Part shown: positions 1 to 61,750 of the stretch, piece by piece
How the letters are laid out: each line of letters starts with the position of its first letter
How positions within the stretch are numbered: the first letter of the stretch is position 1
Origin: Phycisphaerae bacterium
GTDB taxonomy: Bacteria > Planctomycetota > Phycisphaerae > Tepidisphaerales > Tepidisphaeraceae
Length of the DNA: 61,750 nt
Assembly: GCA_025924315.1 (NCBI GenBank)
Contig: JAICIO010000027.1
Coordinates: 1 to 61,750 of the forward strand
Direction: 5' to 3'
The notes under the pieces: generated by a model
The model's database searches: none
What the model was told of the DNA's origin: nothing
The model's input: only the letters and a program-made list of their open reading frames with translations
Made by a program: the position numbers and the translations under genes

Positions 1-2
1 GA

Positions 3-89
3 TACATCGAGTGCTGGTACAATCGCAAGAGACGTCACTCTTCGATAGGCTACAAGAGCCCCGAACAGTTCGAGGCCAGCCTCAATTGA
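3..89 (+). mobile_element. IS3-family transposase (integrase-core OrfB) C-terminal fragment, truncated by window start
   Basis: Frame 3 reads YIECWYNRKRRHSSIGYKSPEQFEASLN-stop, the typical extreme C-terminus of IS3-family rve-domain transposases. The IS right end should lie between 90 and about 250. Tandem CTTTGCG-type 9-mers occur at 150-190. Confidence 0.6.
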
Positions 90-256
90 CGATCAACCCG
101 CGCCCACCATTCGTGGGGAAGGTCAAAATCTGTTTCATTCTTTGCGCTCTCTGCGAACTTTGCGGTCTTTGCGCTTGTATTTTCTTTCCTTGGCGTGTTG
201 GCGTCTCGGTTCAAAAAATGTTCTCGAGCCACAAACAATGGAAAGCTCTCTCATTG

Positions 257-1165
257 CTACTTCTGGATTTCCCGGTTCAACCAGCCACCGGCTTTCAACC
301 ATTCCTCCGCGCGCCTGGGCCATGTCGCGACCGGGCCGCCGTCTTTCCCGAGGCCATAGCCATGCCCACCCTTCGCGTAGATGTGCATCTCCGCGGGGAC
401 CTTCGCTTCTTTGAGCGCGAGCAGGTACGTCGTCGCGTACCAGACGCGGTCGTCCTCGGTCATGACGATGAAGGTTGGCGGGGTTTTGTCCGTCACCTTG
501 ATCTCGGGTGCGAGCTTCGTGTGATCGTTGTCGGGGGTCATGTAGAAGGGATAGATCAACATCGCGAAATCGGGGCGGCAGCTTTGATCGTCTGCGTCGT
601 CGATCCGGTCATACACGCGCTTTTCGAATGTATTAGAAACAATCGCGCCGAGATTTCCGCCCGCGGAGAAGCCGATCAGGCCGAGGCGGTGCGGATCGAT
701 CTTCCATTCGTTCGCGTGCGCGCGAATCAGTCCCAGCGCGCGCTGCGCGTCTTCGAGCGGCGCCGCGTACATCTCGCGGCCCTCGCGGCGCGGGACGCGG
801 TACTTCAGCAGAATCGCGGTGATGCCGTTGGAATTGAGCCATTGGCGGATCGAATCGCCTTCGATGTCCGTCGCGAGCACGTTGTACGCGCCGCCCGGAC
901 AGATCATCACGGCCGCCCCTGTGTCGTTGCGCGCCTCTGGCTTGTAAACGGCGATCGTCGGCTTGGTGACGTTGGTAATCCGAACCTTGTGCTCCGCCGC
1001 CGTCTTGTTGTATTCCGCCCCGATGTCACCTTTCTCGTGCGGCGCGACGCCGGGCCAGAGCTCGAGCGTGGCGAGTGCATCCTCCGCGGGAACGGCGGTT
1101 GCTTCTTCTGCGAACGAACTCAATGAAATGACGGCGAATACAATCGATAGGATTAGGTATTTCAC
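257..1165 (-). CDS. secreted alpha/beta-hydrolase (esterase/lipase, acetyl-esterase-like fold)
   Basis: 302 aa with N-terminal signal peptide. Has a GFSAGGNLG nucleophile-elbow motif (GxSxG), a PGGAY oxyanion region, and a HGYG C-terminal His motif. Confidence 0.7.
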   Translation of the reverse strand: MKYLILSIVFAVISLSSFAEEATAVPAEDALATLELWPGVAPHEKGDIGAEYNKTAAEHKVRITNVTKPTIAVYKPEARNDTGAAVMICPGGAYNVLATDIEGDSIRQWLNSNGITAILLKYRVPRREGREMYAAPLEDAQRALGLIRAHANEWKIDPHRLGLIGFSAGGNLGAIVSNTFEKRVYDRIDDADDQSCRPDFAMLIYPFYMTPDNDHTKLAPEIKVTDKTPPTFIVMTEDDRVWYATTYLLALKEAKVPAEMHIYAKGGHGYGLGKDGGPVATWPRRAEEWLKAGGWLNREIQK

Positions 1166-1198
1166 GCATGGCAGTCTACCCGACTCGCCGGTTCAGGT

Positions 1199-1564
1199 TC
1201 ATCGTGGTAGATCATGCGTGCCAATCCATCCGATCGCGACGAAGAAACAGAAGACAAATCCAACGCATGCGACAAGAATCGATGGCAGATAGGCGCGATC
1301 GGGCGGGCGCGGAGTGTTCGCGGGCCCATGTCCAAGCCCAAAAATCACTCCAAGCAGCATCAGTGCGAAAACAGCGGCTCCCCATCGCGCGCCGCGAGTG
1401 GCGCCAGAGAGCCGGCCGGATTTCGTGGCGGGCGACTGATACTCCAGTGCTGGTAGAGCGGCATCGTTTGACGGTGTCGGCGCGGTTGGATCGTCGGAGT
1501 CGTCTGTCATTTCCAACATCATTGGCGCAGGAGACGCTCGATCACGCCCGGTTATACATCGCAT
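1199..1564 (-). CDS. hypothetical small membrane protein
   Basis: ORF with two predicted TM helices. Start uncertain (alternative Met at about 1522). Overlaps the upstream gene end by 23 nt. Confidence 0.3.
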   Translation of the reverse strand: MRCITGRDRASPAPMMLEMTDDSDDPTAPTPSNDAALPALEYQSPATKSGRLSGATRGARWGAAVFALMLLGVIFGLGHGPANTPRPPDRAYLPSILVACVGFVFCFFVAIGWIGTHDLPR

Positions 1565-2405
1565 CGCGCAGCAGTTTCACCGGGAAAGCGTGCGTCGCGT
1601 CCGTTACCCCTTGGGTGTATGTGTACACCGCCGCCTGGAAGATCGAATGCAACGCGGATTGGATGAGGGCGAGAATCACGATGTAGGCGATCGCGAGTCC
1701 GAGCACCATCAGGCCGAGCATCGCGCCCGCCTTCGCCATCACAGTGGCCGCGAGGACGAAGAGGAAAATCCCGGGCAGGAAGAGCAGGAAGAAGATCAAG
1801 CCGAACGAGAAATTCCCCACCACCTGTGTGCCCCAGGTTTTCCGTAGGAGTGATGCGGATTCCTTCAGCGACGCGATCGGGCCTTTATTTTCGACGACGA
1901 GCACCGGAACGGCGAGGAAGGTCATGATCGTCCACGCGGCGCCGAGGACGCTCGCGATCAGGTGGCCGACTTTTTTGTTCTGCGTCTCGATCAGTTTCAA
2001 AAGCAATCCGACCGTAGCGGAGAGCAGCGCCCATCCGGCGATCAGGTGAATGCGGCTGAACGCTTCGCGCAATCCGCCGCCGAATGTCGGCTCACCACCC
2101 GCCAGCCGCGACACCGCGCACGCGACGATCGCCACGTTGAAGAACGTGATGACGAAATAGTTCACGAAGTAAAACGCGAACAGATAGACCCACGCGAGCA
2201 CCTTCTGCTGCTGCGACGGATGCTCGAATGACGCGCGCAGCCAGTGCGTGTCGGCCACAAACAGCGGCGCGATGAACGACGCCAGCACGAGCAAGCAGGC
2301 GATCCCTGAGAAGAGCGGAAAGAGTACGAGGGCCTTGTCGCGTTTCAACACGGACCCGGATGCGCGCATCAGCTCCCACGTATACGACAGACGCTCAAAG
2401 AACAT
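1542..2405 (-). CDS. hypothetical polytopic membrane protein
   Basis: 287 aa with multiple long hydrophobic segments. No recognizable catalytic motifs. Confidence 0.5.
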   Translation of the reverse strand: MFFERLSYTWELMRASGSVLKRDKALVLFPLFSGIACLLVLASFIAPLFVADTHWLRASFEHPSQQQKVLAWVYLFAFYFVNYFVITFFNVAIVACAVSRLAGGEPTFGGGLREAFSRIHLIAGWALLSATVGLLLKLIETQNKKVGHLIASVLGAAWTIMTFLAVPVLVVENKGPIASLKESASLLRKTWGTQVVGNFSFGLIFFLLFLPGIFLFVLAATVMAKAGAMLGLMVLGLAIAYIVILALIQSALHSIFQAAVYTYTQGVTDATHAFPVKLLRDAMYNRA

Positions 2406-2610
2406 CGTGAAACCCTCCCAAATGAATTAGCCCGGAAATGCACGCGAACTCGCCGAGTTCTGAGTTCGCGGCGATATCATACCATTGGCTCGCGGGGTTC
2501 CAATGAGCATTCCGCCCGATCCGTCCCGAGGTCGCCCTCTCGGTAATTCTAAGAGAAGGTTTCGTGCGATCAGGAAAGTATCGTGGTGATTCAGCCGATC
2601 TTTCATCGGG

Positions 2611-3921
2611 GTGTCAGCAGAATCGCGAGCCCATCGCCCGAACGGCCGCCGCAGGATCCTCCGGATTTTGCTGGTTTTTGTGCTGTTTGTCGGTCCTTTC
2701 GCGATCTATCGCACCCTGACCCGTCCGCCGAAATATCAACCGAAATATCAGACCATCGCGCATCGCTTTCTCGACCTGCAGGCGCAGTACGACTGGTCCG
2801 TCACCCAAGACGACTACAAGTTGCTCGACGACATCATCACGCAGGTGAAGTCGAACGTCCGGTACGATCCTTCGCTCACCAAACTCGCGGATCGACAGGC
2901 CCAGTTCCTGCGGATTTTTCGCGCGATTGACGCGGTCCTGATCGACAGGAACTTCATCTTTCCGCCGGATCATTGGGACACAACGCTGGACGAAGCGTTC
3001 GAGGAGCGCGCGCTCAGCGACGATGAGTTCCAAAAGGCGATCAATCACCCTCATAACGCGCGGCGTGCCGCGCACATGAGAGAGCACGCGGGTGATGGCT
3101 TTCACTACATTGCGTGCGAGCCGTCGGCGCTTCTCTACGCGGGAATCGCCGAGGCGATGGGGTTTGAATTAAGGCTCGTGACGGTGCCGCAGCACGTCTT
3201 CGTGCGCGTGCAGCTTGACGATCACCACGCGATGAACTGGGATGCGAATCGCGGCCGCTCGATCCCCGACGACGAATACATCCGCGACTGGGGCGTGGAA
3301 GATTGGCAGATCCGCGAGGGCACGTACATGCATCCGCTGTCGGCTCGCGAGATCGAAGGCGATATGTACTGCAACATCGGGGTGTGCCTCGCGAACCACA
3401 ACGCCTTCCGCGGGCTCGACGGCGCGATCTCGTGTCTTCGAAAGGCGATCGAGCTTGATCCGCGCGACCCGTACGGCTACGCGGATCTCGCGCTCAACTT
3501 GCTGTTCGATCCTGACCCCGATGCCGAAACCCGCGCCGAAGCGACGCGACTGACCGAGCGCGCCGTCACGCTTCAACCGAACGAAGCATCCTTCCACGCC
3601 GCGCGAGCCTACGCCTTCGCAGCCGACGGTGCGACAACGGCCGCGGTAGGGGAACTCACCAAAGCCCGGCAACTCGATCCGCAGAACGAGGAGTATCGTG
3701 ACATTTTTCCGCAGATCGAATCCGGCCACACGATGTACACTGGCTTCTCTGCCCAGCACCCGATTGCCTTCTGGATCGTCCACCAGCACGGCTGGCTCTA
3801 TCTCCTGATCATCATCCCTGCGAGCGGGATTGCACTTCTGGTCAGGATCGTTCGTTTTCGCCGGAAGAGGTCACCGGCACCGCCCACCTCCGAAGCGGCG
3901 GTTGCCATGGGTGTAAGCTAA
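2611..3921 (+). CDS. transglutaminase-like cysteine peptidase domain protein with C-terminal TPR repeats, membrane anchored
   Basis: Candidate Cys/His/Asp triad in IACEP ... PQHVFVRV ... NWDAN. C-terminal TPR-like repeats follow. TM segments at the N-terminus and near the C-terminus. Confidence 0.55.
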   Translation: MSAESRAHRPNGRRRILRILLVFVLFVGPFAIYRTLTRPPKYQPKYQTIAHRFLDLQAQYDWSVTQDDYKLLDDIITQVKSNVRYDPSLTKLADRQAQFLRIFRAIDAVLIDRNFIFPPDHWDTTLDEAFEERALSDDEFQKAINHPHNARRAAHMREHAGDGFHYIACEPSALLYAGIAEAMGFELRLVTVPQHVFVRVQLDDHHAMNWDANRGRSIPDDEYIRDWGVEDWQIREGTYMHPLSAREIEGDMYCNIGVCLANHNAFRGLDGAISCLRKAIELDPRDPYGYADLALNLLFDPDPDAETRAEATRLTERAVTLQPNEASFHAARAYAFAADGATTAAVGELTKARQLDPQNEEYRDIFPQIESGHTMYTGFSAQHPIAFWIVHQHGWLYLLIIIPASGIALLVRIVRFRRKRSPAPPTSEAAVAMGVS

Positions 3922-4053
3922 ATCCAGTTGCGATACTTCGACATCCACACCAATCGCGCGGAGAAGGCCCAGAAAGAGAGGTGCGCACTCCTAGTCGTGC
4001 GAACCTCGATGGAGGGTTCGCGGCCAAGTTCATCCGATCCCTTGGGAATCGCA

Positions 4054-5083
4054 TCAATTTATCGGTGGCTGCGAATCAGGCTGAACGCTTCCTCGCCATT
4101 TGAGGATGTTGAAATCCGTCACGAGAAGGGCGGGCGAGCCGGACTTGTCGAGGCCGAAATATGAGAAATAATGCCCATCCCCGTAGCCGGAAGAGAAGAG
4201 CACCATCGATCCCGCGGGTGAATCGACATGCAGCCACTGTCGCGTCGCCGTGTAAGTTGCGCGCATCTCCTCGATCATCTGCTCAATGATCCCGGTGTCC
4301 TCCTGGACTGCTTCCCCCCTCGATGAGTTGCCAGATCGATGCGTCGCAAAGGCAGCCCGTTCCGCTATCGACTCCATAGCCGACCTGATCGCCGCGTCTC
4401 ATCGCCGCGGGTTCGTTGCTTTGGAGAGCGGCGGGTTCCCATTTCGCGACCGGCGCTTCGGACAACCGGAGGATGGCCAGGGCCACGCGCTCGTCATCGC
4501 CGAGCTTTGCAATGACCAATCCCAGCGGGTAGGAGCCGGGCGGCAAGGTTCGCGCAAATGGCCGCCCGCCGCCGGTCAGAGGATCGCACCCCATGATCCG
4601 GCCGGACGGGACCGATAGGTTCGGCAACTCATAGACCGTCTGTATCGACGGCGAGCCATCGCGCGCGGTCGCTGGCGAAGGAACGATCTCGCGAAGAAAA
4701 ATCGACGGATCACCAAGCTCGGTCGCTTCCGAAGAGAATTTGAATTCCGCCAGCGGGACGATTTTGAACAAATCCGGCATCGCCTGCGGCGACCCCAGCG
4801 CCATGTCCATCGCGATGCGCGACACGCGAAACTTCAGCGTGCGCTTCGGCGGGACTGTGATTTCCTGTCCTTTCTTCGGCCCGAACTGCATCACCATCGT
4901 CCGACCCGGCCGCGATTCGCGTCGAAAGACGCCGATACCCGGAATCGCAAAACCATGATCGGCGTTCGCGTACGCGAGCTCCGCCTGTGCGGTCAGCAGC
5001 GCTTTCACCTGCTCGACCGCCAGCCCCGTCTTTTCCGCGAGCCGCTCGGCGACTTCAATCGGCGTCAATCGTTTGAATGCCAC
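4054..5083 (-). pseudogene. HU/IHF-like DNA-binding domain fused to DUF4241-like domain, interrupted by a +1 frameshift near 4340
   Basis: GTG start at 5083 is preceded by a GGGAGGG RBS; the annotated ATG at 5203 lies inside a palindromic repeat. N-terminal 90 aa show an HU-like pattern (GIGVFRRESRPGRT...KGQEITVPPKRTLKF). The frame then matches paralog 16925-17674 through GYGVDSGTG. One extra nucleotide shifts the frame, and the ORF 4054-4377 continues the homology (SGYGDGHYFSYFGLD). Confidence 0.45.
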
Positions 5084-5157
5084 GTTTTTCCCTCCCGATG
5101 AAATGAATGCAATCAAATCTTGGACCGGCGAAGTTATACCGCAGGGCGCGCCTTTCT

Positions 5158-5231
5158 GTAGGGTCCGCTTCAGCGGACCGGTTACTAGTCGTTCGAAAAG
5201 CAAATAACCGGTCCGCTGAAGCGGACCCTAC
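5158..5231. repeat. 75-bp palindromic repeat family copy
   Basis: gtagggtccgcttcagcggaccggttac-N19-ataaccggtccgctgaagcggaccctac. Contains the falsely annotated ATG (5203) of the downstream ORF. Confidence 0.85.
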
Positions 5232-5249
5232 GAGATTGGTAAGCACGGA

Positions 5250-5633
5250 TCACAACTGATAGCGGCAGTAGAGGAAGAACGCTGCGGTCGCCCAGCCGGC
5301 AATCGAAGCCCACAACGCGCAACGGCAAATCAAGATGCCGGCGCGAAACCCATAGGAGAACAGGACAAGGATGAGCGGCGCTGCAAGCGACCTGGGCATT
5401 TGCAGATAGAGCTCCAACTCCGCAGCGTGTCGGCCCGTGCCGCAATCGGTTGGGACGATCAACGCGAAGAAGGCGCGAGAGGCGAGATCCGCCGAGTGGT
5501 TAATGATCGAAACAGCAACAAGGATCGCGAAAACGGGAAACACGACGCGCAGCACGGACCTCCTGATCGTCGCCGAGGTTCGTACTGTGGCATAATCGAG
5601 CGTGAGCGTCGTCATGATCCTCGTCCAGTTCAA
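5250..5633 (-). CDS. hypothetical membrane protein
   Basis: 127 aa with three hydrophobic helices. No motifs. Confidence 0.35.
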   Translation of the reverse strand: MNWTRIMTTLTLDYATVRTSATIRRSVLRVVFPVFAILVAVSIINHSADLASRAFFALIVPTDCGTGRHAAELELYLQMPRSLAAPLILVLFSYGFRAGILICRCALWASIAGWATAAFFLYCRYQL

Positions 5634-5667
5634 TATGGCTCGTCGATCTTGAAGAGGACATGGTCAC

Positions 5668-7863
5668 CTATGCCGGCGCCGCCATGAGCTGGCGTTCGTA
5701 GAGTTGGCGGTAGGTGGGGCAGTTGGTGAGGAGCTCGTCGTGCAGGCCTTGGCCGACGATTCGGCCGCGGTCCATGACGACGATTGTGTCGGCGGACAGG
5801 ATCGTGCTGAATCGATGGGCGATCACGAATGTCGTGCGCTCGTGCATGAGGCTCTCGATCGCCTGCTGGATGAGGTGCTCGCTCTCGGCGTCCACCTGGC
5901 TGGTGGCTTCGTCGAGGATGAGGATGGGACTGGCACGGAGGATCGCTCGGGCGATGTTGATGCGCTGCTTTTGTCCGCCTGAGAGCTGGCCGCCGAGTTC
6001 GCCCAGGACCGTGTCGTAGCCTTGGCCCTTCTCCATGATGAAGTCGTGCGCGAAGGCGCGCTTGGCGGCGGATTCGACTTGTTCGCGCAGGCGGCGGACT
6101 GGTTCGGTGCGATCCGCAGCATGCAGGCGCTGCGCGAGTGGGTGACCATACGCGATGTTCTCCGCGATGGTGCCGGGGAAGATGATGGGGTCTTGTGTGA
6201 CGATGCCGATCTGTTTTCGCAGGCTGCGGAGCGTGACGGTGCGGATGTCAGTGCCGTCGATCGTGATGCGGCCGGCTTGCGGGTCGTAGAAGCGCGGGAG
6301 CAGGGCGAGGAGCGTGGTTTTGCCGGAGCCGTTGCGTCCGACGACGGCGACGGATTTGCCTTTCGGCACAGTGAGGGACAAATCATCGACCGCGGGTTGC
6401 GTGGAGTTCGCGTATGAGAACGTGAGGTGCTCGAAGCGGATTTCGCGCTGAATCGGCGGGAGGTTTTTCTCCCCGTACGTCGGCGCTTCGAGCGTCGGGT
6501 CGCCGTTGCTCGATGCCGCATCGCGCATCTGTTCGACGCGTCCGCGGCGGCGTTCGACGGGGACATCGAGCGTTTCGAAGATTCTCGCCGCGGCGGTGTT
6601 CGAGCGCTGCAGAACGGAGTTGAGCTTGCTCACGCGCCGCAGCGATTCGCCGATGCTGACGAGGCAGGCCATGATCAGGAAAAAGCTGCTCGAATCGAGC
6701 GTCTTTCGCACCAGCACGAGATACGATGCGACCATCAGCACCGCGCCCACGACCAGCAGCGAAACCGTTTCCATCGCCGGCGTCGCCCACGCTTCGTAGC
6801 GGGCCATCTTGAGCATCTCGTTCTTCAGGCCGTCCATGATGCGCGTGTAGCGGCGGCGCTCGAAGCGCTCGGCGCCGGCGGCCTTTACCACGCGGATGCC
6901 GATCAGCGTGCCTTCGATCTGGCCGAGCATCGTGCTCGACCGCTGCATCATCGCGCGGCTGGCGCGGCGCATCTTCTTGCCGAACTTTTTAATGACCGCC
7001 GCCATCACCGGTGCGAATACGACGATGAAGAGCGTGAGCATCGGGCTCACCCACAGCGCCAGCCCAAACGCGAACGCCGCCTTGATTGGCTCCTGAATCG
7101 ATTGGCCGAGGATGATCTTGAAGCCATCCTGCAGCACCTGCGAATCCTGAACCAGCCGGCTGGTGACGTCGCTCGTTCCCTTCAGGCCGAAAAACGTCAT
7201 CGGAATGTGCAGCGTGTGGTCGTACAAATGACGGCGAATGTCCTGCGTCGCGCTGATGGCGGCCTTGTCCGAGAGGTATTCCTGGAAGAACCGCACGACA
7301 TTCCCCAGCAGCGCAAGCCCCGCGATGATGCAAAAGACCGCACCAATCGTCTTCACAGGATGAGTCGGCAGGAACTCCGCGCTCCGGCGAAGAATGCGCA
7401 GATGCAGTGGAACAGTCGCCATCTTGATGTTGCGCGGCGGGTTGCCATTCACTTCTACGAAGAATGCGTCGCGATCGGGTCGCGAAAGCTGTTCAAGCGT
7501 CCCACCAGCCGTCGTTGCTTGTCCGTCAACCAAAACATCACCGGGCAGCAATCCCTGCTTTGCTGCAAGCCCATCGGATTTAGTGCGAATGATCTGGACT
7601 TTGCTCGGATCATCGAGCAATGACACGTCGAGACGCTTCTCGACAAGCTGTCGATTGACCCACCCCTGCACCGTATCGCCGTTCACCAGCACTTTGAGGA
7701 TCGGCAGCATCGCCCCGAGGCCGGTGGTGAAGATCAATCCGACGAAAAAGGCGGAGATGACGGAGATCGTCACGATGTTCCGATACGGCCCCAGGTACCG
7801 GCACGCGCGGCGAAACGCGACCAGCTTCTTATCCTTGCGCACTGCAGCGACGACTTCACTCAT
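5668..7863 (-). CDS. ABC exporter, fused permease/ATPase (MsbA/type I exporter-like) with PDZ-like insert in first periplasmic loop
   Basis: C-terminal Walker A GRNGSGKTT, signature LSGGQKQRINIARAIL and Walker B ILILDEATSQVD. Likely start MSEVVAAVRKDKKLVAFRRACRYLGPYR at 7863. The upstream part of the annotated 897-aa ORF is intergenic repeat sequence. About 110 aa between TM1 and TM2 contain LAAKQGLLPGDVLVDGQ (PDZ-like). Confidence 0.8.
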   Translation of the reverse strand: MSEVVAAVRKDKKLVAFRRACRYLGPYRNIVTISVISAFFVGLIFTTGLGAMLPILKVLVNGDTVQGWVNRQLVEKRLDVSLLDDPSKVQIIRTKSDGLAAKQGLLPGDVLVDGQATTAGGTLEQLSRPDRDAFFVEVNGNPPRNIKMATVPLHLRILRRSAEFLPTHPVKTIGAVFCIIAGLALLGNVVRFFQEYLSDKAAISATQDIRRHLYDHTLHIPMTFFGLKGTSDVTSRLVQDSQVLQDGFKIILGQSIQEPIKAAFAFGLALWVSPMLTLFIVVFAPVMAAVIKKFGKKMRRASRAMMQRSSTMLGQIEGTLIGIRVVKAAGAERFERRRYTRIMDGLKNEMLKMARYEAWATPAMETVSLLVVGAVLMVASYLVLVRKTLDSSSFFLIMACLVSIGESLRRVSKLNSVLQRSNTAAARIFETLDVPVERRRGRVEQMRDAASSNGDPTLEAPTYGEKNLPPIQREIRFEHLTFSYANSTQPAVDDLSLTVPKGKSVAVVGRNGSGKTTLLALLPRFYDPQAGRITIDGTDIRTVTLRSLRKQIGIVTQDPIIFPGTIAENIAYGHPLAQRLHAADRTEPVRRLREQVESAAKRAFAHDFIMEKGQGYDTVLGELGGQLSGGQKQRINIARAILRASPILILDEATSQVDAESEHLIQQAIESLMHERTTFVIAHRFSTILSADTIVVMDRGRIVGQGLHDELLTNCPTYRQLYERQLMAAPA

Positions 7864-7960
7864 GCTCAAACGTCCTTGGGATCGATAAAATGAGTTTATC
7901 GGAGTATAACCGAAGCCCTTATCGTAGCACGGGTTCAGAGCTCGTGCATGTAAGTGATGT

Positions 7961-8031
7961 CCACGAAGGTCACGAAGGGACACGAAGGAAATCCACCTTC
8001 TGCTATTCGTGTTACTTCGTGTTCTTCGTGG
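7961..8031. promoter_or_regulatory. inverted array of tandem heptamers (CACGAAG x3 / CTTCGTG x3) in divergent promoter region
   Basis: Reads ccacgaaggtcacgaagggacacgaagg ... ttcgtgttacttcgtgttcttcgtgg. Lies between the minus-strand ABC exporter start (7863) and the plus-strand DegT start (8096). Confidence 0.5.
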
Positions 8032-8051
8032 ACAATCCGTTTTTTGAGAAT

Positions 8052-8076
8052 GCACGGGTTGAAAACCCGTGCTACT
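8052..8076. repeat. GCACGGG-N7-CCCGTGCTAC hairpin repeat (single copy; degenerate copy at 7926-7946)
   Basis: gcacgggttgaaaacccgtgctac. The same unit recurs at 19825-19890, 42766-42836 and 50370-50436. Confidence 0.8.
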
Positions 8077-8095
8077 TCGAAGCGAACAGCCACTC

Positions 8096-9244
8096 ATGCG
8101 ATCAACGCCTATTCCTCTTTCTTCTCCCGACATCACGCAGCGGGAAATCGATGCGGTCGTCGAGGTCATGCAGACACCGACGCTTTCGATCGGGCCGCGG
8201 GTTGAAGAGTTCGAGCGCAAAGTAGCGAAGCTCACGAACCGCCAGCACGGCGTGGCGGTGTCGTCGGGTACGACCGGGTTGCACTGCGCGATGATCGCGG
8301 CGGGGATCGGGCCGGGGGATGAGGTCATCACCACGCCGTTTTCGTTTGTCGCGTCCGCCAACTGCGTTCTCTACGTCGGGGCGAAGCCGGTTTTCGTCGA
8401 TATCGATCCGAAGACGCTCAACATCGACGTGTCGAAAGTGGCGAGTGCGATTACGCCGAAGACCAAGGCGATCGTCGCGGTGGAAACTTTTGGTCATCCT
8501 GGTGGAATGATCGAACTGGAGCAGCTCGTCCAGCAGCACGAGCTGATGCTGATCGAAGATTCGTGCGAAGGCTTCGGCGGAACGCACGGCACGCGGCCGA
8601 TCGGCTCCTTCGGCCGCGCGAGCGTCTTCGGTTTTTATCCCAACAAGCAAATCACCACCGGCGAAGGCGGGATGATCGTCACCGACGACGACGTCTTCGC
8701 GAACCTGTGCCGATCGCTCCGCAATCAGGGCCGTGAAGGGATGAGCTGGCTGGCGCACCAGCGGTTGGGGTACAACTATCGCTTAAGTGAGATCAACGCG
8801 GCCATTGGTTGTGTTCAATGCGATCGCATTGAGGAGATTCTGGCGGCCCGTCGCAAAGTCGCCCACACCTACATCAACCGGCTGATGACCAATCGTTTCC
8901 TGATTCTGCCGACGCTTGAAGACGACACGCACATGAGCTGGTTCGTCTTCGTCGTGCGGTTGAACGACCTGTTCGAAGTCGGCGCAAGAGACGACATCAT
9001 GCGCGATCTCCGCGCGCAGGGAATGGGCTGCAACAACTACTTCCCGCCGATTCATCTGCAGCCGTACATGGCGCAGGAGTTCGGCTTCAAAGAAGGCGAT
9101 TTCCCTGTCTGCGAATATGTCTCGGCGCGGACAATCGCGCTGCCGTTCTTCGGCAAGCTGACGACCCGGCAAGTGCAGCGCGTCTGCGACACGCTCGAGA
9201 AGATCCTGGACAAATCAATGACTTCGAAGAAGAGCCGGTTCTGA
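8096..9244 (+). CDS. DegT/DnrJ/EryC1/StrS-family PLP-dependent sugar aminotransferase
   Basis: Reads MRSTPIPLSSPDITQREIDAVVEVMQ...GPRVEEFE...VAVSSGTTGLH. The alternative upstream ATG is 8069. Confidence 0.8.
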   Translation: MRSTPIPLSSPDITQREIDAVVEVMQTPTLSIGPRVEEFERKVAKLTNRQHGVAVSSGTTGLHCAMIAAGIGPGDEVITTPFSFVASANCVLYVGAKPVFVDIDPKTLNIDVSKVASAITPKTKAIVAVETFGHPGGMIELEQLVQQHELMLIEDSCEGFGGTHGTRPIGSFGRASVFGFYPNKQITTGEGGMIVTDDDVFANLCRSLRNQGREGMSWLAHQRLGYNYRLSEINAAIGCVQCDRIEEILAARRKVAHTYINRLMTNRFLILPTLEDDTHMSWFVFVVRLNDLFEVGARDDIMRDLRAQGMGCNNYFPPIHLQPYMAQEFGFKEGDFPVCEYVSARTIALPFFGKLTTRQVQRVCDTLEKILDKSMTSKKSRF

Positions 9245-9288
9245 ATTGAGTAGGGTGGGCAATGCCAACCGTACGACAGCGTCGGTGG

Positions 9289-9385
9289 GGCAGACATTCT
9301 TGTCTGCCTCGGATCGATGTACTCATCGAGACGAATCGGCCGCCGAATACGGCGTCCGTTGGCAGACAGGAATGTCTGCCCCACC
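9289..9385 (+). promoter_or_regulatory. two hairpins sharing the stem GGCAGACA/TGTCTGCC in the sulfatase leader
   Basis: ggggcagacattcttgtctgcc at 9289-9310 and ggcagacaggaatgtctgcccc at 9362-9383 are near reverse-complements of each other. Located 25-120 nt upstream of the sulfatase start. Confidence 0.4.
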
Positions 9386-9408
9386 GGAAACCAAGGGAAC
9401 TCGGAAAC

Positions 9409-11256
9409 ATGATTCCTCGATCCGTTCTCGCCCCAATAGCGGTCGTGATGTTTCTCGTTACGCCCATCTGTTTCGCCAAGCAGCCGAACATCCTGTGGAT
9501 CGTAAGTGAAGACAACGGCCCTTTCCTCGGTTGCTACGGCGATCCGAATGCGCACACGCCCAACCTCGACAAGCTGGCGTCGGAGGGCGTGCTGTACCTG
9601 AACGCGTTCGCCAACGCCCCGGTTTGTGCGCCATCGCGGTCGACGCTGATCACAGGCATGTATGCCTCCACGCTGGGTACGCAGAACATGCGCAGCCGAT
9701 ATCCGATCCCGCGCGAGTTCACGTTCTCTTGCCAGGAGATGCGCAAGGCCGGCTATTACTGCATGAATCCGGGCAAGACGGATTACAACATCGCCGGAAA
9801 CGACAAGCGGGCGTGGGACAAGGGAAAAAGCTGGCGCGATGCGCCGGCGGGCAAGCCGTGGATGCTGGTAATTAATTCCGGCATCACGCACGAGAGCTGT
9901 CTCATCGGGTCAAAGATCGTCGACGAATATGTGAAGACGCCGTTTCCGGTGCCGCCTTATCAACCGGACACGCCGGCCATTCACAGCAACTGGGTCGAGT
10001 ACTACCACGACATGACGAAGATGGACGCGGAGTATGGCAAGGTGCTCGACGAGCTCGCGGCGGACGGATTGGCGGACGACACGATCGTTTTCTATTACTC
10101 CGACCACGGCGGAATCCTGCCGCGGAGCAAGCGATTCGTACTGGACAGCGGGCTTCACGTGCCGCTGATTATCCGGTTCGGTAAAAACGTGCAGGAACTC
10201 TCGCCCGCGCCGGCGGGATCGAAGCTGGATCGGCTCGTCAGCTTCGTGGACTTCGCGCCAACGCTCCTCAGCATCGCGGTCGCGAAGAGCCCGGAGCGGT
10301 ACCAGGGGACGGCGTTCCTCGGACCCAGGGCAGGCGAGCCGCGGAAGATCGTGTTTGGTTTTCGCGGACGGATGGATGAGCGCATCGACCTGTCGTACAC
10401 GGTCCGCGACGAGCGCTATCGGCTGGTTCACAATTACTATCCGCATCGCATTTACGGCATGCACCTGGATTACCTGTGGAAGATGCCGGCGACGGTTTCA
10501 TGGGAAGAGGAATACCGGGCGGGCCGATGCAACGCGCCGCAGAGCGCGTTCTGGCAGGAAAAGCCGACCGAGGAGTTGTACGACGAAAATAGCGATCACT
10601 ACGAGATTCACAACCTGATCGACGATCCGAAGCTCGCCGCGGAAGTTTCGAAGCTGCGAAAGGCGCTTCGCGATCAGCTGATAGAGAATCGCGACGCGGG
10701 ATTCCTGCCGGAGTCGCAGCTCGCGGAGATGGCGAAGTCGGCGGGGTCGGTTTATGTGGCGACGCACGATCCGGCGAAGTATCCGATCGAGCGGATTGTA
10801 GACGCGGCCGATATGGCAAGCCGGCGCGATGCGCAGGATGTCGCGAAGCTGATCGAGTTTGCGAAGGACGAGAACGAGACGGTTCGCTATTGGGCGGCGG
10901 TGGGATGCTGCGTTCGCGGATCCTCAGCCAAGGATGCCGCCTCGACCATGAACGCGTTGTCGAAGGATTCGTCGCCGGCGGTGCGGATCGCGGCAGATGA
11001 AGCGCTGGTGCGATTCGGCCAGAGCGACAAACTTCATTCGCTGATCAACGAAATGGCGGACGAGAAGGGCGATCCCTTGCTGGCGGTGAATACGGTGGAA
11101 GCCCTCGGCGATCTCGCCCGCCCCGCGGCGAACGAAATCATCGCGCGCGTGAAAGCCGGATTGCCCGCCGTCGGAAAGATGAACGGCGAGCGGGGCGATT
11201 CATACACGGACCGTGCGGGCGATTCGCTGGTGCATATGCTGCAGGAAGAGAAGTGA
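9409..11256 (+). CDS. formylglycine-dependent sulfatase (arylsulfatase family) with C-terminal HEAT-like repeats
   Basis: Signal peptide. Sulfatase signature CAPSRSTLITGMY (C-x-P-x-R) plus PNILWIVSEDNG. C-terminal repeats of the VRxxAAxALxxxG type. Confidence 0.8.
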   Translation: MIPRSVLAPIAVVMFLVTPICFAKQPNILWIVSEDNGPFLGCYGDPNAHTPNLDKLASEGVLYLNAFANAPVCAPSRSTLITGMYASTLGTQNMRSRYPIPREFTFSCQEMRKAGYYCMNPGKTDYNIAGNDKRAWDKGKSWRDAPAGKPWMLVINSGITHESCLIGSKIVDEYVKTPFPVPPYQPDTPAIHSNWVEYYHDMTKMDAEYGKVLDELAADGLADDTIVFYYSDHGGILPRSKRFVLDSGLHVPLIIRFGKNVQELSPAPAGSKLDRLVSFVDFAPTLLSIAVAKSPERYQGTAFLGPRAGEPRKIVFGFRGRMDERIDLSYTVRDERYRLVHNYYPHRIYGMHLDYLWKMPATVSWEEEYRAGRCNAPQSAFWQEKPTEELYDENSDHYEIHNLIDDPKLAAEVSKLRKALRDQLIENRDAGFLPESQLAEMAKSAGSVYVATHDPAKYPIERIVDAADMASRRDAQDVAKLIEFAKDENETVRYWAAVGCCVRGSSAKDAASTMNALSKDSSPAVRIAADEALVRFGQSDKLHSLINEMADEKGDPLLAVNTVEALGDLARPAANEIIARVKAGLPAVGKMNGERGDSYTDRAGDSLVHMLQEEK

Positions 11257-11274
11257 ACTGGTGCTGGCTGATTT

Positions 11275-11350
11275 CGTAGGGTCCGCTTCAGCGGACCGGT
11301 TACTCCGTCTGTCGGCGCCAAATAATGGATCCGCCGAAGCGACTCACGAG
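11275..11350. repeat. 75-bp palindromic repeat family, degenerate copy (left arm intact)
   Basis: Left arm gtagggtccgcttcagcggaccggttac; right arm diverged. Confidence 0.6.
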
Positions 11351-11397
11351 CCGTTTCACGCACCAATCACCAATAACCAGCTTGGCGTCTCGGCGTC

Positions 11398-12555
11398 TTG
11401 GCGGTAAACCTGTCCGCCATGCATATTCCTCAACGAATCCTGCTCGGCCCCGGCCCCAGTGATGTTCCCGCTCGCGTTCTTTCGGCCCTGGCCGCGCCGA
11501 CGCTCGGCCATCTGGATCCGGCTTATTTGAAAATCATGGACCACACGCGGCAGATGCTGCGGGAGGTTTTCCGGACAAAGAACGAGCTGACGATGGCGAT
11601 CAGCGGAACGGGGTCGGCGGGGATGGAAGCTTGCGTCGCGAACCTGATCGAGCCTGGCGACGAGATGATCGTCTGCGTGAACGGCGTGTTCGGCGGGCGC
11701 ATGCGCGACGTCGCGCAGCGCTGCGGCGCGACGGTGCACAGCGTTGAGGTCGAATGGGGGCAGTCGGTTGATCCGCAGAAGGTCGCGGACGCGCTGAAGC
11801 AGCATCCGAAAACGAAAGTCGTCGGCGTGGTGCACGCGGAGACATCGACGGGCGCGCTCTCGAACGTCGAAGAGATCTCGAAAGTCGTTCACGCCGCCGG
11901 TGCGCTGATTCTCGTCGACGCAGTCACGTCATTGGGTGGCATGGATCTGCGGATCGATGATTGGAAGATTGATGCGTGCTACAGCGGCACGCAGAAGTGT
12001 CTCTCCTGTCCGCCGGGCCTTTCGCCGGTCACGATCTCGGCTGATGCGGTGAAGAAGATGGATCAGCGGAAGACGAAATGCCAGAGCTGGTATCTCGACT
12101 TCAGCATGCTGCGGCAATACTGGGGCGAAGACCGCGTTTACCATCACACCGCCCCGGTGAACATGACGTACGGTCTGCACGCGGCGCTGGCGATCGTGCT
12201 TGAGGAAGGTCTGGACAACCGCATCGCGCGACATGTGAAGAACCATCAGGCGCTGCGCGCGGGGCTGGAAGCGATCGGGCTGAAGTTCGTTCCGAAAAAC
12301 TCCCTCACAACACTCAATCTTGTCAGCGTTCCCGACGGCGCTAATGACGCGCAGATCCGCAAAGCGCTGCTCGAGCGCTTTGGAATCGAAATCGGCGCGG
12401 GCCTCGGGCCGTTCAAGGGCAAAGCCTGGCGTATCGGCCTGATGGGTTACGCGAGCAGTCAGCGCAATGTGTTGATGATCCTCGCGGCGCTGGAAACGTT
12501 GCTGGGTAAATCCGGTGCCCTCGCGCCGGCGGAGAAAGTTTACGCGTCGAAATGA
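11398..12555 (+). CDS. class V aminotransferase (alanine-glyoxylate / serine-pyruvate aminotransferase family)
   Basis: N-terminus [17 protein letters not shown]-Lys region [15 protein letters not shown]. Length 385 aa. The alternative start is 11419. Confidence 0.8.
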
Positions 12556-12578
12556 GGCGCCATCGGTGTTTTGATTCT

Positions 12579-12654
12579 GTAGGGTCCGCTTCAGCGGACC
12601 GGTTATTTGCCTTTCGAAACGGATGAATAACCGGTCCGCTGAAGCGGACCCTAC
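12579..12654. repeat. 75-bp palindromic repeat family copy
   Basis: gtagggtccgcttcagcggaccggttat-N20-ataaccggtccgctgaagcggaccctac. Located 24 nt after the aminotransferase stop. Confidence 0.85.
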
Positions 12655-12677
12655 ACGAACTACACGAACGGCGTTTT

Positions 12678-12899
12678 ATGGATGAGAAGCGCGAGCTTTG
12701 GCAAGTGCGTTGCCCTAAGTGCGGGCTGACGTTCGACGCCATCGATCTGAGGATCACTTTCATCGGCAAGCGCGCGATTGGCGAACGCAAACTTTGGTGG
12801 TGTCAGCAATGCCGGTGGCTGCGGTGGATGGTCATCGAGAAATCGTCCGTTCCGCAACCCGCTGGTCCGCGGTGCGATTTTCGCGCGGGACCGCGTTAA
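12678..12899 (+). CDS. putative small zinc-ribbon protein
   Basis: 73 aa with CPKCG...CQQC (two C-x2-C pairs). No convincing RBS, so low confidence. Confidence 0.25.
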   Translation: MDEKRELWQVRCPKCGLTFDAIDLRITFIGKRAIGERKLWWCQQCRWLRWMVIEKSSVPQPAGPRCDFRAGPR

Positions 12900-13183
12900 T
12901 TGCACCTGTGATGAAACATATAGCGGCTGCGATATCCGGCTTTTTCAACCCAGTCTGACGCGTTTGGCGAGGGTACAAAAGCGCCCTTCCCTCGGTTCGG
13001 TGAAAAGGAAGGGCGCGGGGTGGGGATCGGCTCGTTCAGACCAAAATCGTCGCCGCAACGAAGCGACAATTCACACGCTAGCGAGGCGGCGGCGCGGTAG
13101 AATATTTTCTGCAAACTTTGCATTGAAACGGGTGCGGGGACCGCGGCGATTTACCCTTCTTCTTTGCGCGATCCTCCATTCCG

Positions 13184-13257
13184 CAGGGTGCGCTTCAGCA
13201 CACCGGTTATTTCTCCTCGAGCGACACGAATAACCGGCGCGCTGAAGCGCACCCTAC
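13184..13257. repeat. 75-bp palindromic repeat family copy (GTGCGC variant)
   Basis: cagggtgcgcttcagcacaccggttat-N21-ataaccggcgcgctgaagcgcaccctac. Confidence 0.8.
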
Positions 13258-13290
13258 GAGGCAGTCTCTGGCTTTCTTTGAGAACACGTC

Positions 13291-14763
13291 ATGACGCTCA
13301 AGCGAAAATTAGTGTGGCGCGATGGGGCGATGCTCTTGTGTCTCGTGTTGCTTGCCGGGGCGGCGCTGTGGGGAATGTGGGGAATGAAAAAGATCGTCGC
13401 GCTGTCTGTCTTTGAGTTCGATCAGCTGCAGAAGATCGAATCAGCTGAGGTCGCGGTGAGCAGCGCGAAAGATCTCCTGCGTGGCGGCGATTCGAATGCG
13501 GCGCGCGGGCAGATCGACAACGCGGTGGTGGGTTTGAAGGGATTTCTTTCGCCCGACGCGCCGCAGAGCGGGATCGATTATTCGAAGGAGGCGAAACTCG
13601 CGCGTTCCGGGATAACGAATTTGAAGAACGTTGCCGATCGCTTGCAGGCGAATTCGAGCGACGTGAATGCGTCGATTATCGCGCTCGATGAAACGCTCAC
13701 TGGCATGCACAGCATCGCGAAAGCGTGCGACTGGTACATCCAGGATGCGCATCAGGCCGCGGCGCAGCGCGTGCAGCTGGTGACGATCGGTCTCGCGATT
13801 CTGGGCACGCTCGGGATGATCGCGGCCGGATTGATGAGCGTCGCGATGCACCGAACGGTTATGCATCCGTTGATGAAACTTCGCGCCGGCACGCATCGTG
13901 TCGCTGCCGGTAATTTCGGCGAAAAAGTGACCGCCAACGGAGATGTGGAATTTGCGGAGCTTGCCGACGATTTCAATAAGATGGCGACCGAGCTCGATTC
14001 GTTTTATCGCGAGCTGGAGAGCAAGGTTGCACAAAAAAGCAAGGAGCTGGTTCGGTCGGAGCGGCTCGCGAGCGTGGGATTTCTCGCCGCGGGCGTGGCG
14101 CACGAGATCAACAACCCGCTGAACATTATTTCCGGTTACGCGGAGTTGAGCCTCAAGCAGGTTGCGAAGATGCAAGGCGATGAGGCGCGTGAAGCGCAGG
14201 GCGCCTTGCGGATCATTCGCGACGAAGCGTTCCGATGCAAAGAGATCACGCAAAAGCTGCTCTCGCTGGCGCGCGCGGGGGCGAACCATCGCGAGAACTT
14301 TTCGCTGGCGCACGTCGCGGAGGAAGTCACCAGCATCATCCGCGGGCTGTCGACGTACAAAGACCGCCACGTGGAAGTGGGCCTCGATCGGAATGAGCCG
14401 CTGACGGTGTACGGCAGCGTGAACGAAATCAAGCAGGTGCTGGTGAACCTGATGGTCAACGCGCTCGAAGCGGTTCGCCCGAGCGAAGGTCAGGTTCGCC
14501 TGGAAGGGCGGAGAAACAACGGATGGGTTGAGCTGTCGGTAATCGACAACGGCCGAGGCATGTCGGCGGATGTAATCGAGCACGTGTTCGAGCCGTTCTA
14601 CACCGCTAAGCGCGGCGCGGGCGAGGGCACGGGTTTGGGCCTGTCGATTACGCACGCGATCGTCGAAAGTCACGGCGGACAGGTGATCGCCGAGAGCGAA
14701 GGCGTCGGGAAAGGCAGCCGGTTTACGGTGCGGCTGCCGGTTAGGCGTAAGGCTGAAGGATGA
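13291..14763 (+). CDS. sensor histidine kinase (TM + HAMP-like + HisKA + HATPase_c)
   Basis: Two TM segments. H-box SERLASVGFLAAGVAHEINNPLN. N and G boxes: VNLMVNALEA and GTGLGLSIT. Confidence 0.8.
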   Translation: MTLKRKLVWRDGAMLLCLVLLAGAALWGMWGMKKIVALSVFEFDQLQKIESAEVAVSSAKDLLRGGDSNAARGQIDNAVVGLKGFLSPDAPQSGIDYSKEAKLARSGITNLKNVADRLQANSSDVNASIIALDETLTGMHSIAKACDWYIQDAHQAAAQRVQLVTIGLAILGTLGMIAAGLMSVAMHRTVMHPLMKLRAGTHRVAAGNFGEKVTANGDVEFAELADDFNKMATELDSFYRELESKVAQKSKELVRSERLASVGFLAAGVAHEINNPLNIISGYAELSLKQVAKMQGDEAREAQGALRIIRDEAFRCKEITQKLLSLARAGANHRENFSLAHVAEEVTSIIRGLSTYKDRHVEVGLDRNEPLTVYGSVNEIKQVLVNLMVNALEAVRPSEGQVRLEGRRNNGWVELSVIDNGRGMSADVIEHVFEPFYTAKRGAGEGTGLGLSITHAIVESHGGQVIAESEGVGKGSRFTVRLPVRRKAEG

Positions 14764-14840
14764 AGGCTGAAAGGCGGATTGCGCGTCCGTTCAGCGTTCA
14801 TAATTCATCCTTCATCCTTACCTGCGTAGCGGAGTGAATC

Positions 14841-15476
14841 ATGAAAGCCTCTCCAAGTTTTCCGATCGTGGGTCGGCGGGTGTTGCTCGTCGAGGATGAA
14901 CTGCGGTTGCGCGAGATGCTCACGCGCGCGGTGCGCGAGATGGATTTTGAAATCACCGCCGCGCCGTCCGCGGAGCAGGCGATGCGGTTGCTCGAAAATC
15001 ATTCGTTCGACATCGCCATCGTCGATCTGAATCTGCCGGGGATGCACGGGCTCACGTTTCTCGAGACGACGCATCAGCGCTGGCCGTCGCTGCAATCGAT
15101 CATTCTCACAGGCTTTGGTGATCTGGATGCGGCGCGGAAGGCAATTCGCATCGACGCGGTCGATTTTCTGACCAAGCCATGCCCGCTGGGCGAATTGGAA
15201 CTCGCGCTCGGCCGCGCGCGAGCGCGCCTGCTGCAGCAGATGCCGGTCGAGCCGCTGCCGATGCCGAACGAAGACGACGAAGAAGCGCTCGCCGCCCAAC
15301 CGGGCGCGTCGCTCGAGCAGATCGAGCGGCAGCACATTCTCGTGACGCTGCAACGCAACAACGGCAACCGCACTCAAACCGCCGCGGAGCTCGGCATCAG
15401 CCTGCGAAAGCTCTACTACCGCCTGGGGCAATACCAGAGAGACGGATTGCTGAGCACCAGTACGGGTGCGTCCTGA
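14841..15476 (+). CDS. response regulator, receiver domain plus C-terminal Fis-type HTH (no AAA+ domain)
   Basis: Receiver segment VLLVEDE...DIAIVDLNLPGMHG...LTKP. C-terminal NGNRTQTAAELGISLRKLYYRL. Confidence 0.75.
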   Translation: MKASPSFPIVGRRVLLVEDELRLREMLTRAVREMDFEITAAPSAEQAMRLLENHSFDIAIVDLNLPGMHGLTFLETTHQRWPSLQSIILTGFGDLDAARKAIRIDAVDFLTKPCPLGELELALGRARARLLQQMPVEPLPMPNEDDEEALAAQPGASLEQIERQHILVTLQRNNGNRTQTAAELGISLRKLYYRLGQYQRDGLLSTSTGAS

Positions 15477-15489
15477 TCGGAATAGAGAC

Positions 15490-15564
15490 GTCATCCTGAG
15501 CGAAGCGAAGGATCTCGGGATGGCAAGACGTGTGCGATATCGAGATCCTTCGCTTCGCTCAGAG
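15490..15564. repeat. inverted pair of the GTCATYCTGAGCGAAGCGAAGRATCTC repeat (hairpin, no internal gene)
   Basis: gtcatcctgagcgaagcgaaggatctcggg-N21-cgagatccttcgcttcgctcagag. Same motif as the repeats flanking the GIY-YIG gene. Confidence 0.8.
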
Positions 15565-15714
15565 TCTGTGATTTTTTGCGTGGCGAGGGCGTCTCGCCCT
15601 CGCATTTGCGGCTACCGCCGCGTTCGCGAGGGCAAGATGCCCTCGCCACGCTGAAAAGATCACACGCTCTCAGGATGACGGTTTTCGTTTTAGCCAACGT
15701 CACTTCGCGAGAAT

Positions 15715-15745
15715 GTCATTCTGAGCGCAGCGAAGAATCTCGGGG
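15715..15745. repeat. GTCATTCTGAGCGCAGCGAAGAATCTCGGGG repeat forming the 3-prime end of the GIY-YIG gene (left terminal inverted repeat)
   Basis: Partner in inverted orientation at 16118-16146. A partial inverted copy, ctcaggatgacg, lies at 15669-15680. Confidence 0.8.
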
Positions 15746-16045
15746 CGGTGCAGGCGCGACATCGGTGAGATCGTCGTATAGATCCTTCCACGTCGGATTC
15801 TTCGATTCGATGAGCGAGATCTTCTTTGCTCGCGTCCAGCCTTTGATCTTCTTCTCAGCTTCGATCGCCTGGATCGGAGTCGGGAATGTCTTGTAGTAAA
15901 CCAGAATGTTCACGTTGTACTTGGCGGCGAAGCCGGGCATCAGCTTCCGTTTGTGCTGGTCGATACGAGAAACCAGATCACTTGTCACGCCTACGTACAG
16001 CACAGCTGTCTTGCTCGCGACAACGTAGACATACGTTTCGCGCAT
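15716..16045 (-). CDS. GIY-YIG nuclease superfamily small protein
   Basis: TYVYVVASKTAVLYVGVTSDLVSRIDQHKRK...AKYNVNILVYY...AIEAEKKIKGW. The annotated upstream extension (from 16186) is repeat-derived. Confidence 0.7.
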   Translation of the reverse strand: MRETYVYVVASKTAVLYVGVTSDLVSRIDQHKRKLMPGFAAKYNVNILVYYKTFPTPIQAIEAEKKIKGWTRAKKISLIESKNPTWKDLYDDLTDVAPAPPRDSSLRSE

Positions 16046-16068
16046 CGTCATTGAAATGTAATCCGCGT

Positions 16069-16146
16069 CGTCACTTGGAGCGAAGCGAAGATCTGGAAAT
16101 CGATAGGCGCTCGCGATCCCGGGATTCTTCGCTGCGCTCAGAATGA
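16069..16146. repeat. two further copies (direct plus inverted) of the GCGAAGCGAAG repeat upstream of the GIY-YIG gene (right terminal inverted repeat)
   Basis: gtcacttggagcgaagcgaagatctgg at 16069-16095 and cccgggattcttcgctgcgctcagaatgac at 16118-16146. Confidence 0.8.
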
Positions 16147-16357
16147 CGTTTTTCGTTGGCCAGCAAGCATATCTCAATCTCCTCAATCTGACGTGACGGG
16201 CGGCAAATCGGCTTGTCGCGTCGAACGCAATTGGCCAAAACCAGCGGCCTGCTCAGGTCTTTCGGCAAAAAATCCTCCGGCATGCACGTTGCTTTTCTGT
16301 GCTCGCGAGAATTGTCTCGCGAACAGCAAACTTGTCCCATTTTTGAAGGAGAACGTC

Positions 16358-16849
16358 ATGGAAATGTCCTCACTGCAAGATCTTTATGTTGAAGAACTTC
16401 GCGATCTGTACAACGCGGAAAATCAGTTGGTCAAAGCGCTGCCGAAGATGGCCAAGGCCGCGACCAACGATCAGTTGCGCGAAGGGTTTGAACTGCATCT
16501 GGAACAGACCAAGGGCCACCTCGAGCGGCTGGAACAGATCTTCGAAAAGCTCGGCAAGAGCCCGAAGGGCAAGACCTGTAAGGCGATGAAGGGGCTCGTC
16601 GAAGAAGGCAAGGAAGTCATGGAAGAGGACATGGAAGACGAGGTGATGGACGCCGCCCTGATCGCCGCGGGGCAAAAGGTCGAGCACTATGAGATCGCCA
16701 GCTACGGCACCGTGCGCGCGTATGCCGAACTGCTCGGCGACAACGAGGCCGCCCGTCTGCTCCAGCAAACGCTCGACGAAGAAGGCGAAACAGACAAGAA
16801 GCTGACCAACCTGGCCGAATCGACCATCAACGTCGAAGCGGAAGCATAA
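16358..16849 (+). CDS. ferritin-like DUF892/YciE-family protein
   Basis: MEMSSLQDLYVEELRDLYNAENQ...LEQTKGHLERLEQIF. GGAG RBS 7 nt upstream of the ATG at 16358. The annotated upstream extension lacks an RBS. Confidence 0.65.
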   Translation: MEMSSLQDLYVEELRDLYNAENQLVKALPKMAKAATNDQLREGFELHLEQTKGHLERLEQIFEKLGKSPKGKTCKAMKGLVEEGKEVMEEDMEDEVMDAALIAAGQKVEHYEIASYGTVRAYAELLGDNEAARLLQQTLDEEGETDKKLTNLAESTINVEAEA

Positions 16850-16924
16850 GTCAGGCTCAACTTCGTGCAATCGATTTCATCAAGCCCGGCCGTTCACGGC
16901 CGGGTTTTTCTCGCGCGCTCAATT

Positions 16925-17674
16925 TCAGCTGCGCCTCCACAGATTGCGAAACCAGGAGTTACGCCTGCCATCCGAAGTGACGTCGCTTTTGCGCGCTTCA
17001 GCGCCATTCGACGGGCGCCTGGGCCAATCGCAGATGCCAAAGTCTGTCACCAGCGCCGCTGATGCGCCGGTGGCGTCCAATCCGAAATAGGACGCGTAGG
17101 AACCATCGCCATAACCCGAAGAGAACGCCGCGATAGAACCAGATTCACCCTCCGCGACCGCCCAGCTGCGCGTGTGGCGATAGCACTTTTGCATTTCATC
17201 ACCACAGTCGTCAACGAATTTCTGCATCGCTTCGCCATCATCGACGATGGCATCGATCGCCTTTGCGTCCGCGAACGCGCCGGTGCCGGAGTCTACGCCA
17301 TATCCGAAGATTTGATCCGCCTTCAGCTTGCTTCGATCTTGTCCAGGCCTGGTCGCCAGTTCCCACTGAACCACCGGCTGCGCGCTGAACCGAAGCAACG
17401 CGAACGCGACGCGCTCGTCGTCCTTGATACGCGCGATCAGGAGTGTCAGCGGATATCGGCCGGCTGGGACGCGCCGCTCAAACGGCAGCTCATCGAGAAT
17501 TGCGCCGTCGCAGGCGACGATCGCTCCGGACGGGAAGAAGAGCTCCGCCAATTGCCAGCCGGTGATTGGCGCCGGTGCGCCGTCATGCGCAAGTGTGAGC
17601 GGCTGGCCGAGCAAATCGCTCCATGCACCTGTGTCCGGCAGCATTTTCGCCTCTGAAGTAACCTTCATCACCAT
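16925..17674 (-). CDS. DUF4241-like protein (intact paralog of 4054-5083)
   Basis: Shares GYGVDSGTG and SGYGDGSYASYFGLD blocks with the frameshifted paralog. The family assignment is from memory, not a search. Confidence 0.5.
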   Translation of the reverse strand: MVMKVTSEAKMLPDTGAWSDLLGQPLTLAHDGAPAPITGWQLAELFFPSGAIVACDGAILDELPFERRVPAGRYPLTLLIARIKDDERVAFALLRFSAQPVVQWELATRPGQDRSKLKADQIFGYGVDSGTGAFADAKAIDAIVDDGEAMQKFVDDCGDEMQKCYRHTRSWAVAEGESGSIAAFSSGYGDGSYASYFGLDATGASAALVTDFGICDWPRRPSNGAEARKSDVTSDGRRNSWFRNLWRRS

Positions 17675-17939
17675 GCGGGGGATCGTATCGGGTCGCGTAA
17701 AGTTCCGCGAAGGGTCGCCTTCGCCGCTCCTGCCACAATGGCAATCGCGTGATCCGTCGGTAACAAGGCTTCTGCCAGACCGGCAGGACGCAAAGATTTG
17801 GCGCGTTCACCTCGCGATTGCAAACTTTGATTGTGCCAATATTTATGCACCATCCCAAGCCCGCGTCCATTGGCACATCCCTTGTTATAGCCCCAGTCCC
17901 GGCCGCGGCGGCTCGCCGCTCTGGGTTCGTCTACATTGA

Positions 17940-19640
<1,701 letters not shown>

Positions 19641-19644
19641 GCCG

Positions 19645-19827
19645 ATGTTCGCGATAGTCGTCATCGGCGGATTGATCGTGCTGGGTTTTGTTGCGGCTGC
19701 CATGCGTAAGCTGCGACGAGGTCGAGCCAATTCGACCGCCGAGAACGTTGCGATCGCAGTCGTGTCTATGGTTGTCATCGCCGGCTTTCTGTATGCGTTG
19801 TGGGCGATGAAGAAAGGTTTGAAGTAG
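19645..19827 (+). CDS. hypothetical 60-aa two-TM protein immediately downstream of groEL1
   Basis: Two hydrophobic helices. Starts 4 nt after the groEL1 stop. No clear RBS. Confidence 0.3.
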   Translation: MFAIVVIGGLIVLGFVAAAMRKLRRGRANSTAENVAIAVVSMVVIAGFLYALWAMKKGLK

Positions 19828-19890
19828 CACGGGTTTTCAACCCGTGCATCGACGAAGAAAGACATGCACGGGTTGAAAACCCGTGCTACG
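19825..19890. repeat. inverted pair of GCACGGG-N7-CCCGTGC hairpin units
   Basis: gtagcacgggttttcaacccgtgc-N18-gcacgggttgaaaacccgtgctac. Confidence 0.85.
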
Positions 19891-19935
19891 AGAAAGGCGA
19901 GTAGCTAAAGAACCGCGAATCGACAGGAGCCGCGT

Positions 19936-20208
19936 ATGGCCAAGTTCCTCTTTACGTCCAGTGGTCACTTCGTCAATCTTGACATGATCACGGCGATGCG
20001 GATCAAGGGCCAGATCGGGAGCCTGCAGCGGATGGAAGTGTGGTTCGCGGGAAACACGGCCGATCATCCTGGCCTCTCGCTCTACGACAAGGCCGCCAAC
20101 GAACTGTTCGATGAGTTGCTGCGGTTGCACAACCTCATCGGCTGGACGAGTGCGGAGTCAGAGGAAGACAAGGCCGCCGCCGCGGCCGCGGAGAAGAAGA
20201 ATCAGTGA
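19936..20208 (+). CDS. hypothetical protein
   Basis: 90 aa. AGGAG RBS 8 nt upstream. Ala/Glu-rich C-terminus. Confidence 0.4.
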   Translation: MAKFLFTSSGHFVNLDMITAMRIKGQIGSLQRMEVWFAGNTADHPGLSLYDKAANELFDELLRLHNLIGWTSAESEEDKAAAAAAEKKNQ

Positions 20209-20256
20209 ACTGCATGCGGTTGTGCGTTTGACGAGAGTAAGTGCGAGGAGAAACGA

Positions 20257-20499
20257 ATGCCGGACGTGCTGCGGATCGGGCCGTACCGGTTTTACTTCTG
20301 GTCGAACGAAAGTAACGAGCCCTCGCACATTCATGTGAAACGCGATCGCTCGGTGGCGAAGTATTGGATCGATCCGACGGTGGCACTGGCGAAGAACCAT
20401 GGCTTCGCGCGACACGAACTGACGGTCGTCCGCCGGCTCGTTGAAGAGCATCGCGAACGGTTGCTGGAGGCATGGCGTGAGCACTTTGACCAAGCCTAA
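20257..20499 (+). CDS. DUF4160-family small protein (toxin-antitoxin-like pair, first gene)
   Basis: FYFWSNESNEPSHIHVKRD signature. AGGAG RBS. Confidence 0.6.
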   Translation: MPDVLRIGPYRFYFWSNESNEPSHIHVKRDRSVAKYWIDPTVALAKNHGFARHELTVVRRLVEEHRERLLEAWREHFDQA

Positions 20500-20854
20500 G
20501 AGCGTCCCGGAGCCGGTTGCCGTGACGGTTACCGACGACACACTAAGTGTTGATCTGGCGGATGGTCGAACGATTGCCGTGCCGGTCGACTGGTTCCCGC
20601 GCTTGCGGCATGGCACGACAAAAGAGCGAGAGAATTTTGATCTGAGTTTCGCCGGGATTCATTGGCCGGATCTGGATGAAGATATCTCGATTGAAGGCCT
20701 GCTGAACGGCGAGAAGTCCGGGGAATCGCCGAAGTCAATTCGGCGATGGCTCGACCATCGATCGCGCGGCGAGAAAGTGCCGGTGAAGACGCTCGCGTTG
20801 CCGAATTGGGCGAAAGATTCGACGAAGCCCAGACGACCGAAGCGGAAGAAGTGA
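20477..20854 (+). CDS. DUF2442-family protein (second gene of DUF4160/DUF2442 pair)
   Basis: The GTG at 20477 overlaps the upstream stop by 23 nt; the alternative ATG is 20441. Core reads VTVTDDTLSVDLADGRTIAVPVDWFPRL...IHWPDLDEDISIEGL. Confidence 0.5.
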   Translation: MSTLTKPKSVPEPVAVTVTDDTLSVDLADGRTIAVPVDWFPRLRHGTTKERENFDLSFAGIHWPDLDEDISIEGLLNGEKSGESPKSIRRWLDHRSRGEKVPVKTLALPNWAKDSTKPRRPKRKK

Positions 20855-20855
20855 A

Positions 20856-20926
20856 GTAGGGTGTGCTTCAGCACACCATCTGAACAGCGCAGTTAAGGAA
20901 AGACGGTGTGCTGAAGCACACCCTAC
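20856..20926. repeat. palindromic repeat family, GTGTGC variant lacking the GGTTAT core
   Basis: gtagggtgtgcttcagcacacc-N27-ggtgtgctgaagcacaccctac. Same variant at 52094-52154. Confidence 0.8.
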
Positions 20927-20943
20927 GAGAAGGATCAAACACT

Positions 20944-21231
20944 ATGAAACTCAAACCCCTTGCGGATCGCGTGATCGTCAAGCAGTCGGAAGCGGAAGAG
21001 AAGACCAAGAGCGGGATCCTGTTGCCGGACTCGGCGAAGGAAAAGCCCACCAAGGGCAAGGTCGTCTCCGTCGGTCCCGGCAAGCTTGATGACAAAGGCA
21101 AGCGGATGGACATCGGCGTCCGCGCCGGTGAAACCGTTTACTACGGCAAGTACAGCGGCACCGACGTCGAAGTCGACGGCGAAAAGTTCGTCATCCTCCG
21201 CGAGGCGGACATTCTCGGCGTGCTCGAATAA
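20944..21231 (+). CDS. groS: co-chaperonin GroES
   Basis: MKLKPLADRVIVKQSEAEEKTKSGILLPDSAKEKP..GKVVSVGPGK. Confidence 0.9.
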   Translation: MKLKPLADRVIVKQSEAEEKTKSGILLPDSAKEKPTKGKVVSVGPGKLDDKGKRMDIGVRAGETVYYGKYSGTDVEVDGEKFVILREADILGVLE

Positions 21232-21233
21232 GA

Positions 21234-21318
21234 GAAGCCAGGAGCCAGAAGCCAGAAGCCAATAGAAGGCTTCGGCCGGCGGCTCCTTCTGGCTTCTGAC
21301 TACTGGCTTCTGGCTTCT
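21234..21318 (+). promoter_or_regulatory. long imperfect hairpin of tandem GCCAGAA heptamers and their complement between groES and groEL2
   Basis: gaagccaggagccagaagccagaagcc ... ggctccttctggcttctgactactggcttctggcttc. The same architecture occurs upstream of dapL. Confidence 0.6.
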
Positions 21319-21331
21319 TGGAGATAAAATC

Positions 21332-22963
21332 ATGGCAGCGAAACAGATGAAGTATGAAACCGACGCTCGCGCGGAAATCGCCGCGGGGTTGTCGCAATTG
21401 GCCCGCGCCGTCAAGGCGACCCTCGGGCCCCGCGGACGCAACGTCGTTCTGCAGAAGTCGTTCGGCTCTCCGCGGATCACCAAGGACGGCGTGACCGTCG
21501 CGAAGGAGATCGAACTCCCGCAGCCGTTCGAGAACATGGGCGCCAAGCTCGTGCAGACCGTTGCCAGCAAGACGGGCGACGTCGCCGGCGATGGCACGAC
21601 CACCGCGACCGTGCTCGCCGAGGCCATCTTCAAAGAAGGCCTTAAGTACGTGACCAGCGGCGGCGCGAATCCCGTGCAGATTCAACGCGGGATCCTGAAG
21701 GCATCCGAAGTCGCGTCCGAAGCGATCACCGCCATCAGCAAGAAGGTCAAGGGACGCGAAGATTACAAGCGCGTCGCCACGATCAGCGCCAACGGCGACG
21801 AACATATCGGCGACCTCATGGCCGACGCGATGGAGAAGGTCGGCAAGGAAGGCGTGATCACCGTCGACGAAGGCAAGAGCACCGAATCGGTTCTCGAATA
21901 CACCGAGGGCATGCAGTTCGATAAGGGCTACCTCTCGCCGTACTTCATGACGAACCCGACGACGCTCGATGCGACGCTGGAAGACGCGTACATCCTGCTC
22001 CACGAGAAGAAGATTGCCAACCTGGCCGAGCTGCTTCCGCTGCTGAACAAGATCGTCACCAGCAGCAAGCCCCTGCTGATCATCGCGGAAGACGTCGAAG
22101 CTGAGGCGCTCGCCGCGCTCGTGGTGAACAAGCTTCGTGGCGTTCTCAACATTTGCGCGGTAAAGGCTCCAGGCTTCGGCGATCGCCGCAAGGCGATGAT
22201 GGGCGACCTCGCCGTCGTCACCGGCGGAAAGTTCATCTCCGAGGACATCGGATTGAAACTTGAAAACGTGGAACTTGAAGACCTCGGCACCGCGAGGCGG
22301 ATCGTGGTCGACAAGGACAACACACTGATCGTCGAAGGCGGCGGTTCGAAGAAGGAAATCACCGGCCGTGCCGATCAGATCCGCAAGCAGATCGAAACCA
22401 CGACCTCGGACTACGACAAGGAAAAGCTCCAGGAGCGCCTTGCGAAGCTGACCGGTGGCGTGGCCGTCGTGAAGGCCGGCGCGAACACCGAGACCGAGAT
22501 GAAGGAACGCAAGGACCTCATCGACGACGCGCTGCACGCGGTGAAGGCGTCGGCCGAAGAGGGCATCGTCCCCGGCGGCGGCGTCGCATTCCTCCGCGCG
22601 ATCGAAGCGGTGGAGAACGGCAAGCGTCAGGCGAAGGGCGACGAGAAGATCGGCTTCGACATCGTTGCCGAAGCGCTCCGCAGCCCCGCTCGTCAGATCG
22701 CCGACAACGCCGGTGAAGACGGCGAAGTGATCGTCGCGCAGATCCTCGAAAACAAGAACGCCAGCTACGGCTACAACGCCGCGACCGGCGAATTCGGTGA
22801 CATGTTCAAGATGGGCATCATCGACCCGACCAAGGTGTCGAAGACGGCGTTGCAGAACGCCGCATCGGTCGCGGGCCTCGCGCTCACGACGGATGTGCTG
22901 ATCACCGAGATCAAAGAAAAGAAAGGCGAAGAAGCCGCGGCCGTGAACGGCGCGATTTCGTAA
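21332..22963 (+). CDS. groL: chaperonin GroEL (copy 2, cotranscribed with groES; no GGM tail)
   Basis: [20 protein letters not shown]...[17 protein letters not shown]...[15 protein letters not shown]. Confidence 0.95.
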
Positions 22964-22980
22964 CCTGAGTCGCAAACCGA

Positions 22981-23021
22981 ACACGGAGGCCGCAGAGCAA
23001 TCTGTGTCCTCCGTGTTTTTG
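22981..23021 (+). terminator. intrinsic terminator after groEL2
   Basis: Stem acacggagg / cctccgtgt, followed by TTTTT. Confidence 0.55.
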
Positions 23022-23047
23022 TATGAAGATGTCCGAGAGCGCGTCTT

Positions 23048-23118
23048 GTAGGGTCCGCTTCAGCGGACCGGTTACGTCTGTTCGAATTGGATAACCGGTC
23101 CGCTGAAGCAGACCCTAC
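23048..23118. repeat. 75-bp palindromic repeat family copy
   Basis: gtagggtccgcttcagcggaccggttac-N15-ataaccggtccgctgaagcagaccctac. Confidence 0.85.
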
Positions 23119-23139
23119 GGGAGACAACGCACGTGTTTC

Positions 23140-23214
23140 GTAGGGTGCGCTGAAGCGCACCGGTTATTTCTGTGCCGCGTGAATGAATAACCGGTGCGCT
23201 GAAGCGCACCCTAC
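23140..23214. repeat. 75-bp palindromic repeat family copy (GTGCGC variant), tandem with the previous copy
   Basis: gtagggtgcgctgaagcgcaccggttat-N21-ataaccggtgcgctgaagcgcaccctac. Confidence 0.85.
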
Positions 23215-23282
23215 GAAGACGAGAACGCGTGAATAATTGTGCGATCGTCCCTAGAATTCCGTCGGGACAAACAGATTGAGAT

Positions 23283-24431
23283 TTGATGGCCACAGTGAAA
23301 CGCGATTATTACGAAGTTCTGGGTATCGCGAAAACCGCCAGCGGCGATGAGATCAAGCGCGCGTATCGGCGCCTCGCGATGAAGTATCACCCGGACCGCG
23401 CCGATGGGGATAAGTCCGAGGCGGAAGTACGCTTCAAGGAATGTGCGGAAGCGTACGAGGTGCTCTCGGATGACGAGAAGCGCCGCCGCTATGACACGCA
23501 CGGCCACGCGGGCGTGCATGGGCAGCATGATTTTTCCCACATGGACGTCGGCGACATTTTTTCGATGTTCGACGATATCTTCGGCGGGGCGTTCGGCGGA
23601 TTTCGCGGACAGGGTGGCGGCGGCGGCGGGGGACGCGCCCGCTCATCGCGCGGGTTTGATCTGGAGACGCAGGTCGAGCTCACACTCGCGGAAGTCGCGA
23701 CGGGCGCGGAAAAGACCATCGAATTTGAGAAACAGGATTCGTGCGAGCATTGCAAAGGCACGGGCGCGAAGGCGGGCACGCAGCCGATTGTTTGTCCGCA
23801 GTGCGGTGGGCAGGGCCGAATTGCGCAGCAGGGCTTTGGCGGAATGTTCCGCATGGTGACGACGTGCCCCAACTGCCGCGGGCGCGGAAGCGTGGTGAAG
23901 GATCAGTGCGTGCACTGCCACGGCTCGGGTAAGCAACTCCGCAAGCGCGTGGTGACGGTGAAGATTCCCGCGGGCGTGCATGAAGGTCAGGCGGTGCGGA
24001 TCGCGGGCGAAGGCGAGCCGGGCGATCCCGGCATGCCACCGGGCGATCTGCACTGCTACATCTCCGTCCGGCCGCATCCGGTGTTCAGCCGTCACAACAA
24101 CGATCTGGTGTGCCAGGTGCCGATTTCCTTCACGCAGGCGGCGCTGGGCGGCGTGATCGAAGTGCCCACGCTGAAGGGCACGGAAAAGCTCGACATTCCC
24201 GCGGGCGCGCAGCACGGTGAAGTCTTCAAGATGAAAGGCCGCGGCCTGCCGGATATTCGCTCTTACCGCAATGGCGATGAAATCGTACAAATATTGATTG
24301 AGATCCCGAAGAGGCTGACTCCGCGGCAGCAGGAGCTGCTCCGCGAGTTCGCTACGACGGAAGACAACGACGTCATGCCGCAAAAACGCGGTTTTCTCGA
24401 CAAGTTGAAGGATGTGTTTAAGAACGACTGA
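23283..24431 (+). CDS. dnaJ: chaperone DnaJ (J domain, G/F region, four CxxCxGxG zinc-finger repeats, C-terminal domain)
   Basis: J-domain motif YRRLAMKYHPDR. Gly-rich GGFRGQGGGGGGG. Zinc-finger repeats CEHCKGTG, CPQCGGQG, CPNCRGRG, CVHCHGSG. Confidence 0.9.
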   Translation: MMATVKRDYYEVLGIAKTASGDEIKRAYRRLAMKYHPDRADGDKSEAEVRFKECAEAYEVLSDDEKRRRYDTHGHAGVHGQHDFSHMDVGDIFSMFDDIFGGAFGGFRGQGGGGGGGRARSSRGFDLETQVELTLAEVATGAEKTIEFEKQDSCEHCKGTGAKAGTQPIVCPQCGGQGRIAQQGFGGMFRMVTTCPNCRGRGSVVKDQCVHCHGSGKQLRKRVVTVKIPAGVHEGQAVRIAGEGEPGDPGMPPGDLHCYISVRPHPVFSRHNNDLVCQVPISFTQAALGGVIEVPTLKGTEKLDIPAGAQHGEVFKMKGRGLPDIRSYRNGDEIVQILIEIPKRLTPRQQELLREFATTEDNDVMPQKRGFLDKLKDVFKND

Positions 24432-24436
24432 AGGAA

Positions 24437-24524
24437 TTGTTCATTGATGATTTGTTCATTTGTTCATTGAAGGACGCGCGTGTTGCAACTCTGAAATGAA
24501 CAAATGAATAAATGAATAATGACC
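24437..24524. promoter_or_regulatory. AT-rich palindromic array of TTGTTCATT / AATGAACAA units upstream of grpE
   Basis: ttgttcattgatgatttgttcatttgttcattga ... tgaaatgaacaaatgaataaatgaataatga. Strongly AT-biased island in a GC-rich genome. Confidence 0.5.
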
Positions 24525-24534
24525 AATAAACATT

Positions 24535-25065
24535 ATGTCCCGCATTCCCATTGATGACGAAAACAACATCGAGCCGGGCGCCGACGATGAGGCGGGCGAC
24601 GGCGGTGAATCCAACGAGATGCTGAAGCTGCAGGCCGAGCGCGATGATCTGTATCAGCGGCTCGCCCGCGCGACGGCGGATTTTCAGAACACCCGCAAAC
24701 GGCTCGAAACCGAATTCGATCAGCGGATGCAGTACGCCAACAGCAATCTGATCAAGAGCCTGCTGCCGGTGATCGACAACTTCGAGCGGGCGCTCGCGAT
24801 CGATCCCAATAAGACCGATCCCGCGTCGATCCTCAAAGGGATGCAGATCGTTCACGATCAGTGGCTGAAGGTTCTCAAGGACCAAAACGTCGAAGAGATC
24901 GCGCCGGAGCCCGGTTCGCCGTTCGATCCGTCGAAGCACGAGGCGCTCATGCAGACGCAAGACGTGACCGATTCTCCGGAAGTGATCCAGCTGCTGCAGA
25001 AGGGATATTCGCTCTATGGGCGAACCCTGCGGCCGGCGCAAGTCGCAGTTTCGAGGACAAGCTGA
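24535..25065 (+). CDS. grpE: nucleotide exchange factor GrpE
   Basis: LQAERDDLYQRLARATADFQNTRKRLE...LLPVIDNFERA. Confidence 0.85.
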   Translation: MSRIPIDDENNIEPGADDEAGDGGESNEMLKLQAERDDLYQRLARATADFQNTRKRLETEFDQRMQYANSNLIKSLLPVIDNFERALAIDPNKTDPASILKGMQIVHDQWLKVLKDQNVEEIAPEPGSPFDPSKHEALMQTQDVTDSPEVIQLLQKGYSLYGRTLRPAQVAVSRTS

Positions 25066-25141
25066 AGATTGCGCGTGGCATGTTGCGTGTGGCTTGTTGG
25101 AAAAGCCCGTGACGTGCGACACGCAACATGCAATACGCAAC

Positions 25142-25495
25142 ATGCCAACTTACGAATACGAATGCGACGCCTGCGGGCATAAGTTTGAGAAGTTTCAGTC
25201 GATCACCGCTGCGCCGATCAAGAAGTGCCCGGTGTGTGGGAAGAACAAGGTGCGCCGGCTCATCGGCACGGGCGCGGGGTTGATCTTCAAAGGATCCGGC
25301 TTCTATATCACCGATTACCGCGACTCTTCGTACAAGGACAAAGCGAAGTCGGAATCGGGCGAGACGAAGAGCGAAACGAAGTCGGAACCGTCGTCGGGTG
25401 GTGAGAAGAATGCCGAAACGAAATCCGAATCAAAGCCCACCGCGGAATCCAAGCCGGCTCCGAAGAAAGAATCGAAGTCGAAGAAAAAGGAGTAG
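25142..25495 (+). CDS. FmdB-family zinc-ribbon protein with Lys/Ser/Glu-rich tail
   Basis: MPTYEYECDACGHKFEKFQSITAAPIKKCPVCG. The stop codon TAG is supplied by the first bases of the downstream palindromic repeat. Confidence 0.7.
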   Translation: MPTYEYECDACGHKFEKFQSITAAPIKKCPVCGKNKVRRLIGTGAGLIFKGSGFYITDYRDSSYKDKAKSESGETKSETKSEPSSGGEKNAETKSESKPTAESKPAPKKESKSKKKE

Positions 25496-25568
25496 GGTGC
25501 GCTTCAGCGCACCGGTTATTCGTTGTGCCGATAGGAAGAAATAACCGGTCCGCTGAAGCGGACCCTAC
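25492..25568. repeat. 75-bp palindromic repeat family copy (hybrid GTGCGC left arm / TCCGC right arm)
   Basis: gtagggtgcgcttcagcgcaccggttat-N22-ataaccggtccgctgaagcggaccctac. Confidence 0.85.
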
Positions 25569-25575
25569 GAGGCGC

Positions 25576-25767
25576 ATGGTTTGCCCGATCTGCAAGAAAT
25601 CGGTCGATGAACACCCCAAACCCGGCGAGAAGGCGTATCTCCCTTTTTGCTCCGAGCGCTGCAAATTGGTCGATCTCGGCCGATGGCTCAGCGGCGCGTA
25701 CCAAATCCCCGTGAAAGATGACGACGAAGCGCATGATGGCGACGTCGACGTTGATGATGAACAATAA
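25576..25767 (+). CDS. YacG-like zinc-binding protein (DNA gyrase inhibitor family)
   Basis: MVCPICKKSV...PFCSERCKLVDLGRWLSGAY. The annotated GTG-start extension is repeat-derived. Confidence 0.5.
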   Translation: MVCPICKKSVDEHPKPGEKAYLPFCSERCKLVDLGRWLSGAYQIPVKDDDEAHDGDVDVDDEQ

Positions 25768-25884
25768 GCCCGTTTGAACCCATCGCCCTCATCCTTATAA
25801 TGCCCGCGCGCGACTTCTCGGCGTCGTTCGCGCGGAACAACTCAAAGAAGCGACTGACACGATCGAAAAGAAGAGAGGCTGCCC

Positions 25885-27570
25885 ATGGCGGAAGAATCGA
25901 CGGTGATTCGCGACATCGACTGGAAGTCCACGTTCCCGTGGACGAATATCTTCCGCAGTTTTCGCATTGCGATTCATCCATCGAAGATCATCCTCGCGCT
26001 GCTCGCCTTGCTCGCGGTTTATCTCGGCGGGATGGTGCTCGATGCGATCTGGCCCAACGGCTACAACGCGGTCCCCGGCGAGATCTGGATGTACGAGGAC
26101 AGCCGGACGAATCTGCAGCCGACTGCGAATTTCCACGAAGCGCGGGCGAACGCGTGGAAGGATGTCCGCTCGTCCTATGACCAGGCAAAAGCGGGCAATG
26201 CCAACGCCACGCTGCGCGACGTGGATGCGCAGATCGACAAGGACCGCGACAGCGAAATCGACGCGGCCAAGACTGCCTTCAACGCCTCGCCGAAAGCCGA
26301 CACCGACGCGCGCGAGCGCGACCGCCGTGTGAGCGATGCTTACGAAAAAGCGCGCTCGCGTCATGTGCAGGCGCATTTCATCAACGGCGTCGGGCTGTTC
26401 GAAAGCTTTTATTATTATGAAGTCGCACAGGTGAACCTCATCGCCCGCGCGATTCGCTATAGCAACTGGATCGGCAGCGGCAGCGTCACGCAGGGGCTGT
26501 TCAACTTCCTCGTGAACGGGCCGAGTTGGGCGATCAGCCAGCACTGCGTGTTCTTCACGATCTACTTCCTGTTCTTCCTGACGATCTGGTCGATCTTCGG
26601 CGGGGCGATTGCGCGCATCGCGGCGGTGCACGTGGCGCGCGATGAAAAGATTTCCATCCGCCAGGCTCTCCGCTTCTCGACGAGCAAGTTCCTCAGCTTC
26701 CTTTCCGCGCCGATTATTCCACTCCTCATCGTGCTGATCGTTGGACTTGTCGTGGCGATTGGCGGGATCCTGACGAACATTCCGTTCATCGGGCCGATCA
26801 TCGTCGGCGCGCTGTTCTTCCTGGCGCTGGCGGCCGGGTTCGTGATGACGCTGGTGATCCTCGGGCTCGTCGGCGGATTCAACCTGATGTATCCGACGAT
26901 CGCGGTCGAAGGCTCCGACAGCTTCGACGCGATCAGCCGATCGTTCAGTTATTTGTATGCCCGCCCGTGGCGGCTTGGGTTTTATACGATGGTCGCGGTG
27001 ATTTACGGCGGGCTGACGTATGCCTTTGTCCGCTTCTTCATCTACCTGATCTTGATCGTGACGCATCTCGCCGCGGGGCTGTTTGTCTTCACGCAATCGG
27101 ACAGCCATGCCTGGCTGTGGAACGCGATGTGGCCCGGCCCGCTGATCAACGGGCGCCTCGCATACGCGGTCGATTTCGGCGCGCTCGGGCCGGGACAGAA
27201 AGTGGGCGCGTTCTTCATCCTCGTATGGGTCTATCTGGTGATCGCGCTGCTTGGCGCGTTTGTGATCAGCTTCTATTTCTCCGCCAACACGGTGATCTAC
27301 TACCTGATGCGCCGCGAAGTGGATGCGACGGAGCTCGATGACGTTTATCTGGAGCAGGTGGACGAAGACTTCGCTGAGACCGCGCCGGTCGTGACCACGC
27401 CGGCGGCGCCGATGAGCAGCGCTTCGCCGACCGATCAACCGCCGGTGACGACCGAGCCCGGCAGCATCGAACCGCGCACGCCCGGCGAAGCGATCGTCGA
27501 CAACACCGGGACGCCCGGCACCGAACCCGAAGTCGGCAAGCCCATGGAACCGCCGACGGGACCGGCGTAG
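25885..27570 (+). CDS. hypothetical large polytopic membrane protein with Pro/Thr-rich C-terminus
   Basis: At least 8 predicted TM helices. C-terminal low-complexity PVVTTPAAP...[13 protein letters not shown]. The 593-aa antisense ORF is Arg-rich and rejected. Confidence 0.5.
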
Positions 27571-27603
27571 TTGCAATTGGGCGTCTAACGCAGTTCGTGA
27601 AAG

Positions 27604-27680
27604 AAGCCAGAAGCCAGAAGCCAGTAGCCAGAAGGGCCTTGCTCCTTCTCCTGGCTTCTGGCTCCTGGCTTCTGGCTTCT
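27604..27680 (+). promoter_or_regulatory. GCCAGAA-heptamer inverted array hairpin immediately upstream of dapL
   Basis: gaagccagaagccagaagccagtagccagaagg ... ccttctcctggcttctggctcctggcttctggcttc. Ends 15 nt before the ATG. Confidence 0.6.
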
Positions 27681-27695
27681 TCTTTTGGATTTCTC

Positions 27696-28937
27696 ATGGC
27701 CCTCATCAACGAAAACTATCTCAAGCTCAAAGCCGGTTACCTGTTTCCCGAGATCAACCGGCGCGTGAAAGCGTTCGCCGCCGCCCATCCCGAGGCGCAG
27801 ATCATCCGCATGGGCATCGGCGATGTGACCGAGCCGCTTCCGCCGGCCGTTGTCGACGCGATGCACAGAGGCGTGGATGATCTCGCCAAGCGCGAAACGT
27901 TTCACGGCTATGGCCCCGAGCAGGGTTACGATTTCCTCCGCGAGCCGATCGCGAAAAACGATTTTCAATCGCGCGGATGCGATATCGCCGCCGACGAAGT
28001 TTTTATTTCTGACGGCAGCAAGTGCGACGTTGGCAACATCCTCGACATTTTCGGGCCCGGCAATCGCATCGCCATCACCGATCCGGTGTATCCGGTTTAC
28101 GTCGACACCAACGTGATGCAGGGCAACACCGGCGTGGCGACGCAGAAGGGCGAATACGAAGGTCCGCTGTACCTCTGCGCGACGGCCGAAAACAATTTCA
28201 CGCCCGATCTGCCCAAAGAGCGCGTCGACATCATCTATCTCTGCTATCCGAACAACCCCACGGGCACCGTCGCCACGCGCGAAACGCTCACAAAGTGGGT
28301 CGAGTACGCGCGAAAGAACAACTCGATCATCTTCTTCGACGCCGCCTACGAGGCGTACATCAGCGATCCGAACATCCCGCACTCGATCTACGAAATCGCC
28401 GGCGCCCGCGAGTGCGCGATTGAATTCCGAAGCTTTTCAAAACTGGCCGGGTTCACCGGTGTGCGCTGCGGGTTCACGGTTGTCCCCAAATCCCTGAACG
28501 GTTTCACCAAGCCCGCCGCTTCAGCGGTGGGCAAACCCGTTCCGCTCTACAATCTCTGGATGCGTCGTCACACGACGAAGTTCAATGGCGCCAGCTACAT
28601 CACCCAGGTCGGCGCCGCCGCCGTCTACACCGACGCCGGCAAAGCACAAGTTCGCAAGCTGATCGACTTCTACAAAGAAAACGCGCGATTGATTCGAGAA
28701 GGGCTCACGAAAGCCGGCCTGAAAGTCTACGGCGCCGAAAACGCCCCATACGCCTGGATCAAAACCCCGGACAACGCGACGAGCTGGGACTACTTCGATA
28801 CGCTGCTCACGAAGGTGAACGTCGTCTGCACCCCCGGCAGCGGATTCGGCACCGCCGGCGAAGGGTATATCCGGTTGTCGGCGTTTAATTCCAGAGCGAA
28901 TGTAGAAGAAGCGATCAAGCGGATCTCGAAGCTCTGA
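27696..28937 (+). CDS. dapL: LL-diaminopimelate aminotransferase (DapL)
   Basis: [24 protein letters not shown]...[12 protein letters not shown]...FHGYGPEQG...[14 protein letters not shown] matches the DapL family (Chlamydiae/Verrucomicrobia/cyanobacteria/plants) along its full length. Confidence 0.85.
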
Positions 28938-28981
28938 TCTGAATGCCACGCGAGTCGCGCATCGAGTTGATCTTCTGCTCT

Positions 28982-29055
28982 TGTAGGGTCCGCTTTAGCG
29001 GACCGGTTATTCGCCGTTTCGAGCAGAAATAACCGGTCCGCTGAAGCGGACCCTA
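28982..29055. repeat. 75-bp palindromic repeat family copy
   Basis: gtagggtccgctttagcggaccggttat-N19-ataaccggtccgctgaagcggaccctac. Confidence 0.85.
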
Positions 29056-29071
29056 CAAGAACAGGATTATC

Positions 29072-29566
29072 GTGAGGGAGACGCATTTGACCTCGCGGAG
29101 AGTGCGATCGGTGCTTTGGGTAACCGCCGTTCACGTTCTGACGACGGCGGTCCTGCTCCTCGTGTTCAATGTATTGCTCGGATCGGCGTTTATCCGAATG
29201 GTTATCGACGCCGATCCGATGACGCTCGTTTCTTACCTCGCGATCGGTTGGTTATCCGCCTGGCTCAGCACGAAATACTCGGCCGTCTATCTTCGCGAGA
29301 CGATCATCCTCTCGTCGCCAAGAACCACGCTCGCCACTTCCGTCGCGACATTTAGCGCGCTTGTGCTCACGATGCTCATCGTTTATCTCGCCATCCTGCA
29401 CGGGCGGGGCGCCATGAGCGCCTCCACGTTCGCGACCGAAATCGCCTTTGCCGGAATGATGATCGCCGCGTTTTACTTCGAAACGCGCCGTGCATTCCGC
29501 CAGATCCCCTGTGACCAGCCCGGCGGATTTGAAGTCATTCCCGCGCGCAGCGGCGAGGAGCGTTGA
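29072..29566 (+). CDS. hypothetical membrane protein
   Basis: 164 aa with 4 hydrophobic helices. Its stop overlaps the next start (ATGA). Confidence 0.4.
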   Translation: MRETHLTSRRVRSVLWVTAVHVLTTAVLLLVFNVLLGSAFIRMVIDADPMTLVSYLAIGWLSAWLSTKYSAVYLRETIILSSPRTTLATSVATFSALVLTMLIVYLAILHGRGAMSASTFATEIAFAGMMIAAFYFETRRAFRQIPCDQPGGFEVIPARSGEER

Positions 29567-30582
29567 TTCTCGAGCCCCAGTCAATCTCCGCCGCCATTCC
29601 CTGCCATGTCTGCGGATATGACGTGCGAGCGCAACCGCCCGACGGCATTTGCCCCGAGTGCGCGGCCAGCGTCGCGGAATCGCGCCGCCTCGCGCCGATC
29701 CCGCGTCGCCCCGCCTGGCGCGACAGCGACCCGCGCTGGCGCCGGCGAATGCTCGCGGGCGCCTGGGTTCTGGTGCTCGTTCCGCTTATGACCGCGCTCG
29801 ACACCTTCGGATGGGCCGCGCGAATCAACGTGCCAACATTTTTTGACGTGCAAGGTGCGCAGTCGCTCGACGAAAGCTACGTCAACGTCTTTCAGAGTTA
29901 CGCGTGCTTCACGTTCTGCATCGGCGTGGTGCTGCTCTTCGCGAAAGAGCGCAATCGTCAGCGCAACCGCCTCGACTGGACTCGGCGATGGGGGGTTATC
30001 ACGAGTTATCTCGTCTTCCTGCTGGGCATCCCAATATTCGGATTCGTGACCGACCTCGTCGCGATAGGCATCGCGGCGCTCTTCATGTCCATGCGGTACG
30101 TCGACCAACCTGCCGTGACTGGATTGCTCGTCCACCTCAGCGCCGGCTACATCCACTACGCTCCGTTTCCAGGTCCTCTGTTGTCCCTCTCGGTGGTCGG
30201 ATTCTCGTCGTCCGTCATCCTGCTCGCGTGCGCGCCGCTTTACAATGCGCTTCGCAGCAGCGGACCGAAAGTGTGGGCGGCAATCCTTCTCGCGGTGCTC
30301 GCATTGGGATCGGTCGTCCAGCTATGGTACATCATCGAATACATAGCGAATCCCGCTGCCCCCTCCACGTCGAAGTTCGGCTACTTCTATTTCTCACCGG
30401 ACATACTGATGAGCGGTTTCACCTATCATGGAAGCAACCCCTTCCTGAGATCGCGCGCAGCATCTGTCCTGAGTGGCGAATTCGTCATGGAAACCGCGAA
30501 GTGGTTCGCAATCCTCGCGATCGCAGTGTGGTTAACCCTCGCCCAGTTCGCCGCCAAGCGTCGCCCCCGCCCATCGAGTTGA
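29563..30582 (+). CDS. hypothetical membrane protein with N-terminal zinc-ribbon
   Basis: N-terminus CHVCGYDVRAQPPDGICPEC, followed by at least 6 TM helices. Confidence 0.45.
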   Translation: MILEPQSISAAIPCHVCGYDVRAQPPDGICPECAASVAESRRLAPIPRRPAWRDSDPRWRRRMLAGAWVLVLVPLMTALDTFGWAARINVPTFFDVQGAQSLDESYVNVFQSYACFTFCIGVVLLFAKERNRQRNRLDWTRRWGVITSYLVFLLGIPIFGFVTDLVAIGIAALFMSMRYVDQPAVTGLLVHLSAGYIHYAPFPGPLLSLSVVGFSSSVILLACAPLYNALRSSGPKVWAAILLAVLALGSVVQLWYIIEYIANPAAPSTSKFGYFYFSPDILMSGFTYHGSNPFLRSRAASVLSGEFVMETAKWFAILAIAVWLTLAQFAAKRRPRPSS

Positions 30583-30619
30583 GTATCCGCCCAACCACCG
30601 CTATTGTTGTGAGACCTTC

Positions 30620-30693
<74 letters not shown>

Positions 30694-30729
30694 TTTCGTT
30701 TTTGTTTGCCTTATCCTTGCCGCCCGTCC

Positions 30730-31647
30730 ATGGACAATTCAGCGAAAAAGTTGGCCGGCGTGCTGCCGGTGTTTCAGACGCCTTATCACGACGATGAATC
30801 GATCGACGCGGCGACGCTGGGGCGCGAGATTCAGTGGCTTTATGACTGTGGGGCGGATGGCATCGTGATGGCGATGGTGTCGGAGGTGCTGCGGCTGGAC
30901 ACGCTGGAGCGGCGCGAGCTGGCGGAGCTGGCGTGCAAGTTTGGCCGCGAGCGCGGGGCGGTGGTGATCAGCGTGGGGGCAGAGAGCAGTAAGTCGGCAG
31001 AAGGATACGCGCAGCATGCGGAGGCGAACGGGGCCGCGGCGGTGATGGCGATTCCGCCGGTTTCTGTTGCGATTGGTGAAGACGAACTTTTGCGCTATTA
31101 CGAGCGGATTATTGGGGCGATCGAGATTCCGGTGATCGTGCAGGACGCGAGCGGTTACGTCGGCCGGCCGATGCCGATCGCGATGCAGGCGCGGCTGATG
31201 AACAGCTTCGGCCGTGAGCGCGTGCTGTTCAAACCGGAAGCGACGCCGATCGGTCCGCGGCTCAGCGCGCTGCGCGATGGGACGAAGGGTGAGGCGAGAA
31301 TCTTCGAAGGCACCGGCGGGATCGCGCTGCTCGACAGCCACCGCCGCGGGATCGTCGGCACGATGCCGGGTGCGGATCTGATCAAGGGAATCGTGGCGCT
31401 GTGGCGGGCGCTTGAGGCAAAGGACGAAAAGCGCGCCTACGAGCTTTCGCTGCCGATCTCATCGCTCGTCGCGGTTCAAAACTCGCTCGACGCGTTTCTC
31501 GCGATCGAGAAATATCTGCTCGTGAAACAGGGAATATTCAAGAACACGCTCGTCCGCGGGCCGGTTGGTTACGCGCTCGACGAAGAGACGCGGCGCGAGG
31601 TGGATCGGCTGTTCGATCTCGTCCTGTGCGCGGTCGGCTCCGTGTAG
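30730..31647 (+). CDS. DapA-family class I aldolase (dihydrodipicolinate synthase / N-acetylneuraminate lyase-like, divergent)
   Basis: DapA-fold length and pattern: TPYHDD..ID...REIQWLYDCGADGIV; KPEATP aligns with the catalytic Lys region. The GxTGE motif is replaced by MAMVSE. The annotated ORF start at 30667 overlaps the tRNA and is rejected. Confidence 0.6.
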   Translation: MDNSAKKLAGVLPVFQTPYHDDESIDAATLGREIQWLYDCGADGIVMAMVSEVLRLDTLERRELAELACKFGRERGAVVISVGAESSKSAEGYAQHAEANGAAAVMAIPPVSVAIGEDELLRYYERIIGAIEIPVIVQDASGYVGRPMPIAMQARLMNSFGRERVLFKPEATPIGPRLSALRDGTKGEARIFEGTGGIALLDSHRRGIVGTMPGADLIKGIVALWRALEAKDEKRAYELSLPISSLVAVQNSLDAFLAIEKYLLVKQGIFKNTLVRGPVGYALDEETRREVDRLFDLVLCAVGSV

Positions 31648-31717
31648 GTGCGCTCATCGCACTGGTTATTTCTTCTGTGCGAGCAATGAATAACCGGTGC
31701 GCTGAAGCGCACTCTAC
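31644..31717. repeat. 75-bp palindromic repeat family copy (divergent variant)
   Basis: gtaggtgcgctcatcgcactggttat-N21-ataaccggtgcgctgaagcgcactctac. Confidence 0.75.
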
Positions 31718-31742
31718 AGGCTGTTGCGTTCGATTCGGGTGA

Positions 31743-31770
31743 TGTCATTCCGAGCGAAGCGAATAATCTG
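31743..31770. repeat. solo copy of the GTCATTCYGAGCGAAGCGAA repeat
   Basis: gtcattccgagcgaagcgaataatctgg. Confidence 0.7.
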
Positions 31771-31856
31771 GCTCTTCATTGCTTTGGCAATCCGTGGCGC
31801 ATGATGGTGAATTCATTCGAGCGATGTTTTGAAGCCGACAAAAAGCGAGAAGAACG

Positions 31857-32945
31857 ATGAAGATCATGGTTGTGCTAATCATCGCGGCCGCGGCCTCATC
31901 CTTGCTCGCGGCGGATGTGCCGGCGACTCAGGATTCCATCAACAAAGTCATCTGCCCGACGTCGCCACAGAATCCGCGGAATGGCGAAGGTGACATCGCC
32001 ATCCTGAACGACCGTCGGTTGTTTCTTACATATTCGCACTGGACGAAAGGCCGCAGCGGCGACGATGCGCCCGCGGACATTTGCGCGAAATACTCCAGTG
32101 ATGGTGGGACATCGTGGTCGAAAGAAGTTGTGCTGATTCCGAACGACGCGATGAACCTGATGAGCGTCAGCCTTCTGCGCCTGCAGAATGGCGAGCTGAT
32201 GCTCGTTTACGGTCGGCGGCACTCCAATGCGCGAATGCAGTGGTACGCGCGGTTTTCGAGCGATGAAGCGAAAACCTGGAGCGGCGATTCGCTCGTTACG
32301 CCGATTTCCGCATATCAGGTGATCAACAACGCTCGGGTGGTTCAGCTCAAGAGCGGCCGCCTGCTCGCGCCCGTCGCTCTGTGTCGCGGGAAAACGTGGA
32401 AAGAGGATTACTTCTTCATGGACGGCTGTTACTGGTCCGACGACAACGGCCGGACATGGAAAGGCGGCGATCAGAAGCTGACGGTGAAAGGTTCGTCGTT
32501 CGGCGCGGACGAGCCGGCCGTCATCGAGCTGAAACATGGCCGTGTGATGATGCTGATCCGCACCGACACCGGGCGAATCAATCGCTCGTTCTCATCCGAT
32601 GGCGGCGAACACTGGAGCGAGCCGGAAGCGACCGATCTCGCCAGTCCGTCCAGCCCGTCGAGCATCAAACGAATTCCAGGCACCGGCGACCTGCTCATCG
32701 TATGGAATAATGCTGAGCCTCTCGCTCGAAATCGCGGTGAGCCACGAAACCCGCTCACCTGTGCGGTTTCCCACGATGAGGGGAAGAGCTGGGAACGCGT
32801 TCGCAATCTCGAAGACACGCCCGGCGGTGATTACTGCTATACATCGATCACCTTTGACGCGCACGAGCGCGTGATTCTCACATATTACGAGCACGCCGCC
32901 CTGAAGCTGCGGATCCTCACCGTGTCCGAGCTCGTGGGTAAATAG
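31857..32945 (+). CDS. secreted BNR/Asp-box repeat exo-alpha-sialidase-like glycosidase
   Basis: Signal peptide. Asp-box motifs SSDGGTSWS, SDDNGRTWK, SSDGGEHWS, SHDEGKSWE. Confidence 0.7.
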   Translation: MKIMVVLIIAAAASSLLAADVPATQDSINKVICPTSPQNPRNGEGDIAILNDRRLFLTYSHWTKGRSGDDAPADICAKYSSDGGTSWSKEVVLIPNDAMNLMSVSLLRLQNGELMLVYGRRHSNARMQWYARFSSDEAKTWSGDSLVTPISAYQVINNARVVQLKSGRLLAPVALCRGKTWKEDYFFMDGCYWSDDNGRTWKGGDQKLTVKGSSFGADEPAVIELKHGRVMMLIRTDTGRINRSFSSDGGEHWSEPEATDLASPSSPSSIKRIPGTGDLLIVWNNAEPLARNRGEPRNPLTCAVSHDEGKSWERVRNLEDTPGGDYCYTSITFDAHERVILTYYEHAALKLRILTVSELVGK

Positions 32946-33047
32946 CGGATCTTTATCGATCGAAGTGATCGGGTGGTCTGGCGAATGAGAAAGCGCGTTC
33001 GTGATGGACCGAAACCGCAATGACGTAGTAAACGACATTGGCGGGTA

Positions 33048-34316
33048 ATGCCGCCACCAGTCCGGAAAGATCGGTCGCCACAAGTCCTGCTCGCAGCTTT
33101 ACTTCCCGCGTCGTCGGCGTTGCAACGGAGTTGGAATAATCTTTGCTCGGTGTGTTGTGTGTCGCAGACCGAAGAGAAATCCGCGCCTGCCGAAAGCGAG
33201 AAACCGAAGAAACGACGCTCGTGGTGGCGGATTGTCGGCATCTTCTTTGGCATCGTGGTCCTTCTGCTGATCGGGGCGCGCCTCGCCTTACCCGGCTTCC
33301 TGCGCTGGTACGTCAACCGCACGATCGACCAGAACCCGCTATATGACGGGAAGATTACCGACATCGAAGTCCATCTCTGGCGCGGCGCGTACACCATCAC
33401 TGAAGTGCGCCTGCTGAAAACCACCGGCAACGTTCCAGTCCCGCTTTTCTCCGCGAAAAAACTCGAGCTCGCGATCCAATGGGACGCGCTGCTTCACCGC
33501 AGGCTCGTCGGGAAAATTGTCATCGATCAACCTGAGCTGAACTTCGTCGACGCGCCGAGCGAATCGGATTCGCAGACGGGCGCTGGTGGGCCGTGGCTGC
33601 AAATCATTCGCGATCTATTTCCGTTCAAGATCAACAGCTGCGAGATTCACGACGGCTCGATTCACTTCCGCGCGTTTCAACGCGATCCGCCGGTCGATGT
33701 TTACCTCAGCCATCTCGATGGCGCGATTAAAAATCTCACCAACATTCGCGACGAGACGACCCCGATGATGGCGACCGTCGATGCGACGGCGCTGGCGATG
33801 GACCAGGCTCGCTTTGAATATCACATGAAGTTCAACCCGTTTTCGTATCGTCCGAATTTTCAGATCGCGGTGCGATTGCTGGGGCTGGACGTGACGCAGA
33901 CGAACGCGCTCGCCCGGTCGTACGGCGCGTTCGATTTCGAACGCGGCTATTTCGATCTCGTTGTCGAGCTCAATGCCAAAGCCGGCGGACTTCAGGGTTA
34001 CGTCAAACCACTCTTTCGTGATATCAAGGTGTTCAGCTTGAAGAACGACATCAAAAAGGACAATCCGCTTCAGCTCTTCTGGGAAGCGCTGGTCGGCCTG
34101 GCGACGGACATACTGAAGAATCAGCCGCGCGACCAGTTCGGAACGCAGATCCCGATCACCGGAACGCTGGATAATCCGCGGGAAGATATTCTGGTGACGG
34201 TCGGAAACATTTTGCGCAACGCGTTCATTCGCGCGTATCTGCCGCGGCTCGAAGGGACGACGCCGGATATCGACTGGATGCAGTTCGGCGCGCCAGCGGT
34301 GGAAGAGACTCATTGA
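33048..34316 (+). CDS. DUF748-like membrane-anchored protein (start uncertain)
   Basis: KKRRSWWRIVGIFFGIVVLLLIGARLALPGFLRWYVNRTIDQN matches the N-terminal architecture of DUF748 proteins. No ATG near the TM; possible GTG start around 33158. Confidence 0.4.
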   Translation: MPPPVRKDRSPQVLLAALLPASSALQRSWNNLCSVCCVSQTEEKSAPAESEKPKKRRSWWRIVGIFFGIVVLLLIGARLALPGFLRWYVNRTIDQNPLYDGKITDIEVHLWRGAYTITEVRLLKTTGNVPVPLFSAKKLELAIQWDALLHRRLVGKIVIDQPELNFVDAPSESDSQTGAGGPWLQIIRDLFPFKINSCEIHDGSIHFRAFQRDPPVDVYLSHLDGAIKNLTNIRDETTPMMATVDATALAMDQARFEYHMKFNPFSYRPNFQIAVRLLGLDVTQTNALARSYGAFDFERGYFDLVVELNAKAGGLQGYVKPLFRDIKVFSLKNDIKKDNPLQLFWEALVGLATDILKNQPRDQFGTQIPITGTLDNPREDILVTVGNILRNAFIRAYLPRLEGTTPDIDWMQFGAPAVEETH

Positions 34317-34329
34317 AAGGAAAGCAGCG

Positions 34330-34947
34330 ATGAATCGATTGATGACCGGGGCGCTAGGTGTGTTGATCGGCGCGACCATGCTAGGCGGATGTGGTTCGCA
34401 GGGGACGACGCCGGACAAGGATTTCCACACTTCCGGCAGCCGCGAGGCGGATCAGCGCGCTGAGACGCGGATCGCGAAAGATCAGCAGATTCGTGGGAAG
34501 GGAACCGGCGCGGATGACAGCAAGAAGGACGTGAAGAAACCGCTGTACGATCGCCTCGGCGGCGAGCAGGGCCTGACCGCGATCGTCGATGATTTCGTCA
34601 ACCGCATGCTCAACGATCCGCGGGTGAATTTCGTGCGCAAGGGCGTGACGAAAGGCTCTATCCTGAATCGCGAATCGGCCCAGTGGGACGCATCGGCCGC
34701 CAATGTCGCGCAGCTCAAGAAGCACATCGTGCAGCTGCTCTCGCTCTCGACGGGCGGTCCGTCGCACTACGACGGCCGCGAGATGAAGGAAGCGCACACC
34801 GGCCTGCATATCACCAACGCCGAAATGGACGCGGCGATTGGCGACCTCAAAGCCACGCTCGACAAGCTCGCTGTCGCGACGGAAGAGCAAAAGGAATTGA
34901 TGGCCATCATCGAAAGCACGCGCCCACAGATCGTCGAGGAGAAGTAA
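34330..34947 (+). CDS. lipoprotein with truncated-hemoglobin (2/2 globin, group I-like) domain
   Basis: Lipobox MLGGCGS. Globin core LYDRLGGEQGLTAIVDDFVNRMLNDPRV...HTGLHITNAEMDAAIGDL. Confidence 0.6.
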   Translation: MNRLMTGALGVLIGATMLGGCGSQGTTPDKDFHTSGSREADQRAETRIAKDQQIRGKGTGADDSKKDVKKPLYDRLGGEQGLTAIVDDFVNRMLNDPRVNFVRKGVTKGSILNRESAQWDASAANVAQLKKHIVQLLSLSTGGPSHYDGREMKEAHTGLHITNAEMDAAIGDLKATLDKLAVATEEQKELMAIIESTRPQIVEEK

Positions 34948-34965
34948 AGCCGACTCGAGCGTTTT

Positions 34966-34990
34966 TAGGGTCCGCTCGAGCGGACCCTAC
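34966..34990. repeat. minimal copy (outer stem only) of the palindromic repeat family
   Basis: tagggtccgctcgagcggaccctac. Confidence 0.6.
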
Positions 34991-35024
34991 CCATGCGCCC
35001 TCCTGCGCAGATAATTGATCGTGC

Positions 35025-36011
35025 ATGAGCACGGTCGCCTTCACATGTCCACGATGTTTTTTCACCGCGAATGTATCGGAGGAATTGCGCTATTGTCCGC
35101 ACTGCGGATTGCCGGACGCCATGGACGCCGCGCTCGACCACGAACCGATCGAGGTGACCGTCGGCTCGCAGCGCTTTGAGGTTTTTGACCGCATCGAGAT
35201 CGGCGCGATCAGCACGATCTACCGCTGTCGTTTTCAATCCACAGGGCGGGAGGTGGAAGGAATTTTCAAAATTGCGCGCGATCCGCGCGTGAACGAGCTG
35301 ATCGAGAACGAAGCCCGCTTTCTTCGTCGATTGCATGCGGCGCCCGAGGCCGCACGCTTCACTGCATTCCTTCCCGCGATCGAAGAATCATTTCGGTTTG
35401 GTGACGGATCGTCTGTGCGGCGGCAGGCGAACATTCTGCGAATGCATCCTGAGATTCGATCACCGGACGAGTTGTATTCGCTCGTCGAAATCAAAGCTCA
35501 ATACCCCGATGGCCTCGATCCTCGCGATGTCGCATGGATCTGGCGACGATTGCTGAGCGTCATCGGCCACGTCCACGCGCATGACATTGTTCACACGCAG
35601 GTATTGCCGATGCACGTATTGGTTGAGCCGCGCGAACACAAACTGGTGCTGGTGGACTGGTGTTGTGCGCAGTCGCTTGTCGAACAGCGAGCGCCTACGA
35701 TCATCAGCGGCGGGTATCGAGCCTGGTACAATCGTGCCGGCGGCGCAACGGAGCCGGCGACGCGTGGGCTCGACATTGACTTTGGCGCGCGGTGCATGAT
35801 CGATTTGATGGGAGGCGACCCGGTCGCCGAGACGTTTCCGCTGAATCTCGACCCGGCGCTGCAGCGGTATTTCCAGCGATGCTTGTCCCCGAAGTCGCCT
35901 GGTTCAACCGACGCGTTTCGCCTGCTCGCGGATTTCGACCATCTGATCGAAACGCTTTGGGGCCCGCGGAAATATCGGCCGCTGGAACTCGCGCCCAAGT
36001 CGCGAAAGTAG
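35025..36011 (+). CDS. zinc-ribbon plus protein-kinase-like (possibly pseudokinase) domain protein
   Basis: CPRC...CPHC ribbon. Gly-loop-like GAISTIYRC, IFKIAR (VAIK-like), HAHDIVHTQVLPMHVLV (HRD-like with HTQ), LVLVDWCCAQ (DFG-like DWC). Confidence 0.5.
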   Translation: MSTVAFTCPRCFFTANVSEELRYCPHCGLPDAMDAALDHEPIEVTVGSQRFEVFDRIEIGAISTIYRCRFQSTGREVEGIFKIARDPRVNELIENEARFLRRLHAAPEAARFTAFLPAIEESFRFGDGSSVRRQANILRMHPEIRSPDELYSLVEIKAQYPDGLDPRDVAWIWRRLLSVIGHVHAHDIVHTQVLPMHVLVEPREHKLVLVDWCCAQSLVEQRAPTIISGGYRAWYNRAGGATEPATRGLDIDFGARCMIDLMGGDPVAETFPLNLDPALQRYFQRCLSPKSPGSTDAFRLLADFDHLIETLWGPRKYRPLELAPKSRK

Positions 36012-36027
36012 AAAAGGGAGGTGTGCT

Positions 36028-36984
36028 ATGGGAAGTGGAGTCTGGTCACCGGCGACGTATTTCGACCGAGCCGATCTGCGGGCGCGCACCGGCAAGGATG
36101 TCTTCGATTACAGCAAAGGCGCGCATCGCTCGGGGCAATTGCGTGTGCATCAAACGCTCGATCCGATGCGGCTCGGCGTGCGCGAAAGCCGCGACAGCGA
36201 CGAGCATCCGGACTCGAACGCGATCATCATCGGCCTCGATGTCACCGGCTCGATGGATCGCGTTGTGCGCGGCATTCACGCCGATCTTCCGCGGCTGTTC
36301 GAGCTCCTGCTTGGGCACCGGTACATCCCGCATCCGCAAATTATGTTCGCGGCAGTTGGAGATGCGACATGCGATCGCGTGCCGCTGCAGGTCGGGCAGT
36401 TCGAGTCCGACAATCGCATGGACCAGAACCTCGAGAACATGATTCTCGAAGGCGGCGGCGGTGGGCAGAAGACAGAATCATACGAGCTGATGCTGTATCT
36501 CGCGGCGCGGCACACGTCGATCGACTGCTACGAGAAACGTCAGCGCAAAGGCTATTTGTTCCTGATCGGCGATGAAATGGCATATTCGTACGTGCGCGCG
36601 CAGATTGTGAATCGCGTTTTCGGCGGAGGCGCGCAGGCGGATATTCCGGTCGAGCAGATCGTCGCGGAGGTCAAGGAGCGCTATCAGCTGTACTTCATCG
36701 TGCCGGGCGGCGCGTCGCACGGCGGCGACCGGCAGGTGCTGAATTTCTGGCAGAAGCTCGTCGGCGAGAACAACGTGCTGCGGCTCGATAATCCGAACGA
36801 GACATCGGAATGCATCGGCCTGACGATCGGCGTGAACGAAGGGGCGGTGAATGTCGAGCAGGGCATCGAGCACCTGCGCGCCAAGGGCATCGTCGGCCGC
36901 ACCATCGACGCGATTCGCAGCGCGCTGGGCAGCATCGTGAACGGCGGGCCGGCAACTCCCACCAAGCGCTCGCGCCACTTGTGA
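36028..36984 (+). CDS. von Willebrand factor type A (vWA) domain protein with MIDAS motif
   Basis: IIIGLDVTGSMD (DxTGS). Rossmann-like alternation of strands and helices. 17 nt after the kinase-like gene. Confidence 0.7.
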   Translation: MGSGVWSPATYFDRADLRARTGKDVFDYSKGAHRSGQLRVHQTLDPMRLGVRESRDSDEHPDSNAIIIGLDVTGSMDRVVRGIHADLPRLFELLLGHRYIPHPQIMFAAVGDATCDRVPLQVGQFESDNRMDQNLENMILEGGGGGQKTESYELMLYLAARHTSIDCYEKRQRKGYLFLIGDEMAYSYVRAQIVNRVFGGGAQADIPVEQIVAEVKERYQLYFIVPGGASHGGDRQVLNFWQKLVGENNVLRLDNPNETSECIGLTIGVNEGAVNVEQGIEHLRAKGIVGRTIDAIRSALGSIVNGGPATPTKRSRHL

Positions 36985-38267
36985 TGAACAAGGCTCCGCG
37001 AGCATTTCAAGTGGTGGATCTTGCCTTCGGCGACTGCGGGAAGGGAACGATCGTCGACTTCCTGACGCGCCGCTTCGACGTGCGGGCGGTCGTGCGCTTC
37101 AACGGCGGACCGCAGGCGGGCCACAACGTCGTCACGCCCGACGGCCGGCATCACACCTTCGCGCACTTCGGCAGCGGATCATTCGTTCCCGGCGTCCGCA
37201 CGCTTCTCTCGCGGTTCATGCTGATTGAGCCCTATGCGCTCTTCAACGAGGCGGCGCACCTCGACTCGATCGGCATACGCGATCCGATGCGACTGCTCGA
37301 AATCGACTCGCGATGTCGCGTGATCACGCCGCCGCAGATCGCTGCGAACCGCTTGCGCGAGCTCGCCCGCGGCGCGAATGCCCACGGCACCTGCGGAATG
37401 GGCGTCGGTGAAACGGTCGCCGATTCGATTGCGGATCCAAAGCTCGTGCTGCGGGCCGGAGACCTGCGTCACCGTGATCAGCTAGCGCCTCGTCTGCGCG
37501 CCATTGCCGAGAAGAAAGCAGGCGAACTCAAACAAGTCGTAGAAGCATGTCGCGAGATTCCGCGCGCCGTTCCGTCGATTGAAACGTTGCAGGATCTGCG
37601 CTGGATCGACGCGGCGATCGAGACATCCGCGGCTCTTTCGCGCGAAGCATCGATCGTTGACGCCCTAACGATTCCTGCCGACAGCAACGTAATCTTTGAG
37701 GGCGCTCAAGGCGTGCTGCTGGACGAAACCGCCGGATTCCACCCGCACACGACCTGGAGCACGACGACGTTTGCGAACAGCGATCGGTTGCGGGATGAAC
37801 TGCAATCTCCGCTGAATCGCCTCCGAATCGGCGTGTTGCGATGCTATTTCACGCGTCATGGCCCGGGCCCCTTCGTCACAGAAGATGATTCGATTCGCGC
37901 AAGACTGCCTGAACTTCACAACGATGCAAGCGGCTGGCAGGGCATGTTCCGCGTCGGCCACTTCGACTGCGTCGCGGCACGATATGCGATGGAAGCCTGC
38001 GGCGGGGTAGACGCGCTCGCCGTCACGCATCTTGATCGGTGGGCGGCGATTTCGAATCAGGTGTGCGATGCCTATGAACGCGATGGTGCCGGCATAACGG
38101 AACTGCGGCCGGACACGCCACTCGATGAATACCGGCCGATTTACAAGCGCGTCGGGGATCGAGAAGAAGAGTTCCTGAAGTATCTGGAAGAACAGTTAAA
38201 CGCGCCGGTGGCGATTCGTTCGTTCGGGCCAACCTATCTGGAAAAATCGCTGCCCAAAGAGATTTGA
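36984..38267 (+). CDS. divergent adenylosuccinate synthetase (PurA)-family protein, translationally coupled to the vWA gene
   Basis: GDCGKGTIVD (compare GDEGKGKIVD), GGPQAGHN (compare GGHNAGHT), FEGAQGVLLDETAGFHPHTTWSTTTFAN (compare [25 protein letters not shown]). The start ATG overlaps the vWA stop (TGATG). Confidence 0.7.
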   Translation: MNKAPRAFQVVDLAFGDCGKGTIVDFLTRRFDVRAVVRFNGGPQAGHNVVTPDGRHHTFAHFGSGSFVPGVRTLLSRFMLIEPYALFNEAAHLDSIGIRDPMRLLEIDSRCRVITPPQIAANRLRELARGANAHGTCGMGVGETVADSIADPKLVLRAGDLRHRDQLAPRLRAIAEKKAGELKQVVEACREIPRAVPSIETLQDLRWIDAAIETSAALSREASIVDALTIPADSNVIFEGAQGVLLDETAGFHPHTTWSTTTFANSDRLRDELQSPLNRLRIGVLRCYFTRHGPGPFVTEDDSIRARLPELHNDASGWQGMFRVGHFDCVAARYAMEACGGVDALAVTHLDRWAAISNQVCDAYERDGAGITELRPDTPLDEYRPIYKRVGDREEEFLKYLEEQLNAPVAIRSFGPTYLEKSLPKEI

Positions 38268-38309
38268 CGATCGCCGCGACATCGTCACTGGATGCGCCTC
38301 ATCAATTCG

Positions 38310-39131
38310 TCAATCCAGGTTCTTCTTCAGGAACTTGATCGTCTCTTCCCACGCGCCTTTCGCCGCTTTGGCGTTTTCTGCCTTTGCGGTTTGTTGACGT
38401 AAGAAACCGTGGCCGGCGCCGTCGAAGATCATCGCGGCGTAGGATTTTTTCAGCTCGCTCATTAAGCGCTTTGTGGGCTCCACGGTTTTCGTGACGCGAG
38501 CGTCGTCGCCGCCGTAGCAGCCCATGATCGGCGCGGTGATCTGATCGAGGCCGGATTCGGGCGGTGTGCCGTAGTACACGACGGCGGCGGTGAGTTTGGG
38601 TTGATGGGCGGCGTAGGCGAAGCTCTTTCCGCCGCCCCAGCAGAAGCCGATCGTCGCGGTTCGGTCGTTCGCGTTCGGCAGGCCCATCGCATAATTGCGC
38701 ACGGCATCCAGATCTTTGTTCACTTCGTCGAGCGACAGTTTCTGAATCGCGCTGCGCACATCGTCGCCCTTGAACGATTCGGTCCCACCGCCATTCGGGC
38801 CTTTGCCCGAAAGCAGATCCGGCGCGATCGCGACGAATCCTTCGGCCGCGAGCTGGTCGGTCACCGCCCGCACCCAATCGGTCATGCCGAAGATTTCGTG
38901 AATGACAATAACAACCGGCGCTTTGTCGGATCGCTCGGGATGGACGATCCAGCAATGCAGCTTCGTCTCGCTGCCCTCGACCGGAACATCAACCCATTCG
39001 CCGTGACGAGTCGATGTCTGCAGCGACTTCATCGCGTCGGCGTTGTCGGGGGCCATCGTTTTCACTTCCTCATCTGCTTGAGTCATAGGAACCGCAACGC
39101 AAAGGAACATCAACAACGCCAGAGCTTTCAT
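38310..39131 (-). CDS. secreted dienelactone hydrolase-family alpha/beta hydrolase
   Basis: Signal peptide MKALALLMFLCVAVPMTQA. Family motifs HEIFGMTDWVRAVTDQLAAEGFVAIAPDL and IGFCWGG. Confidence 0.7.
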   Translation of the reverse strand: MKALALLMFLCVAVPMTQADEEVKTMAPDNADAMKSLQTSTRHGEWVDVPVEGSETKLHCWIVHPERSDKAPVVIVIHEIFGMTDWVRAVTDQLAAEGFVAIAPDLLSGKGPNGGGTESFKGDDVRSAIQKLSLDEVNKDLDAVRNYAMGLPNANDRTATIGFCWGGGKSFAYAAHQPKLTAAVVYYGTPPESGLDQITAPIMGCYGGDDARVTKTVEPTKRLMSELKKSYAAMIFDGAGHGFLRQQTAKAENAKAAKGAWEETIKFLKKNLD

Positions 39132-39219
39132 TCCATCTCCTTCCAAAAAGCCGCGAAATCGCAAGCGACGTTTTGACCCGCGGACGTGATGAACGTCGCT
39201 TGCGATCTCGCGTCCGTGA

Positions 39220-41307
39220 TCAGGCCAATTCACTCAATCGCAGTGGCATCTCGCGGAGCCGTTTGCCGGTCGCGTTGAAGATCGCATTCGCGATCGCGGG
39301 CGCGGTGCAGATGAGCGGCGTTTCACCGGCGCCGGCGCTCGGGATGTCCTTGCGATCGATGAGATGTACTTCGATCTCGGGAAGATCGGCGAAGCGCGGT
39401 GGCGCATATTTCCAGAACGACGCATTTTGGATCTCGCCGTTGTCGAACCTCATCGCCTCGCGCAGCGCGCCGCCGAGGGCCATCACAATTCCACCCTGGT
39501 TCTGCGATTTGAGATTCTCCGGATTGGTGATCGCGCCGGCGTCAAAGGCCTGAACGACTCGGCGAACGCGATATGTATTCTTCGCCGGATCGATCTCGAC
39601 CTCGGCGCACGCGGCGACGAACGAGCCTTTGTCCGTGCTGGCGGCGAGGCCGACGCCGACATTCGGTTCTTTCTTCGCGATCCGATCTTTCCAGCCGAAT
39701 TTCTTCGTTGCCTCTTCGAGCGCGGCGTGCAGGCGATCCTCCGGCGCCAGGTGCGACAATCGAAACTCGAGCGGGTCTTTGCCTGCCAACACTGCTAATT
39801 CATCCATTGCCACTTCGCGGGCGAAGCTGTTCGCGGTCGCTGCTAAAGCGCGATACGAGCCGTGGCGCAGCGGCGGGTCGGAATCGACGTAATCGGCTTT
39901 GCTCTGTTCAATGCGATAGGGCGATTCGATGCTGCTGCGGCCGGAGTTGATGTTGACGTGATGCCAGCTGGCGATTTTTCCGGTCGGATCGAGCGACGCC
40001 TGGATGTCGATCGCGGCGGCGGGGCGAAAGTAGGCCCAGGTGAATTCCTCTTCGCGCGTCCAGCGGAGCGAGACGGCCTTGCCCGCGGATTTTGCGAGCC
40101 GCGCGGCTTCGATGGCGCACTCGGCGGTGTGCTTCCCGCCGAAGCCTCCACCGAAATCGGGCGCGATGACGCGAACATTGTCGTTGTTGATGTGAAACGC
40201 GCCCGCGAGCTCGCGTTTCACGCCGAACGGATTCTGTGTCCCGTGCCAGACGGTGAGCTTCTCGCCATTCCACTCCGCGACGGCGGCGCGCGGCTCGAGC
40301 GGTGCATGCTGGATGTAGGCGGTGTTGTAGTTCGCTTTGAACTGCTTCTCGCCCGTGCCTTCGAACGGATCCTTCGGAATGCCGCCCTTGGCGTGATCGC
40401 GCAGGTACGCAAAGAGCGTCGTACTCGACGGGCCCGGCGGGGCGTGCCACTGAGCCGTCTTCTCCAAGGCAGCGATCGCCTGTTTCGCCTGGTAACTCGT
40501 CGGCGCGACGATGCCGACGAAGTTGCCGTCGCGCACGACGATCACACCATCCATCGCTTTCGCCGGCCCGACGTCGATATCCTCCAGCGTCGCCCCGTAA
40601 GCGATCGGGCGCAGCACTTTTCCATACAGCATGCCGGGGCGGATGATGTCGGAGGGATATTGCAGCGCGCCGGTGACGACGTCGCGGCGGTTCGGTCGCT
40701 TGACCGGAGTGCCGAGAACTTTCCAATCACTCGGCGGTGCGAGGGTCGCGTTCTCCGGGGTTTGCTTGAGCGAACCACTCTTGGCGAGCTGCGAATAGTC
40801 GAGCGGCTGTGTGTCGCCAACGACTTTGACGAGCATTGCGCGGGCGGCGGCGCAGGCTTGTCGCACGGGCGGGATCGTGCCCGGCGTTGTGCGACTGCCG
40901 GCGGTGATCCCATCATCCGGGCAAAGATCGGTGTCGGCCATCAGTAGCTGCACGCGATCGACGGAAATGCCAAGCTCTTCGGCGGCGGCTTGCGTGATCT
41001 CGGCGCGAGCGCCCTGGCCGCATTCGACCTTGCCGGTCATCACGGTGATCGTGCCACCGTTGGCGATGTGCAGTCGCGCGTCGATCGGCACCGGCTTTTG
41101 ATTTCCGCGGAAACCACCACCGCCGCGACGATTGCCGCCGCCGCGCTCTTGCGCGTGAAGGGACGGCGCGACGATCGTGACGAGAATCCCCGCCCCGAGC
41201 GCCTGCACAAAACTTCGCCGCGAAAAGCCGAAGTCATAATCGACGCGCTCGAGCAGGGTTTCGTAATCGATCTCTTCAAACGTGGGTGTGGTTGAGTCGG
41301 GACTCAT
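39220..41307 (-). CDS. molybdopterin-dependent oxidoreductase large subunit (isoquinoline 1-oxidoreductase beta / aldehyde oxidase-xanthine dehydrogenase family), Tat-secreted
   Basis: Tat-like RRSFVQALGAGILV. XDH/CoxL-family blocks through the C-terminus. Start at 41307 overlaps the small-subunit stop (ATGA). Confidence 0.8.
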   Translation of the reverse strand: MSPDSTTPTFEEIDYETLLERVDYDFGFSRRSFVQALGAGILVTIVAPSLHAQERGGGNRRGGGGFRGNQKPVPIDARLHIANGGTITVMTGKVECGQGARAEITQAAAEELGISVDRVQLLMADTDLCPDDGITAGSRTTPGTIPPVRQACAAARAMLVKVVGDTQPLDYSQLAKSGSLKQTPENATLAPPSDWKVLGTPVKRPNRRDVVTGALQYPSDIIRPGMLYGKVLRPIAYGATLEDIDVGPAKAMDGVIVVRDGNFVGIVAPTSYQAKQAIAALEKTAQWHAPPGPSSTTLFAYLRDHAKGGIPKDPFEGTGEKQFKANYNTAYIQHAPLEPRAAVAEWNGEKLTVWHGTQNPFGVKRELAGAFHINNDNVRVIAPDFGGGFGGKHTAECAIEAARLAKSAGKAVSLRWTREEEFTWAYFRPAAAIDIQASLDPTGKIASWHHVNINSGRSSIESPYRIEQSKADYVDSDPPLRHGSYRALAATANSFAREVAMDELAVLAGKDPLEFRLSHLAPEDRLHAALEEATKKFGWKDRIAKKEPNVGVGLAASTDKGSFVAACAEVEIDPAKNTYRVRRVVQAFDAGAITNPENLKSQNQGGIVMALGGALREAMRFDNGEIQNASFWKYAPPRFADLPEIEVHLIDRKDIPSAGAGETPLICTAPAIANAIFNATGKRLREMPLRLSELA

Positions 41308-41777
41308 GGCGACACCGCCTTCGCGCTCTTTGCCGCCTGCTCGACTGCGGCGACGATGCGTGGATACGTGCAACAGCGACACAGATGCGGGTTCATCCCT
41401 TTGATGATGTCGTCGCGTGTCGGGTTCGGCGTTTTCTCGAGCAGCGCGATCGTCGAAAGAATCATTCCCGGTGTGCAATATCCGCATTGATACGCGGCCT
41501 GATCGCAAAACGCCTGCTGCACGGGATGCAGCTGATCGCCGTGCGCGATGCCTTCGATGGTGGTGATCGATTTGCCGTCGACTTCTGCGAGCTTCGTCTG
41601 GCAGCTGAACATCGGCGAGCCATCGACGAGCACCGTGCAAGCGCCGCAGGCCGATTCGCCGCAGCCGTATTTCGTGCCGGTGAGGTGCAAATCTTCTCGC
41701 AATACATCGAGCAGCGGACGTTTGGCATCGGAGGAAATGTTGGTCGGTTTTCCGTTGATGGTGAGTTGCGCGTCCAT
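41304..41777 (-). CDS. 2Fe-2S small subunit of the molybdopterin oxidoreductase (IorA/CoxS-like)
   Basis: GCGESACGACTV and CGYCTPGM cluster motifs. Confidence 0.8.
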   Translation of the reverse strand: MDAQLTINGKPTNISSDAKRPLLDVLREDLHLTGTKYGCGESACGACTVLVDGSPMFSCQTKLAEVDGKSITTIEGIAHGDQLHPVQQAFCDQAAYQCGYCTPGMILSTIALLEKTPNPTRDDIIKGMNPHLCRCCTYPRIVAAVEQAAKSAKAVSP

Positions 41778-41846
41778 CGTTCGTATAGTTTAGTGCGCAC
41801 GACGCGGATGCAGAACAGGAATTGCAGCCTCGATTGAAGTGAAATT

Positions 41847-42770
41847 ATGACATCGCCCAATTTGATTCTCTCGGTCGGCACGCAGGTGGTCGTGTTGATC
41901 GAAGCGCGCGGGCCGGATGGAAAGCCGGTGCATCCCCGCGGAGCGGTCGGGGTGATCGTGCAGGCGCCGGCGGACTACTGGCACAGCTATCGCGTGAAGT
42001 TTCCGGATGGCTTCGAGGCGTCGTTCAAGCGCACGGAGCTGGCGATCCTCTCGCACTACAAGCAAGGCGACATGGCTGGCGAGCAGCAGCTTGCGGAGTA
42101 CAACCTGTACGATCGCGTGATCTATCGCTGCGTGATTGGTTCGCGCGCCTACGGGCTCGATCACGACGAAAGCGATACCGACCGCCGCGGGGTTTACCTC
42201 CCTCCGGCGGAGTTGCAGTGGTCGCTCTATGGTGTGCCGGAGCAGTTGGAGAATCCCGAAACCGAAGAGGTGTATTGGGAGCTGCAGAAATTTTTGACGC
42301 TGGCGCTGAAGGCGAATCCGAATGTGCTGGAGTGTCTTTATACGCCAATCGTAGAACATGCATCGGAGATCGCCCAGGAGTTGCTCGCGATGCGCGCGAG
42401 CTTTCTCTCGAAGATGGTGTATCAGACGTACAACGGCTATGTGATGAGCCAGTTCAAGAAGTTGCAGGCGGACCTTCGCAACAAGGGCGAGGTAAAGTGG
42501 AAGCATGTGATGCATCTGATTCGCCTGCTGATCAGCGGGGTGACAGTGCTTCAGGAAGGGTTTGTGCCGGTGCGCGTCGAGGAACATCGTGAAAAACTGC
42601 TGGCGATCAAACGCGGAGAAGTCGCCTTTGAAGAAGTTGAGCGGTGGCGATTGGAGCTGCACCGGCAGTTTGATGCGGCGAGCGAATCGACGAACCTTCC
42701 GGAGCGGCCGGATTATGAGGCGGCGAATGGGCTATTGCTTACCGCGCGCCGCTCGGCGCTGGCCATGTAG
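41847..42770 (+). CDS. nucleotidyltransferase-fold protein (Pol-beta superfamily, RlaP-like) with N-terminal extra domain
   Basis: GSRAYGLDHDESDTDRRGVY, of the G[SG]x9-13Dx[DE] type. Adjacent paralog downstream. Confidence 0.5.
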   Translation: MTSPNLILSVGTQVVVLIEARGPDGKPVHPRGAVGVIVQAPADYWHSYRVKFPDGFEASFKRTELAILSHYKQGDMAGEQQLAEYNLYDRVIYRCVIGSRAYGLDHDESDTDRRGVYLPPAELQWSLYGVPEQLENPETEEVYWELQKFLTLALKANPNVLECLYTPIVEHASEIAQELLAMRASFLSKMVYQTYNGYVMSQFKKLQADLRNKGEVKWKHVMHLIRLLISGVTVLQEGFVPVRVEEHREKLLAIKRGEVAFEEVERWRLELHRQFDAASESTNLPERPDYEAANGLLLTARRSALAM

Positions 42771-42836
42771 CACGGGCACCTTGCCCGTGCCGATCACGGC
42801 TTGAGCCGCAAATGCACGGGCTGGTACCCCGTGCTA
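42766..42836. repeat. inverted pair of GCACGGG...CCCGTGC hairpin units (loop variants)
   Basis: gtagcacgggcaccttgcccgtgc-N24-gcacgggctggtaccccgtgctac. Lies between the two nucleotidyltransferase paralogs. Confidence 0.8.
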
Positions 42837-42852
42837 CGAAAAGGAGGGCACG

Positions 42853-43589
42853 ATGAATCCTTCATTGCATAAAATCGTTCGTGAACAACCCTATCCGCTG
42901 CTCTTCGCGACGATCAGCGGGGCGCATTTGTATGGCTTTCCCTCGCCGGACTCGGATTTTGATCTGCGTGGCGTGCATTTGCTGCCGGTGCGCGAGGTGC
43001 TCGGGCTGAAAACCCCGCGCGAGACGATTGAGGTTTCGGGGATGTACGACGGGATCGAGATGGATCTTGTCACGCATGACGCGAAGAAGTTCTTCTCGCT
43101 GCTCTTGAAGAAGAACGGTTATGTTCTGGAGCAGCTGTATTCGCCGCTGATCGTGCACACGACGCCGGAGCACGAGGAACTGAAGCGCATCGCCCGCGGA
43201 AGCATCACGCGCATCATTACTTCGGATTCGCGGAAACGCAGTGGAACCTGTTCGAGAAGGAACATCCGCGGCGGGTGAAGCCGCTGTTGTACGTGTATCG
43301 AGTGCTGCTGACGGGAATTCACCTGATGCGGGCCGGCGAGGTCGAGCCGAATCTCGTGCGGCTGAATGAGGAAGCGAAATTGCCGTACATCGACGAACTG
43401 GTGCGGCGGAAGCTGAGCGGGCCGGAGCAATCGCGGCTCGACGACGCGGACATGCCGTTTCATCGGGCGGAGTACGAGCGGTTACGCGGCGAATTGCAGA
43501 AGGCATTTGAGGCGAGCGCGCTGCCGGAGAATCCATCGGCGCAGGATGGGCTGAGCGACCTTCTGATCCGGCTGCGGATGGCGACATGA
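42853..43589 (+). pseudogene. second nucleotidyltransferase paralog, split by a frameshift near 43200
   Basis: 42853-43278 carries GAHLYGFPSPDSDFDLRGVH. After about 43200 the homology to paralog 1 continues in the frame of ORF 43275-43589; HYFGFAETQWNLFEKEHPRRVKPLLYVYRVLLTG aligns to YNGYVMSQFKKLQ...KWKHVMHLIRLLISG. Confidence 0.4.
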
Positions 43590-43595
43590 AGTCTC

Positions 43596-43670
43596 GTAGG
43601 GTCCGCTTAAGCGGACCGGTTACTCATTCGCTCGAAAGATAAATAACCGGTCCGCTGAAGCGGACCCTAC
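43596..43670. repeat. 75-bp palindromic repeat family copy
   Basis: gtagggtccgcttaagcggaccggttac-N20-ataaccggtccgctgaagcggaccctac. Confidence 0.85.
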
Positions 43671-43694
43671 AAGATTGCGCGACGTGGCTGACTT

Positions 43695-44822
43695 TTAAAA
43701 CGCGGCGTCGGTTGTCGATTGTGCGGGTGGGCTCGGTTGCGCGATGGTTTCGCGCGAGCCGCTGGCGTCTTCGATCCGGCGGACGGGTTCGAAATCCTTT
43801 CCGTAATCGATCGCGACGAGTTTCGTTTGCTTCGCGGGGGCGAATTCCTTTTCCAAGCCGGTGCCGGCGAAATTGAAGCCGAGCATGGCGGCCTTGATCT
43901 TCGCGGCCAGCTCGGGCTTGAGGTTGTAGACGTAACCGAACGCGGCGGGCGGATAGCCAGCCGATTCGAAGATCACGCGAAATTGATCCGCCTTGATTTC
44001 GCCGCGCGCCACGGCGCGATCGAGCAAATCGCTCGCGACCGCGGCGGATTCGTACGTCTTGTTCGCGATCGCGCGAATGGACTGCTCGTGTCCGCCGGAG
44101 AAAACCACCTGGTAATCGCGGCCCGGAACGAGGCCATGATCCTGCTTCAGTGCGACCATCGGCGCGTTGAAGCCGGAATTCGATCCCACCACCGTCAGCG
44201 CGAGCACGCGGCCTTTTAGATCGCCGACCGAGTGGATCGGGCTGTCGGCGGGGACGATGATCGACGTGTGGATGAATCGGTTTCCGTCCGCCTGGGCAAA
44301 TGAAGCGACGGGGATGAACCCCGCGAGATTCACCGCGGTCGGCACGTTTCCGGTGTTCAATCCCGCGATTTGGAGCTTGCCATCGCGCAGCGCGCGAAGC
44401 TCATCGTCGGTCGAGGCGAACATCTCATATTCGACCGGCCGGCCGACTTGCTTCGAGAGATACGCGGTGAAGTCTTTGAACACGTCGCGATAGGTTTCGG
44501 GCGCGTCGGTAGCGACGAACGAGAACGTGAGCGTCGGCGGATCGATCAGCTTTGCTGGATTCGTGGGCGTGTCGGCCAGGCCATCCTGATTCGCATCGGC
44601 GAATTGATCGGAGAGTTTGTTGATGACCGGGTTCTCGAGCCCCGAAATGCGCATGACCGCTCGTTCATAGAGCACCTGGTTGTCGTGCATGAGGGAGCGC
44701 ATCGACCGCGCCGAGATGAAGTAAACCAACGCCGCGACGGCGGCGACAATCACCACCGCGATCACGATCGTGAGTTTGAAGCGGGGCATCGGTCGGGCAA
44801 AATTGGTGTTCGGCTCGGTCAT
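43695..44822 (-). CDS. PhnD/SsuA-type periplasmic substrate-binding protein (phosphonate/phosphite ABC family), membrane anchored, orphan
   Basis: N-terminal TM, then PBP fold with LTFSFVATDAPE...LQIAGLNTG. No adjacent permease or ATPase genes. Confidence 0.6.
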   Translation of the reverse strand: MTEPNTNFARPMPRFKLTIVIAVVIVAAVAALVYFISARSMRSLMHDNQVLYERAVMRISGLENPVINKLSDQFADANQDGLADTPTNPAKLIDPPTLTFSFVATDAPETYRDVFKDFTAYLSKQVGRPVEYEMFASTDDELRALRDGKLQIAGLNTGNVPTAVNLAGFIPVASFAQADGNRFIHTSIIVPADSPIHSVGDLKGRVLALTVVGSNSGFNAPMVALKQDHGLVPGRDYQVVFSGGHEQSIRAIANKTYESAAVASDLLDRAVARGEIKADQFRVIFESAGYPPAAFGYVYNLKPELAAKIKAAMLGFNFAGTGLEKEFAPAKQTKLVAIDYGKDFEPVRRIEDASGSRETIAQPSPPAQSTTDAAF

Positions 44823-45017
44823 TGCGCGCCTTTCGCGGGGATGGAATCTTCATTTCTATAAGTGCGGCAAAATTACTGCAATCAAAAAGCGGCCTGGCGT
44901 TCGGTTTAGGGCGATTGGGCGGGGAAAGCGCGGTGCGCGCCGGTTTGTCGGAGGTTATGGCATTGGCTTTGCAAATCTCCCTTTCGGAACCACTACACTT
45001 TGAAAGGAGAGCCCAAC

Positions 45018-45554
45018 ATGGCAGACAATATTCGAAGAGATGAGGACCTCGACCGCGATCGAAACCCGGATGCGATTACCGGCGCACCCGGATCACACCC
45101 GATTGGAACCGGGATTGGCGCCGCCGGCGCTGGCGCTGCTGGCGCCGCGATCGGTTCGGTCGTGCCCGGTGTTGGAACGGCGGTTGGCGGGGCGGTGGGC
45201 GCGGTCGTCGGCGCGGTGGCCGGCGGATTGGCCGGCAAGGCCGTCGCCGAAGCCGTGAATCCGACGGAAGAGGACGCCTACTGGCGCGACAACTTCAGCA
45301 GCCGTCCCTATGCGGCCGGCAGTGATTACACATACGAAGACGACTTCGGCCCCGCGTATCGTCATGGCTACACCGCCCGCACGCAGTATCCGGGCAAGAC
45401 GTACGACCAGGTCGAATCGAACCTCCAGCGCGACTGGGATCGCTCCAAAGGCAAATCCCGGCTCGAGTGGGACAAGGCGAAGTTTGCCGCCCGCGACGCG
45501 TGGGACCGCGTGGAACGAAAGTTCTCGCGCACGCGTGACGACGACGTTCGGTAA
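45018..45554 (+). CDS. hypothetical protein with glycine-zipper segment
   Basis: AAGGAGAG RBS precedes the ATG at 45018. Segment GIGAAGAGAAGAAIGSVVPGVGTAVGGAVGAVVGAVAGGLAG. Confidence 0.4.
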   Translation: MADNIRRDEDLDRDRNPDAITGAPGSHPIGTGIGAAGAGAAGAAIGSVVPGVGTAVGGAVGAVVGAVAGGLAGKAVAEAVNPTEEDAYWRDNFSSRPYAAGSDYTYEDDFGPAYRHGYTARTQYPGKTYDQVESNLQRDWDRSKGKSRLEWDKAKFAARDAWDRVERKFSRTRDDDVR

Positions 45555-45773
45555 CTGATTTTCGCACATCAGAACGGCCTGCATTGTTCGGTCCAACGAT
45601 GTCCCGAACGATGCGGGCCGTTCGTTGTTGTGGGTTGCTGAATCAGAAGAGACCGCGAAGGCGCGAAGGAGACGCGAAGAAGTGCCGAATTGCTTCGCGC
45701 AACCTTCGCGTCTTTGCGCCTTCACGGTCTCTGAATTAGGATCCCGGGCAAGCGTTCCTACAATGCTCAGATT

Positions 45774-46805
45774 ATGCAGATTCAGGAAACAGAGGTAGCG
45801 CTTGTGGGCGCGGGACCGATTGGATTGGAGATGGCGGTCGCGCTGAAGCGCGGGGGCGTTGATTATGTGCACCTCGACGCGAAGCAGGTCGGGTACACGA
45901 TCTCGTGGTTTCCGCCGCAGACTCGGTTTTTCAGTTCCAACGACCGCATTGCTATCGCGGGCGTGCCGCTGCAGACGGACGATCAACTCAAATGCACGCG
46001 GGAGCATTATCTTTCGTATCTGCGGTCGATCGTGCAGATGTTTGATCTGAAGGTGAACACGTATGAGCCCGTGGTGGGGATTGAGCGCGAGGCGGGCGAG
46101 TCGTTTGTTGTGAAGACGAAGCCGGCGGCGGGATTGCGTGTGTATCGCGCGCGGAAGGTAATTTTGGCGACCGGTGGGACGGATCATCCGCGCCGTCTAG
46201 GAATTCCGGGGCAGGACCTTCCGCACGTCTCGCATTATTTCCAGGATCCGCATACGTACTTTCAGCGGAAGGTGCTGATCGTCGGTGGGAAGAATTCGGC
46301 AGTCGAAGCCGCGCTGCGTTGTCATCACGCGGGCGCGCAGGTGTCGCTCAGCTATCGTCGCAATCAGCTGCCGGAGAAGAGCATCAAGTACTGGCTGCTG
46401 CCGGAGATTAACGGGCTGATCAAAACCGGGGAGATTCCGAATTATTTTGATACGATGCCGATCGAGATTGGCGCCGCGCACGTGAAGCTTCGAAGAAGTA
46501 ATGAGACGTTCGACGTCCCCGCGGACTTCGTGCTATTGCTGATCGGTTACGAGCAGGACAACACGCTGTTCAAGCTCGCGCGGGTGGAGCTGCGCGGCGA
46601 GTGCGGCGCGCCGGCATTTAGCGAACAGACGATGGAGACGAACGTGCCGGGCATTTACGTGATCGGCACGGCTGTCGGTGGCACGCAGGACAAGTACCGC
46701 GTCTTTATCGAAAACTGCCACGTTCACGTCGAGCGCGTCATCAACGCCCTCCAAGGCGCCGCGCCCCCGCCAACGCCTGAGCCGCTCGCCGCGCCGGAGA
46801 GTTGA
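45774..46805 (+). CDS. FAD/NAD(P)-binding oxidoreductase (thioredoxin-reductase-like, YpdA-type)
   Basis: GAGPIGLEMA dinucleotide motif, a second GGKNSAVEAA motif, and a GTAVGG C-terminal FAD motif. Confidence 0.7.
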   Translation: MQIQETEVALVGAGPIGLEMAVALKRGGVDYVHLDAKQVGYTISWFPPQTRFFSSNDRIAIAGVPLQTDDQLKCTREHYLSYLRSIVQMFDLKVNTYEPVVGIEREAGESFVVKTKPAAGLRVYRARKVILATGGTDHPRRLGIPGQDLPHVSHYFQDPHTYFQRKVLIVGGKNSAVEAALRCHHAGAQVSLSYRRNQLPEKSIKYWLLPEINGLIKTGEIPNYFDTMPIEIGAAHVKLRRSNETFDVPADFVLLLIGYEQDNTLFKLARVELRGECGAPAFSEQTMETNVPGIYVIGTAVGGTQDKYRVFIENCHVHVERVINALQGAAPPPTPEPLAAPES

Positions 46806-46816
46806 TCGCCCCTTTC

Positions 46817-46877
46817 GCCGCTTGCGGCTTAGCGGGAACGAGAGCAACGTTTTATTTCCCGCTAAGCCGCAAGCGGC
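46817..46877. repeat. unique 21-bp perfect inverted repeat (hairpin) downstream of the oxidoreductase
   Basis: gccgcttgcggcttagcggga-N19-tcccgctaagccgcaagcggc. No flanking U-tract. Confidence 0.6.
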
Positions 46878-46899
46878 TCGAAATGCTACAATCCGGAAT

Positions 46900-47151
46900 A
46901 TGAGTTCGCTCGACTCGCTCGGCTTTCATTCCAGTGTATTCGACCGCCCGGACAACAACCGCACCGAACAGATCGTCCGACTTCGCGTGCTCAATCGCGT
47001 GCTCGAATTCACCGGCCGATCGATCGACGACGTCGTCAACAATCCCATCGTCAAGAACGAAGTCCGTCACTGGTACAAAGTGCACAAATGGGTCCAGCGC
47101 GGCATTGAGATCGGTGATCTCGAGCGGCAGTGGAATTCGGTCTCGCGATGA
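46900..47151 (+). CDS. hypothetical small protein, translationally coupled to nucleoside hydrolase
   Basis: 83 aa. Its stop overlaps the downstream ATG (ATGA at 47148-47151). Confidence 0.35.
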   Translation: MSSLDSLGFHSSVFDRPDNNRTEQIVRLRVLNRVLEFTGRSIDDVVNNPIVKNEVRHWYKVHKWVQRGIEIGDLERQWNSVSR

Positions 47152-48017
47152 CCGATCGCATTCCCATCCTCCTCGACACAGACATCGGCAGCGACATCGA
47201 CGACGCGGTTGCGCTCTCTTACCTGCTGAAGAATCCGCGGTGTGAATTGCTGGGTATTACGACCGTGACGGGTGATGTCGCCAAGCGATGTGCGTGTGCG
47301 GAGGTTGTGTGCCGCGCGGCGAGGCGGGAGGAAGTTCCAATTCATTCCGGTACATCGAAAGTGCTGCTGCATGGTCCAGGCCAGCCGAACGTCCCGCACT
47401 ACGACGCGATCGCGCATCTGCCGCACCAGCGTAACTGGAAGCCGAACACCGCCGTCGATGTTCTTCGGCAGACGATTCGTTCACGCCCGCAAGAAATCAC
47501 GCTGCTGACGATCGCGCCATTCACAAACATCGCGTTGCTCTTCGCGATCGATCTAGAAATCCCGTCGTTACTAAAGGGACTGGTTTCGATGGCGGGGGTT
47601 TACTTTTCACCAGAATCGAAACCCGAATGGAACTGCCGCGTCGATCCCATCGCGACGGCGATGGTGTACGGCGCGAAAGTTCCCAATCACACGAGCTTCG
47701 GCCTCGATGTGACGCTGCAATGCACAATGCCGGCCGACGAAGTGCGAAAGCGTTTCGCGCGCCCGCCGCTCGACGTCGTGCTCATCATGGCGGAGACGTG
47801 GTTCAAAGAGCACGACGTGATCCGCTTCCACGACCCGCTGGCAGCGACGGCGATTTTAGCGCCCGAGGTTTGCGAGTACGAGCGAGGAACGATTCGAATC
47901 GGCTCTGAAGGCGAAAGCGCATTTGTTGCAGATGCAACAGGTCCTCATCGGGTTGCGCGTGCGGTTCAGGTGACGCAGTTCCTCGAGCGGTATTTCAGCG
48001 TGTTCGCGATGGATTAG
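47148..48017 (+). CDS. inosine-uridine preferring nucleoside hydrolase family protein
   Basis: ILLDTDIGSDIDDAVAL aspartate-cluster motif at the N-terminus. Length 290 aa. Confidence 0.8.
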   Translation: MTDRIPILLDTDIGSDIDDAVALSYLLKNPRCELLGITTVTGDVAKRCACAEVVCRAARREEVPIHSGTSKVLLHGPGQPNVPHYDAIAHLPHQRNWKPNTAVDVLRQTIRSRPQEITLLTIAPFTNIALLFAIDLEIPSLLKGLVSMAGVYFSPESKPEWNCRVDPIATAMVYGAKVPNHTSFGLDVTLQCTMPADEVRKRFARPPLDVVLIMAETWFKEHDVIRFHDPLAATAILAPEVCEYERGTIRIGSEGESAFVADATGPHRVARAVQVTQFLERYFSVFAMD

Positions 48018-48133
48018 AAATCCGCCCCATTTCGTCACTTGCTCGTAACTCGCGTTATAGAAAACCTCGCGAAAGATAAAAGACCCGGAATATCCGGTAT
48101 GCAATGATCTCTCCATCTCAAACAGGAGAGATC

Positions 48134-50251
48134 ATGTTTGTCGCGAGCATTTCGGGGATTTCAATTCTGGGGGTCAGTTCGCTGATGGCGTGGGGAATCG
48201 CGCTGGTGGTTCTGCTGGTCGGTTTCAAATTGCTGCTGGCATGTCTTGGCGTGCGCATGATTCCCAACGATCGCGTCGGCATCGTGGAAAAGATCTGGTC
48301 GGGCAAAGGCTCGGTCGGACAAGGGCGGATCATCGCGCTCAGCGGGCAAGCCGGCTTCGAAGCCAGGCTGCTCCGCGGCGGCATGCACTTCTTTAAGTGG
48401 CCGGTGCAGTATCGCGTCCACAAGGTGCCGCTCGTAACCATTCCGCAGGGCAAGATTGGTTACGTCTATGCCCGCGACGGTGAACCGCTGCAGCCGAGCC
48501 AGACGCTCGGCCGCGTGGTGAACTCGGATAACTTCCAGGACGCCGAAGCGTTTCTCGCGCGCAAGGGACAACGCGGTCGCCAGCGCGCGATCCTGCGTGA
48601 AGGCGTCTATGCGATCAACCTCGCGATGTTTTACGTGATCACCGAAGACGCGGTGTTTCACCTGAACACCGGCGGAAAGGCCGAGGTCGAAAGGCTGGTC
48701 TCGTGGCAGCGCGAGCTCAAGGCGCTGGAAGGGTTCAGCCCGGTGGTGATCGGCGAAGAGATGTCGGCAGTCGATCCGTTGAATCCGGACAAGGCGATCG
48801 TGGTGGACTCGATCGGCATCGTGACGGTGCACGACGGCCCGAGTCTTTCGCCGGGCGAAATCATCGCGCCGTCGGTCGGCAATGATCCGAATGAAGATCA
48901 TTACCATAACAACTACCAGGACCCGGACGCGTTCCTCGCGGCGGGTGGTCGGCGTGGTCGGCAATATGTTCCGCTGACGGACGGCACCTATTTCCTCAAC
49001 CGATGGTTTACGACGGTTGAGATCATTCCGAAAACCGTTGTGCCGATCGGCCACGTGGGCGTGGTCGTGAGCTACTACGGCCCGATCGGAAAGGACCTTT
49101 CCGGCGAAGCGTTCCGTCACGGCGAGCGTGTGGCTCGCGGCGAGCGCGGCGTGTGGGAAAAGCCGTTCGGTCCCGGCAAGTATCCGTTCAACACCTACGC
49201 CGGGCAGATGATCATTGTGCCCACGACCAACTTCGTGCTGCACTGGATCACCGGCAAAACGGAATCGCATCGCTATGACGACAATCTCAACTCGATCGAC
49301 CTGGTCACGAAGGATGCGTATGAGCCGATGCTGCCGCTGAGCGTCGTCGTGCACATCGACTACATGAAAGCGCCGTCGGTCATCCAGCGTTTCGGCGATG
49401 TGAAGCGGCTCATCACACAGACGCTCGACCCGATGCTCAGCGCCTACTTCCGTGACGTGGCGCACAAGCGAACGATGCTCGAGTTGCTCCACGAGCGCGA
49501 CCAGATCCAGGTCGAAGCGCGGGGCGAACTGCAACGGCGGTTCATGGATTTCGACATCGAATGCGTCGACGTGCTGATCGGCAAGCCGGACACCGCCGAA
49601 GCCGGCGGCAAGATCGAAACGCTGCTCGAACAGTTGCGTCTGCGTCAGCTCTCGGTCGAACAGGTGCAGACGTACGACCACCAGCGCAAGGCCGCGGATG
49701 AGCTCAAGAAGCTCAACGAAGCCCAGGCGCTGGCGCAGCGTCAGACCGAGCTGACGGGTTCGCAAGTGCAGATTCGCATCGCCGAAAACCAGGGCGACGC
49801 GGACCTCGCCCGAGCCCGCAAGCAGGCCGAGCAAATGATCGTGACCGCCAAGGCCGAGACCGAGCAGAAGATCCTCGCCGGTCGCGGTGACAGCACGAAG
49901 ACGATGCAGGTTGGTCTGTCCGAGGCGGCCGTGCTGATGAAAAAGATCAGCAGCTTCGGCGATCCGCGCCTGTACGCGATGGCGCTCGTGGCCGAACACC
50001 TGTCGCGGAGCGCCCAGCCGCTCGTGCCGGAACGAATGTTCGTCACCGGGGCGAATGGTGATAGCCCGCAAGGCCAGGGTTTGCTCGGTCAGCTGATCAG
50101 CCTGCTGGTCGCGGAGAAGAGCGGCTTCGCTCTTGCCGAATCAAGCGGCAATGGCAACGGCTCTTCCGAGTTGAAAGACTTCGCCGATCGCATGAGCAAG
50201 GAAGCGGTGGCGTCGATGGAAAGCGCTGTGGCCTTGAAGCAGCGCAACTAG
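48134..50251 (+). CDS. flotillin-like SPFH/band-7 protein with long coiled-coil C-terminus
   Basis: N-terminal TM, SPFH core, Ala/Glu/Gln-rich coiled coil. AGGAGAG RBS precedes the ATG at 48134; the alternative ATG at 48104 lies inside a hairpin arm. Confidence 0.7.
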   Translation: MFVASISGISILGVSSLMAWGIALVVLLVGFKLLLACLGVRMIPNDRVGIVEKIWSGKGSVGQGRIIALSGQAGFEARLLRGGMHFFKWPVQYRVHKVPLVTIPQGKIGYVYARDGEPLQPSQTLGRVVNSDNFQDAEAFLARKGQRGRQRAILREGVYAINLAMFYVITEDAVFHLNTGGKAEVERLVSWQRELKALEGFSPVVIGEEMSAVDPLNPDKAIVVDSIGIVTVHDGPSLSPGEIIAPSVGNDPNEDHYHNNYQDPDAFLAAGGRRGRQYVPLTDGTYFLNRWFTTVEIIPKTVVPIGHVGVVVSYYGPIGKDLSGEAFRHGERVARGERGVWEKPFGPGKYPFNTYAGQMIIVPTTNFVLHWITGKTESHRYDDNLNSIDLVTKDAYEPMLPLSVVVHIDYMKAPSVIQRFGDVKRLITQTLDPMLSAYFRDVAHKRTMLELLHERDQIQVEARGELQRRFMDFDIECVDVLIGKPDTAEAGGKIETLLEQLRLRQLSVEQVQTYDHQRKAADELKKLNEAQALAQRQTELTGSQVQIRIAENQGDADLARARKQAEQMIVTAKAETEQKILAGRGDSTKTMQVGLSEAAVLMKKISSFGDPRLYAMALVAEHLSRSAQPLVPERMFVTGANGDSPQGQGLLGQLISLLVAEKSGFALAESSGNGNGSSELKDFADRMSKEAVASMESAVALKQRN

Positions 50252-50369
50252 CCCGTGAGGTTCGTCACGTGGGATGAGGGACGGGGGGGAGTGCTCGCGA
50301 CGGATGGAACTGCTTCGAGCGCTTCCACCCTCATCCCACGGTTGTTTTTGAACGCCGGTCCCAAAAATC

Positions 50370-50436
50370 GCACGGGTTTTCAACCCGTGCTTTCTTTTTG
50401 TGTATGGAGAATGCACGGGTCACAAACCCGTGCTAC
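50370..50436. repeat. inverted pair of GCACGGG...CCCGTGC hairpin units
   Basis: gcacgggttttcaacccgtgc-N22-gcacgggtcacaaacccgtgctac. The second unit shares the extended flank gagaatgcacggg...cccgtgctactt with the copy at 8045-8078. Confidence 0.85.
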
Positions 50437-50453
50437 TTGTTTTTGGGAGGCCA

Positions 50454-52097
50454 ATGGATCCGCTCTACACGTTCACGCTCTCACACGACGGCACGCCGGC
50501 TTCTTACGACGAATCGCTCGCCGTCGCCTGCTTGCAAGGCCTCATCAATCGCGACGCGCCGCGGTTGTATGTGCTGTCCAAGAAGAACGCGCGGCCGCAA
50601 TACTGGCTCGACATTCTCTCGAAGAACAATCGCTGGCTCGCGGGGCGGGAGCTTCACGCGATCGAGGATCTCGATGGATTGATCAAGCTCACCGGCGACA
50701 AGCTGAAAGGCGCGGTCATCTGGGACCCTGAAGTTCCCGCCACCGTGAACGTCGCGACGACGATCGCGGGGATCGAGGACGGCGTTGTGCTCAGTCCCGA
50801 GTTGCACCAATCGTCATCGCTCCCGGTCCTCCACGATCTTCGCGGAAGATCCACCGGATCCGAGACCGGAAGCAAAAAGAACGACGCCTATCGCTGGGCG
50901 ATTCGCGAGTACCTCGACAAGAACCTCTGCTCGTCGAAATTTCTCTGCCTTTATGAAGATTCGTTTACGATGCGCGCCAAGGGCGACATCGGCTACATCC
51001 TCACGCGCGACTGGGCAGTGAAGAATCATTCGTTCGTGTTCGACCTTTCACCATGGCCGGACGAAGCGCCCGCCGATGACCCGGATCAGAAGATCGGCAT
51101 CGATTATGAAACGTACCAGATGATCCTCGACCGCATTGGCAAATCCGCCGGCGGAAAGCACATGACGGAGATGACCGGCTTCTTCGCGTTCACCAAATAT
51201 TCGAGTGAAGGTGGCCGCAAGAGCAAGCATCTCCCGGTGCCGACGGAATGGCAAACGGTGTGGATCATCTCGCCGCACAACACCTATCAGAACACCATCT
51301 CGAGCGATTGTTTCAATCAGTCGCTGCACAGCCAGGCCCCGCGAAAGCCGCTCAAGCAGAAGTTCAACAGACCTCCGCTGCCGAAGCTCGAGAACAAAGC
51401 GTACGTCGCGATTCTCATGGCGGATTACGATTCCGCGACGCCGCTCTACGATTTTCTCCCGTCGCATTGGGACGACGCGCAGCGCGGCACGTCGCCGTTT
51501 ATCTGGGGCATGAATCCGAATCTCATTGACACGTATCCGGACCTCATTGCTTACTTTTACGAGACGGCGACGAGTGCGGATACGTTCGGCTCCGATGCAA
51601 GCTGCGCGGGGTACATGAATCCAAACTCAATCCGCAAAGAATCGCTTCCGCTGTTCACCGCGCACAACAAGAAATACTTTACCGAAGCCGACATGACGAT
51701 CGCGCCGATGGTGCTCGACCAGGATCAGCCCTCGCCCGACGTGAAGGATGCGTTCGCACAATTCGCGCCCCAGGGGATGGCATGCTTCGTCGATGACCAG
51801 CATGGCACAGGCGGAAAATTCCCGCCGCCGCAGGTTTGGAAGGGCATGCCGGTCATCGAATTGATGAACGAGCCGTGCAATTCAAAAAGCCCGGAAGAAC
51901 TCGCGACGGCGTTCGCGCGGCGCATCACGGCATATCGCCCCGGTTCACCGCTCTTCTGCATCTTCCGCTGCGTGTGGGTGAATCCGTCCGCGGTAAAAGG
52001 CGGGCTTGAACTGCTGAAGAAGCAGAACCCAAACCTACCAATCGAGGTGGTCGATCCGCACACGTTCTTGTCGCTGTTCAAAGTGTGGAAGTCGTAG
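50454..52097 (+). CDS. hypothetical protein (possible carbohydrate-active enzyme), function unknown
   Basis: 547 aa with good coding signal. No motif recognized with confidence. Located next to the sulfatase. Confidence 0.45.
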   Translation: MDPLYTFTLSHDGTPASYDESLAVACLQGLINRDAPRLYVLSKKNARPQYWLDILSKNNRWLAGRELHAIEDLDGLIKLTGDKLKGAVIWDPEVPATVNVATTIAGIEDGVVLSPELHQSSSLPVLHDLRGRSTGSETGSKKNDAYRWAIREYLDKNLCSSKFLCLYEDSFTMRAKGDIGYILTRDWAVKNHSFVFDLSPWPDEAPADDPDQKIGIDYETYQMILDRIGKSAGGKHMTEMTGFFAFTKYSSEGGRKSKHLPVPTEWQTVWIISPHNTYQNTISSDCFNQSLHSQAPRKPLKQKFNRPPLPKLENKAYVAILMADYDSATPLYDFLPSHWDDAQRGTSPFIWGMNPNLIDTYPDLIAYFYETATSADTFGSDASCAGYMNPNSIRKESLPLFTAHNKKYFTEADMTIAPMVLDQDQPSPDVKDAFAQFAPQGMACFVDDQHGTGGKFPPPQVWKGMPVIELMNEPCNSKSPEELATAFARRITAYRPGSPLFCIFRCVWVNPSAVKGGLELLKKQNPNLPIEVVDPHTFLSLFKVWKS

Positions 52098-52154
52098 GGT
52101 GTGCTTCAGCACACTATCCTCGCCCACAAAACGGTGTGCTGAAGCACACCCTAC
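52094..52154. repeat. palindromic repeat family, GTGTGC variant
   Basis: gtagggtgtgcttcagcacac-N19-ggtgtgctgaagcacaccctac. Confidence 0.8.
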
Positions 52155-53899
52155 TTGCGTGTGACATACAGGTAATATGCGCCGCAAAGTTCAGCTCCCG
52201 CTGAATCGTAAAACCAAGTTTTTGCGCGTATCGTTCCTGGCTTGAGGTGCATCGTGAACCGCACCGACTTGTCGCTCGACTTCACATCGTTTGTGACTTC
52301 CTGATCCCCAACCACAAGCTTCGCCTTCGCGATCGGCAGCGCTTTCCCGGCGGGGTATTCACCATCAACGAACTTCATCGGCGGAACGCCAGCATCGATC
52401 GCCACATCCGCTTCCCGTGGCCAGCGCCGAAGCTCGAACGTATAATCGCCTTCCGTCGTCACTTCGATCCCCCACGGCGCATTGCGATTCGGCCCCGCCC
52501 GCACTTCCTTCTGCTGATCCATGATCCGGTTCTGCCAATCCGCCACCGAGAGCATCACCGGCTGCGTCGTCTTGCCAATCGGAATCGTGCTCAGCTCATT
52601 GACTCCTGGTTCGATGTCCGCCCACCACGTGTCGTAATGTGCGCGCATCTTCGCGACGATGTCCGGATGATCGGCGGCGATGTTGTGGTCCTGGCTGAGG
52701 TCGGCTTTGATGTCGTAGAGGTCAGTCCCGTTCGTCAGCCGCCAGTTTTTCCAGATCACTGTGCTGTCGTACTTCGCGGGAATCGGCTTATTCATCCTGC
52801 TGAACTGCACGACGAGCATGCGATCAGGCAGATGCGCCTGCTCGCCGCGCAGAAGGGGCGATAAGCTAACACCCGAAAGCTTCGAATCGGTTGGAGATTT
52901 TAACTCGCACCAATCCACGAGCGTCGGAAAAAGATCCTGCACTTCGATCAGTTCCGAAACATCACGCGCATCACCCAGATTTCCCCCGGGCCAGCGCACA
53001 AAACACGGGACGCGATGCCCGCCTTCCCACAGCGTCACCTTTCCGCCTTTCATTCCAGCGTTAAAAGTCTTCACGCCGTACGTTCCGCCGTTGTCGGTGA
53101 GAAAAATCAGGATCGTGTCGTCGCGCAACCCCGCTTCCTGCAGGAGATCTTCCAGCCGCCCCATGTTCTCGTCGATGTTCGCGATCATCGCGTAAAAGCT
53201 CGCGAGGTTGTGATCGAGCTTCCGATACGGCTCGCGATATTTGTCCGGAACAAACAGCGGCGCGTGGGCGGCGTTCAGTGGGAGATAGACTAAGAAGGGT
53301 TGTTTCGCCTCCGCCCGCTCGCGCATCCACTTCATCGCTTCATTGAAATAAATGTCTGTGCAGTAGCCCCCGAACTTCTTTTTCGACCCATTCTCAAGTC
53401 TCAGCGTCGGATTGAAGTAATCGTTGTTCCACTCATCCGGAGCCGAGCTCATATGCGACGATGGAAACCAGATCGCTTTCTCAAACCCACGATCCTGCGG
53501 CCGATACGGCTCGACATCGCCCAGATGCCACTTCCCAAACATCGCCGTGCGATATCCACCGCCGCGAAACACATCCGCCATCGTCGGAATCCCGCGGCGA
53601 AGCATCGAGCGTCCGCTACTGACATTCATCGCCCCGTTGTCCAGCGCATCGCGCCCGCTCATCAGCTGCGAGCGGGTCGGTGTGCACATCGGGCTGACGT
53701 GAAAATCGGTGAAGCGGATCGATTGATCGTGTAATCGATCGCAATTCGGCGTCTTCACGATCGGCGAACCATTGCATGAAAAATCGCCATAGCCGACATC
53801 GTCCACGAGCACGATCAGCACGTTGGGCTTGGTTGAAGCGAATGCGGGAAGGGAAGTGAATGCGCAAATCACGAACAGGAAACGTAAGGTTCGCAACAT
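52151..53899 (-). CDS. formylglycine-dependent sulfatase (arylsulfatase family), secreted
   Basis: Signal peptide. KPNVLIVLVDDVGYGD and CTPTRSQLMSGR (C-x-P-x-R). Confidence 0.85.
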   Translation of the reverse strand: MLRTLRFLFVICAFTSLPAFASTKPNVLIVLVDDVGYGDFSCNGSPIVKTPNCDRLHDQSIRFTDFHVSPMCTPTRSQLMSGRDALDNGAMNVSSGRSMLRRGIPTMADVFRGGGYRTAMFGKWHLGDVEPYRPQDRGFEKAIWFPSSHMSSAPDEWNNDYFNPTLRLENGSKKKFGGYCTDIYFNEAMKWMRERAEAKQPFLVYLPLNAAHAPLFVPDKYREPYRKLDHNLASFYAMIANIDENMGRLEDLLQEAGLRDDTILIFLTDNGGTYGVKTFNAGMKGGKVTLWEGGHRVPCFVRWPGGNLGDARDVSELIEVQDLFPTLVDWCELKSPTDSKLSGVSLSPLLRGEQAHLPDRMLVVQFSRMNKPIPAKYDSTVIWKNWRLTNGTDLYDIKADLSQDHNIAADHPDIVAKMRAHYDTWWADIEPGVNELSTIPIGKTTQPVMLSVADWQNRIMDQQKEVRAGPNRNAPWGIEVTTEGDYTFELRRWPREADVAIDAGVPPMKFVDGEYPAGKALPIAKAKLVVGDQEVTNDVKSSDKSVRFTMHLKPGTIRAKTWFYDSAGAELCGAYYLYVTRK

Positions 53900-54075
53900 G
53901 CGAGCAATCTACCCGAAGATTTGAACGACCGGTTGCAGTCGCGTATGATTTCCCGCCATTGCGGGTGTAACTCAATTGGCAGAAACAGATTTAGCTTGAC
54001 AGCCTTCTGCGGGGACGGTTTTTCGGGGAAATTGCGGGAAAATTAAAGGCGGACGACGCTGAGCTAATCGCGGGA

Positions 54076-54312
54076 TTACTCGGGGTTCTTTTTGCGCTCC
54101 GCGCTTTCAACCAGTAGACTCGCTACAGCCATTCGAAGGAATTCGACGCGCCGATGAACTTCGGGAAGCTGACCAAAGAAGATCGTCTCGTTAAACGGTT
54201 TGTTTTCGCGGTCTTTCCCTAGAACGGTAATGAAGCCAGAATCTGTGTTCGCCATATTTCCAACTACGGGAAACAACGCTGACGCGCGCTTGTAGGCATC
54301 GTCGTAGGTCAT
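54076..54312 (-). CDS. hypothetical protein
   Basis: 78-aa ORF in a lower-GC region. No motifs. Confidence 0.3.
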   Translation of the reverse strand: MTYDDAYKRASALFPVVGNMANTDSGFITVLGKDRENKPFNETIFFGQLPEVHRRVEFLRMAVASLLVESAERKKNPE

Positions 54313-54538
54313 AGCTGGAATTAGACCGCTATGCCGATTCGAACGCCAGAGAAAACATCGAAGCTCGACTATAGCAATCGTCCGAACGTCAGCGCGCGAT
54401 GGTTTCGCATCGCGCGGTGGTGGGGCTGCCGAGTCTATCGAGCGATCTCTTCATTTATGTTCGGCGCATATCCCGGCGAGCAATGATCATCATAGGGGAA
54501 CGCTCCCGTACCAACGACGAGCGCTCCCCTATAACCTC

Positions 54539-55222
54539 CTACTTATCCTCTTTTGTCGTCTTGAATGTGTTCCCCAGGTTCTTCAGAAGCTTGTCCAAAG
54601 CGTCTACGCGATCACTCGCGGTATCGCTGGTTGCTGGTTTAGCGCCGGATGTCGGGGTCGTCTGATTCGTCGTGTTGCCGGTTCCCGGTTTATTGCCTGT
54701 TGACGTTCCATCTTCCTTACCGGTTCCCGGTTTATTGCCTGTTGACGCTCCATCGTCCTTACCACTTCCGCCCGATACGCCCGTTACGGCATCATGAGCT
54801 AATGTACCACTGGTTGCGAATACAGGGTTTTTGAACGTGATCGTGATCGTGTTTCCCCGCGCGTATGTTTTGGAATTGGATGAAGTGTCGGAGATGCTTC
54901 CCTTAACAGGGATGATCGCAGGCGGAGAAATATCTGCCGAGACAGTCAAAGATTTCGAGTCTGTTCTCGATCCCTGCACATTGAAAGTTACCGTTACCTC
55001 GTCCGCATAGAGACCGAAAGACTTGTCAGTGGGTTCGGTTGTAGGATGCGCCGCGTCCTGCGGAGGGTGCGCCGCGTCGTGCATCAAACGTAGACCTGTC
55101 CCGACCTGCTTCAAAGCGTCCTCTAACGTAATCTCGTTAATCTCATCGTGCTTCATGGAATGGCATCCGCCGGAAGCGATGAGAATTGCCAAGACTGGCA
55201 ACAATCCGAATTTGACTGACAT
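54539..55222 (-). CDS. lipoprotein with Gly/Thr/Lys/Pro-rich repeats
   Basis: GGGAGG RBS, lipobox ASGGC. Repeats GTSTGNKPGTGKEDGTSTGNKPGTG. Confidence 0.45.
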   Translation of the reverse strand: MSVKFGLLPVLAILIASGGCHSMKHDEINEITLEDALKQVGTGLRLMHDAAHPPQDAAHPTTEPTDKSFGLYADEVTVTFNVQGSRTDSKSLTVSADISPPAIIPVKGSISDTSSNSKTYARGNTITITFKNPVFATSGTLAHDAVTGVSGGSGKDDGASTGNKPGTGKEDGTSTGNKPGTGNTTNQTTPTSGAKPATSDTASDRVDALDKLLKNLGNTFKTTKEDK

Positions 55223-55406
55223 ACAACCTCCCATTGAGGAATTGAAATGAGCGGACGAATGTTCGTCCGCTAGGCGAAGGGTACTTCGAGCGAACCGCGA
55301 GACACGATAAGTTGCCGATTTAGCGACATACCCAGAACAGGGTAATTGACCCGACGACGGAACAGCCTTCGAGCGTGTCAGCACGCCGACCTGCATGATT
55401 CCACAT

Positions 55407-55579
55407 CACTTTGCCTTACGTGCGGTAACGTATCCAAGAATGACGAGCGCGCCGGAAAGGAAGGTGGTCGCAATCTCCCACTTGCCGCAAATGACCCCAT
55501 AAATGGCGGTCGCAACCACCGCGACGTACGTAATGAGAATGATAAAATCCGTAACGGGCTGTTTGGGATGTTTAGGCAT
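55407..55579 (-). CDS. putative 57-aa two-TM small membrane protein (holin-like size class)
   Basis: MPKHPKQPVTDFIILITYVAVVATAIYGVICGKWEIATTFLSGALVILGYVTARKAK. Below the ORF-track length cutoff; found by manual translation. Confidence 0.25.
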
Positions 55580-56039
55580 CGGTTTCCTCGGCAGACGGAG
55601 AAAGAAATCTCAGTCGCCGAATCAACCAACGCTGAGCGATTAACGGGAAGCGGGCGCTGCGTTAATCAACTTGCGGGAGGAAGATTCAGGCTCAACTTCT
55701 ATCGCGTATCGAATCGAACGTTGATGCCCGCGTTCCGATGCTCTCTGTTTGGTATCCTGCCAGTTTCTCACCAGCGGTTGACGCCAGAGCATCCGCCAAA
55801 ATCATACTCAATACTCTATAACGTATACTCGTCTCGACGACGCCCGAAGGCGACGCCACAGGCACATTATGTGCGTATTCGGGAATTGTCCAGCCGATTT
55901 TTACCCTCGAAAATATCACCGAAAATCCGGCGGGAATTAGCTTGATGATCTCAGCGAACTCGGGCCCAGTGATTCACGTTATCACGACGGTCGTGATAAC
56001 AAGATAATCCAAACAGCCCGAAAGGGCAGGAGCAGTCAG

Positions 56040-56486
56040 ATGGCAACGGAAACCAAAGCGGCGAAGGCAAAGACAGACGCTTTTAAGCGAATCGCAGTCG
56101 GGAAGGTTCAAACGGTTAAGGCGAGCGAGATCGTTCGCCAGAATGCGAACCAGAAGCCCCGGAACGCTTCGGGCGAGAATCCGTACAGGGAGGGAGGATC
56201 ATATCATGCGGTAGTAAGCGGGCTTCGATCGCTGGGGCTTAACCGCCTGCATTCATTCGACGCGATTGTGCCTGCCGTCCGCAAGGCGATGGGCAGCGCG
56301 TACAAAGCGTTCGCCAGGAAGGATGCCCGCAACGATGAGACAGGCAAAGACGCCCGCGAGCGAATCATACAGAACGTTTCGGTGGTCGCTCGAAAGGATT
56401 ACGGCGCTCCGCTCCGCAAGGTCGGTTTTGAGGTTCGCTACGACGGACGCGAGAAACAGGCGGGATTGTTTCGACTGAGTAAGTAA
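56040..56486 (+). CDS. hypothetical protein
   Basis: 148 aa, Lys/Arg-rich. Followed by two tandem terminators. Confidence 0.4.
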   Translation: MATETKAAKAKTDAFKRIAVGKVQTVKASEIVRQNANQKPRNASGENPYREGGSYHAVVSGLRSLGLNRLHSFDAIVPAVRKAMGSAYKAFARKDARNDETGKDARERIIQNVSVVARKDYGAPLRKVGFEVRYDGREKQAGLFRLSK

Positions 56487-56509
56487 CACGGATGAACGCA
56501 CGGAAGCGT

Positions 56510-56540
56510 AGCCCCGGCCCTTGCGGCTGGGGCTTTTTTG
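56510..56540 (+). terminator. intrinsic terminator
   Basis: agccccggcc cttgc ggctggggct followed by TTTTT. Confidence 0.5.
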
Positions 56541-56627
56541 TTTGAAGGAATCCGAGCGCGCGAGAGGAAGTAGATGATGTTCTTTCGTAGAGCCAGCAGC
56601 GTCTGCTGGGATTCCTGAGCGGACTAG

Positions 56628-56658
56628 GCTTGCGTCATGTTCCCTAGTCCGCTTTTTT
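56628..56658 (+). terminator. intrinsic terminator (second, tandem)
   Basis: gcggactagg-N14-cctagtccgc followed by TTTTTT. An A-tract on the other side means it could act bidirectionally. Confidence 0.45.
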
Positions 56659-56665
56659 AATGCGC

Positions 56666-57079
56666 TCATCGCTTGTGAAGATCTCGGAAAACCTTTTCAA
56701 GCTGCTTAATAAATCCATCGCCTCTGCGGCAACGCTCTAGCTCAGCGTTGAAATTCGCAACCGTCCACCATCGGCTGTTCCGCCCGTACTTGGCTTGCCA
56801 GTTCCAGTAAAGGTGATAGACATTCACCGAAGGATTACCACTATCAAGCCACGTAAAGCGCCCGACCTCGCAGAATAACTTTCTTCCATGCGCATTCCGG
56901 CGCTTCGGGCCGGGGTTTTCATTAAAGGCGATTTCGAATTCTTCGGGCAACGTTTGACATCGTTGCATGAGACGCGCGAAAGCGAGCGCTTGATCTGCTG
57001 CTGAGTCCATCCGTTCGATGCGTTCTAGTTCCCCTTTGCGTTCTGAATCCGTGGGTTTGCGGGGTCTTTTTTCTCGCAT
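56666..57079 (-). CDS. hypothetical protein
   Basis: 137 aa, Trp/Arg-rich. No motif. Confidence 0.4.
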   Translation of the reverse strand: MREKRPRKPTDSERKGELERIERMDSAADQALAFARLMQRCQTLPEEFEIAFNENPGPKRRNAHGRKLFCEVGRFTWLDSGNPSVNVYHLYWNWQAKYGRNSRWWTVANFNAELERCRRGDGFIKQLEKVFRDLHKR

Positions 57080-57133
57080 GGCAGAAGTTCGCGCACCACT
57101 AATTTAGCGATTGGCAGCGACCGCGTACACCGG

Positions 57134-57700
57134 TTGTCGCTTTCGGCTACCAGTTCGCCCGATGAGAAGGGCAGACGCTTTCAGTTCTATAGCGATTCGA
57201 TCATTTGGACGCCCGAAGTTCTCGCATTATGGAGCCACGAGCTCGCGTTTCCGCTCGGATCTACTGGCAACCTAACGCTTCGGATGCTCCCGATTGATGA
57301 CAGAGGGCAGCCGGTCGAGATCGATGTGCCGAATACAACTGTCGGTAATGATACTTTCGAGAATGTTCGTAGTCGTCTCGCTCGCGGCATGAGCTTTAGC
57401 GGTCTGATGCTGGTGAAAAGTCTTTCACCTGTACCTGATCAGCCGAATACCTATCGCGTGGGGAAGGGCGGATTCATCGCCAACGAAGTGACCGTAACCG
57501 TCGCGCCATCCATGAAGGAAACCAGCATCGAAGTAGCGCCTGCGACTGCTGAGCAGCAGACCCACAGCGAACCGGCCACCGATTCGTCTCAAAAACAAAA
57601 TTCAGATCAACAGAAGGAACTCAGAAGGCAGCAGCAGAAATTAGATGAGTACAAGCTGATGCTTCTGAGGCCAGGCAAAGTATCTGTGCAAGGGAGCTGA
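57134..57700 (+). CDS. putative phage prohead protease (HK97 / peptidase S78-like) with Gln/Glu-rich C-terminal tail
   Basis: GRRFQFYS (compare RAFRFE), VLALWSHELAFPLG (compare LLWQHD..PIG), SFSGLMLVKSL (compare GLSIGF), FIANEVTVTVAPSMKE (compare EISLVTFPANPEA). The start may be earlier and non-ATG. Confidence 0.4.
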   Translation: MSLSATSSPDEKGRRFQFYSDSIIWTPEVLALWSHELAFPLGSTGNLTLRMLPIDDRGQPVEIDVPNTTVGNDTFENVRSRLARGMSFSGLMLVKSLSPVPDQPNTYRVGKGGFIANEVTVTVAPSMKETSIEVAPATAEQQTHSEPATDSSQKQNSDQQKELRRQQQKLDEYKLMLLRPGKVSVQGS

Positions 57701-57727
57701 GAATTGTGAACAAGGTTTTTCACTCCC

Positions 57728-58927
57728 ATGATCGATATCAATGTAATCCGCGCTCAGTTCGCGGACATTCACGCAGAAGCAGTAAAGTTCGCTGAAGACA
57801 ACAAAGAAAAAGAAGTGCCCGCCGAAGAGCAGGCAAAGCAGGAAGCGCGTTTCTCGCAGATGGACAAGCTCCAGAAGCAGCTAAACGACGCTGAAAAGCT
57901 TCTCGCCTACAAGTTCTCTAAAAACGAAGTCCAAGTTTCCGAAAAGAAGCCTGATCAGATCGCTTTCGAGAAGTCTGAAAACATCGAACCGAAGCAGTTC
58001 GATTTCGACAACGAAGATGATCGGAAATCTTTCGGTAAGGCGCTTGGACGTTGGGCAACTGACGGCGCTATGCCCGCCGAATTCTCGACCCTCACGACCG
58101 CGACGTCTTCGAGCGCATATCTTCCGAAGCAGGTAACCGGCGGCTCGACCATTGTCGCTGGTAACTCCATCCGTGAAGGTATGGCTGCTGTTGGCGCTAC
58201 TCCTGTTTCGCTCGGTAGCACTGCCGATTGGAATGAAATCGTCATCCTTCCTGCTGCTGGTTCTGACCTCACGGAAGGTAACGATAGCGGTGGCGAAAAT
58301 AACAGCGATGGTTCGGCTGCTTTCTCCAAGATCAATCTGAAGTGCTACGGCGAGAAGTCGGGGCAGATTTGGATTTCGAATATGGAATCTCGGGCCGTCA
58401 ACATCAACCTGCTCGATAGAACCGTTCCGGCGCTTCAGGGTGCTAAGGAACTTCGCCTCGAAACCAAAGTTCTGTCGGCAATGGCTGCTGACGGCGGGAT
58501 CACGCGAGTGACTCAAACCACGGGCGACGTATACGCCGACTTGAGCGCGCTCAACAACTCTCTGCCGAAAGCATTCGACCGACAGAAGTTCATCGTTTTG
58601 AACTCTGAGTATTATGCGGATGCTGTCGCATTCCGTGGTGCAGACGGTCACCCTGTTCTGATCACCGATCCTCAGAATCAAACGCTGGTTCGCTTCAATG
58701 GAACGCCGGTCATTAAGACTGACGCTCTAAGCGGCGAAGGGAGCAATAACATCGTTGGACTCTTGATCTCTTGCGTTGGGTTCCGCCTTCGCGATGAAGA
58801 TCCTGTCGAAGTTATTCGTTACCCGAACGATCCAGCTCATACGGGCGACACCGGTTTGGATCTAGTTGCTTACCACTCGCACGGCTACCTGCCGCAGTCG
58901 GTGGCTAAGCTCGAATTCGAATCGTAA
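57728..58927 (+). CDS. phage major capsid protein, HK97-like fold, with N-terminal coiled-coil delta-like domain
   Basis: N-terminal coiled coil of about 100 aa. Core blocks INLKCYGEKSGQIWISNMESRAVNINLLD and ELRLETKVLSAMAADGG match the HK97-family pattern. Strong terminator downstream. Confidence 0.6.
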   Translation: MIDINVIRAQFADIHAEAVKFAEDNKEKEVPAEEQAKQEARFSQMDKLQKQLNDAEKLLAYKFSKNEVQVSEKKPDQIAFEKSENIEPKQFDFDNEDDRKSFGKALGRWATDGAMPAEFSTLTTATSSSAYLPKQVTGGSTIVAGNSIREGMAAVGATPVSLGSTADWNEIVILPAAGSDLTEGNDSGGENNSDGSAAFSKINLKCYGEKSGQIWISNMESRAVNINLLDRTVPALQGAKELRLETKVLSAMAADGGITRVTQTTGDVYADLSALNNSLPKAFDRQKFIVLNSEYYADAVAFRGADGHPVLITDPQNQTLVRFNGTPVIKTDALSGEGSNNIVGLLISCVGFRLRDEDPVEVIRYPNDPAHTGDTGLDLVAYHSHGYLPQSVAKLEFES

Positions 58928-58943
58928 TTAAAACGGATGTAGT

Positions 58944-58981
58944 CCCCGCGCGGTGTACCCCATCGCGCGGGGATTCTTTTT
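58944..58981 (+). terminator. intrinsic terminator after the capsid gene
   Basis: ccccgcgcg-N11-cgcgcgggg followed by ATTCTTTTT. Confidence 0.55.
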
Positions 58982-58986
58982 CAACG

Positions 58987-59478
58987 ATGAGATGGGAAAA
59001 GACAACACGACCCGCTTCGCTTTTCGCTTGGAAGGATTTCAAGCCGCATGTTCGCGTTGACTCCGACGAAGAGCGAACTCTGGTGGAGAATGTCTACGTT
59101 CCTGCCGCAACTGCACGAGCTGAAGAGCTGCTGCAAATGTCGCTGATGGAGCGGCAGATAACCGCCACGTTCTGGCGAGAAGACCTGATGCATTCGAACT
59201 ATATCTATCACCAGCATCTTTACGTTCGGCTTCCTCGCGGGCCTGTCGTAGATGCTTCAAAGATTGCGAGCGTAGTCGATTCGGAAAATACATCCCTCGA
59301 ACACGAACTGTATCGCGTCGGGAATTCAGACCGAATTCGTTTGATATCGCATACGACGCATTACCCGATCGCAGAATCGCCACGATGTTCCCGGCGAGCA
59401 CTTCATGCAGAACGCCTTCGAAGCGAAAGCAGAAGAGGCAAAGGATGTCATCATTCAACAACTGAAACAGGGAATTGA
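58987..59478 (+). CDS. putative phage head-tail connector (gp6-like); 3-prime end ambiguous
   Basis: ERTLVENVYVPAATARAEELLQMSLMERQITATFWRED resembles gp6-like connectors. From about 59355 another frame reads a plausible helical C-terminus (EHFMQNAFEAKAEEAKDVIIQQLKQGIERELQR) ending 1 nt before the next gene. Confidence 0.35.
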   Translation: MRWEKTTRPASLFAWKDFKPHVRVDSDEERTLVENVYVPAATARAEELLQMSLMERQITATFWREDLMHSNYIYHQHLYVRLPRGPVVDASKIASVVDSENTSLEHELYRVGNSDRIRLISHTTHYPIAESPRCSRRALHAERLRSESRRGKGCHHSTTETGN

Positions 59479-59497
59479 GCGGGAGCTGCAGCGATAA

Positions 59498-59896
59498 ATG
59501 CCAGAGATCGAAGCGATCATCTTTCGTCGCCTCAACAGCAACTCCGAACTTCGTGCGGAAGTGAAGGGAAACATTTTCCCTGAGTACCGCGAAGATCGGA
59601 TACCGGCTCTTTGCATCGACATGACGATTCTGGATTCTGAAGAGGGTTATGAAGGAACCGGACTGGTTCAGTATGAACTAACTATTAGCGTTTTCGCGCA
59701 GGACTACCCGACTGCGGCAGAGATCGGCGGACTTGTTGTCAACGATTTACACCGCGCGAGCTGGGTCGATGGGAGCTACGTCATTGACGGCGCTTACTAC
59801 AAAGACCGCGACGGTGGGGTGAAGCCTGTTGTTAATGCTCGCGACGATGCCGGAGCGATTGATCTTCGTTTCGATGTTGTCGTGAAAATGACTTAG
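59498..59896 (+). CDS. putative phage tail-completion / DUF3168-like protein
   Basis: 132 aa. MPEIEAIIFRRLNSNSELRAEVKGNIFPEY...IPALCIDMT pattern, plus position after the connector. Confidence 0.3.
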   Translation: MPEIEAIIFRRLNSNSELRAEVKGNIFPEYREDRIPALCIDMTILDSEEGYEGTGLVQYELTISVFAQDYPTAAEIGGLVVNDLHRASWVDGSYVIDGAYYKDRDGGVKPVVNARDDAGAIDLRFDVVVKMT

Positions 59897-59909
59897 GAGT
59901 TTCGAGAAA

Positions 59910-60161
59910 ATGACAGAAGCAATGGGCGGAAAGAATACGAAGATCGGCTTTTCAGACAATGCCGATGGCCCGTTTACATACTTAGCGGAAGCGTTGGATC
60001 TGCCGTTTCCAGAAGCAAAGGGCGATCACTTCGTTGCCACGAATTACGACAGTGGCGATGCAGAAGAAAAAGTAGACACGGGGTTCGTCGATATCTCGGA
60101 CTACAACTTTTCCATCATCTACACGGATGACAAGGCCGGATGGAACTTTCAGCGCCGGTGA
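59910..60161 (+). CDS. hypothetical protein, possibly the N-terminal part of the downstream Cys-rich gene
   Basis: Frame 0. Protein-like to its stop at 60161. Overlaps the frame-1 ORF by 35 nt. Confidence 0.3.
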   Translation: MTEAMGGKNTKIGFSDNADGPFTYLAEALDLPFPEAKGDHFVATNYDSGDAEEKVDTGFVDISDYNFSIIYTDDKAGWNFQRR

Positions 60162-60543
60162 TTGTTGCTGCGATGAAACTCCTACGACACTTCCATGCCA
60201 GGGCTGCGGTCCGGTCACTGTTGACGAGTTCGGACATGAGAACGGATTTCTTTGCACGCAGCCGTGTTGCATTCAAGTAACGTTCGAAGGCTGGACACCT
60301 GTTACTCACGCCTATCTCTGCGGCGATCCCGGAACGCAAGCACCGCAACCCGGCGCAACGATCAACGGCACTTACATACTTCGGCAGTCGCTCGGCTGCG
60401 GATACGCCGGGCGATTCTGCAAAGTCGGTTTGCCGTTTCCCTACCCCGATGGAATGGGCGGTTATCTCTCCGGACTACTCCATGCCCGTTTGGCGATGCG
60501 TGGGAGCTCGTCAGCAATACCGGCAACTGCACCGCGCCTGTAA
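60127..60543 (+). CDS. Cys-rich protein segment (frame 1)
   Basis: GDCCCDETPTTLPCQGCGPV...CTQPCCIQV...CGYAGRFC. Frame 1 is open upstream to 60076. Confidence 0.4.
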   Translation: MTRPDGTFSAGDCCCDETPTTLPCQGCGPVTVDEFGHENGFLCTQPCCIQVTFEGWTPVTHAYLCGDPGTQAPQPGATINGTYILRQSLGCGYAGRFCKVGLPFPYPDGMGGYLSGLLHARLAMRGSSSAIPATAPRL

Positions 60544-61750
60544 CGCTTACCGTTCGTTGTCAGACTTCAAATGACACCGGCAACCCCTGCGATGGTTTTC
60601 ATTGCGGCCCGTGCTGCTGTCGCATTGCTCTTTCTTTTTCTTGGTCTGATCCAGCTTGCACCCCTGTTGTCAATCTTGAGCTCGCGAAAGGATTCAACGG
60701 CGCTTATCCGGAATGCACTTGGAGCAGTAACGGAAATCTAGGCGTTGAAGATTCGATCAACACCGAAGGCGCGCTGTCGTGCGGTACGGAAAACGGTGGG
60801 GAATGGGTTCTAACGATCCATGTTCCCGCAACTGACATTTGCGTTAATCGCTTCGGTGGTCACGGCGGTTTTCTCATTCTGACTTCGCCGAAGTCCGGCC
60901 CTTGCCCGTCAACAGATCCCGCAGACTGGACGATTGAACAAAACGATTGGCTAGACACGCCGACATTTCAGATGTCGTGCGACAACTGCCCGGACTGTTC
61001 CGCTTGTTGCGCGCAATACATCGCTGCCGTCAGTGGAGCTTCTGACAGTTCGCTAAATGCTGCTGGCGTCGAAGTTCAATCCAGCGGATGCAACTGGAGC
61101 TACACCGGCAGCGCATTTCTCGACACGCTCGAATGCGACCCAATCAACAATCAATGGAAGTTCACGCGCTATCGACTACCAGACGAAAAGAAGATCGTTT
61201 TCACCGCTTCGTTCTCCGGCGCTTCATGCCCCGAAGATGCAACGTGGTCAGTTGATACGAACGAAATCGGCGGATCGCCTACGGTCACGATTCTCTGCGC
61301 CGATACGCCTTGCTCGGGCGATTGCTCGTCATGCTGCAATAACCTTTCTGTTGTCGTAGCGAATACAGGAACAGATTCGTGGGGCATTACGGGAACGTAT
61401 GCCTTTACGCGAGACGCGGACGCCTGCACTTACACCGCAACTGGCGGAACGATTACTTGCAATGATGGCGTTGCGAAGCTATCGCTTGTCGGATGCGGAA
61501 CCGGTTGCACCTACAACTTTATTACGCCTTCTGACGGCGGATGCATTCCGCTCGATGCGACTTGGTATTTCAAAGATAAAACGGATACGGGCGGCTGCGG
61601 TGGGTGCGATGATCCAGCGTCCTCTTATACGTTCGATTTCTCCTGTTCGGATTCGCCCGATGATCCTACCTGCGCCCTCTGCTGCGATGTTTACCGATTC
61701 TCGTTAGCCGATCGTGAACTCGATGTTGATTACAAGCGCAACTCCGAACA
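60468..61750 (+). CDS. Cys-rich protein, long ORF without ATG in frame 0, continues past the window end
   Basis: Uninterrupted for more than 427 codons. Recurring CC motifs: CGPCCCRIAL, CDNCPDCSACCAQ, CSGDCSSCCNN, CALCCDV. Many Thr/Gly/Asp residues. Not in the ORF track because it lacks an ATG. Confidence 0.4.

What the first reader, a model, noticed from the sequence alone, without database searches (positions are those of the whole stretch)
5158..52154. Abundant ~75-bp perfect palindromic intergenic repeat family (13 copies in 62 kb)
The element is GTAGGGTCCGCTTCAGCGGACCGGTTAT-N15-22-ATAACCGGTCCGCTGAAGCGGACCCTAC. It forms a hairpin with a stem of about 27 bp. Variable loops and arm variants occur (GTGCGC, GTGTGC, a minimal stem-only form, and one copy with a decayed arm). 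All copies are intergenic, mostly just after stop codons, and two lie in tandem between groEL2 and dnaJ. Several lend their first bases to stop codons (the FmdB TAG) or create spurious ORF extensions (the ATG at 5203 and the GTG at 25525).

The density, about one per 5 kb, and the arm co-variation (both arms change together: GCGGACC/GGTCCGC versus GTGCGC/GCGCAC versus GTGTGC/GCACAC) argue for propagation as a hairpin. They argue against simple copying of a linear sequence. This is the behaviour expected of a REP/MITE-like element that may be mobilised by a tyrosine REP-associated (RAYT) transposase or may serve as a terminator or mRNA-stabilising structure.
Basis: seen in the sequence. Interest (0 to 1): 0.6.

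Follow-up and report, generated by a model that had tools for sequence, protein, structure and literature searches.

The report
GTAG-type REP doublets (REPINs) in a planctomycete
The 13 palindromes are real and are a textbook family of bacterial "REP" repeats arranged as inverted pairs (REPINs), a known kind of small non-coding mobile DNA, here seen at high density in a soil planctomycete; this is an ordinary find, not a new class of element.

Summary
There are 13 intergenic palindromic elements in 47 kb, against 0 expected by chance.

The anatomy needs restating. Each ~22-nt arm is itself a canonical REP unit: an unpaired 5' GTAG foot, a 7-bp stem (GGTSYGC/GCRSACC) and a 4-nt loop. The 75-bp "hairpin" is two such units head-to-head with GTAG outside. 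This is the HH dimer of Di Nocera 2013 and the REPIN of Bertels & Rainey 2011.

- **Stem compensation.** Stem variants are compensated inside each arm. Four doublets have arms that differ from each other while each arm keeps a perfect stem; the reverse case was never seen.
- **Ends.** There are no target-site duplications and no U-tracts.
- **Conservation.** Arms are about 90% identical between copies, while the spacer centre is about 30% identical.
- **Distribution.** The same 22-nt core occurs in many Phycisphaerae/Tepidisphaerales MAGs, in soil metagenomes and in Rhodobacterales.
- **Transposase.** No RAYT gene lies in the window. One soil contig has this REP 43 nt upstream of a truncated RAYT N-terminus. 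Class-2.2 RAYT genes elsewhere are flanked by GTAGG-foot REPs (four of five read GTAGGG).

Verdict: a new member of a known kind. The RAYT link in this genome is still unproven. Interest is low to moderate.

The parts
5158..5231 (.). REPIN (HH doublet), CCGC/GCGG subtype with GGTTA extension and perfect arms. It lies 18 nt after the stop of the minus-strand gene 5250-5633.
   Evidence: (I10: 27-nt arms, 100% complementary)
11276..11349 (.). REPIN with an intact left REP and a decayed right arm. It lies 19 nt after the stop of the sulfatase/HEAT gene 9262-11256.
12579..12654 (.). REPIN with perfect 30-nt arms. It lies 23 nt after the stop of the aminotransferase gene 11398-12555. Contig L081 of a sister MAG breaks inside it.
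   Evidence: I6; RNA fold -66.1 kcal/mol, z = -13.6
13183..13257 (.). REPIN of the GCGC subtype, partly decayed (GCAG foot, one stem mismatch). It lies 33 nt before the histidine-kinase gene start at 13291.
   Evidence: (I9)
20856..20926 (.). REPIN of the GTGC/GCAC subtype without the GGTTAT extension. It lies 1 nt after the DUF2442 stop and 17 nt before groES. It is absent from the orthologous spacer of Tepidisphaerales MAG L023.
   Evidence: (I18)
23048..23118 (.). REPIN of the CCGC subtype and first of two in tandem between the second Cpn60 gene and dnaJ. Contig L081 ends inside it.
   Evidence: (I13)
23140..23214 (.). REPIN of the GCGC subtype and second of the tandem pair. It lies 71 nt before dnaJ.
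   Evidence: (I7)
25492..25568 (.). Heterodimer REPIN: the left arm is GCGC and the right arm is CCGC, each internally perfect. Its GTAG supplies the TAG stop of the Zn_ribbon_8 (FmdB-like) gene, and it ends 7 nt before the YacG ATG. The same heterodimer is kept at the orthologous site of a contig that is 94% identical (L107).
28983..29056 (.). REPIN of the CCGC subtype. It lies 45 nt after the aminotransferase stop and 15 nt before the next start.
   Evidence: (I2)
31644..31717 (.). REPIN of the GCGC subtype with a decayed left arm (1-nt deletion plus substitutions). Its GTAG supplies the TAG stop of the DHDPS-family gene.
34965..34990 (.). Collapsed minimal form, TTAGGGTCCGC-TCGA-GCGGACCCTAC. 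It is what a deletion between the direct GGTCCGCT repeats of the two arms of a doublet would leave (inference).
   Evidence: -19.3 kcal/mol
43596..43670 (.). REPIN of the CCGC subtype between convergent genes. It lies 6 nt after the RlaP-fragment stop and 24 nt after the phosphonate-binding gene stop.
   Evidence: (I4)
52094..52154 (.). REPIN of the GTGC subtype with a short spacer, between convergent genes. Both genes (GxGYxYP on plus, sulfatase on minus) take their TAG stop from the two GTAG feet.
   Evidence: (I24)

Best explanation
The elements are a family of GTAG-type repetitive extragenic palindromes (REPs) organised as head-to-head inverted doublets, that is, REPINs.

**Unit.** The functional unit is the 22-nt REP: an unpaired 5' GTAG guide tetranucleotide at the foot of a 7-bp stem (GGTSYGC/GCRSACC) with a TTCA loop.

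**Doublet.** Two such units face each other with GTAG outside. They are usually joined by a conserved GGTTAT(TT)...(GA)ATAACC extension and a free central spacer.

**Most likely mechanism (inferred from the family, not shown here).** A single-copy HUH/Y1 REP-associated tyrosine transposase (RAYT, probably of the class-2.2 / NF047646 type) is encoded elsewhere in the genome. It recognises the REP hairpin plus GTAG on single-stranded DNA at the replication fork. It cuts next to the hairpin and copies or moves whole doublets into intergenic DNA without duplicating the target.

**After insertion.** The elements are transcribed as part of 3' UTRs and intercistronic spacers, where they fold into very stable RNA hairpins. 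They may secondarily protect or modulate the messages.
For: **Shown**
1. 13 loci against 0 expected by chance.
2. A lone arm folds as ....(((((((....))))))) with GTAG unpaired, at -12.4 kcal/mol. [quoted passage not shown] Foot plus stem is 11 nt, inside the 10-13 nt range reported for short REPs.
3. Compensation is within arms. 85 of 93 units are complementary against 46.2 expected. 97.6% of within-arm cells are paired against 91.6% between arms. Four heterodimers are internally perfect, and none shows the reverse pattern.
4. Every REP unit in the window sits in a doublet or in a decayed or collapsed doublet. The spacers are weakly but significantly homologous (0 of 500 shuffles reach the observed score). 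So the doublet is the copied unit.
5. There is no target-site duplication: 85 of 101 doublets have none, the same as the null. All 13 copies are intergenic, 11 between co-directional genes, 2 between convergent genes and 0 between divergent genes.
6. Presence/absence at orthologous sites. The DUF2442-groES spacer has a REPIN here and none in Tepidisphaerales MAG L023. The site after groEL carries a different GTAG REPIN family in L023.
8. Assembly breaks of a sister MAG fall inside REPINs.

**Link to RAYT (partial)**
- Soil contig L195 has GTAGGGTCCGCTTCAGCGGACC followed 43 nt later by the ORF MPNFLRAFNPGGTFFFPVV..., which is cut by the contig end.
- That ORF's only NCBIfam hit is NF047646, REP-associated tyrosine transposase (E 0.002, profile positions 4-39).
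- Its best tblastn hits are the start codons of four independent RAYT genes.
- The 43-nt REP-to-ATG geometry is the same as in the S. stutzeri REPtron.
- All five class-2.2 RAYT loci examined are flanked by REPs with a GTAGG foot. Four read GTAGGG[CT]G and L221 reads GTAGGACGG.

**Literature**
GTAG REPs, HH dimers with complementary spacer ends, coexisting families and occurrence in Planctomycetes are described in PMC3733652.
Against: - No Y1/HUH transposase gene is present in the 61.75-kb window or in about 1.0 Mb of REP-anchored DNA, apart from the truncated L195 fragment. This was tested with regexes, phmmer and two HMMs that cross-detect each other's family.
- The source genome could not be scanned, so a cognate RAYT in this organism is not shown.
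- The L195 fragment is only 41 aa, with E about 0.002, and its organism is unknown.
- The spacer centre is nearly saturated (about 30% identity) while the arms are about 90% identical. Recent transposition alone does not explain this. It implies in-situ constraint or gene conversion on the arms.
- No insertion polymorphism is seen among strains that are 99.7-99.9% and 94% identical. Current mobility is therefore slow or nil.
Confidence: 0.78

Rival explanations
1. The elements are primarily host-functional RNA elements. They would be very stable 3'-UTR or intercistronic hairpins kept by selection because they block 3'-5' exonucleases, punctuate operons, or tune translation of the gene whose stop codon they abut. 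Their origin as mobile DNA would be secondary or long past.
For: - 12 of 13 copies lie 0-85 nt downstream of a stop codon. Five lie within 6 nt of a stop or overlap it.
- RNA folds reach -48 to -66 kcal/mol, with z from -8.5 to -13.6.
- Arms are about 90% identical between copies, while the spacer centre is about 30% identical. This looks like purifying selection on each copy in place.
- The copies are stable among strains and in a relative that is 94% identical.
- G-U pairs occur in stems.
- REPs are reported to stabilise mRNA, terminate transcription and regulate translation (background in PMC6006769; PMC3733652).
Against: - This does not explain the invariant unpaired GTAG foot, the pyrimidine immediately 5' of it (G only 5-7%), the spread of one 22-nt core over unrelated genes and phyla, or the RAYT-adjacent copy.
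- Presence differs at orthologous sites.
- No transcript data are available.
- This explanation is not exclusive of the main one, since elements can be exapted.
Confidence: 0.3
2. The elements are canonical Rho-independent transcription terminators that happen to share sequence.
For: They are strong GC-rich hairpins just after stop codons.
Against: - No U-tract follows. There are 0-3 T in the 10 nt after the hairpin on the transcribed strand for all 13 copies.
- Several sit 7-17 nt in front of the next cistron of an operon (groES, yacG, 29072), where termination would be harmful.
- Terminators do not share a 22-nt core across phyla.
Confidence: 0.05
3. The elements are DDE-type MITEs, that is, internally deleted copies of an insertion sequence mobilised through their terminal inverted repeats.
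For: They have long terminal inverted repeats, are small, and occur in many intergenic copies.
Against: - There are no target-site duplications.
- The 'TIR' is itself an internal palindrome with a GTAG foot.
- Units also occur as singlets and as tail-to-tail (TT) pairs in other genomes.
- No recurrent transposase gene is found next to them in 1 Mb.
Confidence: 0.03
4. The elements are repeats of the TIRYT type. They would be partners of the very abundant 233-aa Y1 transposase family of Planctomycetota, not of a classical RAYT.
For: That transposase family is very common in Planctomycetota and Phycisphaerae metagenomes: 7,998 proteins scored E <= 1e-5, and the listed top 120 are 78-87% identical to the query.
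Against: - Its genes are flanked by a different inverted repeat, AAAGGGGTCAGGACT / AGTCCTGACCCCTTT, which carries the GGGGWSAS motif of PMC3733652.
- That repeat is absent from the window.
- None of these loci carries the GTAGGGT unit.
Confidence: 0.04

Closest known systems
GTAG-tagged REP families and their HH (head-head) dimers (Di Nocera, De Gregorio & Rocco 2013, PMC3733652)
   Same: - A 5' GTAG tag, a 6-13 bp stem and a 2-4 nt loop.
- Sub-families with alternative complementary stem residues.
- Dimers with GTAG outside and 20-100 bp spacing, with complementary spacer ends.
- Homo- and heterodimers.
- Location mostly downstream of ORFs and between co-directional or convergent genes.
- Several families coexisting in one genome.
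- Already reported in Planctomycetes (R. baltica, P. brasiliensis, P. limnophilus) and in a Rhodobacterales genome (Ruegeria pomeroyi).
   Different: I could not tell which of the 24 published families, if any, has this consensus, because the figure is not held and no paper contains the sequence. The host here is a Phycisphaerae/Tepidisphaerales-like soil MAG, which that survey did not cover.
REPINs of Pseudomonas fluorescens SBW25 and the REPIN-RAYT systems (Bertels & Rainey 2011, PMC3116915; PMC3337134)
   Same: - Two inverted REPs plus a spacer form the replicative unit.
- Singlets are decayed doublets.
- The elements are extragenic.
- Populations hold a master sequence with variants.
   Different: - A cognate RAYT has not been shown in this genome.
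- The spacer centre is almost unconserved (about 30% identity), while arms and extension are about 90% identical.
- The same REP core appears in several phyla. REPIN-RAYT systems are described as mostly vertically inherited (abstract of 10.1101/2022.05.22.493013).
E. coli REP/BIME and TnpA-REP (RayT/YafM), and REPtrons of class-2.2 RAYTs
   Same: - A GTAG guide at the hairpin foot is needed for cleavage (PMC6006769).
- The REPtron geometry matches: in S. stutzeri (L216) a GTAGGGTG... REP lies 43 nt upstream of the RAYT ATG, and L195 has the same 43-nt distance for this REP family.
- All five class-2.2 RAYT loci examined have GTAGG-foot REPs; four read GTAGGG[CT]G and L221 reads GTAGGACGG.
   Different: - Those REPs have longer stems of 9-13 bp, some with bulges. 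This family has a 7-bp stem and a 4-nt loop.
- No L/S-type BIME linker motifs are present.

Membership tests
GTAG-type REP (repetitive extragenic palindrome) | A conserved 5' GT[AG]G tetranucleotide sits directly at the foot of a short stem-loop. | tested here: met
   GTAG is present on 22 of 25 arms in the window (the others read GCAG, TTAG or are decayed). The arm fold leaves GTAG unpaired above a 7-bp stem.
GTAG-type REP (repetitive extragenic palindrome) | The stem is kept by compensatory changes (sub-families with alternative complementary residues). | tested here: met
   Stem variants are CCGC/GCGG, GCGC/GCGC and GTGC/GCAC. 85 of 93 units are complementary against 46 expected. 97.6% of cells are paired, with 5 pairs showing double changes, and 0 of 500 shuffles reach the covariation score.
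GTAG-type REP (repetitive extragenic palindrome) | The element is extragenic, multi-copy and dispersed over the genome. | tested here: met
   The window has 13 intergenic loci in 47 kb. A genome-wide count for this organism was not possible.
REPIN (REP doublet forming a hairpin) | Two REPs lie in inverted orientation, separated by a short spacer and able to pair as one hairpin. | tested here: met
   There are 12 doublets with 17-33 nt between the 22-nt cores, with folds of -48 to -66 kcal/mol.
REPIN (REP doublet forming a hairpin) | The doublet, not the single REP, is the unit that is copied. | tested here: met
   No free singlet exists in the window; all units are in intact, decayed or collapsed doublets. 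The extension GGTTATTT/GAATAACC is 88% conserved. The spacer centres are more alike than shuffles (0 of 500).
REPIN (REP doublet forming a hairpin) | A cognate RAYT gene (HUH/Y1, PF01797/NF047646) is present in the same genome and flanked by the same REP. | tested here: inconclusive
   None is present in the window or in about 1 Mb of REP-anchored loci. One truncated RAYT N-terminus lies 43 nt from this REP in soil contig L195. A protein search with the fragment found nothing.
REPIN (REP doublet forming a hairpin) | There is evidence of mobility, seen as presence/absence at orthologous sites. | tested here: met
   A REPIN is present at DUF2442-groES here and absent in L023. A different GTAG family occupies the site after groEL in L023. 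No polymorphism is seen at 99.7-99.9% identity (5-6 sites) or at 94% identity (1 site), so turnover is slow.
DDE-type MITE | Target-site duplications flank the element. | tested here: not met
   85 of 101 doublets have no direct flank repeat, and the distribution equals the shuffled null.
Intrinsic (Rho-independent) terminator | A GC-rich hairpin is followed by a U-tract. | tested here: not met
   There are 0-3 T in the 10 nt after the hairpin on the transcribed strand for all copies.
Any Rfam RNA family | A match at the gathering score. | tested here: not met
   Only tRNA-Arg (30619-30694) is found in the whole window.

The most novel reading that the evidence does not exclude
One REP core of 22 nt, GTAGGGT-SYGC-TTCA-GCRS-ACC, is shared essentially unchanged by several groups. 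These are Phycisphaerae/Tepidisphaerales (Planctomycetota), many Rhodobacterales isolates, and scattered Chloroflexota, Hydrogenedentota and Gamma-/Betaproteobacteria.

In this genome the arms stay about 90% identical while the spacer between them has drifted to near-random.

Together these points would mean two things. First, a RAYT-REPIN system has crossed phylum boundaries, against the prevailing picture of strictly vertical REPIN-RAYT inheritance. Second, once resident, the doublets are kept copy by copy by host-level selection, for example as 3'-end RNA structures abutting stop codons.
Probability: 0.25. Interest if true: 0.5.

Novelty: new member of a known kind. Interest (0 to 1): 0.27.

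Why it matters
REPs and REPINs are well studied in Gammaproteobacteria and little studied elsewhere. This window shows a dense population, about one doublet per 4.7 kb, plus at least one more GTAG family, in an uncultured soil planctomycete lineage.

Practical consequences:
- The doublets break short-read assemblies. Sister-MAG contig ends fall inside them.
- They create false start codons.
- They donate TAG stop codons to four genes here, so annotation pipelines for these MAGs should mask them.

Scientific value:
- The contrast between conserved arms and a free spacer, and the cross-phylum sharing of the core, give a usable test case. It can address whether REPINs are kept by their transposase or by the host, and whether REPIN-RAYT systems are ever transferred horizontally.

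None of this is a new kind of element.

Tried and rejected
- **Literature search** for the arm sequences (five substrings, full text): only chance primer matches.
- **Plasmid collection**, blastn with a whole doublet: no match.
- **IMG/VR scan** with the degenerate core: 3 loci only, so phages are not an obvious vector.
- **Recurrent neighbouring gene family** near the REPs in all loci: none beyond chance.
- **RAYT search in the window and 204 REP-anchored loci**, using HUH...Y regexes, phmmer with remembered sequences and two HMMs built from real proteins: nothing except L195.
- **Abundant planctomycete 233-aa Y1 family**: it has its own GGGGTCAGGACT inverted repeats and is unrelated to this REP.
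- **Protein search with the 41-aa L195 fragment**: no candidate.
- **RAYT relatives in viral contigs**: 2 loci. One has GTAGGGTGGGT-type REPs, not this family.
- **Orientation bias of the doublets** as defined by spacer asymmetry: 4 forward against 6 reverse, so none.
- **Flank complementarity beyond GTAG**: not above the null.
- **Organism name** via cluster look-up: no name on record. The Tepidisphaerales-like placement rests on 79% nucleotide identity (about 81% amino-acid) and synteny to L023.
Full report
**1. Is it there?**

Yes. The 22-nt arm GTAGGGTCCGCTTCAGCGGACC, allowing up to 3 mismatches, occurs 18 times in the window. None occurs in 100 dinucleotide-preserving shuffles. The inverted-repeat scan recovers the doublets with arms of 21-37 nt at 89-100% complementarity.

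Reading every site gives 13 loci:
- ten doublets with both arms recognisable (some carry 1-3 arm substitutions);
- two doublets with one decayed arm (11276-11349 on the right, 31644-31717 on the left);
- one 26-nt collapsed palindrome (34965-34990).

The window is a 59-61% GC contig rich in sulfatase genes. It carries two Cpn60 genes, groES, dnaJ, grpE and one tRNA-Arg.

Two sister MAG contigs (GCA_025937145.1 and GCA_025927995.1) are 99.9% and 99.7% identical to parts of the window. The closest named relative among the fetched loci is a Tepidisphaerales MAG, L023. It shares the order DUF4160-DUF2442-groES-groEL at about 79% nucleotide identity (about 81% at the amino-acid level).

**2. Anatomy**

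GTAG is followed by GGTCCGC-TTCA-GCGGACC.

- Folded alone, an arm gives ....(((((((....))))))) at -12.4 kcal/mol with GTAG unpaired.
- Folded as a doublet, the two arms pair into one hairpin of -48 to -66 kcal/mol.
- Ten of the doublets extend the arms by GGTTAT(TT)/(GA)ATAACC. The two GTGC-type doublets (20856, 52094) do not.

[quoted passage not shown] It also matches the "HH dimer" of GTAG repeats, with GTAG termini outside, 20-100 bp apart, and spacers with complementary ends (PMC3733652). Bertels and Rainey named the same arrangement a REPIN.

**3. Which structure is selected?**

The variable stem positions (CC/GG, GC/GC, GT/AC) are compensated within each arm.

- In the genome loci, which were retrieved with a pattern that left these four positions free, 85 of 93 units are complementary. 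Marginal frequencies predict 46.
- In the window alignment, 97.6% of within-arm cells pair, against 91.6% of between-arm cells.
- Among 101 doublets, 68 have arms with identical stems and perfect internal pairing, and 29 carry uncompensated changes.
- Four doublets have arms that differ from each other while each arm keeps a perfect internal stem (window 25492-25568, L107, L138, L065).
- No doublet keeps between-arm pairing at the cost of the internal stem.

The numbers are small but point one way. The REP hairpin is the constrained structure, and the long stem follows from the inverted pairing. Any copying of a whole doublet keeps both arms alike.

**4. The doublet is the copied unit, but the copies are not young**

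Every REP unit in the window belongs to an intact, decayed or collapsed doublet. Once oriented by their asymmetric ends (GGTTATTT on one side, GAATAACC or GTAACC on the other), the spacers share a weak TTCGA-centred core. Their mean pairwise score exceeds all 500 shuffles.

Identity between copies differs sharply by region:

| Region | Identity between copies |
|---|---|
| REP cores | 85-91% |
| GGTTAT-type extension | 88-89% |
| Spacer centre | about 30% |

Either each copy's arms are held in place by selection or gene conversion, or the loop of the hairpin mutates much faster than the stem. I cannot separate these possibilities.

**5. Ends and insertion**

- There is no target-site duplication, and the palindrome does not extend beyond GTAG. 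Both distributions equal the shuffled null.
- The base just 5' of GTAG is a pyrimidine in about 80% of units in all three data sets. G is there in only 5-7%.
- The lack of duplication argues against a DDE-type MITE. It fits HUH/Y1 chemistry, which is established for IS200/IS605 and TnpA-REP (PMC6006769).

**6. Context**

- All 13 copies are intergenic: 11 between co-directional genes, 2 between convergent genes, and none in the six divergent spacers. With 13 copies this is not significant.
- Twelve copies lie 0-85 nt after a stop codon, and four genes take their TAG stop from a GTAG foot.
- Several copies sit 7-17 nt in front of the next cistron (groES, yacG, 29072).
- No copy is followed by a U-tract on the transcribed strand, so they are not canonical terminators.
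- Rfam has no family for them.

**7. Distribution and turnover**

These fall into three groups:
- 37 loci from Phycisphaerae/Tepidisphaerales/Planctomycetota MAGs, where 24 of 44 units are in HH doublets;
- 35 loci from Rhodobacterales and other Alphaproteobacteria, including isolates of Rubellimicrobium, Aliishimia, Pseudorhodobacter and Roseovarius, where units are mostly singlets with some HH and TT pairs;
- 7 loci from other phyla.

The GGTTAT-type doublet recurs in Tepidisphaerales MAG La5 and in many of these contigs. Neighbouring genes are unrelated to one another.

Comparison at orthologous sites:
- The DUF2442-groES spacer has a REPIN here and none in L023.
- The site after groEL carries a different GTAG REPIN in L023 (GTAGGGCGGGATAGCAATCCCGCC...).
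- At close range nothing moves. There are no differences in 5-6 REPIN sites at 99.7-99.9% identity.
- The heterodimer at 25492 is kept, with one substitution in the spacer, in a contig that is 94% identical.
- A sister-MAG contig begins and ends inside REPINs.

**8. The transposase**

No Y1/HUH gene is in the window.

Two protein searches returned real families:
- A 233-aa Y1 family is very common in Planctomycetota. It has its own GGGGTCAGGACT inverted repeats, of the TIRYT type in PMC3733652, and has no link to this REP.
- Classical "REP-associated tyrosine transposases" of class 2.2 were examined at five loci, and all five genes are flanked by REPs with a GTAGG foot:
  - S. stutzeri: GTAGGGTGGATAACGC..., 43 nt upstream of the ATG;
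  - a betaproteobacterial MAG: GTAGGG[CT]GGCTTCGC...;
  - three further loci, L221, L222 and L223.

HMMs built from both families were run over the window and all 204 REP-anchored loci. They gave one hit, soil contig L195 (Ga0137364_10368221).
- There the REP GTAGGGTCCGCTTCAGCGGACC is followed after 43 nt by the ORF MPNFLRAFNPGGTFFFPVVTEARARPL..., which the contig end cuts off.
- The ORF's only NCBIfam match is NF047646, REP-associated tyrosine transposase (E 0.002).
- Its best tblastn matches are the start codons of four independent RAYT genes.
- A database search with the fragment found nothing.

The RAYT link is therefore suggestive for the family and untested for this genome.

**9. Verdict**

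This is a GTAG-REP/REPIN family in a Tepidisphaerales-like planctomycete, a new member of a known kind. GTAG REPs, HH dimers, coexisting families and their occurrence in Planctomycetes and in a Rhodobacterales genome are already in the literature (PMC3733652). Two leads go slightly beyond the ordinary: the cross-phylum identity of the core, and the contrast between conserved arms and a drifted spacer.

Noticed in passing
window 8052-8075, 19824-19889, 42767-42837, 50367-50436: A second, unrelated GTAG REP family: GTAG-CACGGG-TTTTCAA-CCCGTGC. It occurs as three HH doublets and one singlet, against 0 expected by chance. Among the fetched loci it was found only in the two near-identical sister contigs.
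   Followed up: partly
window 21233-21318, 27601-27681, 24436-24527, 7958-8034, 14747-14821; L023 2190-2290: Intergenic hairpins whose arms are tandem 7-8-nt units followed by their reverse complement: (AGAAGCC)n twice, (TGTTCAT)n, (CACGAAGG)n and (GAAGGMTGAA). They sit right after stop codons. The orthologous groES-groEL spacer of a Tepidisphaerales MAG has a hairpin built from a different unit, (GATTGTGGA)n. So the position is conserved and the sequence is not. The origin and role of these hairpins are unexplained.
   Followed up: partly
window 9283-9386, 46817-46877, 15496-15562, 15561-15668: Further nested-palindrome doublets of other sequence. One is CGGTGG-GGCAGACA-TTCT-TGTCTGCC with its inverted partner 52 nt away. 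Another is GCCGC-TT-GCGGC-TTAGCGGGAA with its partner. They may be additional REP-like families, one with a GTGG foot.
   Followed up: no
L205 870-916 and 1619-1640; L206 2950-3000 and 3685-3700: The very abundant 233-aa Y1 transposase family of Planctomycetota (7,998 proteins at E <= 1e-5; the listed top 120 are 78-87% identical to the query) sits in conserved synteny. It is flanked by AAAGGGGTCAGGACT / AGTCCTGACCCCTTT inverted repeats, which is TIRYT-like. That repeat is absent from this window.
   Followed up: partly
window 42853-43278 and 43275-43589: An RlaP-family (RNA-repair-pathway polymerase-beta-like) gene is split into two overlapping ORFs that cover profile positions 8-120 and 148-248. 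This could be a frameshift, a pseudogene or an assembly error. A REPIN follows 6 nt after the second ORF.
   Followed up: no
window 54000-61750: The last ~8 kb has 52-53% GC, against 59-61% elsewhere, and contains none of the 13 REPIN loci described here (the last ends at 52154).
   Followed up: no
window 4283-5203 (minus strand): The longest ORF here combines a Bac_DNA_binding (HU-like) domain (aa 50-129) and a DUF4241 domain (aa 196-292). Its listed TTG start lies inside the REPIN at 5158-5231, so the true start is further downstream.
   Followed up: no
L220 1161-1439 and 1501-2037: In a betaproteobacterial MAG the RAYT gene is preceded by a duplicated 5' fragment of itself. Each copy is bounded by the same heterodimeric REPIN. 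This looks like a REPIN-mediated partial duplication of a REPtron.
   Followed up: no

Follow-up and report, generated by a model that had tools for sequence, protein, structure and literature searches.

A GIY-YIG nuclease gene bracketed by variant hairpin repeats in a Phycisphaerae genome, a probable Ssn/SRM module

The 61,750-nt stretch of Phycisphaerae DNA analysed here (the window) harbors a compact locus which, with an estimated probability of about 0.85, is an Ssn/SRM module, in which the gene for a single-domain GIY-YIG endonuclease of the SsnA type lies between copies of its cognate hairpin repeat (Ssn-related motif, SRM). The locus is filed there based on the frame of the repeat, the conserved Tyr/Tyr/Glu residues of the predicted protein, and homologues that are flanked by SRMs of the published string. 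Elements of this kind are already known, the Ssn/SRM system having been described in 2025, and the repeat of the window is a variant.

SsnA of N. meningitidis is a single-domain GIY-YIG protein of 94 aa (CDD cd10448), which binds the NTS hairpin repeat CGTCATTCCCGCGMAVGCGGGAATCYRG as ssDNA only and in one orientation only, cuts a few nt upstream (5') of it, and acts neither on dsDNA nor on RNA of identical sequence (Chenal et al. 2025, Nat Commun 16:2388, PMC11893778). Within NTS, the three bases 5' of the palindrome control cutting, the C after the palindrome controls binding, and ssnA knock-outs transform five-fold better with NTS-bearing DNA (PMC11893778). An SRM was reported near the gene in 71% of the homologues, and on both sides of it in 42%; the authors noted that NTS-ssnA-NTS resembles an insertion sequence and likened it to REP/RAYT (PMC11893778).

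The locus in the window resembles this system in its single-domain GIY-YIG protein (about 94–110 aa), its directional hairpin with conserved GTC on the 5' side and C on the 3' side, its repeat-gene-repeat layout, the many copies of its motif that lie distant from the gene in metagenomes, and its spread across phyla. The repeat and NTS have the CGTCATTC...GAATC frame in common, including the critical flanking bases. They differ in the core, which is ATTCT-GA-GC-GNA-GC-GA-AGAAT (tandem G.A and a triloop) in the window, whereas that of NTS is the fully paired ATTCCCGC-GMAV-GCGGGAAT. The host also differs, being an uncultured soil-type MAG lineage, neither symbiont nor pathogen. The published SRM string matches the flanks in 12 of 80 homologous loci, with proteins 45–55% identical. 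These loci include L021, L067, L029, L043, and L049; exact copies of the NTS consensus are found in L067, and the gene of L021 has one-mismatch copies on either side. The assignment would place the widespread "hypothetical GIY-YIG" genes, together with a very common repeat, in a characterised system.

The nuclease gene and the repeat copies of the window

The features of the locus are listed in Table 1. The exact 25-mer GTCATTCTGAGCGCAGCGAAGAATC is found on both sides of the gene in opposite orientations, and two further copies with up to three mismatches are present in the window, while none is expected in shuffled sequence. The initial annotation had described a GIY-YIG gene bounded by inverted copies of a repeat, and this was confirmed by the exact 25-mer at both ends and by the PF01541 match of the gene product (E-value, 2.8e-15); the right arm, placed there as far as 16146, ends at 16147. 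The inverted repeat that flanks the gene is 33 nt long and 94% complementary (15712–15744 versus 16118–16150). Read on the gene strand, the upstream outer arm has the forward (cleavable-strand) form, GTC ATTCT GA GC GCA GC GA AGAAT C, and the arm at the 3' end is inverted relative to it.

Table 1. Features of the nuclease locus and related repeat copies
Feature	Position	Strand	Details
Outer SRM arm upstream of the gene, 5' cassette border	16123..16147	-	exact 25-mer; covariance model 44.1 bits, E=1e-9
Degenerate inner arm of the upstream doublet	16069..16095	+	covariance model 14 bits; 83% complementary inverted repeat
ssnA-like gene, single-domain GIY-YIG nuclease	15716..16051	-	111 aa; 109 aa if start = 16045
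SRM arm at the gene 3' end, 3' cassette border	15715..15739	+	exact 25-mer; covariance model 47.6 bits
5' part GTCATCCTGAG of the gene-less doublet's second arm	15669..15679	-	100% complementary to 15489-15500
Nested palindromic element, second repeat family (GTGGCGAGGGC...GCCCTCGCCAC)	15563..15668	-	106 bp, 5-bp CTGAG duplication
3' part CTGAGCGAAGCGAAGGATC of the gene-less doublet's second arm	15544..15562	-	partial covariance-model match 15548-15562
First arm of the gene-less doublet	15490..15514	+	25-mer, 3 mismatches; covariance model 47.9 bits
Decayed SRM copy standing alone, 16 kb away from the cassette	31744..31768	+	3 mismatches; 26.1 bits, E=8e-5
Cassette flanks			AAAAC/ATTCT (window), GGCTT/TGATC (L084), CGCCT/GTTCT (L081)

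An additional direct copy, annotated earlier at 16069–16095, is indeed present, but it represents the degenerate inner arm (14 bits) of a doublet with the outer arm. This doublet of about 80 nt is located directly upstream of the start codon and folds as DNA at -18 to -21 kcal/mol; two other copies of the cassette (L084 and L081) likewise have a degenerate inner arm at this place. The gene-less doublet that starts at 15490 sits between the cassette and a response-regulator gene, and two of the three mismatches of its first arm form a compensatory pair (ATCCT/AGGAT). Its second arm is split by the nested 106-bp element into 15562..15544 and 15679..15669; what had been taken for a partial copy at 15669–15680 is the severed 5' end of this arm, cut off by the insertion. 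The solo copy reported at 31743–31770 was also found, starting at 31744, in a decayed state (26 bits), with two stem mismatches and a stem that no longer folds. It is the only SRM copy that the covariance model detected outside of the cluster in the 61.7 kb of the window.

A copy of the 106-bp element that is 100% identical to the one in the window was found in L081/L083, inside a different SRM arm, upstream of the cassette of that locus. Both copies are inserted at the same position of the arm, after GTCATYCTGAG, with CTGAG/CTCAG on either side, and the arms around them differ between the two loci. That diverged hosts carry this sequence unchanged at one and the same site suggests a small element that was active recently and may use the SRM hairpin as a specific landing site; with two independent copies seen, this is a lead.

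The GIY-YIG ORF (16051..15716, minus strand) is intact, and PF01541, which covers residues 7–77 of the 111 residues, is the sole domain detected, with neither a second domain nor a DNA-binding extension. The NCBIfam search of the protein gave zero matches, and the cassette encodes no transposase of a known class (DDE, HUH, serine or tyrosine recombinase). In total, 132 homologues of the protein were retrieved. Y9, Y19, H33, E66, R74, and N85 are invariant or nearly so; in a set of 31 homologues, Y9 and E66 show no variation, and Y19 is conserved in at least 90%. When numbered from the second Met (16045), the residues Y7, Y17, and E64 correspond to Y6, Y17, and E64 of SsnA, as matched by position, not by alignment.

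The TGA stop codon (15718–15716) lies within the 3' SRM arm, which thus supplies the codons of the final seven residues, DSSLRSE; the residues past about position 92 are repeat-encoded as well. A repeat-encoded tail of the DSSLRSE or DPSLRSG type was found in 39 of the 120 closest homologous proteins, which range from Patescibacteria to Acidobacteriota and Bacteroidota. The repeat, the translation of which had been noted to yield recurring peptides of the SEAKDL type, is the origin of the recurrent DSSLRSE, SEAKDL, and SERSEES tails of database proteins.

Structure of the repeat

It is strongly supported that each arm of the cassette is a self-folding hairpin, composed of YGTC, a 5-bp stem, tandem G.A, GC-GNA-GC, and C. 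A fuzzy search with the 25-mer across the 80 homologous genome loci revealed that mismatches fall in compensating pairs, with ATTCT/AGAAT, ATCCT/AGGAT, ACCCT/AGGGT, and ATTCC/GGAAT as outer and GC/GC, AC/GT, and GT/AC as inner combinations. Metagenomes were scanned with a degenerate pattern in which both sides of the five pairs were left free (either purine or either pyrimidine), a design chosen against circularity, and at least 144 instances were obtained. The five variable pairs are almost all of the Watson–Crick type; among the 144 matches listed, pair 5-21 is CG in 72, TA in 70, TG in one, and CA in one. In 41 distinct sequences, in which all five variable pairs vary on both sides, 98.6% of the cells are paired, compared with 87.8% in shuffles (none of 500 as high), and slid registers pair at 53% at most.

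The consensus of the repeat is Y-GTC-[A Y Y C Y]-GA-[NN]-G N A-[NN]-GA-[R G R R T]-C-T, with a free middle base in the triloop (A in 16, C in 10, G in nine, and T in six sequences). Both in the 35 curated copies and in the 144 metagenomic instances listed, YGTC and the final C show little or no variation. According to the covariance model, which was built from the 35 copies, longer stem-loops can take the place of the apical GC-GNA-GC, while the basal frame GTCAT-YCY-GA...GA-RGRAT-CTC is constant, and paired arms often differ in their apical part.

Nearest-neighbour DNA folding returned the proposed hairpin as the minimum-energy structure at -2 to -4 kcal/mol. The folding energy of single arms was no better than that of shuffled sequences (z about 0), and the case for the hairpin thus rests on covariation instead. 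The nearest-neighbour model gives no credit to sheared G.A pairs or GNA triloops, and both add stability, as in the d(GCGAAGC) mini-hairpin. G.T wobbles favor the GA-rich strand by eight to four, which is not significant as an indication of the folded strand.

Distribution of the cassette and possible modes of spread

The window derives from the same species as the MAG GCA_025927995.1, a contig of which (L205) is 99.7% identical to it over 6,858 bp. On another contig of this MAG (L081), a second cassette with 80% DNA identity is located between an AraC-type regulator and endonuclease III, and a JGI metagenome contig (L084) has a third copy at this site. The homology of L084 and L081 to the window (78–80%) starts exactly at the outer GTCAT and stops exactly at ATGAC (7927–8358 of L084 correspond to 16147–15715 of the window), and the gene context differs. 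The orthologous spacer between the response regulator (RR) and DUF892 genes contains neither the gene nor any SRM in L213 and L207, in which the response regulator is 85% and 92% identical to that of the window, respectively (L207 originates from the same metagenome as L084). These spacers are too diverged for the exact insertion point to be placed on them. A look-up of the DUF892 neighbour by its exact protein sequence gave no entry. No target-site duplication was found at the cassette borders in the window, L084, or L081. The sharp borders, the two unrelated sites in one species, and the empty orthologous sites demonstrate that the cassette is a discrete unit that is gained or lost. The two copies within one species are about 20% diverged and hence old.

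The association of gene and repeat is not limited to these genomes. A hairpin is located within 150 bp of the gene in 42 of the 80 homologous loci, from many phyla, and the repeat-gene-repeat layout is general, since hairpins flank the gene on both sides in 31 of them. The commonest layout, seen in 19 loci, has a forward arm (F) upstream and a reverse arm (R) over the stop codon. The 3' arm is reverse-oriented in 31 of 38 loci, and the layouts R-gene-R, R-gene-F, and F-gene-F make up 12 of the 31 doubly flanked loci. In metagenomes, the hairpin motif is abundant (the matches listed being a lower bound), and among 120 motif-selected loci an ssnA-type gene was found in three, the other 117 being without it. 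Applied to 60 motif-selected loci, the covariance model detected a solo copy in 32 and a forward-reverse doublet in 22, with 24 neighbouring pairs in the F>R and seven in the R>F order. The ends of gene-less F>R doublets are built like those of F-gene-R cassettes, which the doublets often adjoin.

By analogy with the characterised enzymes of Neisseria, N. elongata, N. wadsworthii, and Wolbachia, the repeat would act as a directional hairpin in ssDNA (5'-Y GTC, 5-bp stem, tandem G.A, GC-GNA-GC, tandem G.A, stem, C-3'), which the protein of the window would bind in the folded state, in ssDNA only and in the GTC...C orientation only, hydrolysing the strand a few nt 5' of GTC. As the two outer arms are inverted, the predicted cuts would lie immediately beyond the two cassette ends, one per strand. 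The proposal that the nuclease acts on the repeat hairpin finds support in its homologues, as SsnA proteins cut ssDNA beside the hairpin (PMC11893778), and both ssDNA-specific cleavage and the position of the cut are presumed for the protein of the window by this analogy. Its most likely role would be the fragmentation of SRM-bearing ssDNA in uptake, replication, or repair, as in Neisseria, and the cassette probably spreads or is replaced via host recombination rather than by a transposase reaction.

The initial annotation had regarded the locus as a compact mobile unit with terminal inverted repeats and the other copies as MITE-style derivatives or empty-site footprints. An autonomous transposon similar to an insertion sequence, with the outer arms as TIRs, the GIY-YIG protein as transposase, and the gene-less doublets as MITEs, would account for the sharp GTCAT...ATGAC borders in different gene contexts, the presence or absence of the cassette at the orthologous site, the excess of F>R over R>F doublets (24 to seven), and the dominance of the F-gene-R layout, and the resemblance to an insertion sequence was remarked on by the authors of the Ssn paper themselves (PMC11893778). 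Nevertheless, we consider it unlikely. All three copies of the cassette, which were compared for target-site duplications as had been suggested, are without one, and SsnA is inactive on dsDNA (PMC11893778). With an identity of just about 80%, the pair of copies within one species shows no trace of a recent transposition. Paired arms are often unlike in their apical part, and other orientations occur in 12 of the 31 doubly flanked loci. GIY-YIG enzymes hydrolyse DNA, and to our knowledge strand-transfer chemistry has been described for none of them. Thus, of the earlier reading, the discrete unit stands, as seen from the sharp borders and from the absence of the cassette at the orthologous site in L213 and L207, while ordinary TIRs do not agree with self-folding arms in mixed orientations; gene-less doublets are common (22 of 60 loci), but a TIR-transposon mechanism for them is not established, and the idea of footprints finds no support in the orthologous empty sites, which carry zero repeats. 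Transposition by the nuclease is unproven, and gain and loss through recombination is no less likely. GIY-YIG homing endonucleases provide a precedent for the spread of a gene via host repair, and the nuclease might likewise cut gene-less doublets in single-stranded form, with recombinational repair from a gene-bearing copy then producing a full cassette. The end structure that empty F>R doublets share with the F-gene-R cassettes which they often adjoin, as well as the cuts predicted at the outer borders, would fit such homing; it seems distinctly improbable, however, given that the empty orthologous sites L213 and L207 hold no doublet as a target, that the gene lies beside a complete doublet and not within one in the window, L084, and L081, and that a DNA-binding domain of the I-TevI type is absent.

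A function at the RNA level, with the arms as mRNA stabilisers, terminators, or cis-regulatory structures of the nuclease transcript, would agree with the layout of most loci, where the forward arm falls into the 5' leader and the reverse arm onto the stop codon, and covariation would fit RNA as well. Its probability appears very slight. GNA triloops closed by C-G and combined with sheared G.A pairs are typical of DNA mini-hairpins. None of the Rfam families matched, no T-tract or terminator-like site is present at the arms, and most copies are far from an ssnA gene, which was present in three of the 120 motif-selected loci. SsnA does not bind RNA of identical sequence (PMC11893778). At the gathering score, Rfam detected only tRNA in the whole window and nothing in 20 related loci, and at E<=10 the cassette region gave only sub-threshold matches to generic or miRNA-type hairpin models; no terminator or promoter sites were predicted at the arms. 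A hammerhead reading of CUGA...GAA was rejected because of the incomplete CUGANGA core and the lack of an Rfam match. Pedo-repair RNA was also dismissed, as the Pedobacter locus L080 is without a match and the Pedo-repair paper gives no gene context.

The reading as an Ssn/SRM module also has to be set beside other known systems. With REP/REPIN-RAYT it shares short hairpin repeats found both alone and in inverted doublets, the gene for a hairpin-recognising ssDNA enzyme flanked by its own repeats, and few gene copies next to many repeats. Membership in REP/RAYT was rejected, since it requires an HUH/Y1 (IS200-like) transposase gene, whereas the flanked gene here encodes a GIY-YIG hydrolase; moreover, REPs are species-specific, while the frame of the present repeat is conserved across phyla. 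Similar to IS200/IS605, the locus lacks a target-site duplication and has subterminal ssDNA hairpins that the element's own enzyme would recognise. IS200/IS605 elements have asymmetric ends whose hairpins both lie on the same strand, whereas the ends here are inverted, and TnpA forms a covalent intermediate and rejoins DNA, whereas the present enzyme, judging from its homologues, would perform hydrolysis only. The GIY-YIG homing endonucleases I-TevI and SegA-G have in common with the locus the catalytic domain and a compact, selfish-looking gene. They differ from it in that the gene of the window is flanked by repeats and encodes no linker or DNA-binding domain, and in that its substrate would, by analogy, be ssDNA and not a long dsDNA homing site. 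A search of the literature yielded nothing relevant on GIY-YIG proteins with MITE, REPIN, or REP, nor on repeat-derived peptide strings. Overall, Ssn-SRM cassettes may move or be exchanged as discrete GTCAT...ATGAC units, and the comparisons described above add evidence to the open hypothesis of the Ssn paper that NTS-ssnA-NTS is or was a mobile cassette.

A hairpin variant outside the published pattern

The published SRM string, HGTCWYN(0-2)YYVSBRHN(0-5)WNVSBRGN(0-2)RNCYNB, matched none of the repeat copies of the window. Its sole match in the window (22066–22094) is at chance level (0.64 expected), and the same implementation of the string matches NTS. The failure is explained by the tandem G.A, which puts an A at an S (G or C) position; the assignment of the repeat thus rests on the shared frame and the protein family. 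Among the 42 loci where a hairpin lies close to the gene, 30 were found by the new covariance model only, their hairpins being of the GA type or with a variable apex, and therefore the published SRM census probably undercounts the system.

We tentatively suggest, at less than even odds, that the GA-type hairpin could represent a distinct specificity class of Ssn that SRM censuses miss, with tandem G.A, a GNA triloop or variable apical stem, and Ssn partners that carry Lys instead of Trp. For the development of ssDNA tools, the nuclease and hairpin of the window would be a naturally occurring pair whose core is different. In the column aligned with residue 74 of the window protein, Lys is found in 23 of 31 GA-type proteins and Trp in none, whereas Trp is found in 11 of 12 proteins with canonical SRMs. 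Because of the small sample, a role of this column as a specificity determinant is only a lead. Among 120 database homologues, the combination of a Trp-type protein with a GA-type tail occurs zero times.

A nested palindrome in the SRM hairpins

A palindromic element of 106 bp with GTGGCGAGGGCATCTTGCCCTCGC arms, belonging to a second repeat family, was found inside arms of the Ssn-related motif (SRM) hairpins. The copy in the window is 100% identical to one that the species carries at a paralogous locus. At the two loci the element is hosted by different SRM arms, and the insertion position is the same; both insertions are accompanied by a 5-bp duplication, CTGAG/CTCAG. It has the look of a MITE that was active recently and uses the SRM hairpin as its target.

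Translation of its repeat family yields the peptide "RGRDALAT". The C-terminal tails DSSLRSE and DPSLRSG, as well as N-terminal extensions, are likewise translated SRM and nested-repeat DNA, as exemplified by the protein P0002 (MRGRDALATQKITDSQRSEESR...). The database gene calls of P0002, P0044, P0006 and P0012, and of 39 out of 120 homologues, extend into repeats, and many ssnA-like genes take their TGA stop from the SRM.

Coordinates of the repeats and other features in the window and compared loci
Feature	Locus	Position	Strand	Remark
106-bp palindromic element	window	15563-15668		second repeat family
	L081	620-725		
	L083	307-412		
GTAGGGTGTGCTTCAGCACACC...GGTGTGCTGAAGCACACCCTAC palindromic doublets	window	20856-20930; 52094-52154; ~31690-31720		third family
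	L084	9134-9190		
SRM arrays	L043	2633-3456		
	L068	619-1106		
	L094	380-648		
	L105	4370-4789		
	L019	2675-4150		
82-aa ORF	L207	3748-3996	-	unrelated ORF; orthologous RR|DUF892 spacer
tRNA gene	window	30620-30693	+	Rfam match at gathering score

Residue 74 and hairpin class

Residue 74 of the window protein, counted from the Met at 16045, is Lys (...WTRAKKISL...). In the small sample of Ssn homologues with GA-type hairpins, this column holds Lys in 23 of 31 and Trp in none, and in the set with canonical NTS-like SRMs, Trp in 11 of 12. Judging by these few sequences, the column is a candidate specificity determinant.

Other features and repeat arrays

At L207, from a close relative, an 82-aa ORF with no Pfam match stands where the window carries the ssnA cassette. 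Across the whole window, Rfam at the gathering score returned nothing besides the tRNA gene.

At some loci, dense arrays of 4-11 SRM hairpins surround or adjoin the nuclease gene; their spacing is often regular, their apical variants often alternate, and they resemble BIME mosaics in appearance. The doublets of the third family occur on a related contig from a metagenome as well as in the window; their arms are REPIN-like, and each is itself a hairpin. The solo SRM at 31744 is directly preceded by a diverged copy of this family.

What the first reader, a model, noticed from the sequence alone, without database searches (positions are those of the whole stretch)
35025..38267. Tightly coupled operon: zinc-ribbon kinase-like protein, vWA protein and a divergent PurA-family enzyme
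Three plus-strand genes are packed with a 17-nt gap and then a TGATG stop/start overlap. The first is a Zn-ribbon protein with a degenerate protein-kinase fold (HTQ in place of HRD, DWC in place of DFG). The second is a vWA protein with an intact DxTGS MIDAS motif. The third is an adenylosuccinate-synthetase-family protein. It keeps the P-loop (GDCGKG), the GGxxAGH block and the FEGAQG block, but is otherwise highly divergent from housekeeping PurA.

PurA homologs repurposed for non-canonical nucleotide chemistry are known; phage PurZ is one example. Signalling or conflict systems in which a vWA module and a kinase-like module sit beside an effector enzyme, as Aravind and colleagues have proposed, are known too. 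A PurA-like enzyme in such a context is not something I recognise as described.

The operon is isolated. A palindromic repeat and an unrelated lipoprotein gene lie upstream, and a convergent hydrolase gene lies downstream. It could be a nucleotide-modifying signalling or defence module. It could also just be an odd genomic placement of the real purA.
Basis: partly seen in the sequence, partly recalled or inferred. Interest (0 to 1): 0.75.

Follow-up and report, generated by a model that had tools for sequence, protein, structure and literature searches.

The report
Repurposed PurA enzyme with vWA partner
These three genes are a mobile cassette shared by scattered bacteria, megaplasmids and large phages, in which a purine-synthesis enzyme has lost its aspartate pocket and is always paired with a vWA protein that starts with glycine; its function has not been described.

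Summary
Three co-oriented, translationally coupled genes encode a Zn-ribbon pseudokinase (35025-36011), a MIDAS-bearing vWA protein (36028-36984) and a PurA-superfamily enzyme (36984-38267).

This is not a misplaced purA. The enzyme keeps the GTP and phosphotransfer residues (E. coli D13, K16, H41, Q224, D333). Family-wide, it has replaced the whole aspartate loop: T300 to W/F/Y, T301 to Q, R303 deleted, R305 to F/L/I. K140 and R143 are also lost.

The vWA/PurA-like pair is nearly invariant. It is adjacent in 77 of 82 bacterial loci from at least seven phyla and in 78 of 80 viral contigs. It also occurs on Rhodococcus, Variovorax and Tsukamurella megaplasmids and in all cluster C1 mycobacteriophages (Bxz1 gp248-250). 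The pseudokinase accompanies it in most bacterial loci and about half of the viral ones.

Every vWA homologue begins M-G-[GSY]-[GS]-x-[WYF] on a tail the model predicts as disordered.

Best reading (inferred): a GTP-dependent ligase couples an activated 6-oxopurine nucleotide to a non-aspartate amine. The most plausible amine is Gly2 of the vWA partner, by analogy with Cap9/NDG conjugation in type IV CBASS. The biological role, probably in phage-host conflict, is unknown. I found no description of the module's function in the searchable literature.

The parts
35025..36011 (+). Pseudokinase, 328 aa. It has an N-terminal CPxC...CPxC Zn ribbon and a protein-kinase-like domain with the VAIK Lys (K82) and the alpha-C Glu (E96) retained. 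HRD is replaced by HTQ (190-192), the catalytic-loop Asn by His197, and DFG/DWG by DWC (211-213).
   Evidence: ORF. Pfam Pkinase hit is weak. PHROG 3043 'kinase', E 1e-24. Family profile against CK2-alpha, E 2.5e-15. Family-wide loss of the catalytic Asp, which is A or G in 89 of 106 sequences.
35046..35105 (+). Zn-ribbon module (C8, C11, C24, C27). In Chloroflexota, Actinomycetota, CPR bacteria and mycobacteriophages a J domain with an HPD motif takes its place.
   Evidence: Alignment A2. DnaJ Pfam hits: 34.9 bits in L020, weaker in others including Dandelion gp267.
36012..36027 (+). 16-nt spacer carrying the Shine-Dalgarno sequence GGGAGG (36016-36021) ahead of the vWA gene.
36028..36984 (+). 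vWA-fold protein, 318 aa, from a family with no Pfam model (PHROG 2971, unknown function).
36028..36048 (+). N-terminal tail MGSGVWS, an instance of the family motif M-G-[GSY]-[GS]-x-[WYF]-[SDN]. It is predicted to be disordered. I propose it as the amine acceptor or docking peptide.
   Evidence: Alignments A1 and A3. Viral homologues. Motif counts in the 144 vWA/PurA-like pairs that carry it. pLDDT below 50 for residues 1-8. Matches in 1.84 billion representatives start at residue 1 of both query and target.
36181..36216 (+). Conserved RESRDSxxHPxS motif immediately before the first strand of the vWA domain.
   Evidence: Invariant R52, E53, H60 and P61 in alignment A1.
36238..36252 (+). MIDAS motif DVTGS (D71, T73, S75). 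D182 in the GDE motif completes the site.
   Evidence: Invariant columns in alignment A1. Both Myxococcota paralogues keep the motif.
36984..38267 (+). PurA-superfamily enzyme, 427 aa. The fold and the GTP/phosphotransfer residues are kept; the aspartate pocket is remodelled.
   Evidence: PF00709 E 2.4e-64. NCBIfam purA 176 bits against a 402 cut-off, PurZ 36 against 300. AF2 pLDDT 86, Foldseek TM 0.8 to E. coli PurA. Residue table.
37029..37046 (+). P-loop GDCGKG. D17 corresponds to E. coli D13 (catalytic base) and K20 to K16.
   Evidence: Invariant in 82 bacterial and 73 viral homologues.
37113..37124 (+). QAGH. H47 corresponds to E. coli H41 (catalytic acid). Q44 replaces N38 across the family.
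37698..37712 (+). EGAQG. Q242 corresponds to E. coli Q224, the 6-oxopurine contact.
37926..37952 (+). Remodelled 'aspartate loop' ASGWQGMFR, in place of E. coli FGATTGRRR. T300 is W, T301 is Q, R303 is deleted and R305 is F.
   Evidence: Pairwise alignment to 1ade. Family counts: Q at position 301 in 154 of 155 sequences, the R303 deletion in 155 of 155, an aromatic at 300 and a hydrophobic residue at 305 in nearly all.
38025..38036 (+). THLD, the guanine-specificity motif. D351 corresponds to E. coli D333; K331 is replaced by H.

Best explanation
The operon is one copy of a horizontally mobile cassette. Its invariant core is a vWA protein plus a PurA-superfamily enzyme. A nucleotide-binding pseudokinase usually precedes them, and that protein carries an N-terminal Zn ribbon or, in other lineages, a J domain.

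Shown:
- The PurA-like protein keeps everything canonical PurA uses to bind GTP and to phosphorylate the C6 oxygen of a 6-oxopurine nucleotide: the P-loop, Asp13, Lys16, His41, Gln224, Thr239, Asp333 and Ser414 (E. coli numbering).
- The L-aspartate loop is replaced by an aromatic/Gln/hydrophobic surface that is conserved across the family. The residues that canonical PurA uses for the IMP 5'-phosphate (Lys140, Arg143', Thr129) are lost.
- The enzyme is therefore neither an adenylosuccinate synthetase nor a PurZ.

Inferred:
- It still performs PurA-type chemistry, in which GTP-driven activation of a purine carbonyl is followed by attack of an amine, but the amine is not aspartate.
- The favoured amine is the alpha-amino group of Gly2 of the co-encoded vWA protein. 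That protein universally begins M-G-[GSY]-[GS]-x-[WYF] on a disordered tail that tolerates no N-terminal extension.
- The product would be an N6-(protein)-linked purine nucleotide at the vWA N-terminus, a mass gain of +330 Da if the substrate is IMP. This parallels Cap9, a QueC-like enzyme that links 7-amido-7-deazaguanine to Gly2 of the CD-NTase in type IV CBASS.
- The pseudokinase keeps its VAIK Lys and alpha-C Glu but lacks the catalytic Asp. It would act as a nucleotide-binding scaffold or reader, recruited through its Zn ribbon or, where it has a J domain, through DnaK. The MIDAS face of the vWA protein would engage a target.
- The distribution across lytic jumbo-type phages, megaplasmids and scattered chromosomes points to a role in phage-host conflict or host takeover. 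The direction (defence or counter-defence) is unknown.

Sub-probabilities:
- Accessory mobile module, not housekeeping purA: 0.95.
- Non-aspartate amine ligase: 0.65.
- vWA Gly2 as the acceptor: 0.3.

The overall confidence given (0.45) refers to the middle layer taken together with the partner: a non-aspartate PurA-type ligase that works on or with its vWA partner.
For: 1. Conserved linkage.
- tblastn and HMM searches find vWA next to the PurA-like gene in 77 of 82 bacterial loci. Three of the five exceptions are cut by contig ends. The kinase-like gene is found in 63 of 82. The loci come from Planctomycetota, Myxococcota, Chloroflexota, Actinomycetota, CPR, Proteobacteria, Bacteroidota and Fibrobacteria.
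- Nothing else in the window's flanks is syntenic.
- In IMG/VR viral contigs, 78 of 80 loci picked by vWA similarity also have the PurA-like gene. The kinase-like gene is present in about 44 of 80.
- Pairwise distances of vWA and PurA-like proteins correlate, r = 0.77 over 144 pairs.

2. Accessory status.
- The module is on Rhodococcus (including RHA1 pRHL1), Variovorax and Tsukamurella megaplasmids.
- It is in all C1 mycobacteriophages, in Vibrio phage phiKT1024 and in Rhizobium phages (PMC9476963).
- It scores below the NCBIfam purA cut-off.

3. Active-site remodelling with catalytic residues retained. The fold is full-length PurA.

4. The vWA N-terminus.
- The MG... motif is at the first start codon in nearly all bacterial and viral homologues.
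- The tail is disordered in the model.
- Matches in 2079 clusters begin at residue 1 of both query and target.
- Both paralogues in two-vWA systems keep the motif.

5. Precedent. In type IV CBASS, NDG is conjugated to Gly2 of an M(G/S)G(G/S)GG N-terminus by a repurposed purine-biosynthesis enzyme (10.1101/2025.04.06.647259).

6. The pseudokinase status holds across the family.
Against: - No experiment or complex model links the vWA tail to the enzyme. The tools could not fold a heteromer.
- Mutual information between the vWA N-terminal positions and the PurA-like active-site columns was uninformative.
- Two loci (L001, L061) carry the PurA-like gene with no vWA or kinase gene within 10 kb, so the enzyme may work alone.
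- The pseudokinase is missing from about half of the viral loci and about 8 bacterial loci with adequate flank.
- The nucleotide substrate is unknown. Loss of Arg143, Lys140 and Thr129 could mean the substrate is not a free 5'-mononucleotide.
- A conserved N-terminal Gly could serve other purposes, such as docking or stability.
- An NrtR-like regulator is the fourth gene in some lineages. That fits a small-molecule nucleotide product at least as well as a protein conjugate.
Confidence: 0.45

Rival explanations
1. Small-molecule nucleotide enzyme. The PurA-like protein converts IMP, ITP or GMP-type nucleotides into AMP or an N6-substituted purine nucleotide, using ammonia or a small neutral amine in place of aspartate. 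Its role would be auxiliary metabolism or counter-defence for phages, for example re-aminating inosine nucleotides made by deaminase defences, or making a signalling nucleotide. The vWA protein and pseudokinase would only regulate or scaffold it.
For: - The catalytic residues are kept while the Asp pocket has become hydrophobic.
- The superfamily relative CTP synthase aminates a phosphorylated carbonyl with ammonia (established knowledge).
- An NrtR-like, nucleotide-sensing regulator is a recurrent fourth gene.
- NAD-salvage and nucleotide-metabolism genes lie nearby in Rhizobium and Vibrio phages.
- Two loci have the enzyme without vWA.
Against: - It does not explain why a non-enzymatic vWA protein is almost invariably adjacent and co-evolves with the enzyme.
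- It does not explain the invariant free Gly N-terminus of that protein.
- No lyase, glutaminase or transporter co-occurs.
Confidence: 0.25
2. Sensor-effector conflict system of the kinase/vWA type, working like TerY-P. The pseudokinase and vWA pair senses an infection cue, and the PurA-like protein is the effector that drains GTP or IMP, or makes a toxic nucleotide, to abort infection or shut down the host.
For: - Kinase plus vWA modules act in defence (TerY-P; PMC11090510).
- The kinase-like protein has weak PADLOC similarity to defence kinases PD-T4-6 and PglW.
- The distribution is patchy and HGT-like, on plasmids and phages.
Against: - There is no PP2C phosphatase and the kinase is catalytically dead.
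- The vWA and PurA-like proteins have no PADLOC hits.
- There is no recurrent defence neighbour.
- The pseudokinase is dispensable in many loci.
- Depletion alone would not need a precisely remodelled, conserved amine pocket.
Confidence: 0.12
3. Nucleic-acid base modification. The enzyme aminates or cross-links a hypoxanthine or guanine O6 within RNA or DNA, and the vWA protein and Zn ribbon target the nucleic acid.
For: - The residues that hold the free 5'-phosphate of IMP are lost (K140, R143, T129).
- A Zn ribbon is present on the partner.
- The cassette occurs in large phages, many of which hypermodify their DNA (established knowledge).
Against: - No nucleic-acid-binding domain is conserved across the family. 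The Zn ribbon is replaced by a J domain in many lineages.
- T239 and Q38 at the phosphate site are retained.
- No glycosylase, transferase or polymerase partners co-occur.
Confidence: 0.08
4. It is simply the organism's housekeeping purA in an unusual neighbourhood, or a PurZ making 2-aminoadenine.
For: - It is the only PF00709 gene in the 61.7-kb window.
- Databases label homologues as 'adenylosuccinate synthetase' or '2-aminooxy adenylosuccinate synthetase'.
Against: - The aspartate loop and K140/R143 are gone family-wide.
- It scores 176 bits against the 402-bit purA equivalog cut-off and 36 against 300 for PurZ.
- Asp13 is retained, whereas all phage PurZ have Ser there, and PurZ uses aspartate (PMC12884076).
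- It is found on plasmids and in lytic phages of hosts that have their own purA.
- Homologues are 42-54% identical across unrelated phyla, with the same partners.
Confidence: 0.03

Closest known systems
Adenylosuccinate synthetase PurA (EC 6.3.4.4; E. coli 1ADE/1CG0)
   Same: Same full-length fold (TM 0.8; PF00709 E 2e-64). Same P-loop, Asp13, Lys16, His41, Gln224, Thr239 and guanine-specificity Asp333/Ser414. The likely shared chemistry is GTP-dependent phosphorylation of a purine C6 carbonyl.
   Different: About 30% identity. The aspartate loop TTGRxR is replaced by [WFY]-Q-G-x-[FLI]-R with one residue deleted. K140, R143 and T129 are lost. N38 is Q, V273 is H and S240 is W or R. It is encoded with a vWA partner on mobile elements and phages.
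Phage PurZ / PurZ0 (2-aminoadenine pathway)
   Same: A PurA homologue carried by phages and repurposed away from AMP synthesis.
   Different: PurZ has Ser in place of Asp13, is a short archaeal-type enzyme (TM 0.5-0.6 to this model), still condenses aspartate, and travels with DatZ/MazZ/DutZ/DpoZ. This family keeps Asp13, lacks the Asp site, is full length and travels with a vWA protein and a pseudokinase.
Cap9 (QueC-like) / CdnD N-terminal deazaguanylation in type IV CBASS
   Same: A purine-biosynthesis ligase that normally uses a small amine is paired with a protein whose N-terminus is an invariant M-G-(G/S)-rich flexible tail. Gly2 is the amine acceptor there, and is the proposed acceptor here.
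   Different: A different enzyme superfamily (QueC/PP-loop versus PurA/SIMIBI P-loop) and a different acceptor protein (CD-NTase versus vWA). There is no TGT-like Cap10 here. Conjugation is only inferred here.
TerY-P triad (TerY vWA + PP2C phosphatase + Ser/Thr kinase-Zn ribbon)
   Same: A kinase-fold protein with a Zn ribbon is encoded next to a cytoplasmic MIDAS vWA protein in a mobile three-gene cassette.
   Different: There is no PP2C. The kinase is catalytically dead and its Zn ribbon is N-terminal. The vWA protein does not match the TerY or PADLOC models. The third gene is a PurA-like enzyme.
Bixzunavirus (cluster C1 mycobacteriophage) genes Bxz1 gp247-250 / Dandelion gp267-270
   Same: The same module. 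A J-domain kinase-like protein, the vWA family protein (42% identical to the window protein) and the PurA-like enzyme with the same active-site signature. It is conserved in all C1 phages.
   Different: In the phages an extra small ORF sits between the vWA and PurA-like genes, a J domain replaces the Zn ribbon, and some copies carry an intein/HNH insertion in the vWA gene. The genes are annotated only as 'kinase', 'hypothetical' and 'PurA', with no functional study found.

Membership tests
Canonical adenylosuccinate synthetase (PurA) | PF00709 domain and full PurA fold | tested here: met
   Pfam E 2.4e-64. AF2 pLDDT 86, Foldseek TM 0.8 to 1cg3/1ade.
Canonical adenylosuccinate synthetase (PurA) | Score above the NCBIfam equivalog cut-off (NF002223 402 bits; TIGR00184 395 bits) | tested here: not met
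   176 and 156 bits.
Canonical adenylosuccinate synthetase (PurA) | GTP P-loop plus catalytic Asp13, His41 and Gln224 | tested here: met
   Invariant in 155 family members.
Canonical adenylosuccinate synthetase (PurA) | L-aspartate loop Thr300/Thr301/Arg303/Arg305 | tested here: not met
   W318, Q319, a deletion and F322 in the window protein. The same replacements occur family-wide.
Canonical adenylosuccinate synthetase (PurA) | Signature GI[GR]PxYxxKxxR with Lys140 and the inter-subunit Arg143 | tested here: not met
   The window has GVGETVADSIAD. K140 is S or A and R143 is variable.
Canonical adenylosuccinate synthetase (PurA) | Sole purA of the genome, and complements a purA mutant | not testable with these tools
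   Only 61.7 kb of this genome is available and it holds no second PF00709 gene. Indirect evidence is that homologues sit on plasmids and phages.
PurZ / PurZ0 | Asp13 replaced by Ser, and NF038379 score of at least 300 | tested here: not met
   Asp is retained in 155 of 155 sequences. The score is 35.8 bits. The PurZ definition is taken from PMC12884076.
PurZ / PurZ0 | Co-occurrence with DatZ, MazZ, DutZ, DmtZ or DpoZ | tested here: not met
   Clustering of all ORFs in 83 viral and phage loci found no conserved neighbour beyond vWA, the kinase-like gene and NrtR-like genes.
vWA (von Willebrand A) domain with MIDAS | Rossmann-like vWA fold | tested here: met
vWA (von Willebrand A) domain with MIDAS | DxSxS motif plus the downstream Asp | tested here: met
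   D71-V-T-G-S75 and G-D182-E are invariant.
Active eukaryotic-like Ser/Thr protein kinase | Kinase fold with VAIK Lys and alpha-C Glu | tested here: met
   Profile hit to CK2-alpha, E 2.5e-15. K82 and E96 are nearly invariant in bacterial members.
Active eukaryotic-like Ser/Thr protein kinase | Catalytic HRD Asp, catalytic-loop Lys/Asn and DFG Asp | tested here: not met
   The HRD Asp is A or G in 89 of 106 sequences (Q in the window). Lys is replaced by L, N or T, Asn by His, and the DFG Asp is G or S in most.
TerY-P triad | PP2C phosphatase gene in the cassette | tested here: not met
   No such cluster was found in 82 bacterial or 83 viral loci.
TerY-P triad | TerY-type vWA and an active kinase with a C-terminal Zn ribbon or OB fold | tested here: not met
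   The vWA protein has no PADLOC or Pfam TerY hit. The Zn ribbon is N-terminal and the kinase is inactive. The definition is taken from PMC11090510.
N-terminal nucleobase-protein conjugation (type IV CBASS Cap9/Cap10/CdnD) | Acceptor protein with an invariant M-G-(G/S)... flexible N-terminus | tested here: met
   The motif M-G-[GSY]-[GS]-x-[WYF] recurs across homologues. The tail is disordered in the model.
N-terminal nucleobase-protein conjugation (type IV CBASS Cap9/Cap10/CdnD) | QueC-like ligase, TGT-like transferase and a CD-NTase | tested here: not met
   None is present in the cassette. The module is therefore an analogue, not a member.
N-terminal nucleobase-protein conjugation (type IV CBASS Cap9/Cap10/CdnD) | Covalent adduct on Gly2 | not testable with these tools
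   This needs mass spectrometry or a structure.

The most novel reading that the evidence does not exclude
A PurA-superfamily enzyme has been converted into a GTP-dependent protein ligase. It would attach a purine nucleotide through C6 to the alpha-amine of the N-terminal glycine of a dedicated vWA protein ('N-terminal purinylation'). This would be a previously unknown nucleotide-protein conjugation system used by large phages, megaplasmids and diverse bacteria, with a pseudokinase as reader or scaffold.
Probability: 0.28. Interest if true: 0.92.

Novelty: categorically new. Interest (0 to 1): 0.8.

Why it matters
If the reading is right, this is a second, independent case of a purine-biosynthesis enzyme being rewired to decorate a protein N-terminus with a nucleotide. 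That would point to a general route by which conflict systems evolve.

Even on the most conservative reading, three things follow:
- It defines a large, unannotated enzyme subfamily. About 330 of the 481 phage 'PurA' genes fall in neither the PurZ nor the canonical PurA group, and thousands of bacterial genes are currently mislabelled as adenylosuccinate synthetase.
- It defines a vWA family of about 2000 clusters that has no Pfam model.
- It gives a first functional handle on genes conserved in every cluster C1 mycobacteriophage. That system is tractable (M. smegmatis with Bxz1-like phages), so the hypothesis can be tested directly.

It also warns that automated metabolic reconstructions will wrongly credit these genomes and phages with an AMP-synthesis step.

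Tried and rejected
I re-ran it on A3, built from database homologues.
- A viral scan with the single vWA protein found nothing. The alignment-based scan found more than 437 relatives.
- Local hhalign failed on MSA merging. The tool version showed that the proteins upstream of vWA in Vibrio phage phiKT1024 and Rhizobium phage RHph_TM39 are not detectably kinase-like.
- Mutual information between the vWA N-terminal positions and the PurA-like active-site columns was dominated by high-entropy columns. Only the R143-equivalent column ranked high. I treat this as inconclusive.
- A search for Rosetta-stone fusions of the vWA family found only an intein (Hint) insertion and unannotated C-terminal extensions.
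- PADLOC gave no hit for the vWA or PurA-like proteins, and only generic kinase similarity for the first protein.
- A profile search of PDB sequences with the vWA family found nothing. The fold search was needed.
- Ten literature searches found no functional description. They turned up only genome announcements and classification papers noting a 'PurA homologue' in Bxz1-like phages (PMC2771037, PMC9476963).
- The Aravind 2012 Ter paper (PMC4104200) is not held, so I could not check it.
- I considered and rejected the housekeeping purA, PurZ and TerY-P assignments. See the membership tests.

Full report
**What is in the window**

Three + strand ORFs occupy 35025-36011 (328 aa), 36028-36984 (318 aa) and 36984-38267 (427 aa from the ATG that overlaps the preceding TGA). 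The first two are separated by 16 nt that contain GGGAGG. The second and third overlap as TGATG. GC content is the same as the surroundings. The 20-nt perfect palindrome upstream (34968-34987) is one of 12 copies of a REP-like element in the window, against 0.02 expected by chance. It is not specific to this operon. The same locus exists in NCBI assembly GCA_025927995.1. There the first gene was called 96 nt too short, which cuts off the Zn ribbon.

**The three proteins**

*Protein 3* is unambiguously of the PurA superfamily. Pfam PF00709 gives E 2.4e-64. The AF2 model has pLDDT 86 and pTM 0.88, and Foldseek gives TM 0.8 to E. coli and other full-length PurA structures but only 0.5-0.6 to PurZ and archaeal enzymes. 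It nevertheless scores 176 bits against a 402-bit NCBIfam purA equivalog cut-off, and 36 against 300 for PurZ.

*Protein 1* has a CPxC...CPxC ribbon followed by a kinase fold. A family profile hits CK2-alpha at E 2.5e-15 with the catalytic loop aligned. Across 62 bacterial and 44 viral homologues:
- the HRD Asp is Ala or Gly (Gln in the window);
- the catalytic-loop Lys is Leu, Asn or Thr;
- the Asn is His;
- the DFG Asp is mostly Gly or Ser;
- the VAIK Lys and alpha-C Glu are kept.

It is therefore a pseudokinase that probably still binds nucleotide. In Chloroflexota, Actinomycetota, CPR bacteria and mycobacteriophages, a J domain with an HPD motif replaces the Zn ribbon.

**The active site of the PurA-like enzyme**

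I aligned it to E. coli PurA and tallied 82 bacterial and 73 viral homologues.

Retained, all invariant or nearly so:
- G12, D13, G15, K16, G17 and D21;
- A39 and H41;
- E221-G-A-Q224-G and D229;
- T239, R272, G274, G276, P277, R306, G308, D333, S414 and G416.

Changed, with the same residues across the family:
- N38 to Q (154 of 155);
- V273 to H (155 of 155);
- T301 to Q (154 of 155);
- R303 deleted (155 of 155);
- T300 to W, F or Y;
- R305 to F, L or I;
- T129 to C or V;
- P135 mostly to E;
- S240 to W or R;
- K331 to H or C;
- K140 and R143 lost.

In canonical PurA, T300, T301, R303 and R305 hold L-aspartate or hadacidin, while K140, R143' and T129 serve the IMP phosphate (established structural knowledge of 1CG0-type complexes). 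The machinery for GTP binding and carbonyl phosphorylation is therefore under selection. The amine pocket has been rebuilt into a conserved aromatic, amide and hydrophobic surface.

PurZ is excluded. All phage PurZ carry Ser at position 13 and still condense aspartate (PMC12884076).

**Conservation of the linkage**

A scan of one genome per GTDB species returned at least 467 relatives. The best 80 are 42-54% identical and come from Planctomycetota, Myxococcota, Chloroflexota, Actinomycetota, Saccharibacteria and other CPR, Beta- and Gammaproteobacteria, Bacteroidota and Fibrobacteria. Findings in these loci:
- vWA homologues are adjacent in 77 of 82 loci. Three of the five exceptions are truncated contigs. 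L001 and L061 are genuine exceptions.
- The kinase-like gene is present in 63 of 82 loci, almost always in the order kinase, vWA, PurA-like.
- None of the window's other neighbours is syntenic anywhere else, so the cassette moves as a unit.
- 17 loci, mostly from Myxococcota, carry two vWA paralogues. Both keep the N-terminal motif and MIDAS.
- An NrtR-type regulator (Nudix-like domain plus NrtR winged helix) is a recurrent fourth gene in Actinomycetota, CPR bacteria and a few viral contigs.

Homologues lie on megaplasmids of Rhodococcus (including RHA1 pRHL1), Variovorax and Tsukamurella.

**Phages**

All three proteins match PHROG families: 3043 'kinase', 2971 unknown, and 1211 labelled PurZ-like. 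An alignment-based scan of IMG/VR found more than 437 vWA relatives. In 78 of the best 80 loci, a PurA-like gene with the same active-site signature lies just downstream. The pseudokinase is present in about 44 of them.

Among isolated phages the module is in 201 Mycobacterium phages of cluster C1 (Bixzunavirus). In Dandelion, gp267 is the kinase, gp268 the vWA protein and gp270 'PurA'. In Bxz1 the vWA protein is gp248 and the PurA homologue gp250 (PMC2771037). It is also in Vibrio phage phiKT1024, in Rhizobium phages RHph_TM*, and in a 485-kb uncultured phage. [quoted passage not shown]

The vWA and PurA-like distance matrices correlate at r = 0.77 over 144 pairs. The vWA family comprises 2079 clusters at 50% identity.

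**The N-terminus of the vWA protein**

Every bacterial and viral homologue starts M-G-[GSY]-[GS]-x-[WYF]-[SDN]. Where an ORF extends further upstream, the motif sits at an internal Met in register with the others. In the search of 1.84 billion representatives, matches begin at residue 1 of both query and target, so N-terminal extensions or fusions are essentially absent. Residues 1-8 and the C-terminal tail, which ends in a conserved Arg, are disordered in the model. Met removal before Gly is standard, so the mature protein should expose a free glycine amine.

**Mechanism**

Shown:
- The cassette is a conserved, mobile, accessory unit.
- The enzyme keeps PurA's activation chemistry but not its aspartate site.
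- The partner is a MIDAS vWA protein with an invariant Gly N-terminus.
- The kinase is dead.

Inferred: the enzyme activates a 6-oxopurine nucleotide with GTP and couples it to a non-aspartate amine (probability about 0.65). The most economical candidate is Gly2 of the partner (about 0.3). That candidate explains three things at once:
- the obligate pairing with a non-enzyme;
- the strict requirement for that N-terminus;
- the peptide-friendly aromatic pocket.

It has a direct precedent. In type IV CBASS, the QueC-like Cap9 conjugates 7-amido-7-deazaguanine to Gly2 of a CD-NTase whose N-terminus is M(G/S)G(G/S)GG (10.1101/2025.04.06.647259).

The pseudokinase may read or scaffold the nucleotide-tagged tail, and through its J-domain versions it may recruit DnaK. 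Alternatives that remain open are a small-molecule product (ammonia or a neutral amine), a GTP/IMP-depleting effector, and nucleic-acid modification. The NrtR-like regulator and the two vWA-less loci favour a small-molecule component. The covariation test was uninformative.

**Comparison with known systems and novelty**

The module fails the defining tests for canonical PurA, PurZ and the TerY-P triad (definition in PMC11090510). It shares only an analogy with Cap9/CdnD. Ten full-text searches found no functional description. The existing records merely annotate 'kinase / hypothetical / PurA'. The Aravind 2012 Ter paper could not be read, so a passing mention there cannot be excluded. As a system I rate it as not belonging to any described kind, while stressing that its biochemical activity and biological role are still inferences.

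**Verdict**

It is a widespread module, carried by both phages and bacteria, built around a rewired PurA enzyme. Interest 0.8.

Noticed in passing
window 5161, 5209, 11279, 12582, 12632, 23051, 25546, 28986, 29034, 34968, 43599, 43648 (20 nt each): A REP-like intergenic palindrome, GGGTCCGC-NNNN-GCGGACCC. There are 12 copies against 0.02 expected by chance, often as pairs about 48 nt apart.
   Followed up: partly
Phage homologues of window 36028-36984 (e.g. Mycobacterium phages Pinkcreek, Sauce, ET08) and metagenomic protein P0348: In part of the cluster C1 phages the vWA gene is interrupted after about residue 176, where an HNH endonuclease is annotated. P0348 (581 aa) carries a Hint/intein module at residues 173-250. 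The insertion is intein-like and sits at the conserved GYLF/GDE strand.
   Followed up: partly
L065:7068-7805, L083:9280-9924, L167:10323-10952, L095:7243-7995, L019:4279-4953 and others: An NrtR-family regulator (Nudix-like domain plus NrtR winged helix) is a recurrent, often translationally coupled, fourth gene of the cassette in Actinomycetota, CPR bacteria and some viral contigs. Its Nudix box is degenerate in the Rhodococcus copies.
   Followed up: partly
L011, L012, L015, L016, L022, L023, L029, L031, L034, L035, L048, L055, L058, L060, L063, L068, L070: Loci from Myxococcota carry two paralogous vWA genes. The long form has an Arg-rich C-terminal tail and the short form lacks it. Both have the MGYG.YS N-terminus and MIDAS.
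   Followed up: partly
window 35025-35120 versus L002 5090: The NCBI gene call for the kinase-like gene starts 96 nt downstream (296 aa) and removes the conserved Zn ribbon. Homologues support the longer ORF.
   Followed up: yes
window 41847-43600 (+ strand): Three consecutive ORFs with the RlaP (PF10127) nucleotidyltransferase domain lie a few kb downstream of the cassette, beyond the convergent DLH hydrolase and the xanthine-dehydrogenase-like genes.
   Followed up: no
window 52000-60000: GC content falls from about 0.60 to 0.52-0.56, which may mark a horizontally acquired segment.
   Followed up: no
L164:6020-6286 (Dandelion gp269) and L165:5971-6153 (phiKT1024): Small ORFs of 60-90 aa sit between the vWA and PurA-like genes in several phages. 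They are not conserved across the family and have no Pfam hit.
   Followed up: partly
L166:555-2158 (Rhizobium phage RHph_TM39) and L165:174-2422, 9566-10798 (Vibrio phage phiKT1024): In phages the cassette lies among nucleotide and NAD-related genes: a phosphoribosyltransferase-like gene, an NMN adenylyltransferase/Nudix gene, anaerobic ribonucleotide reductase, and NADAR and TROVE proteins.
   Followed up: no
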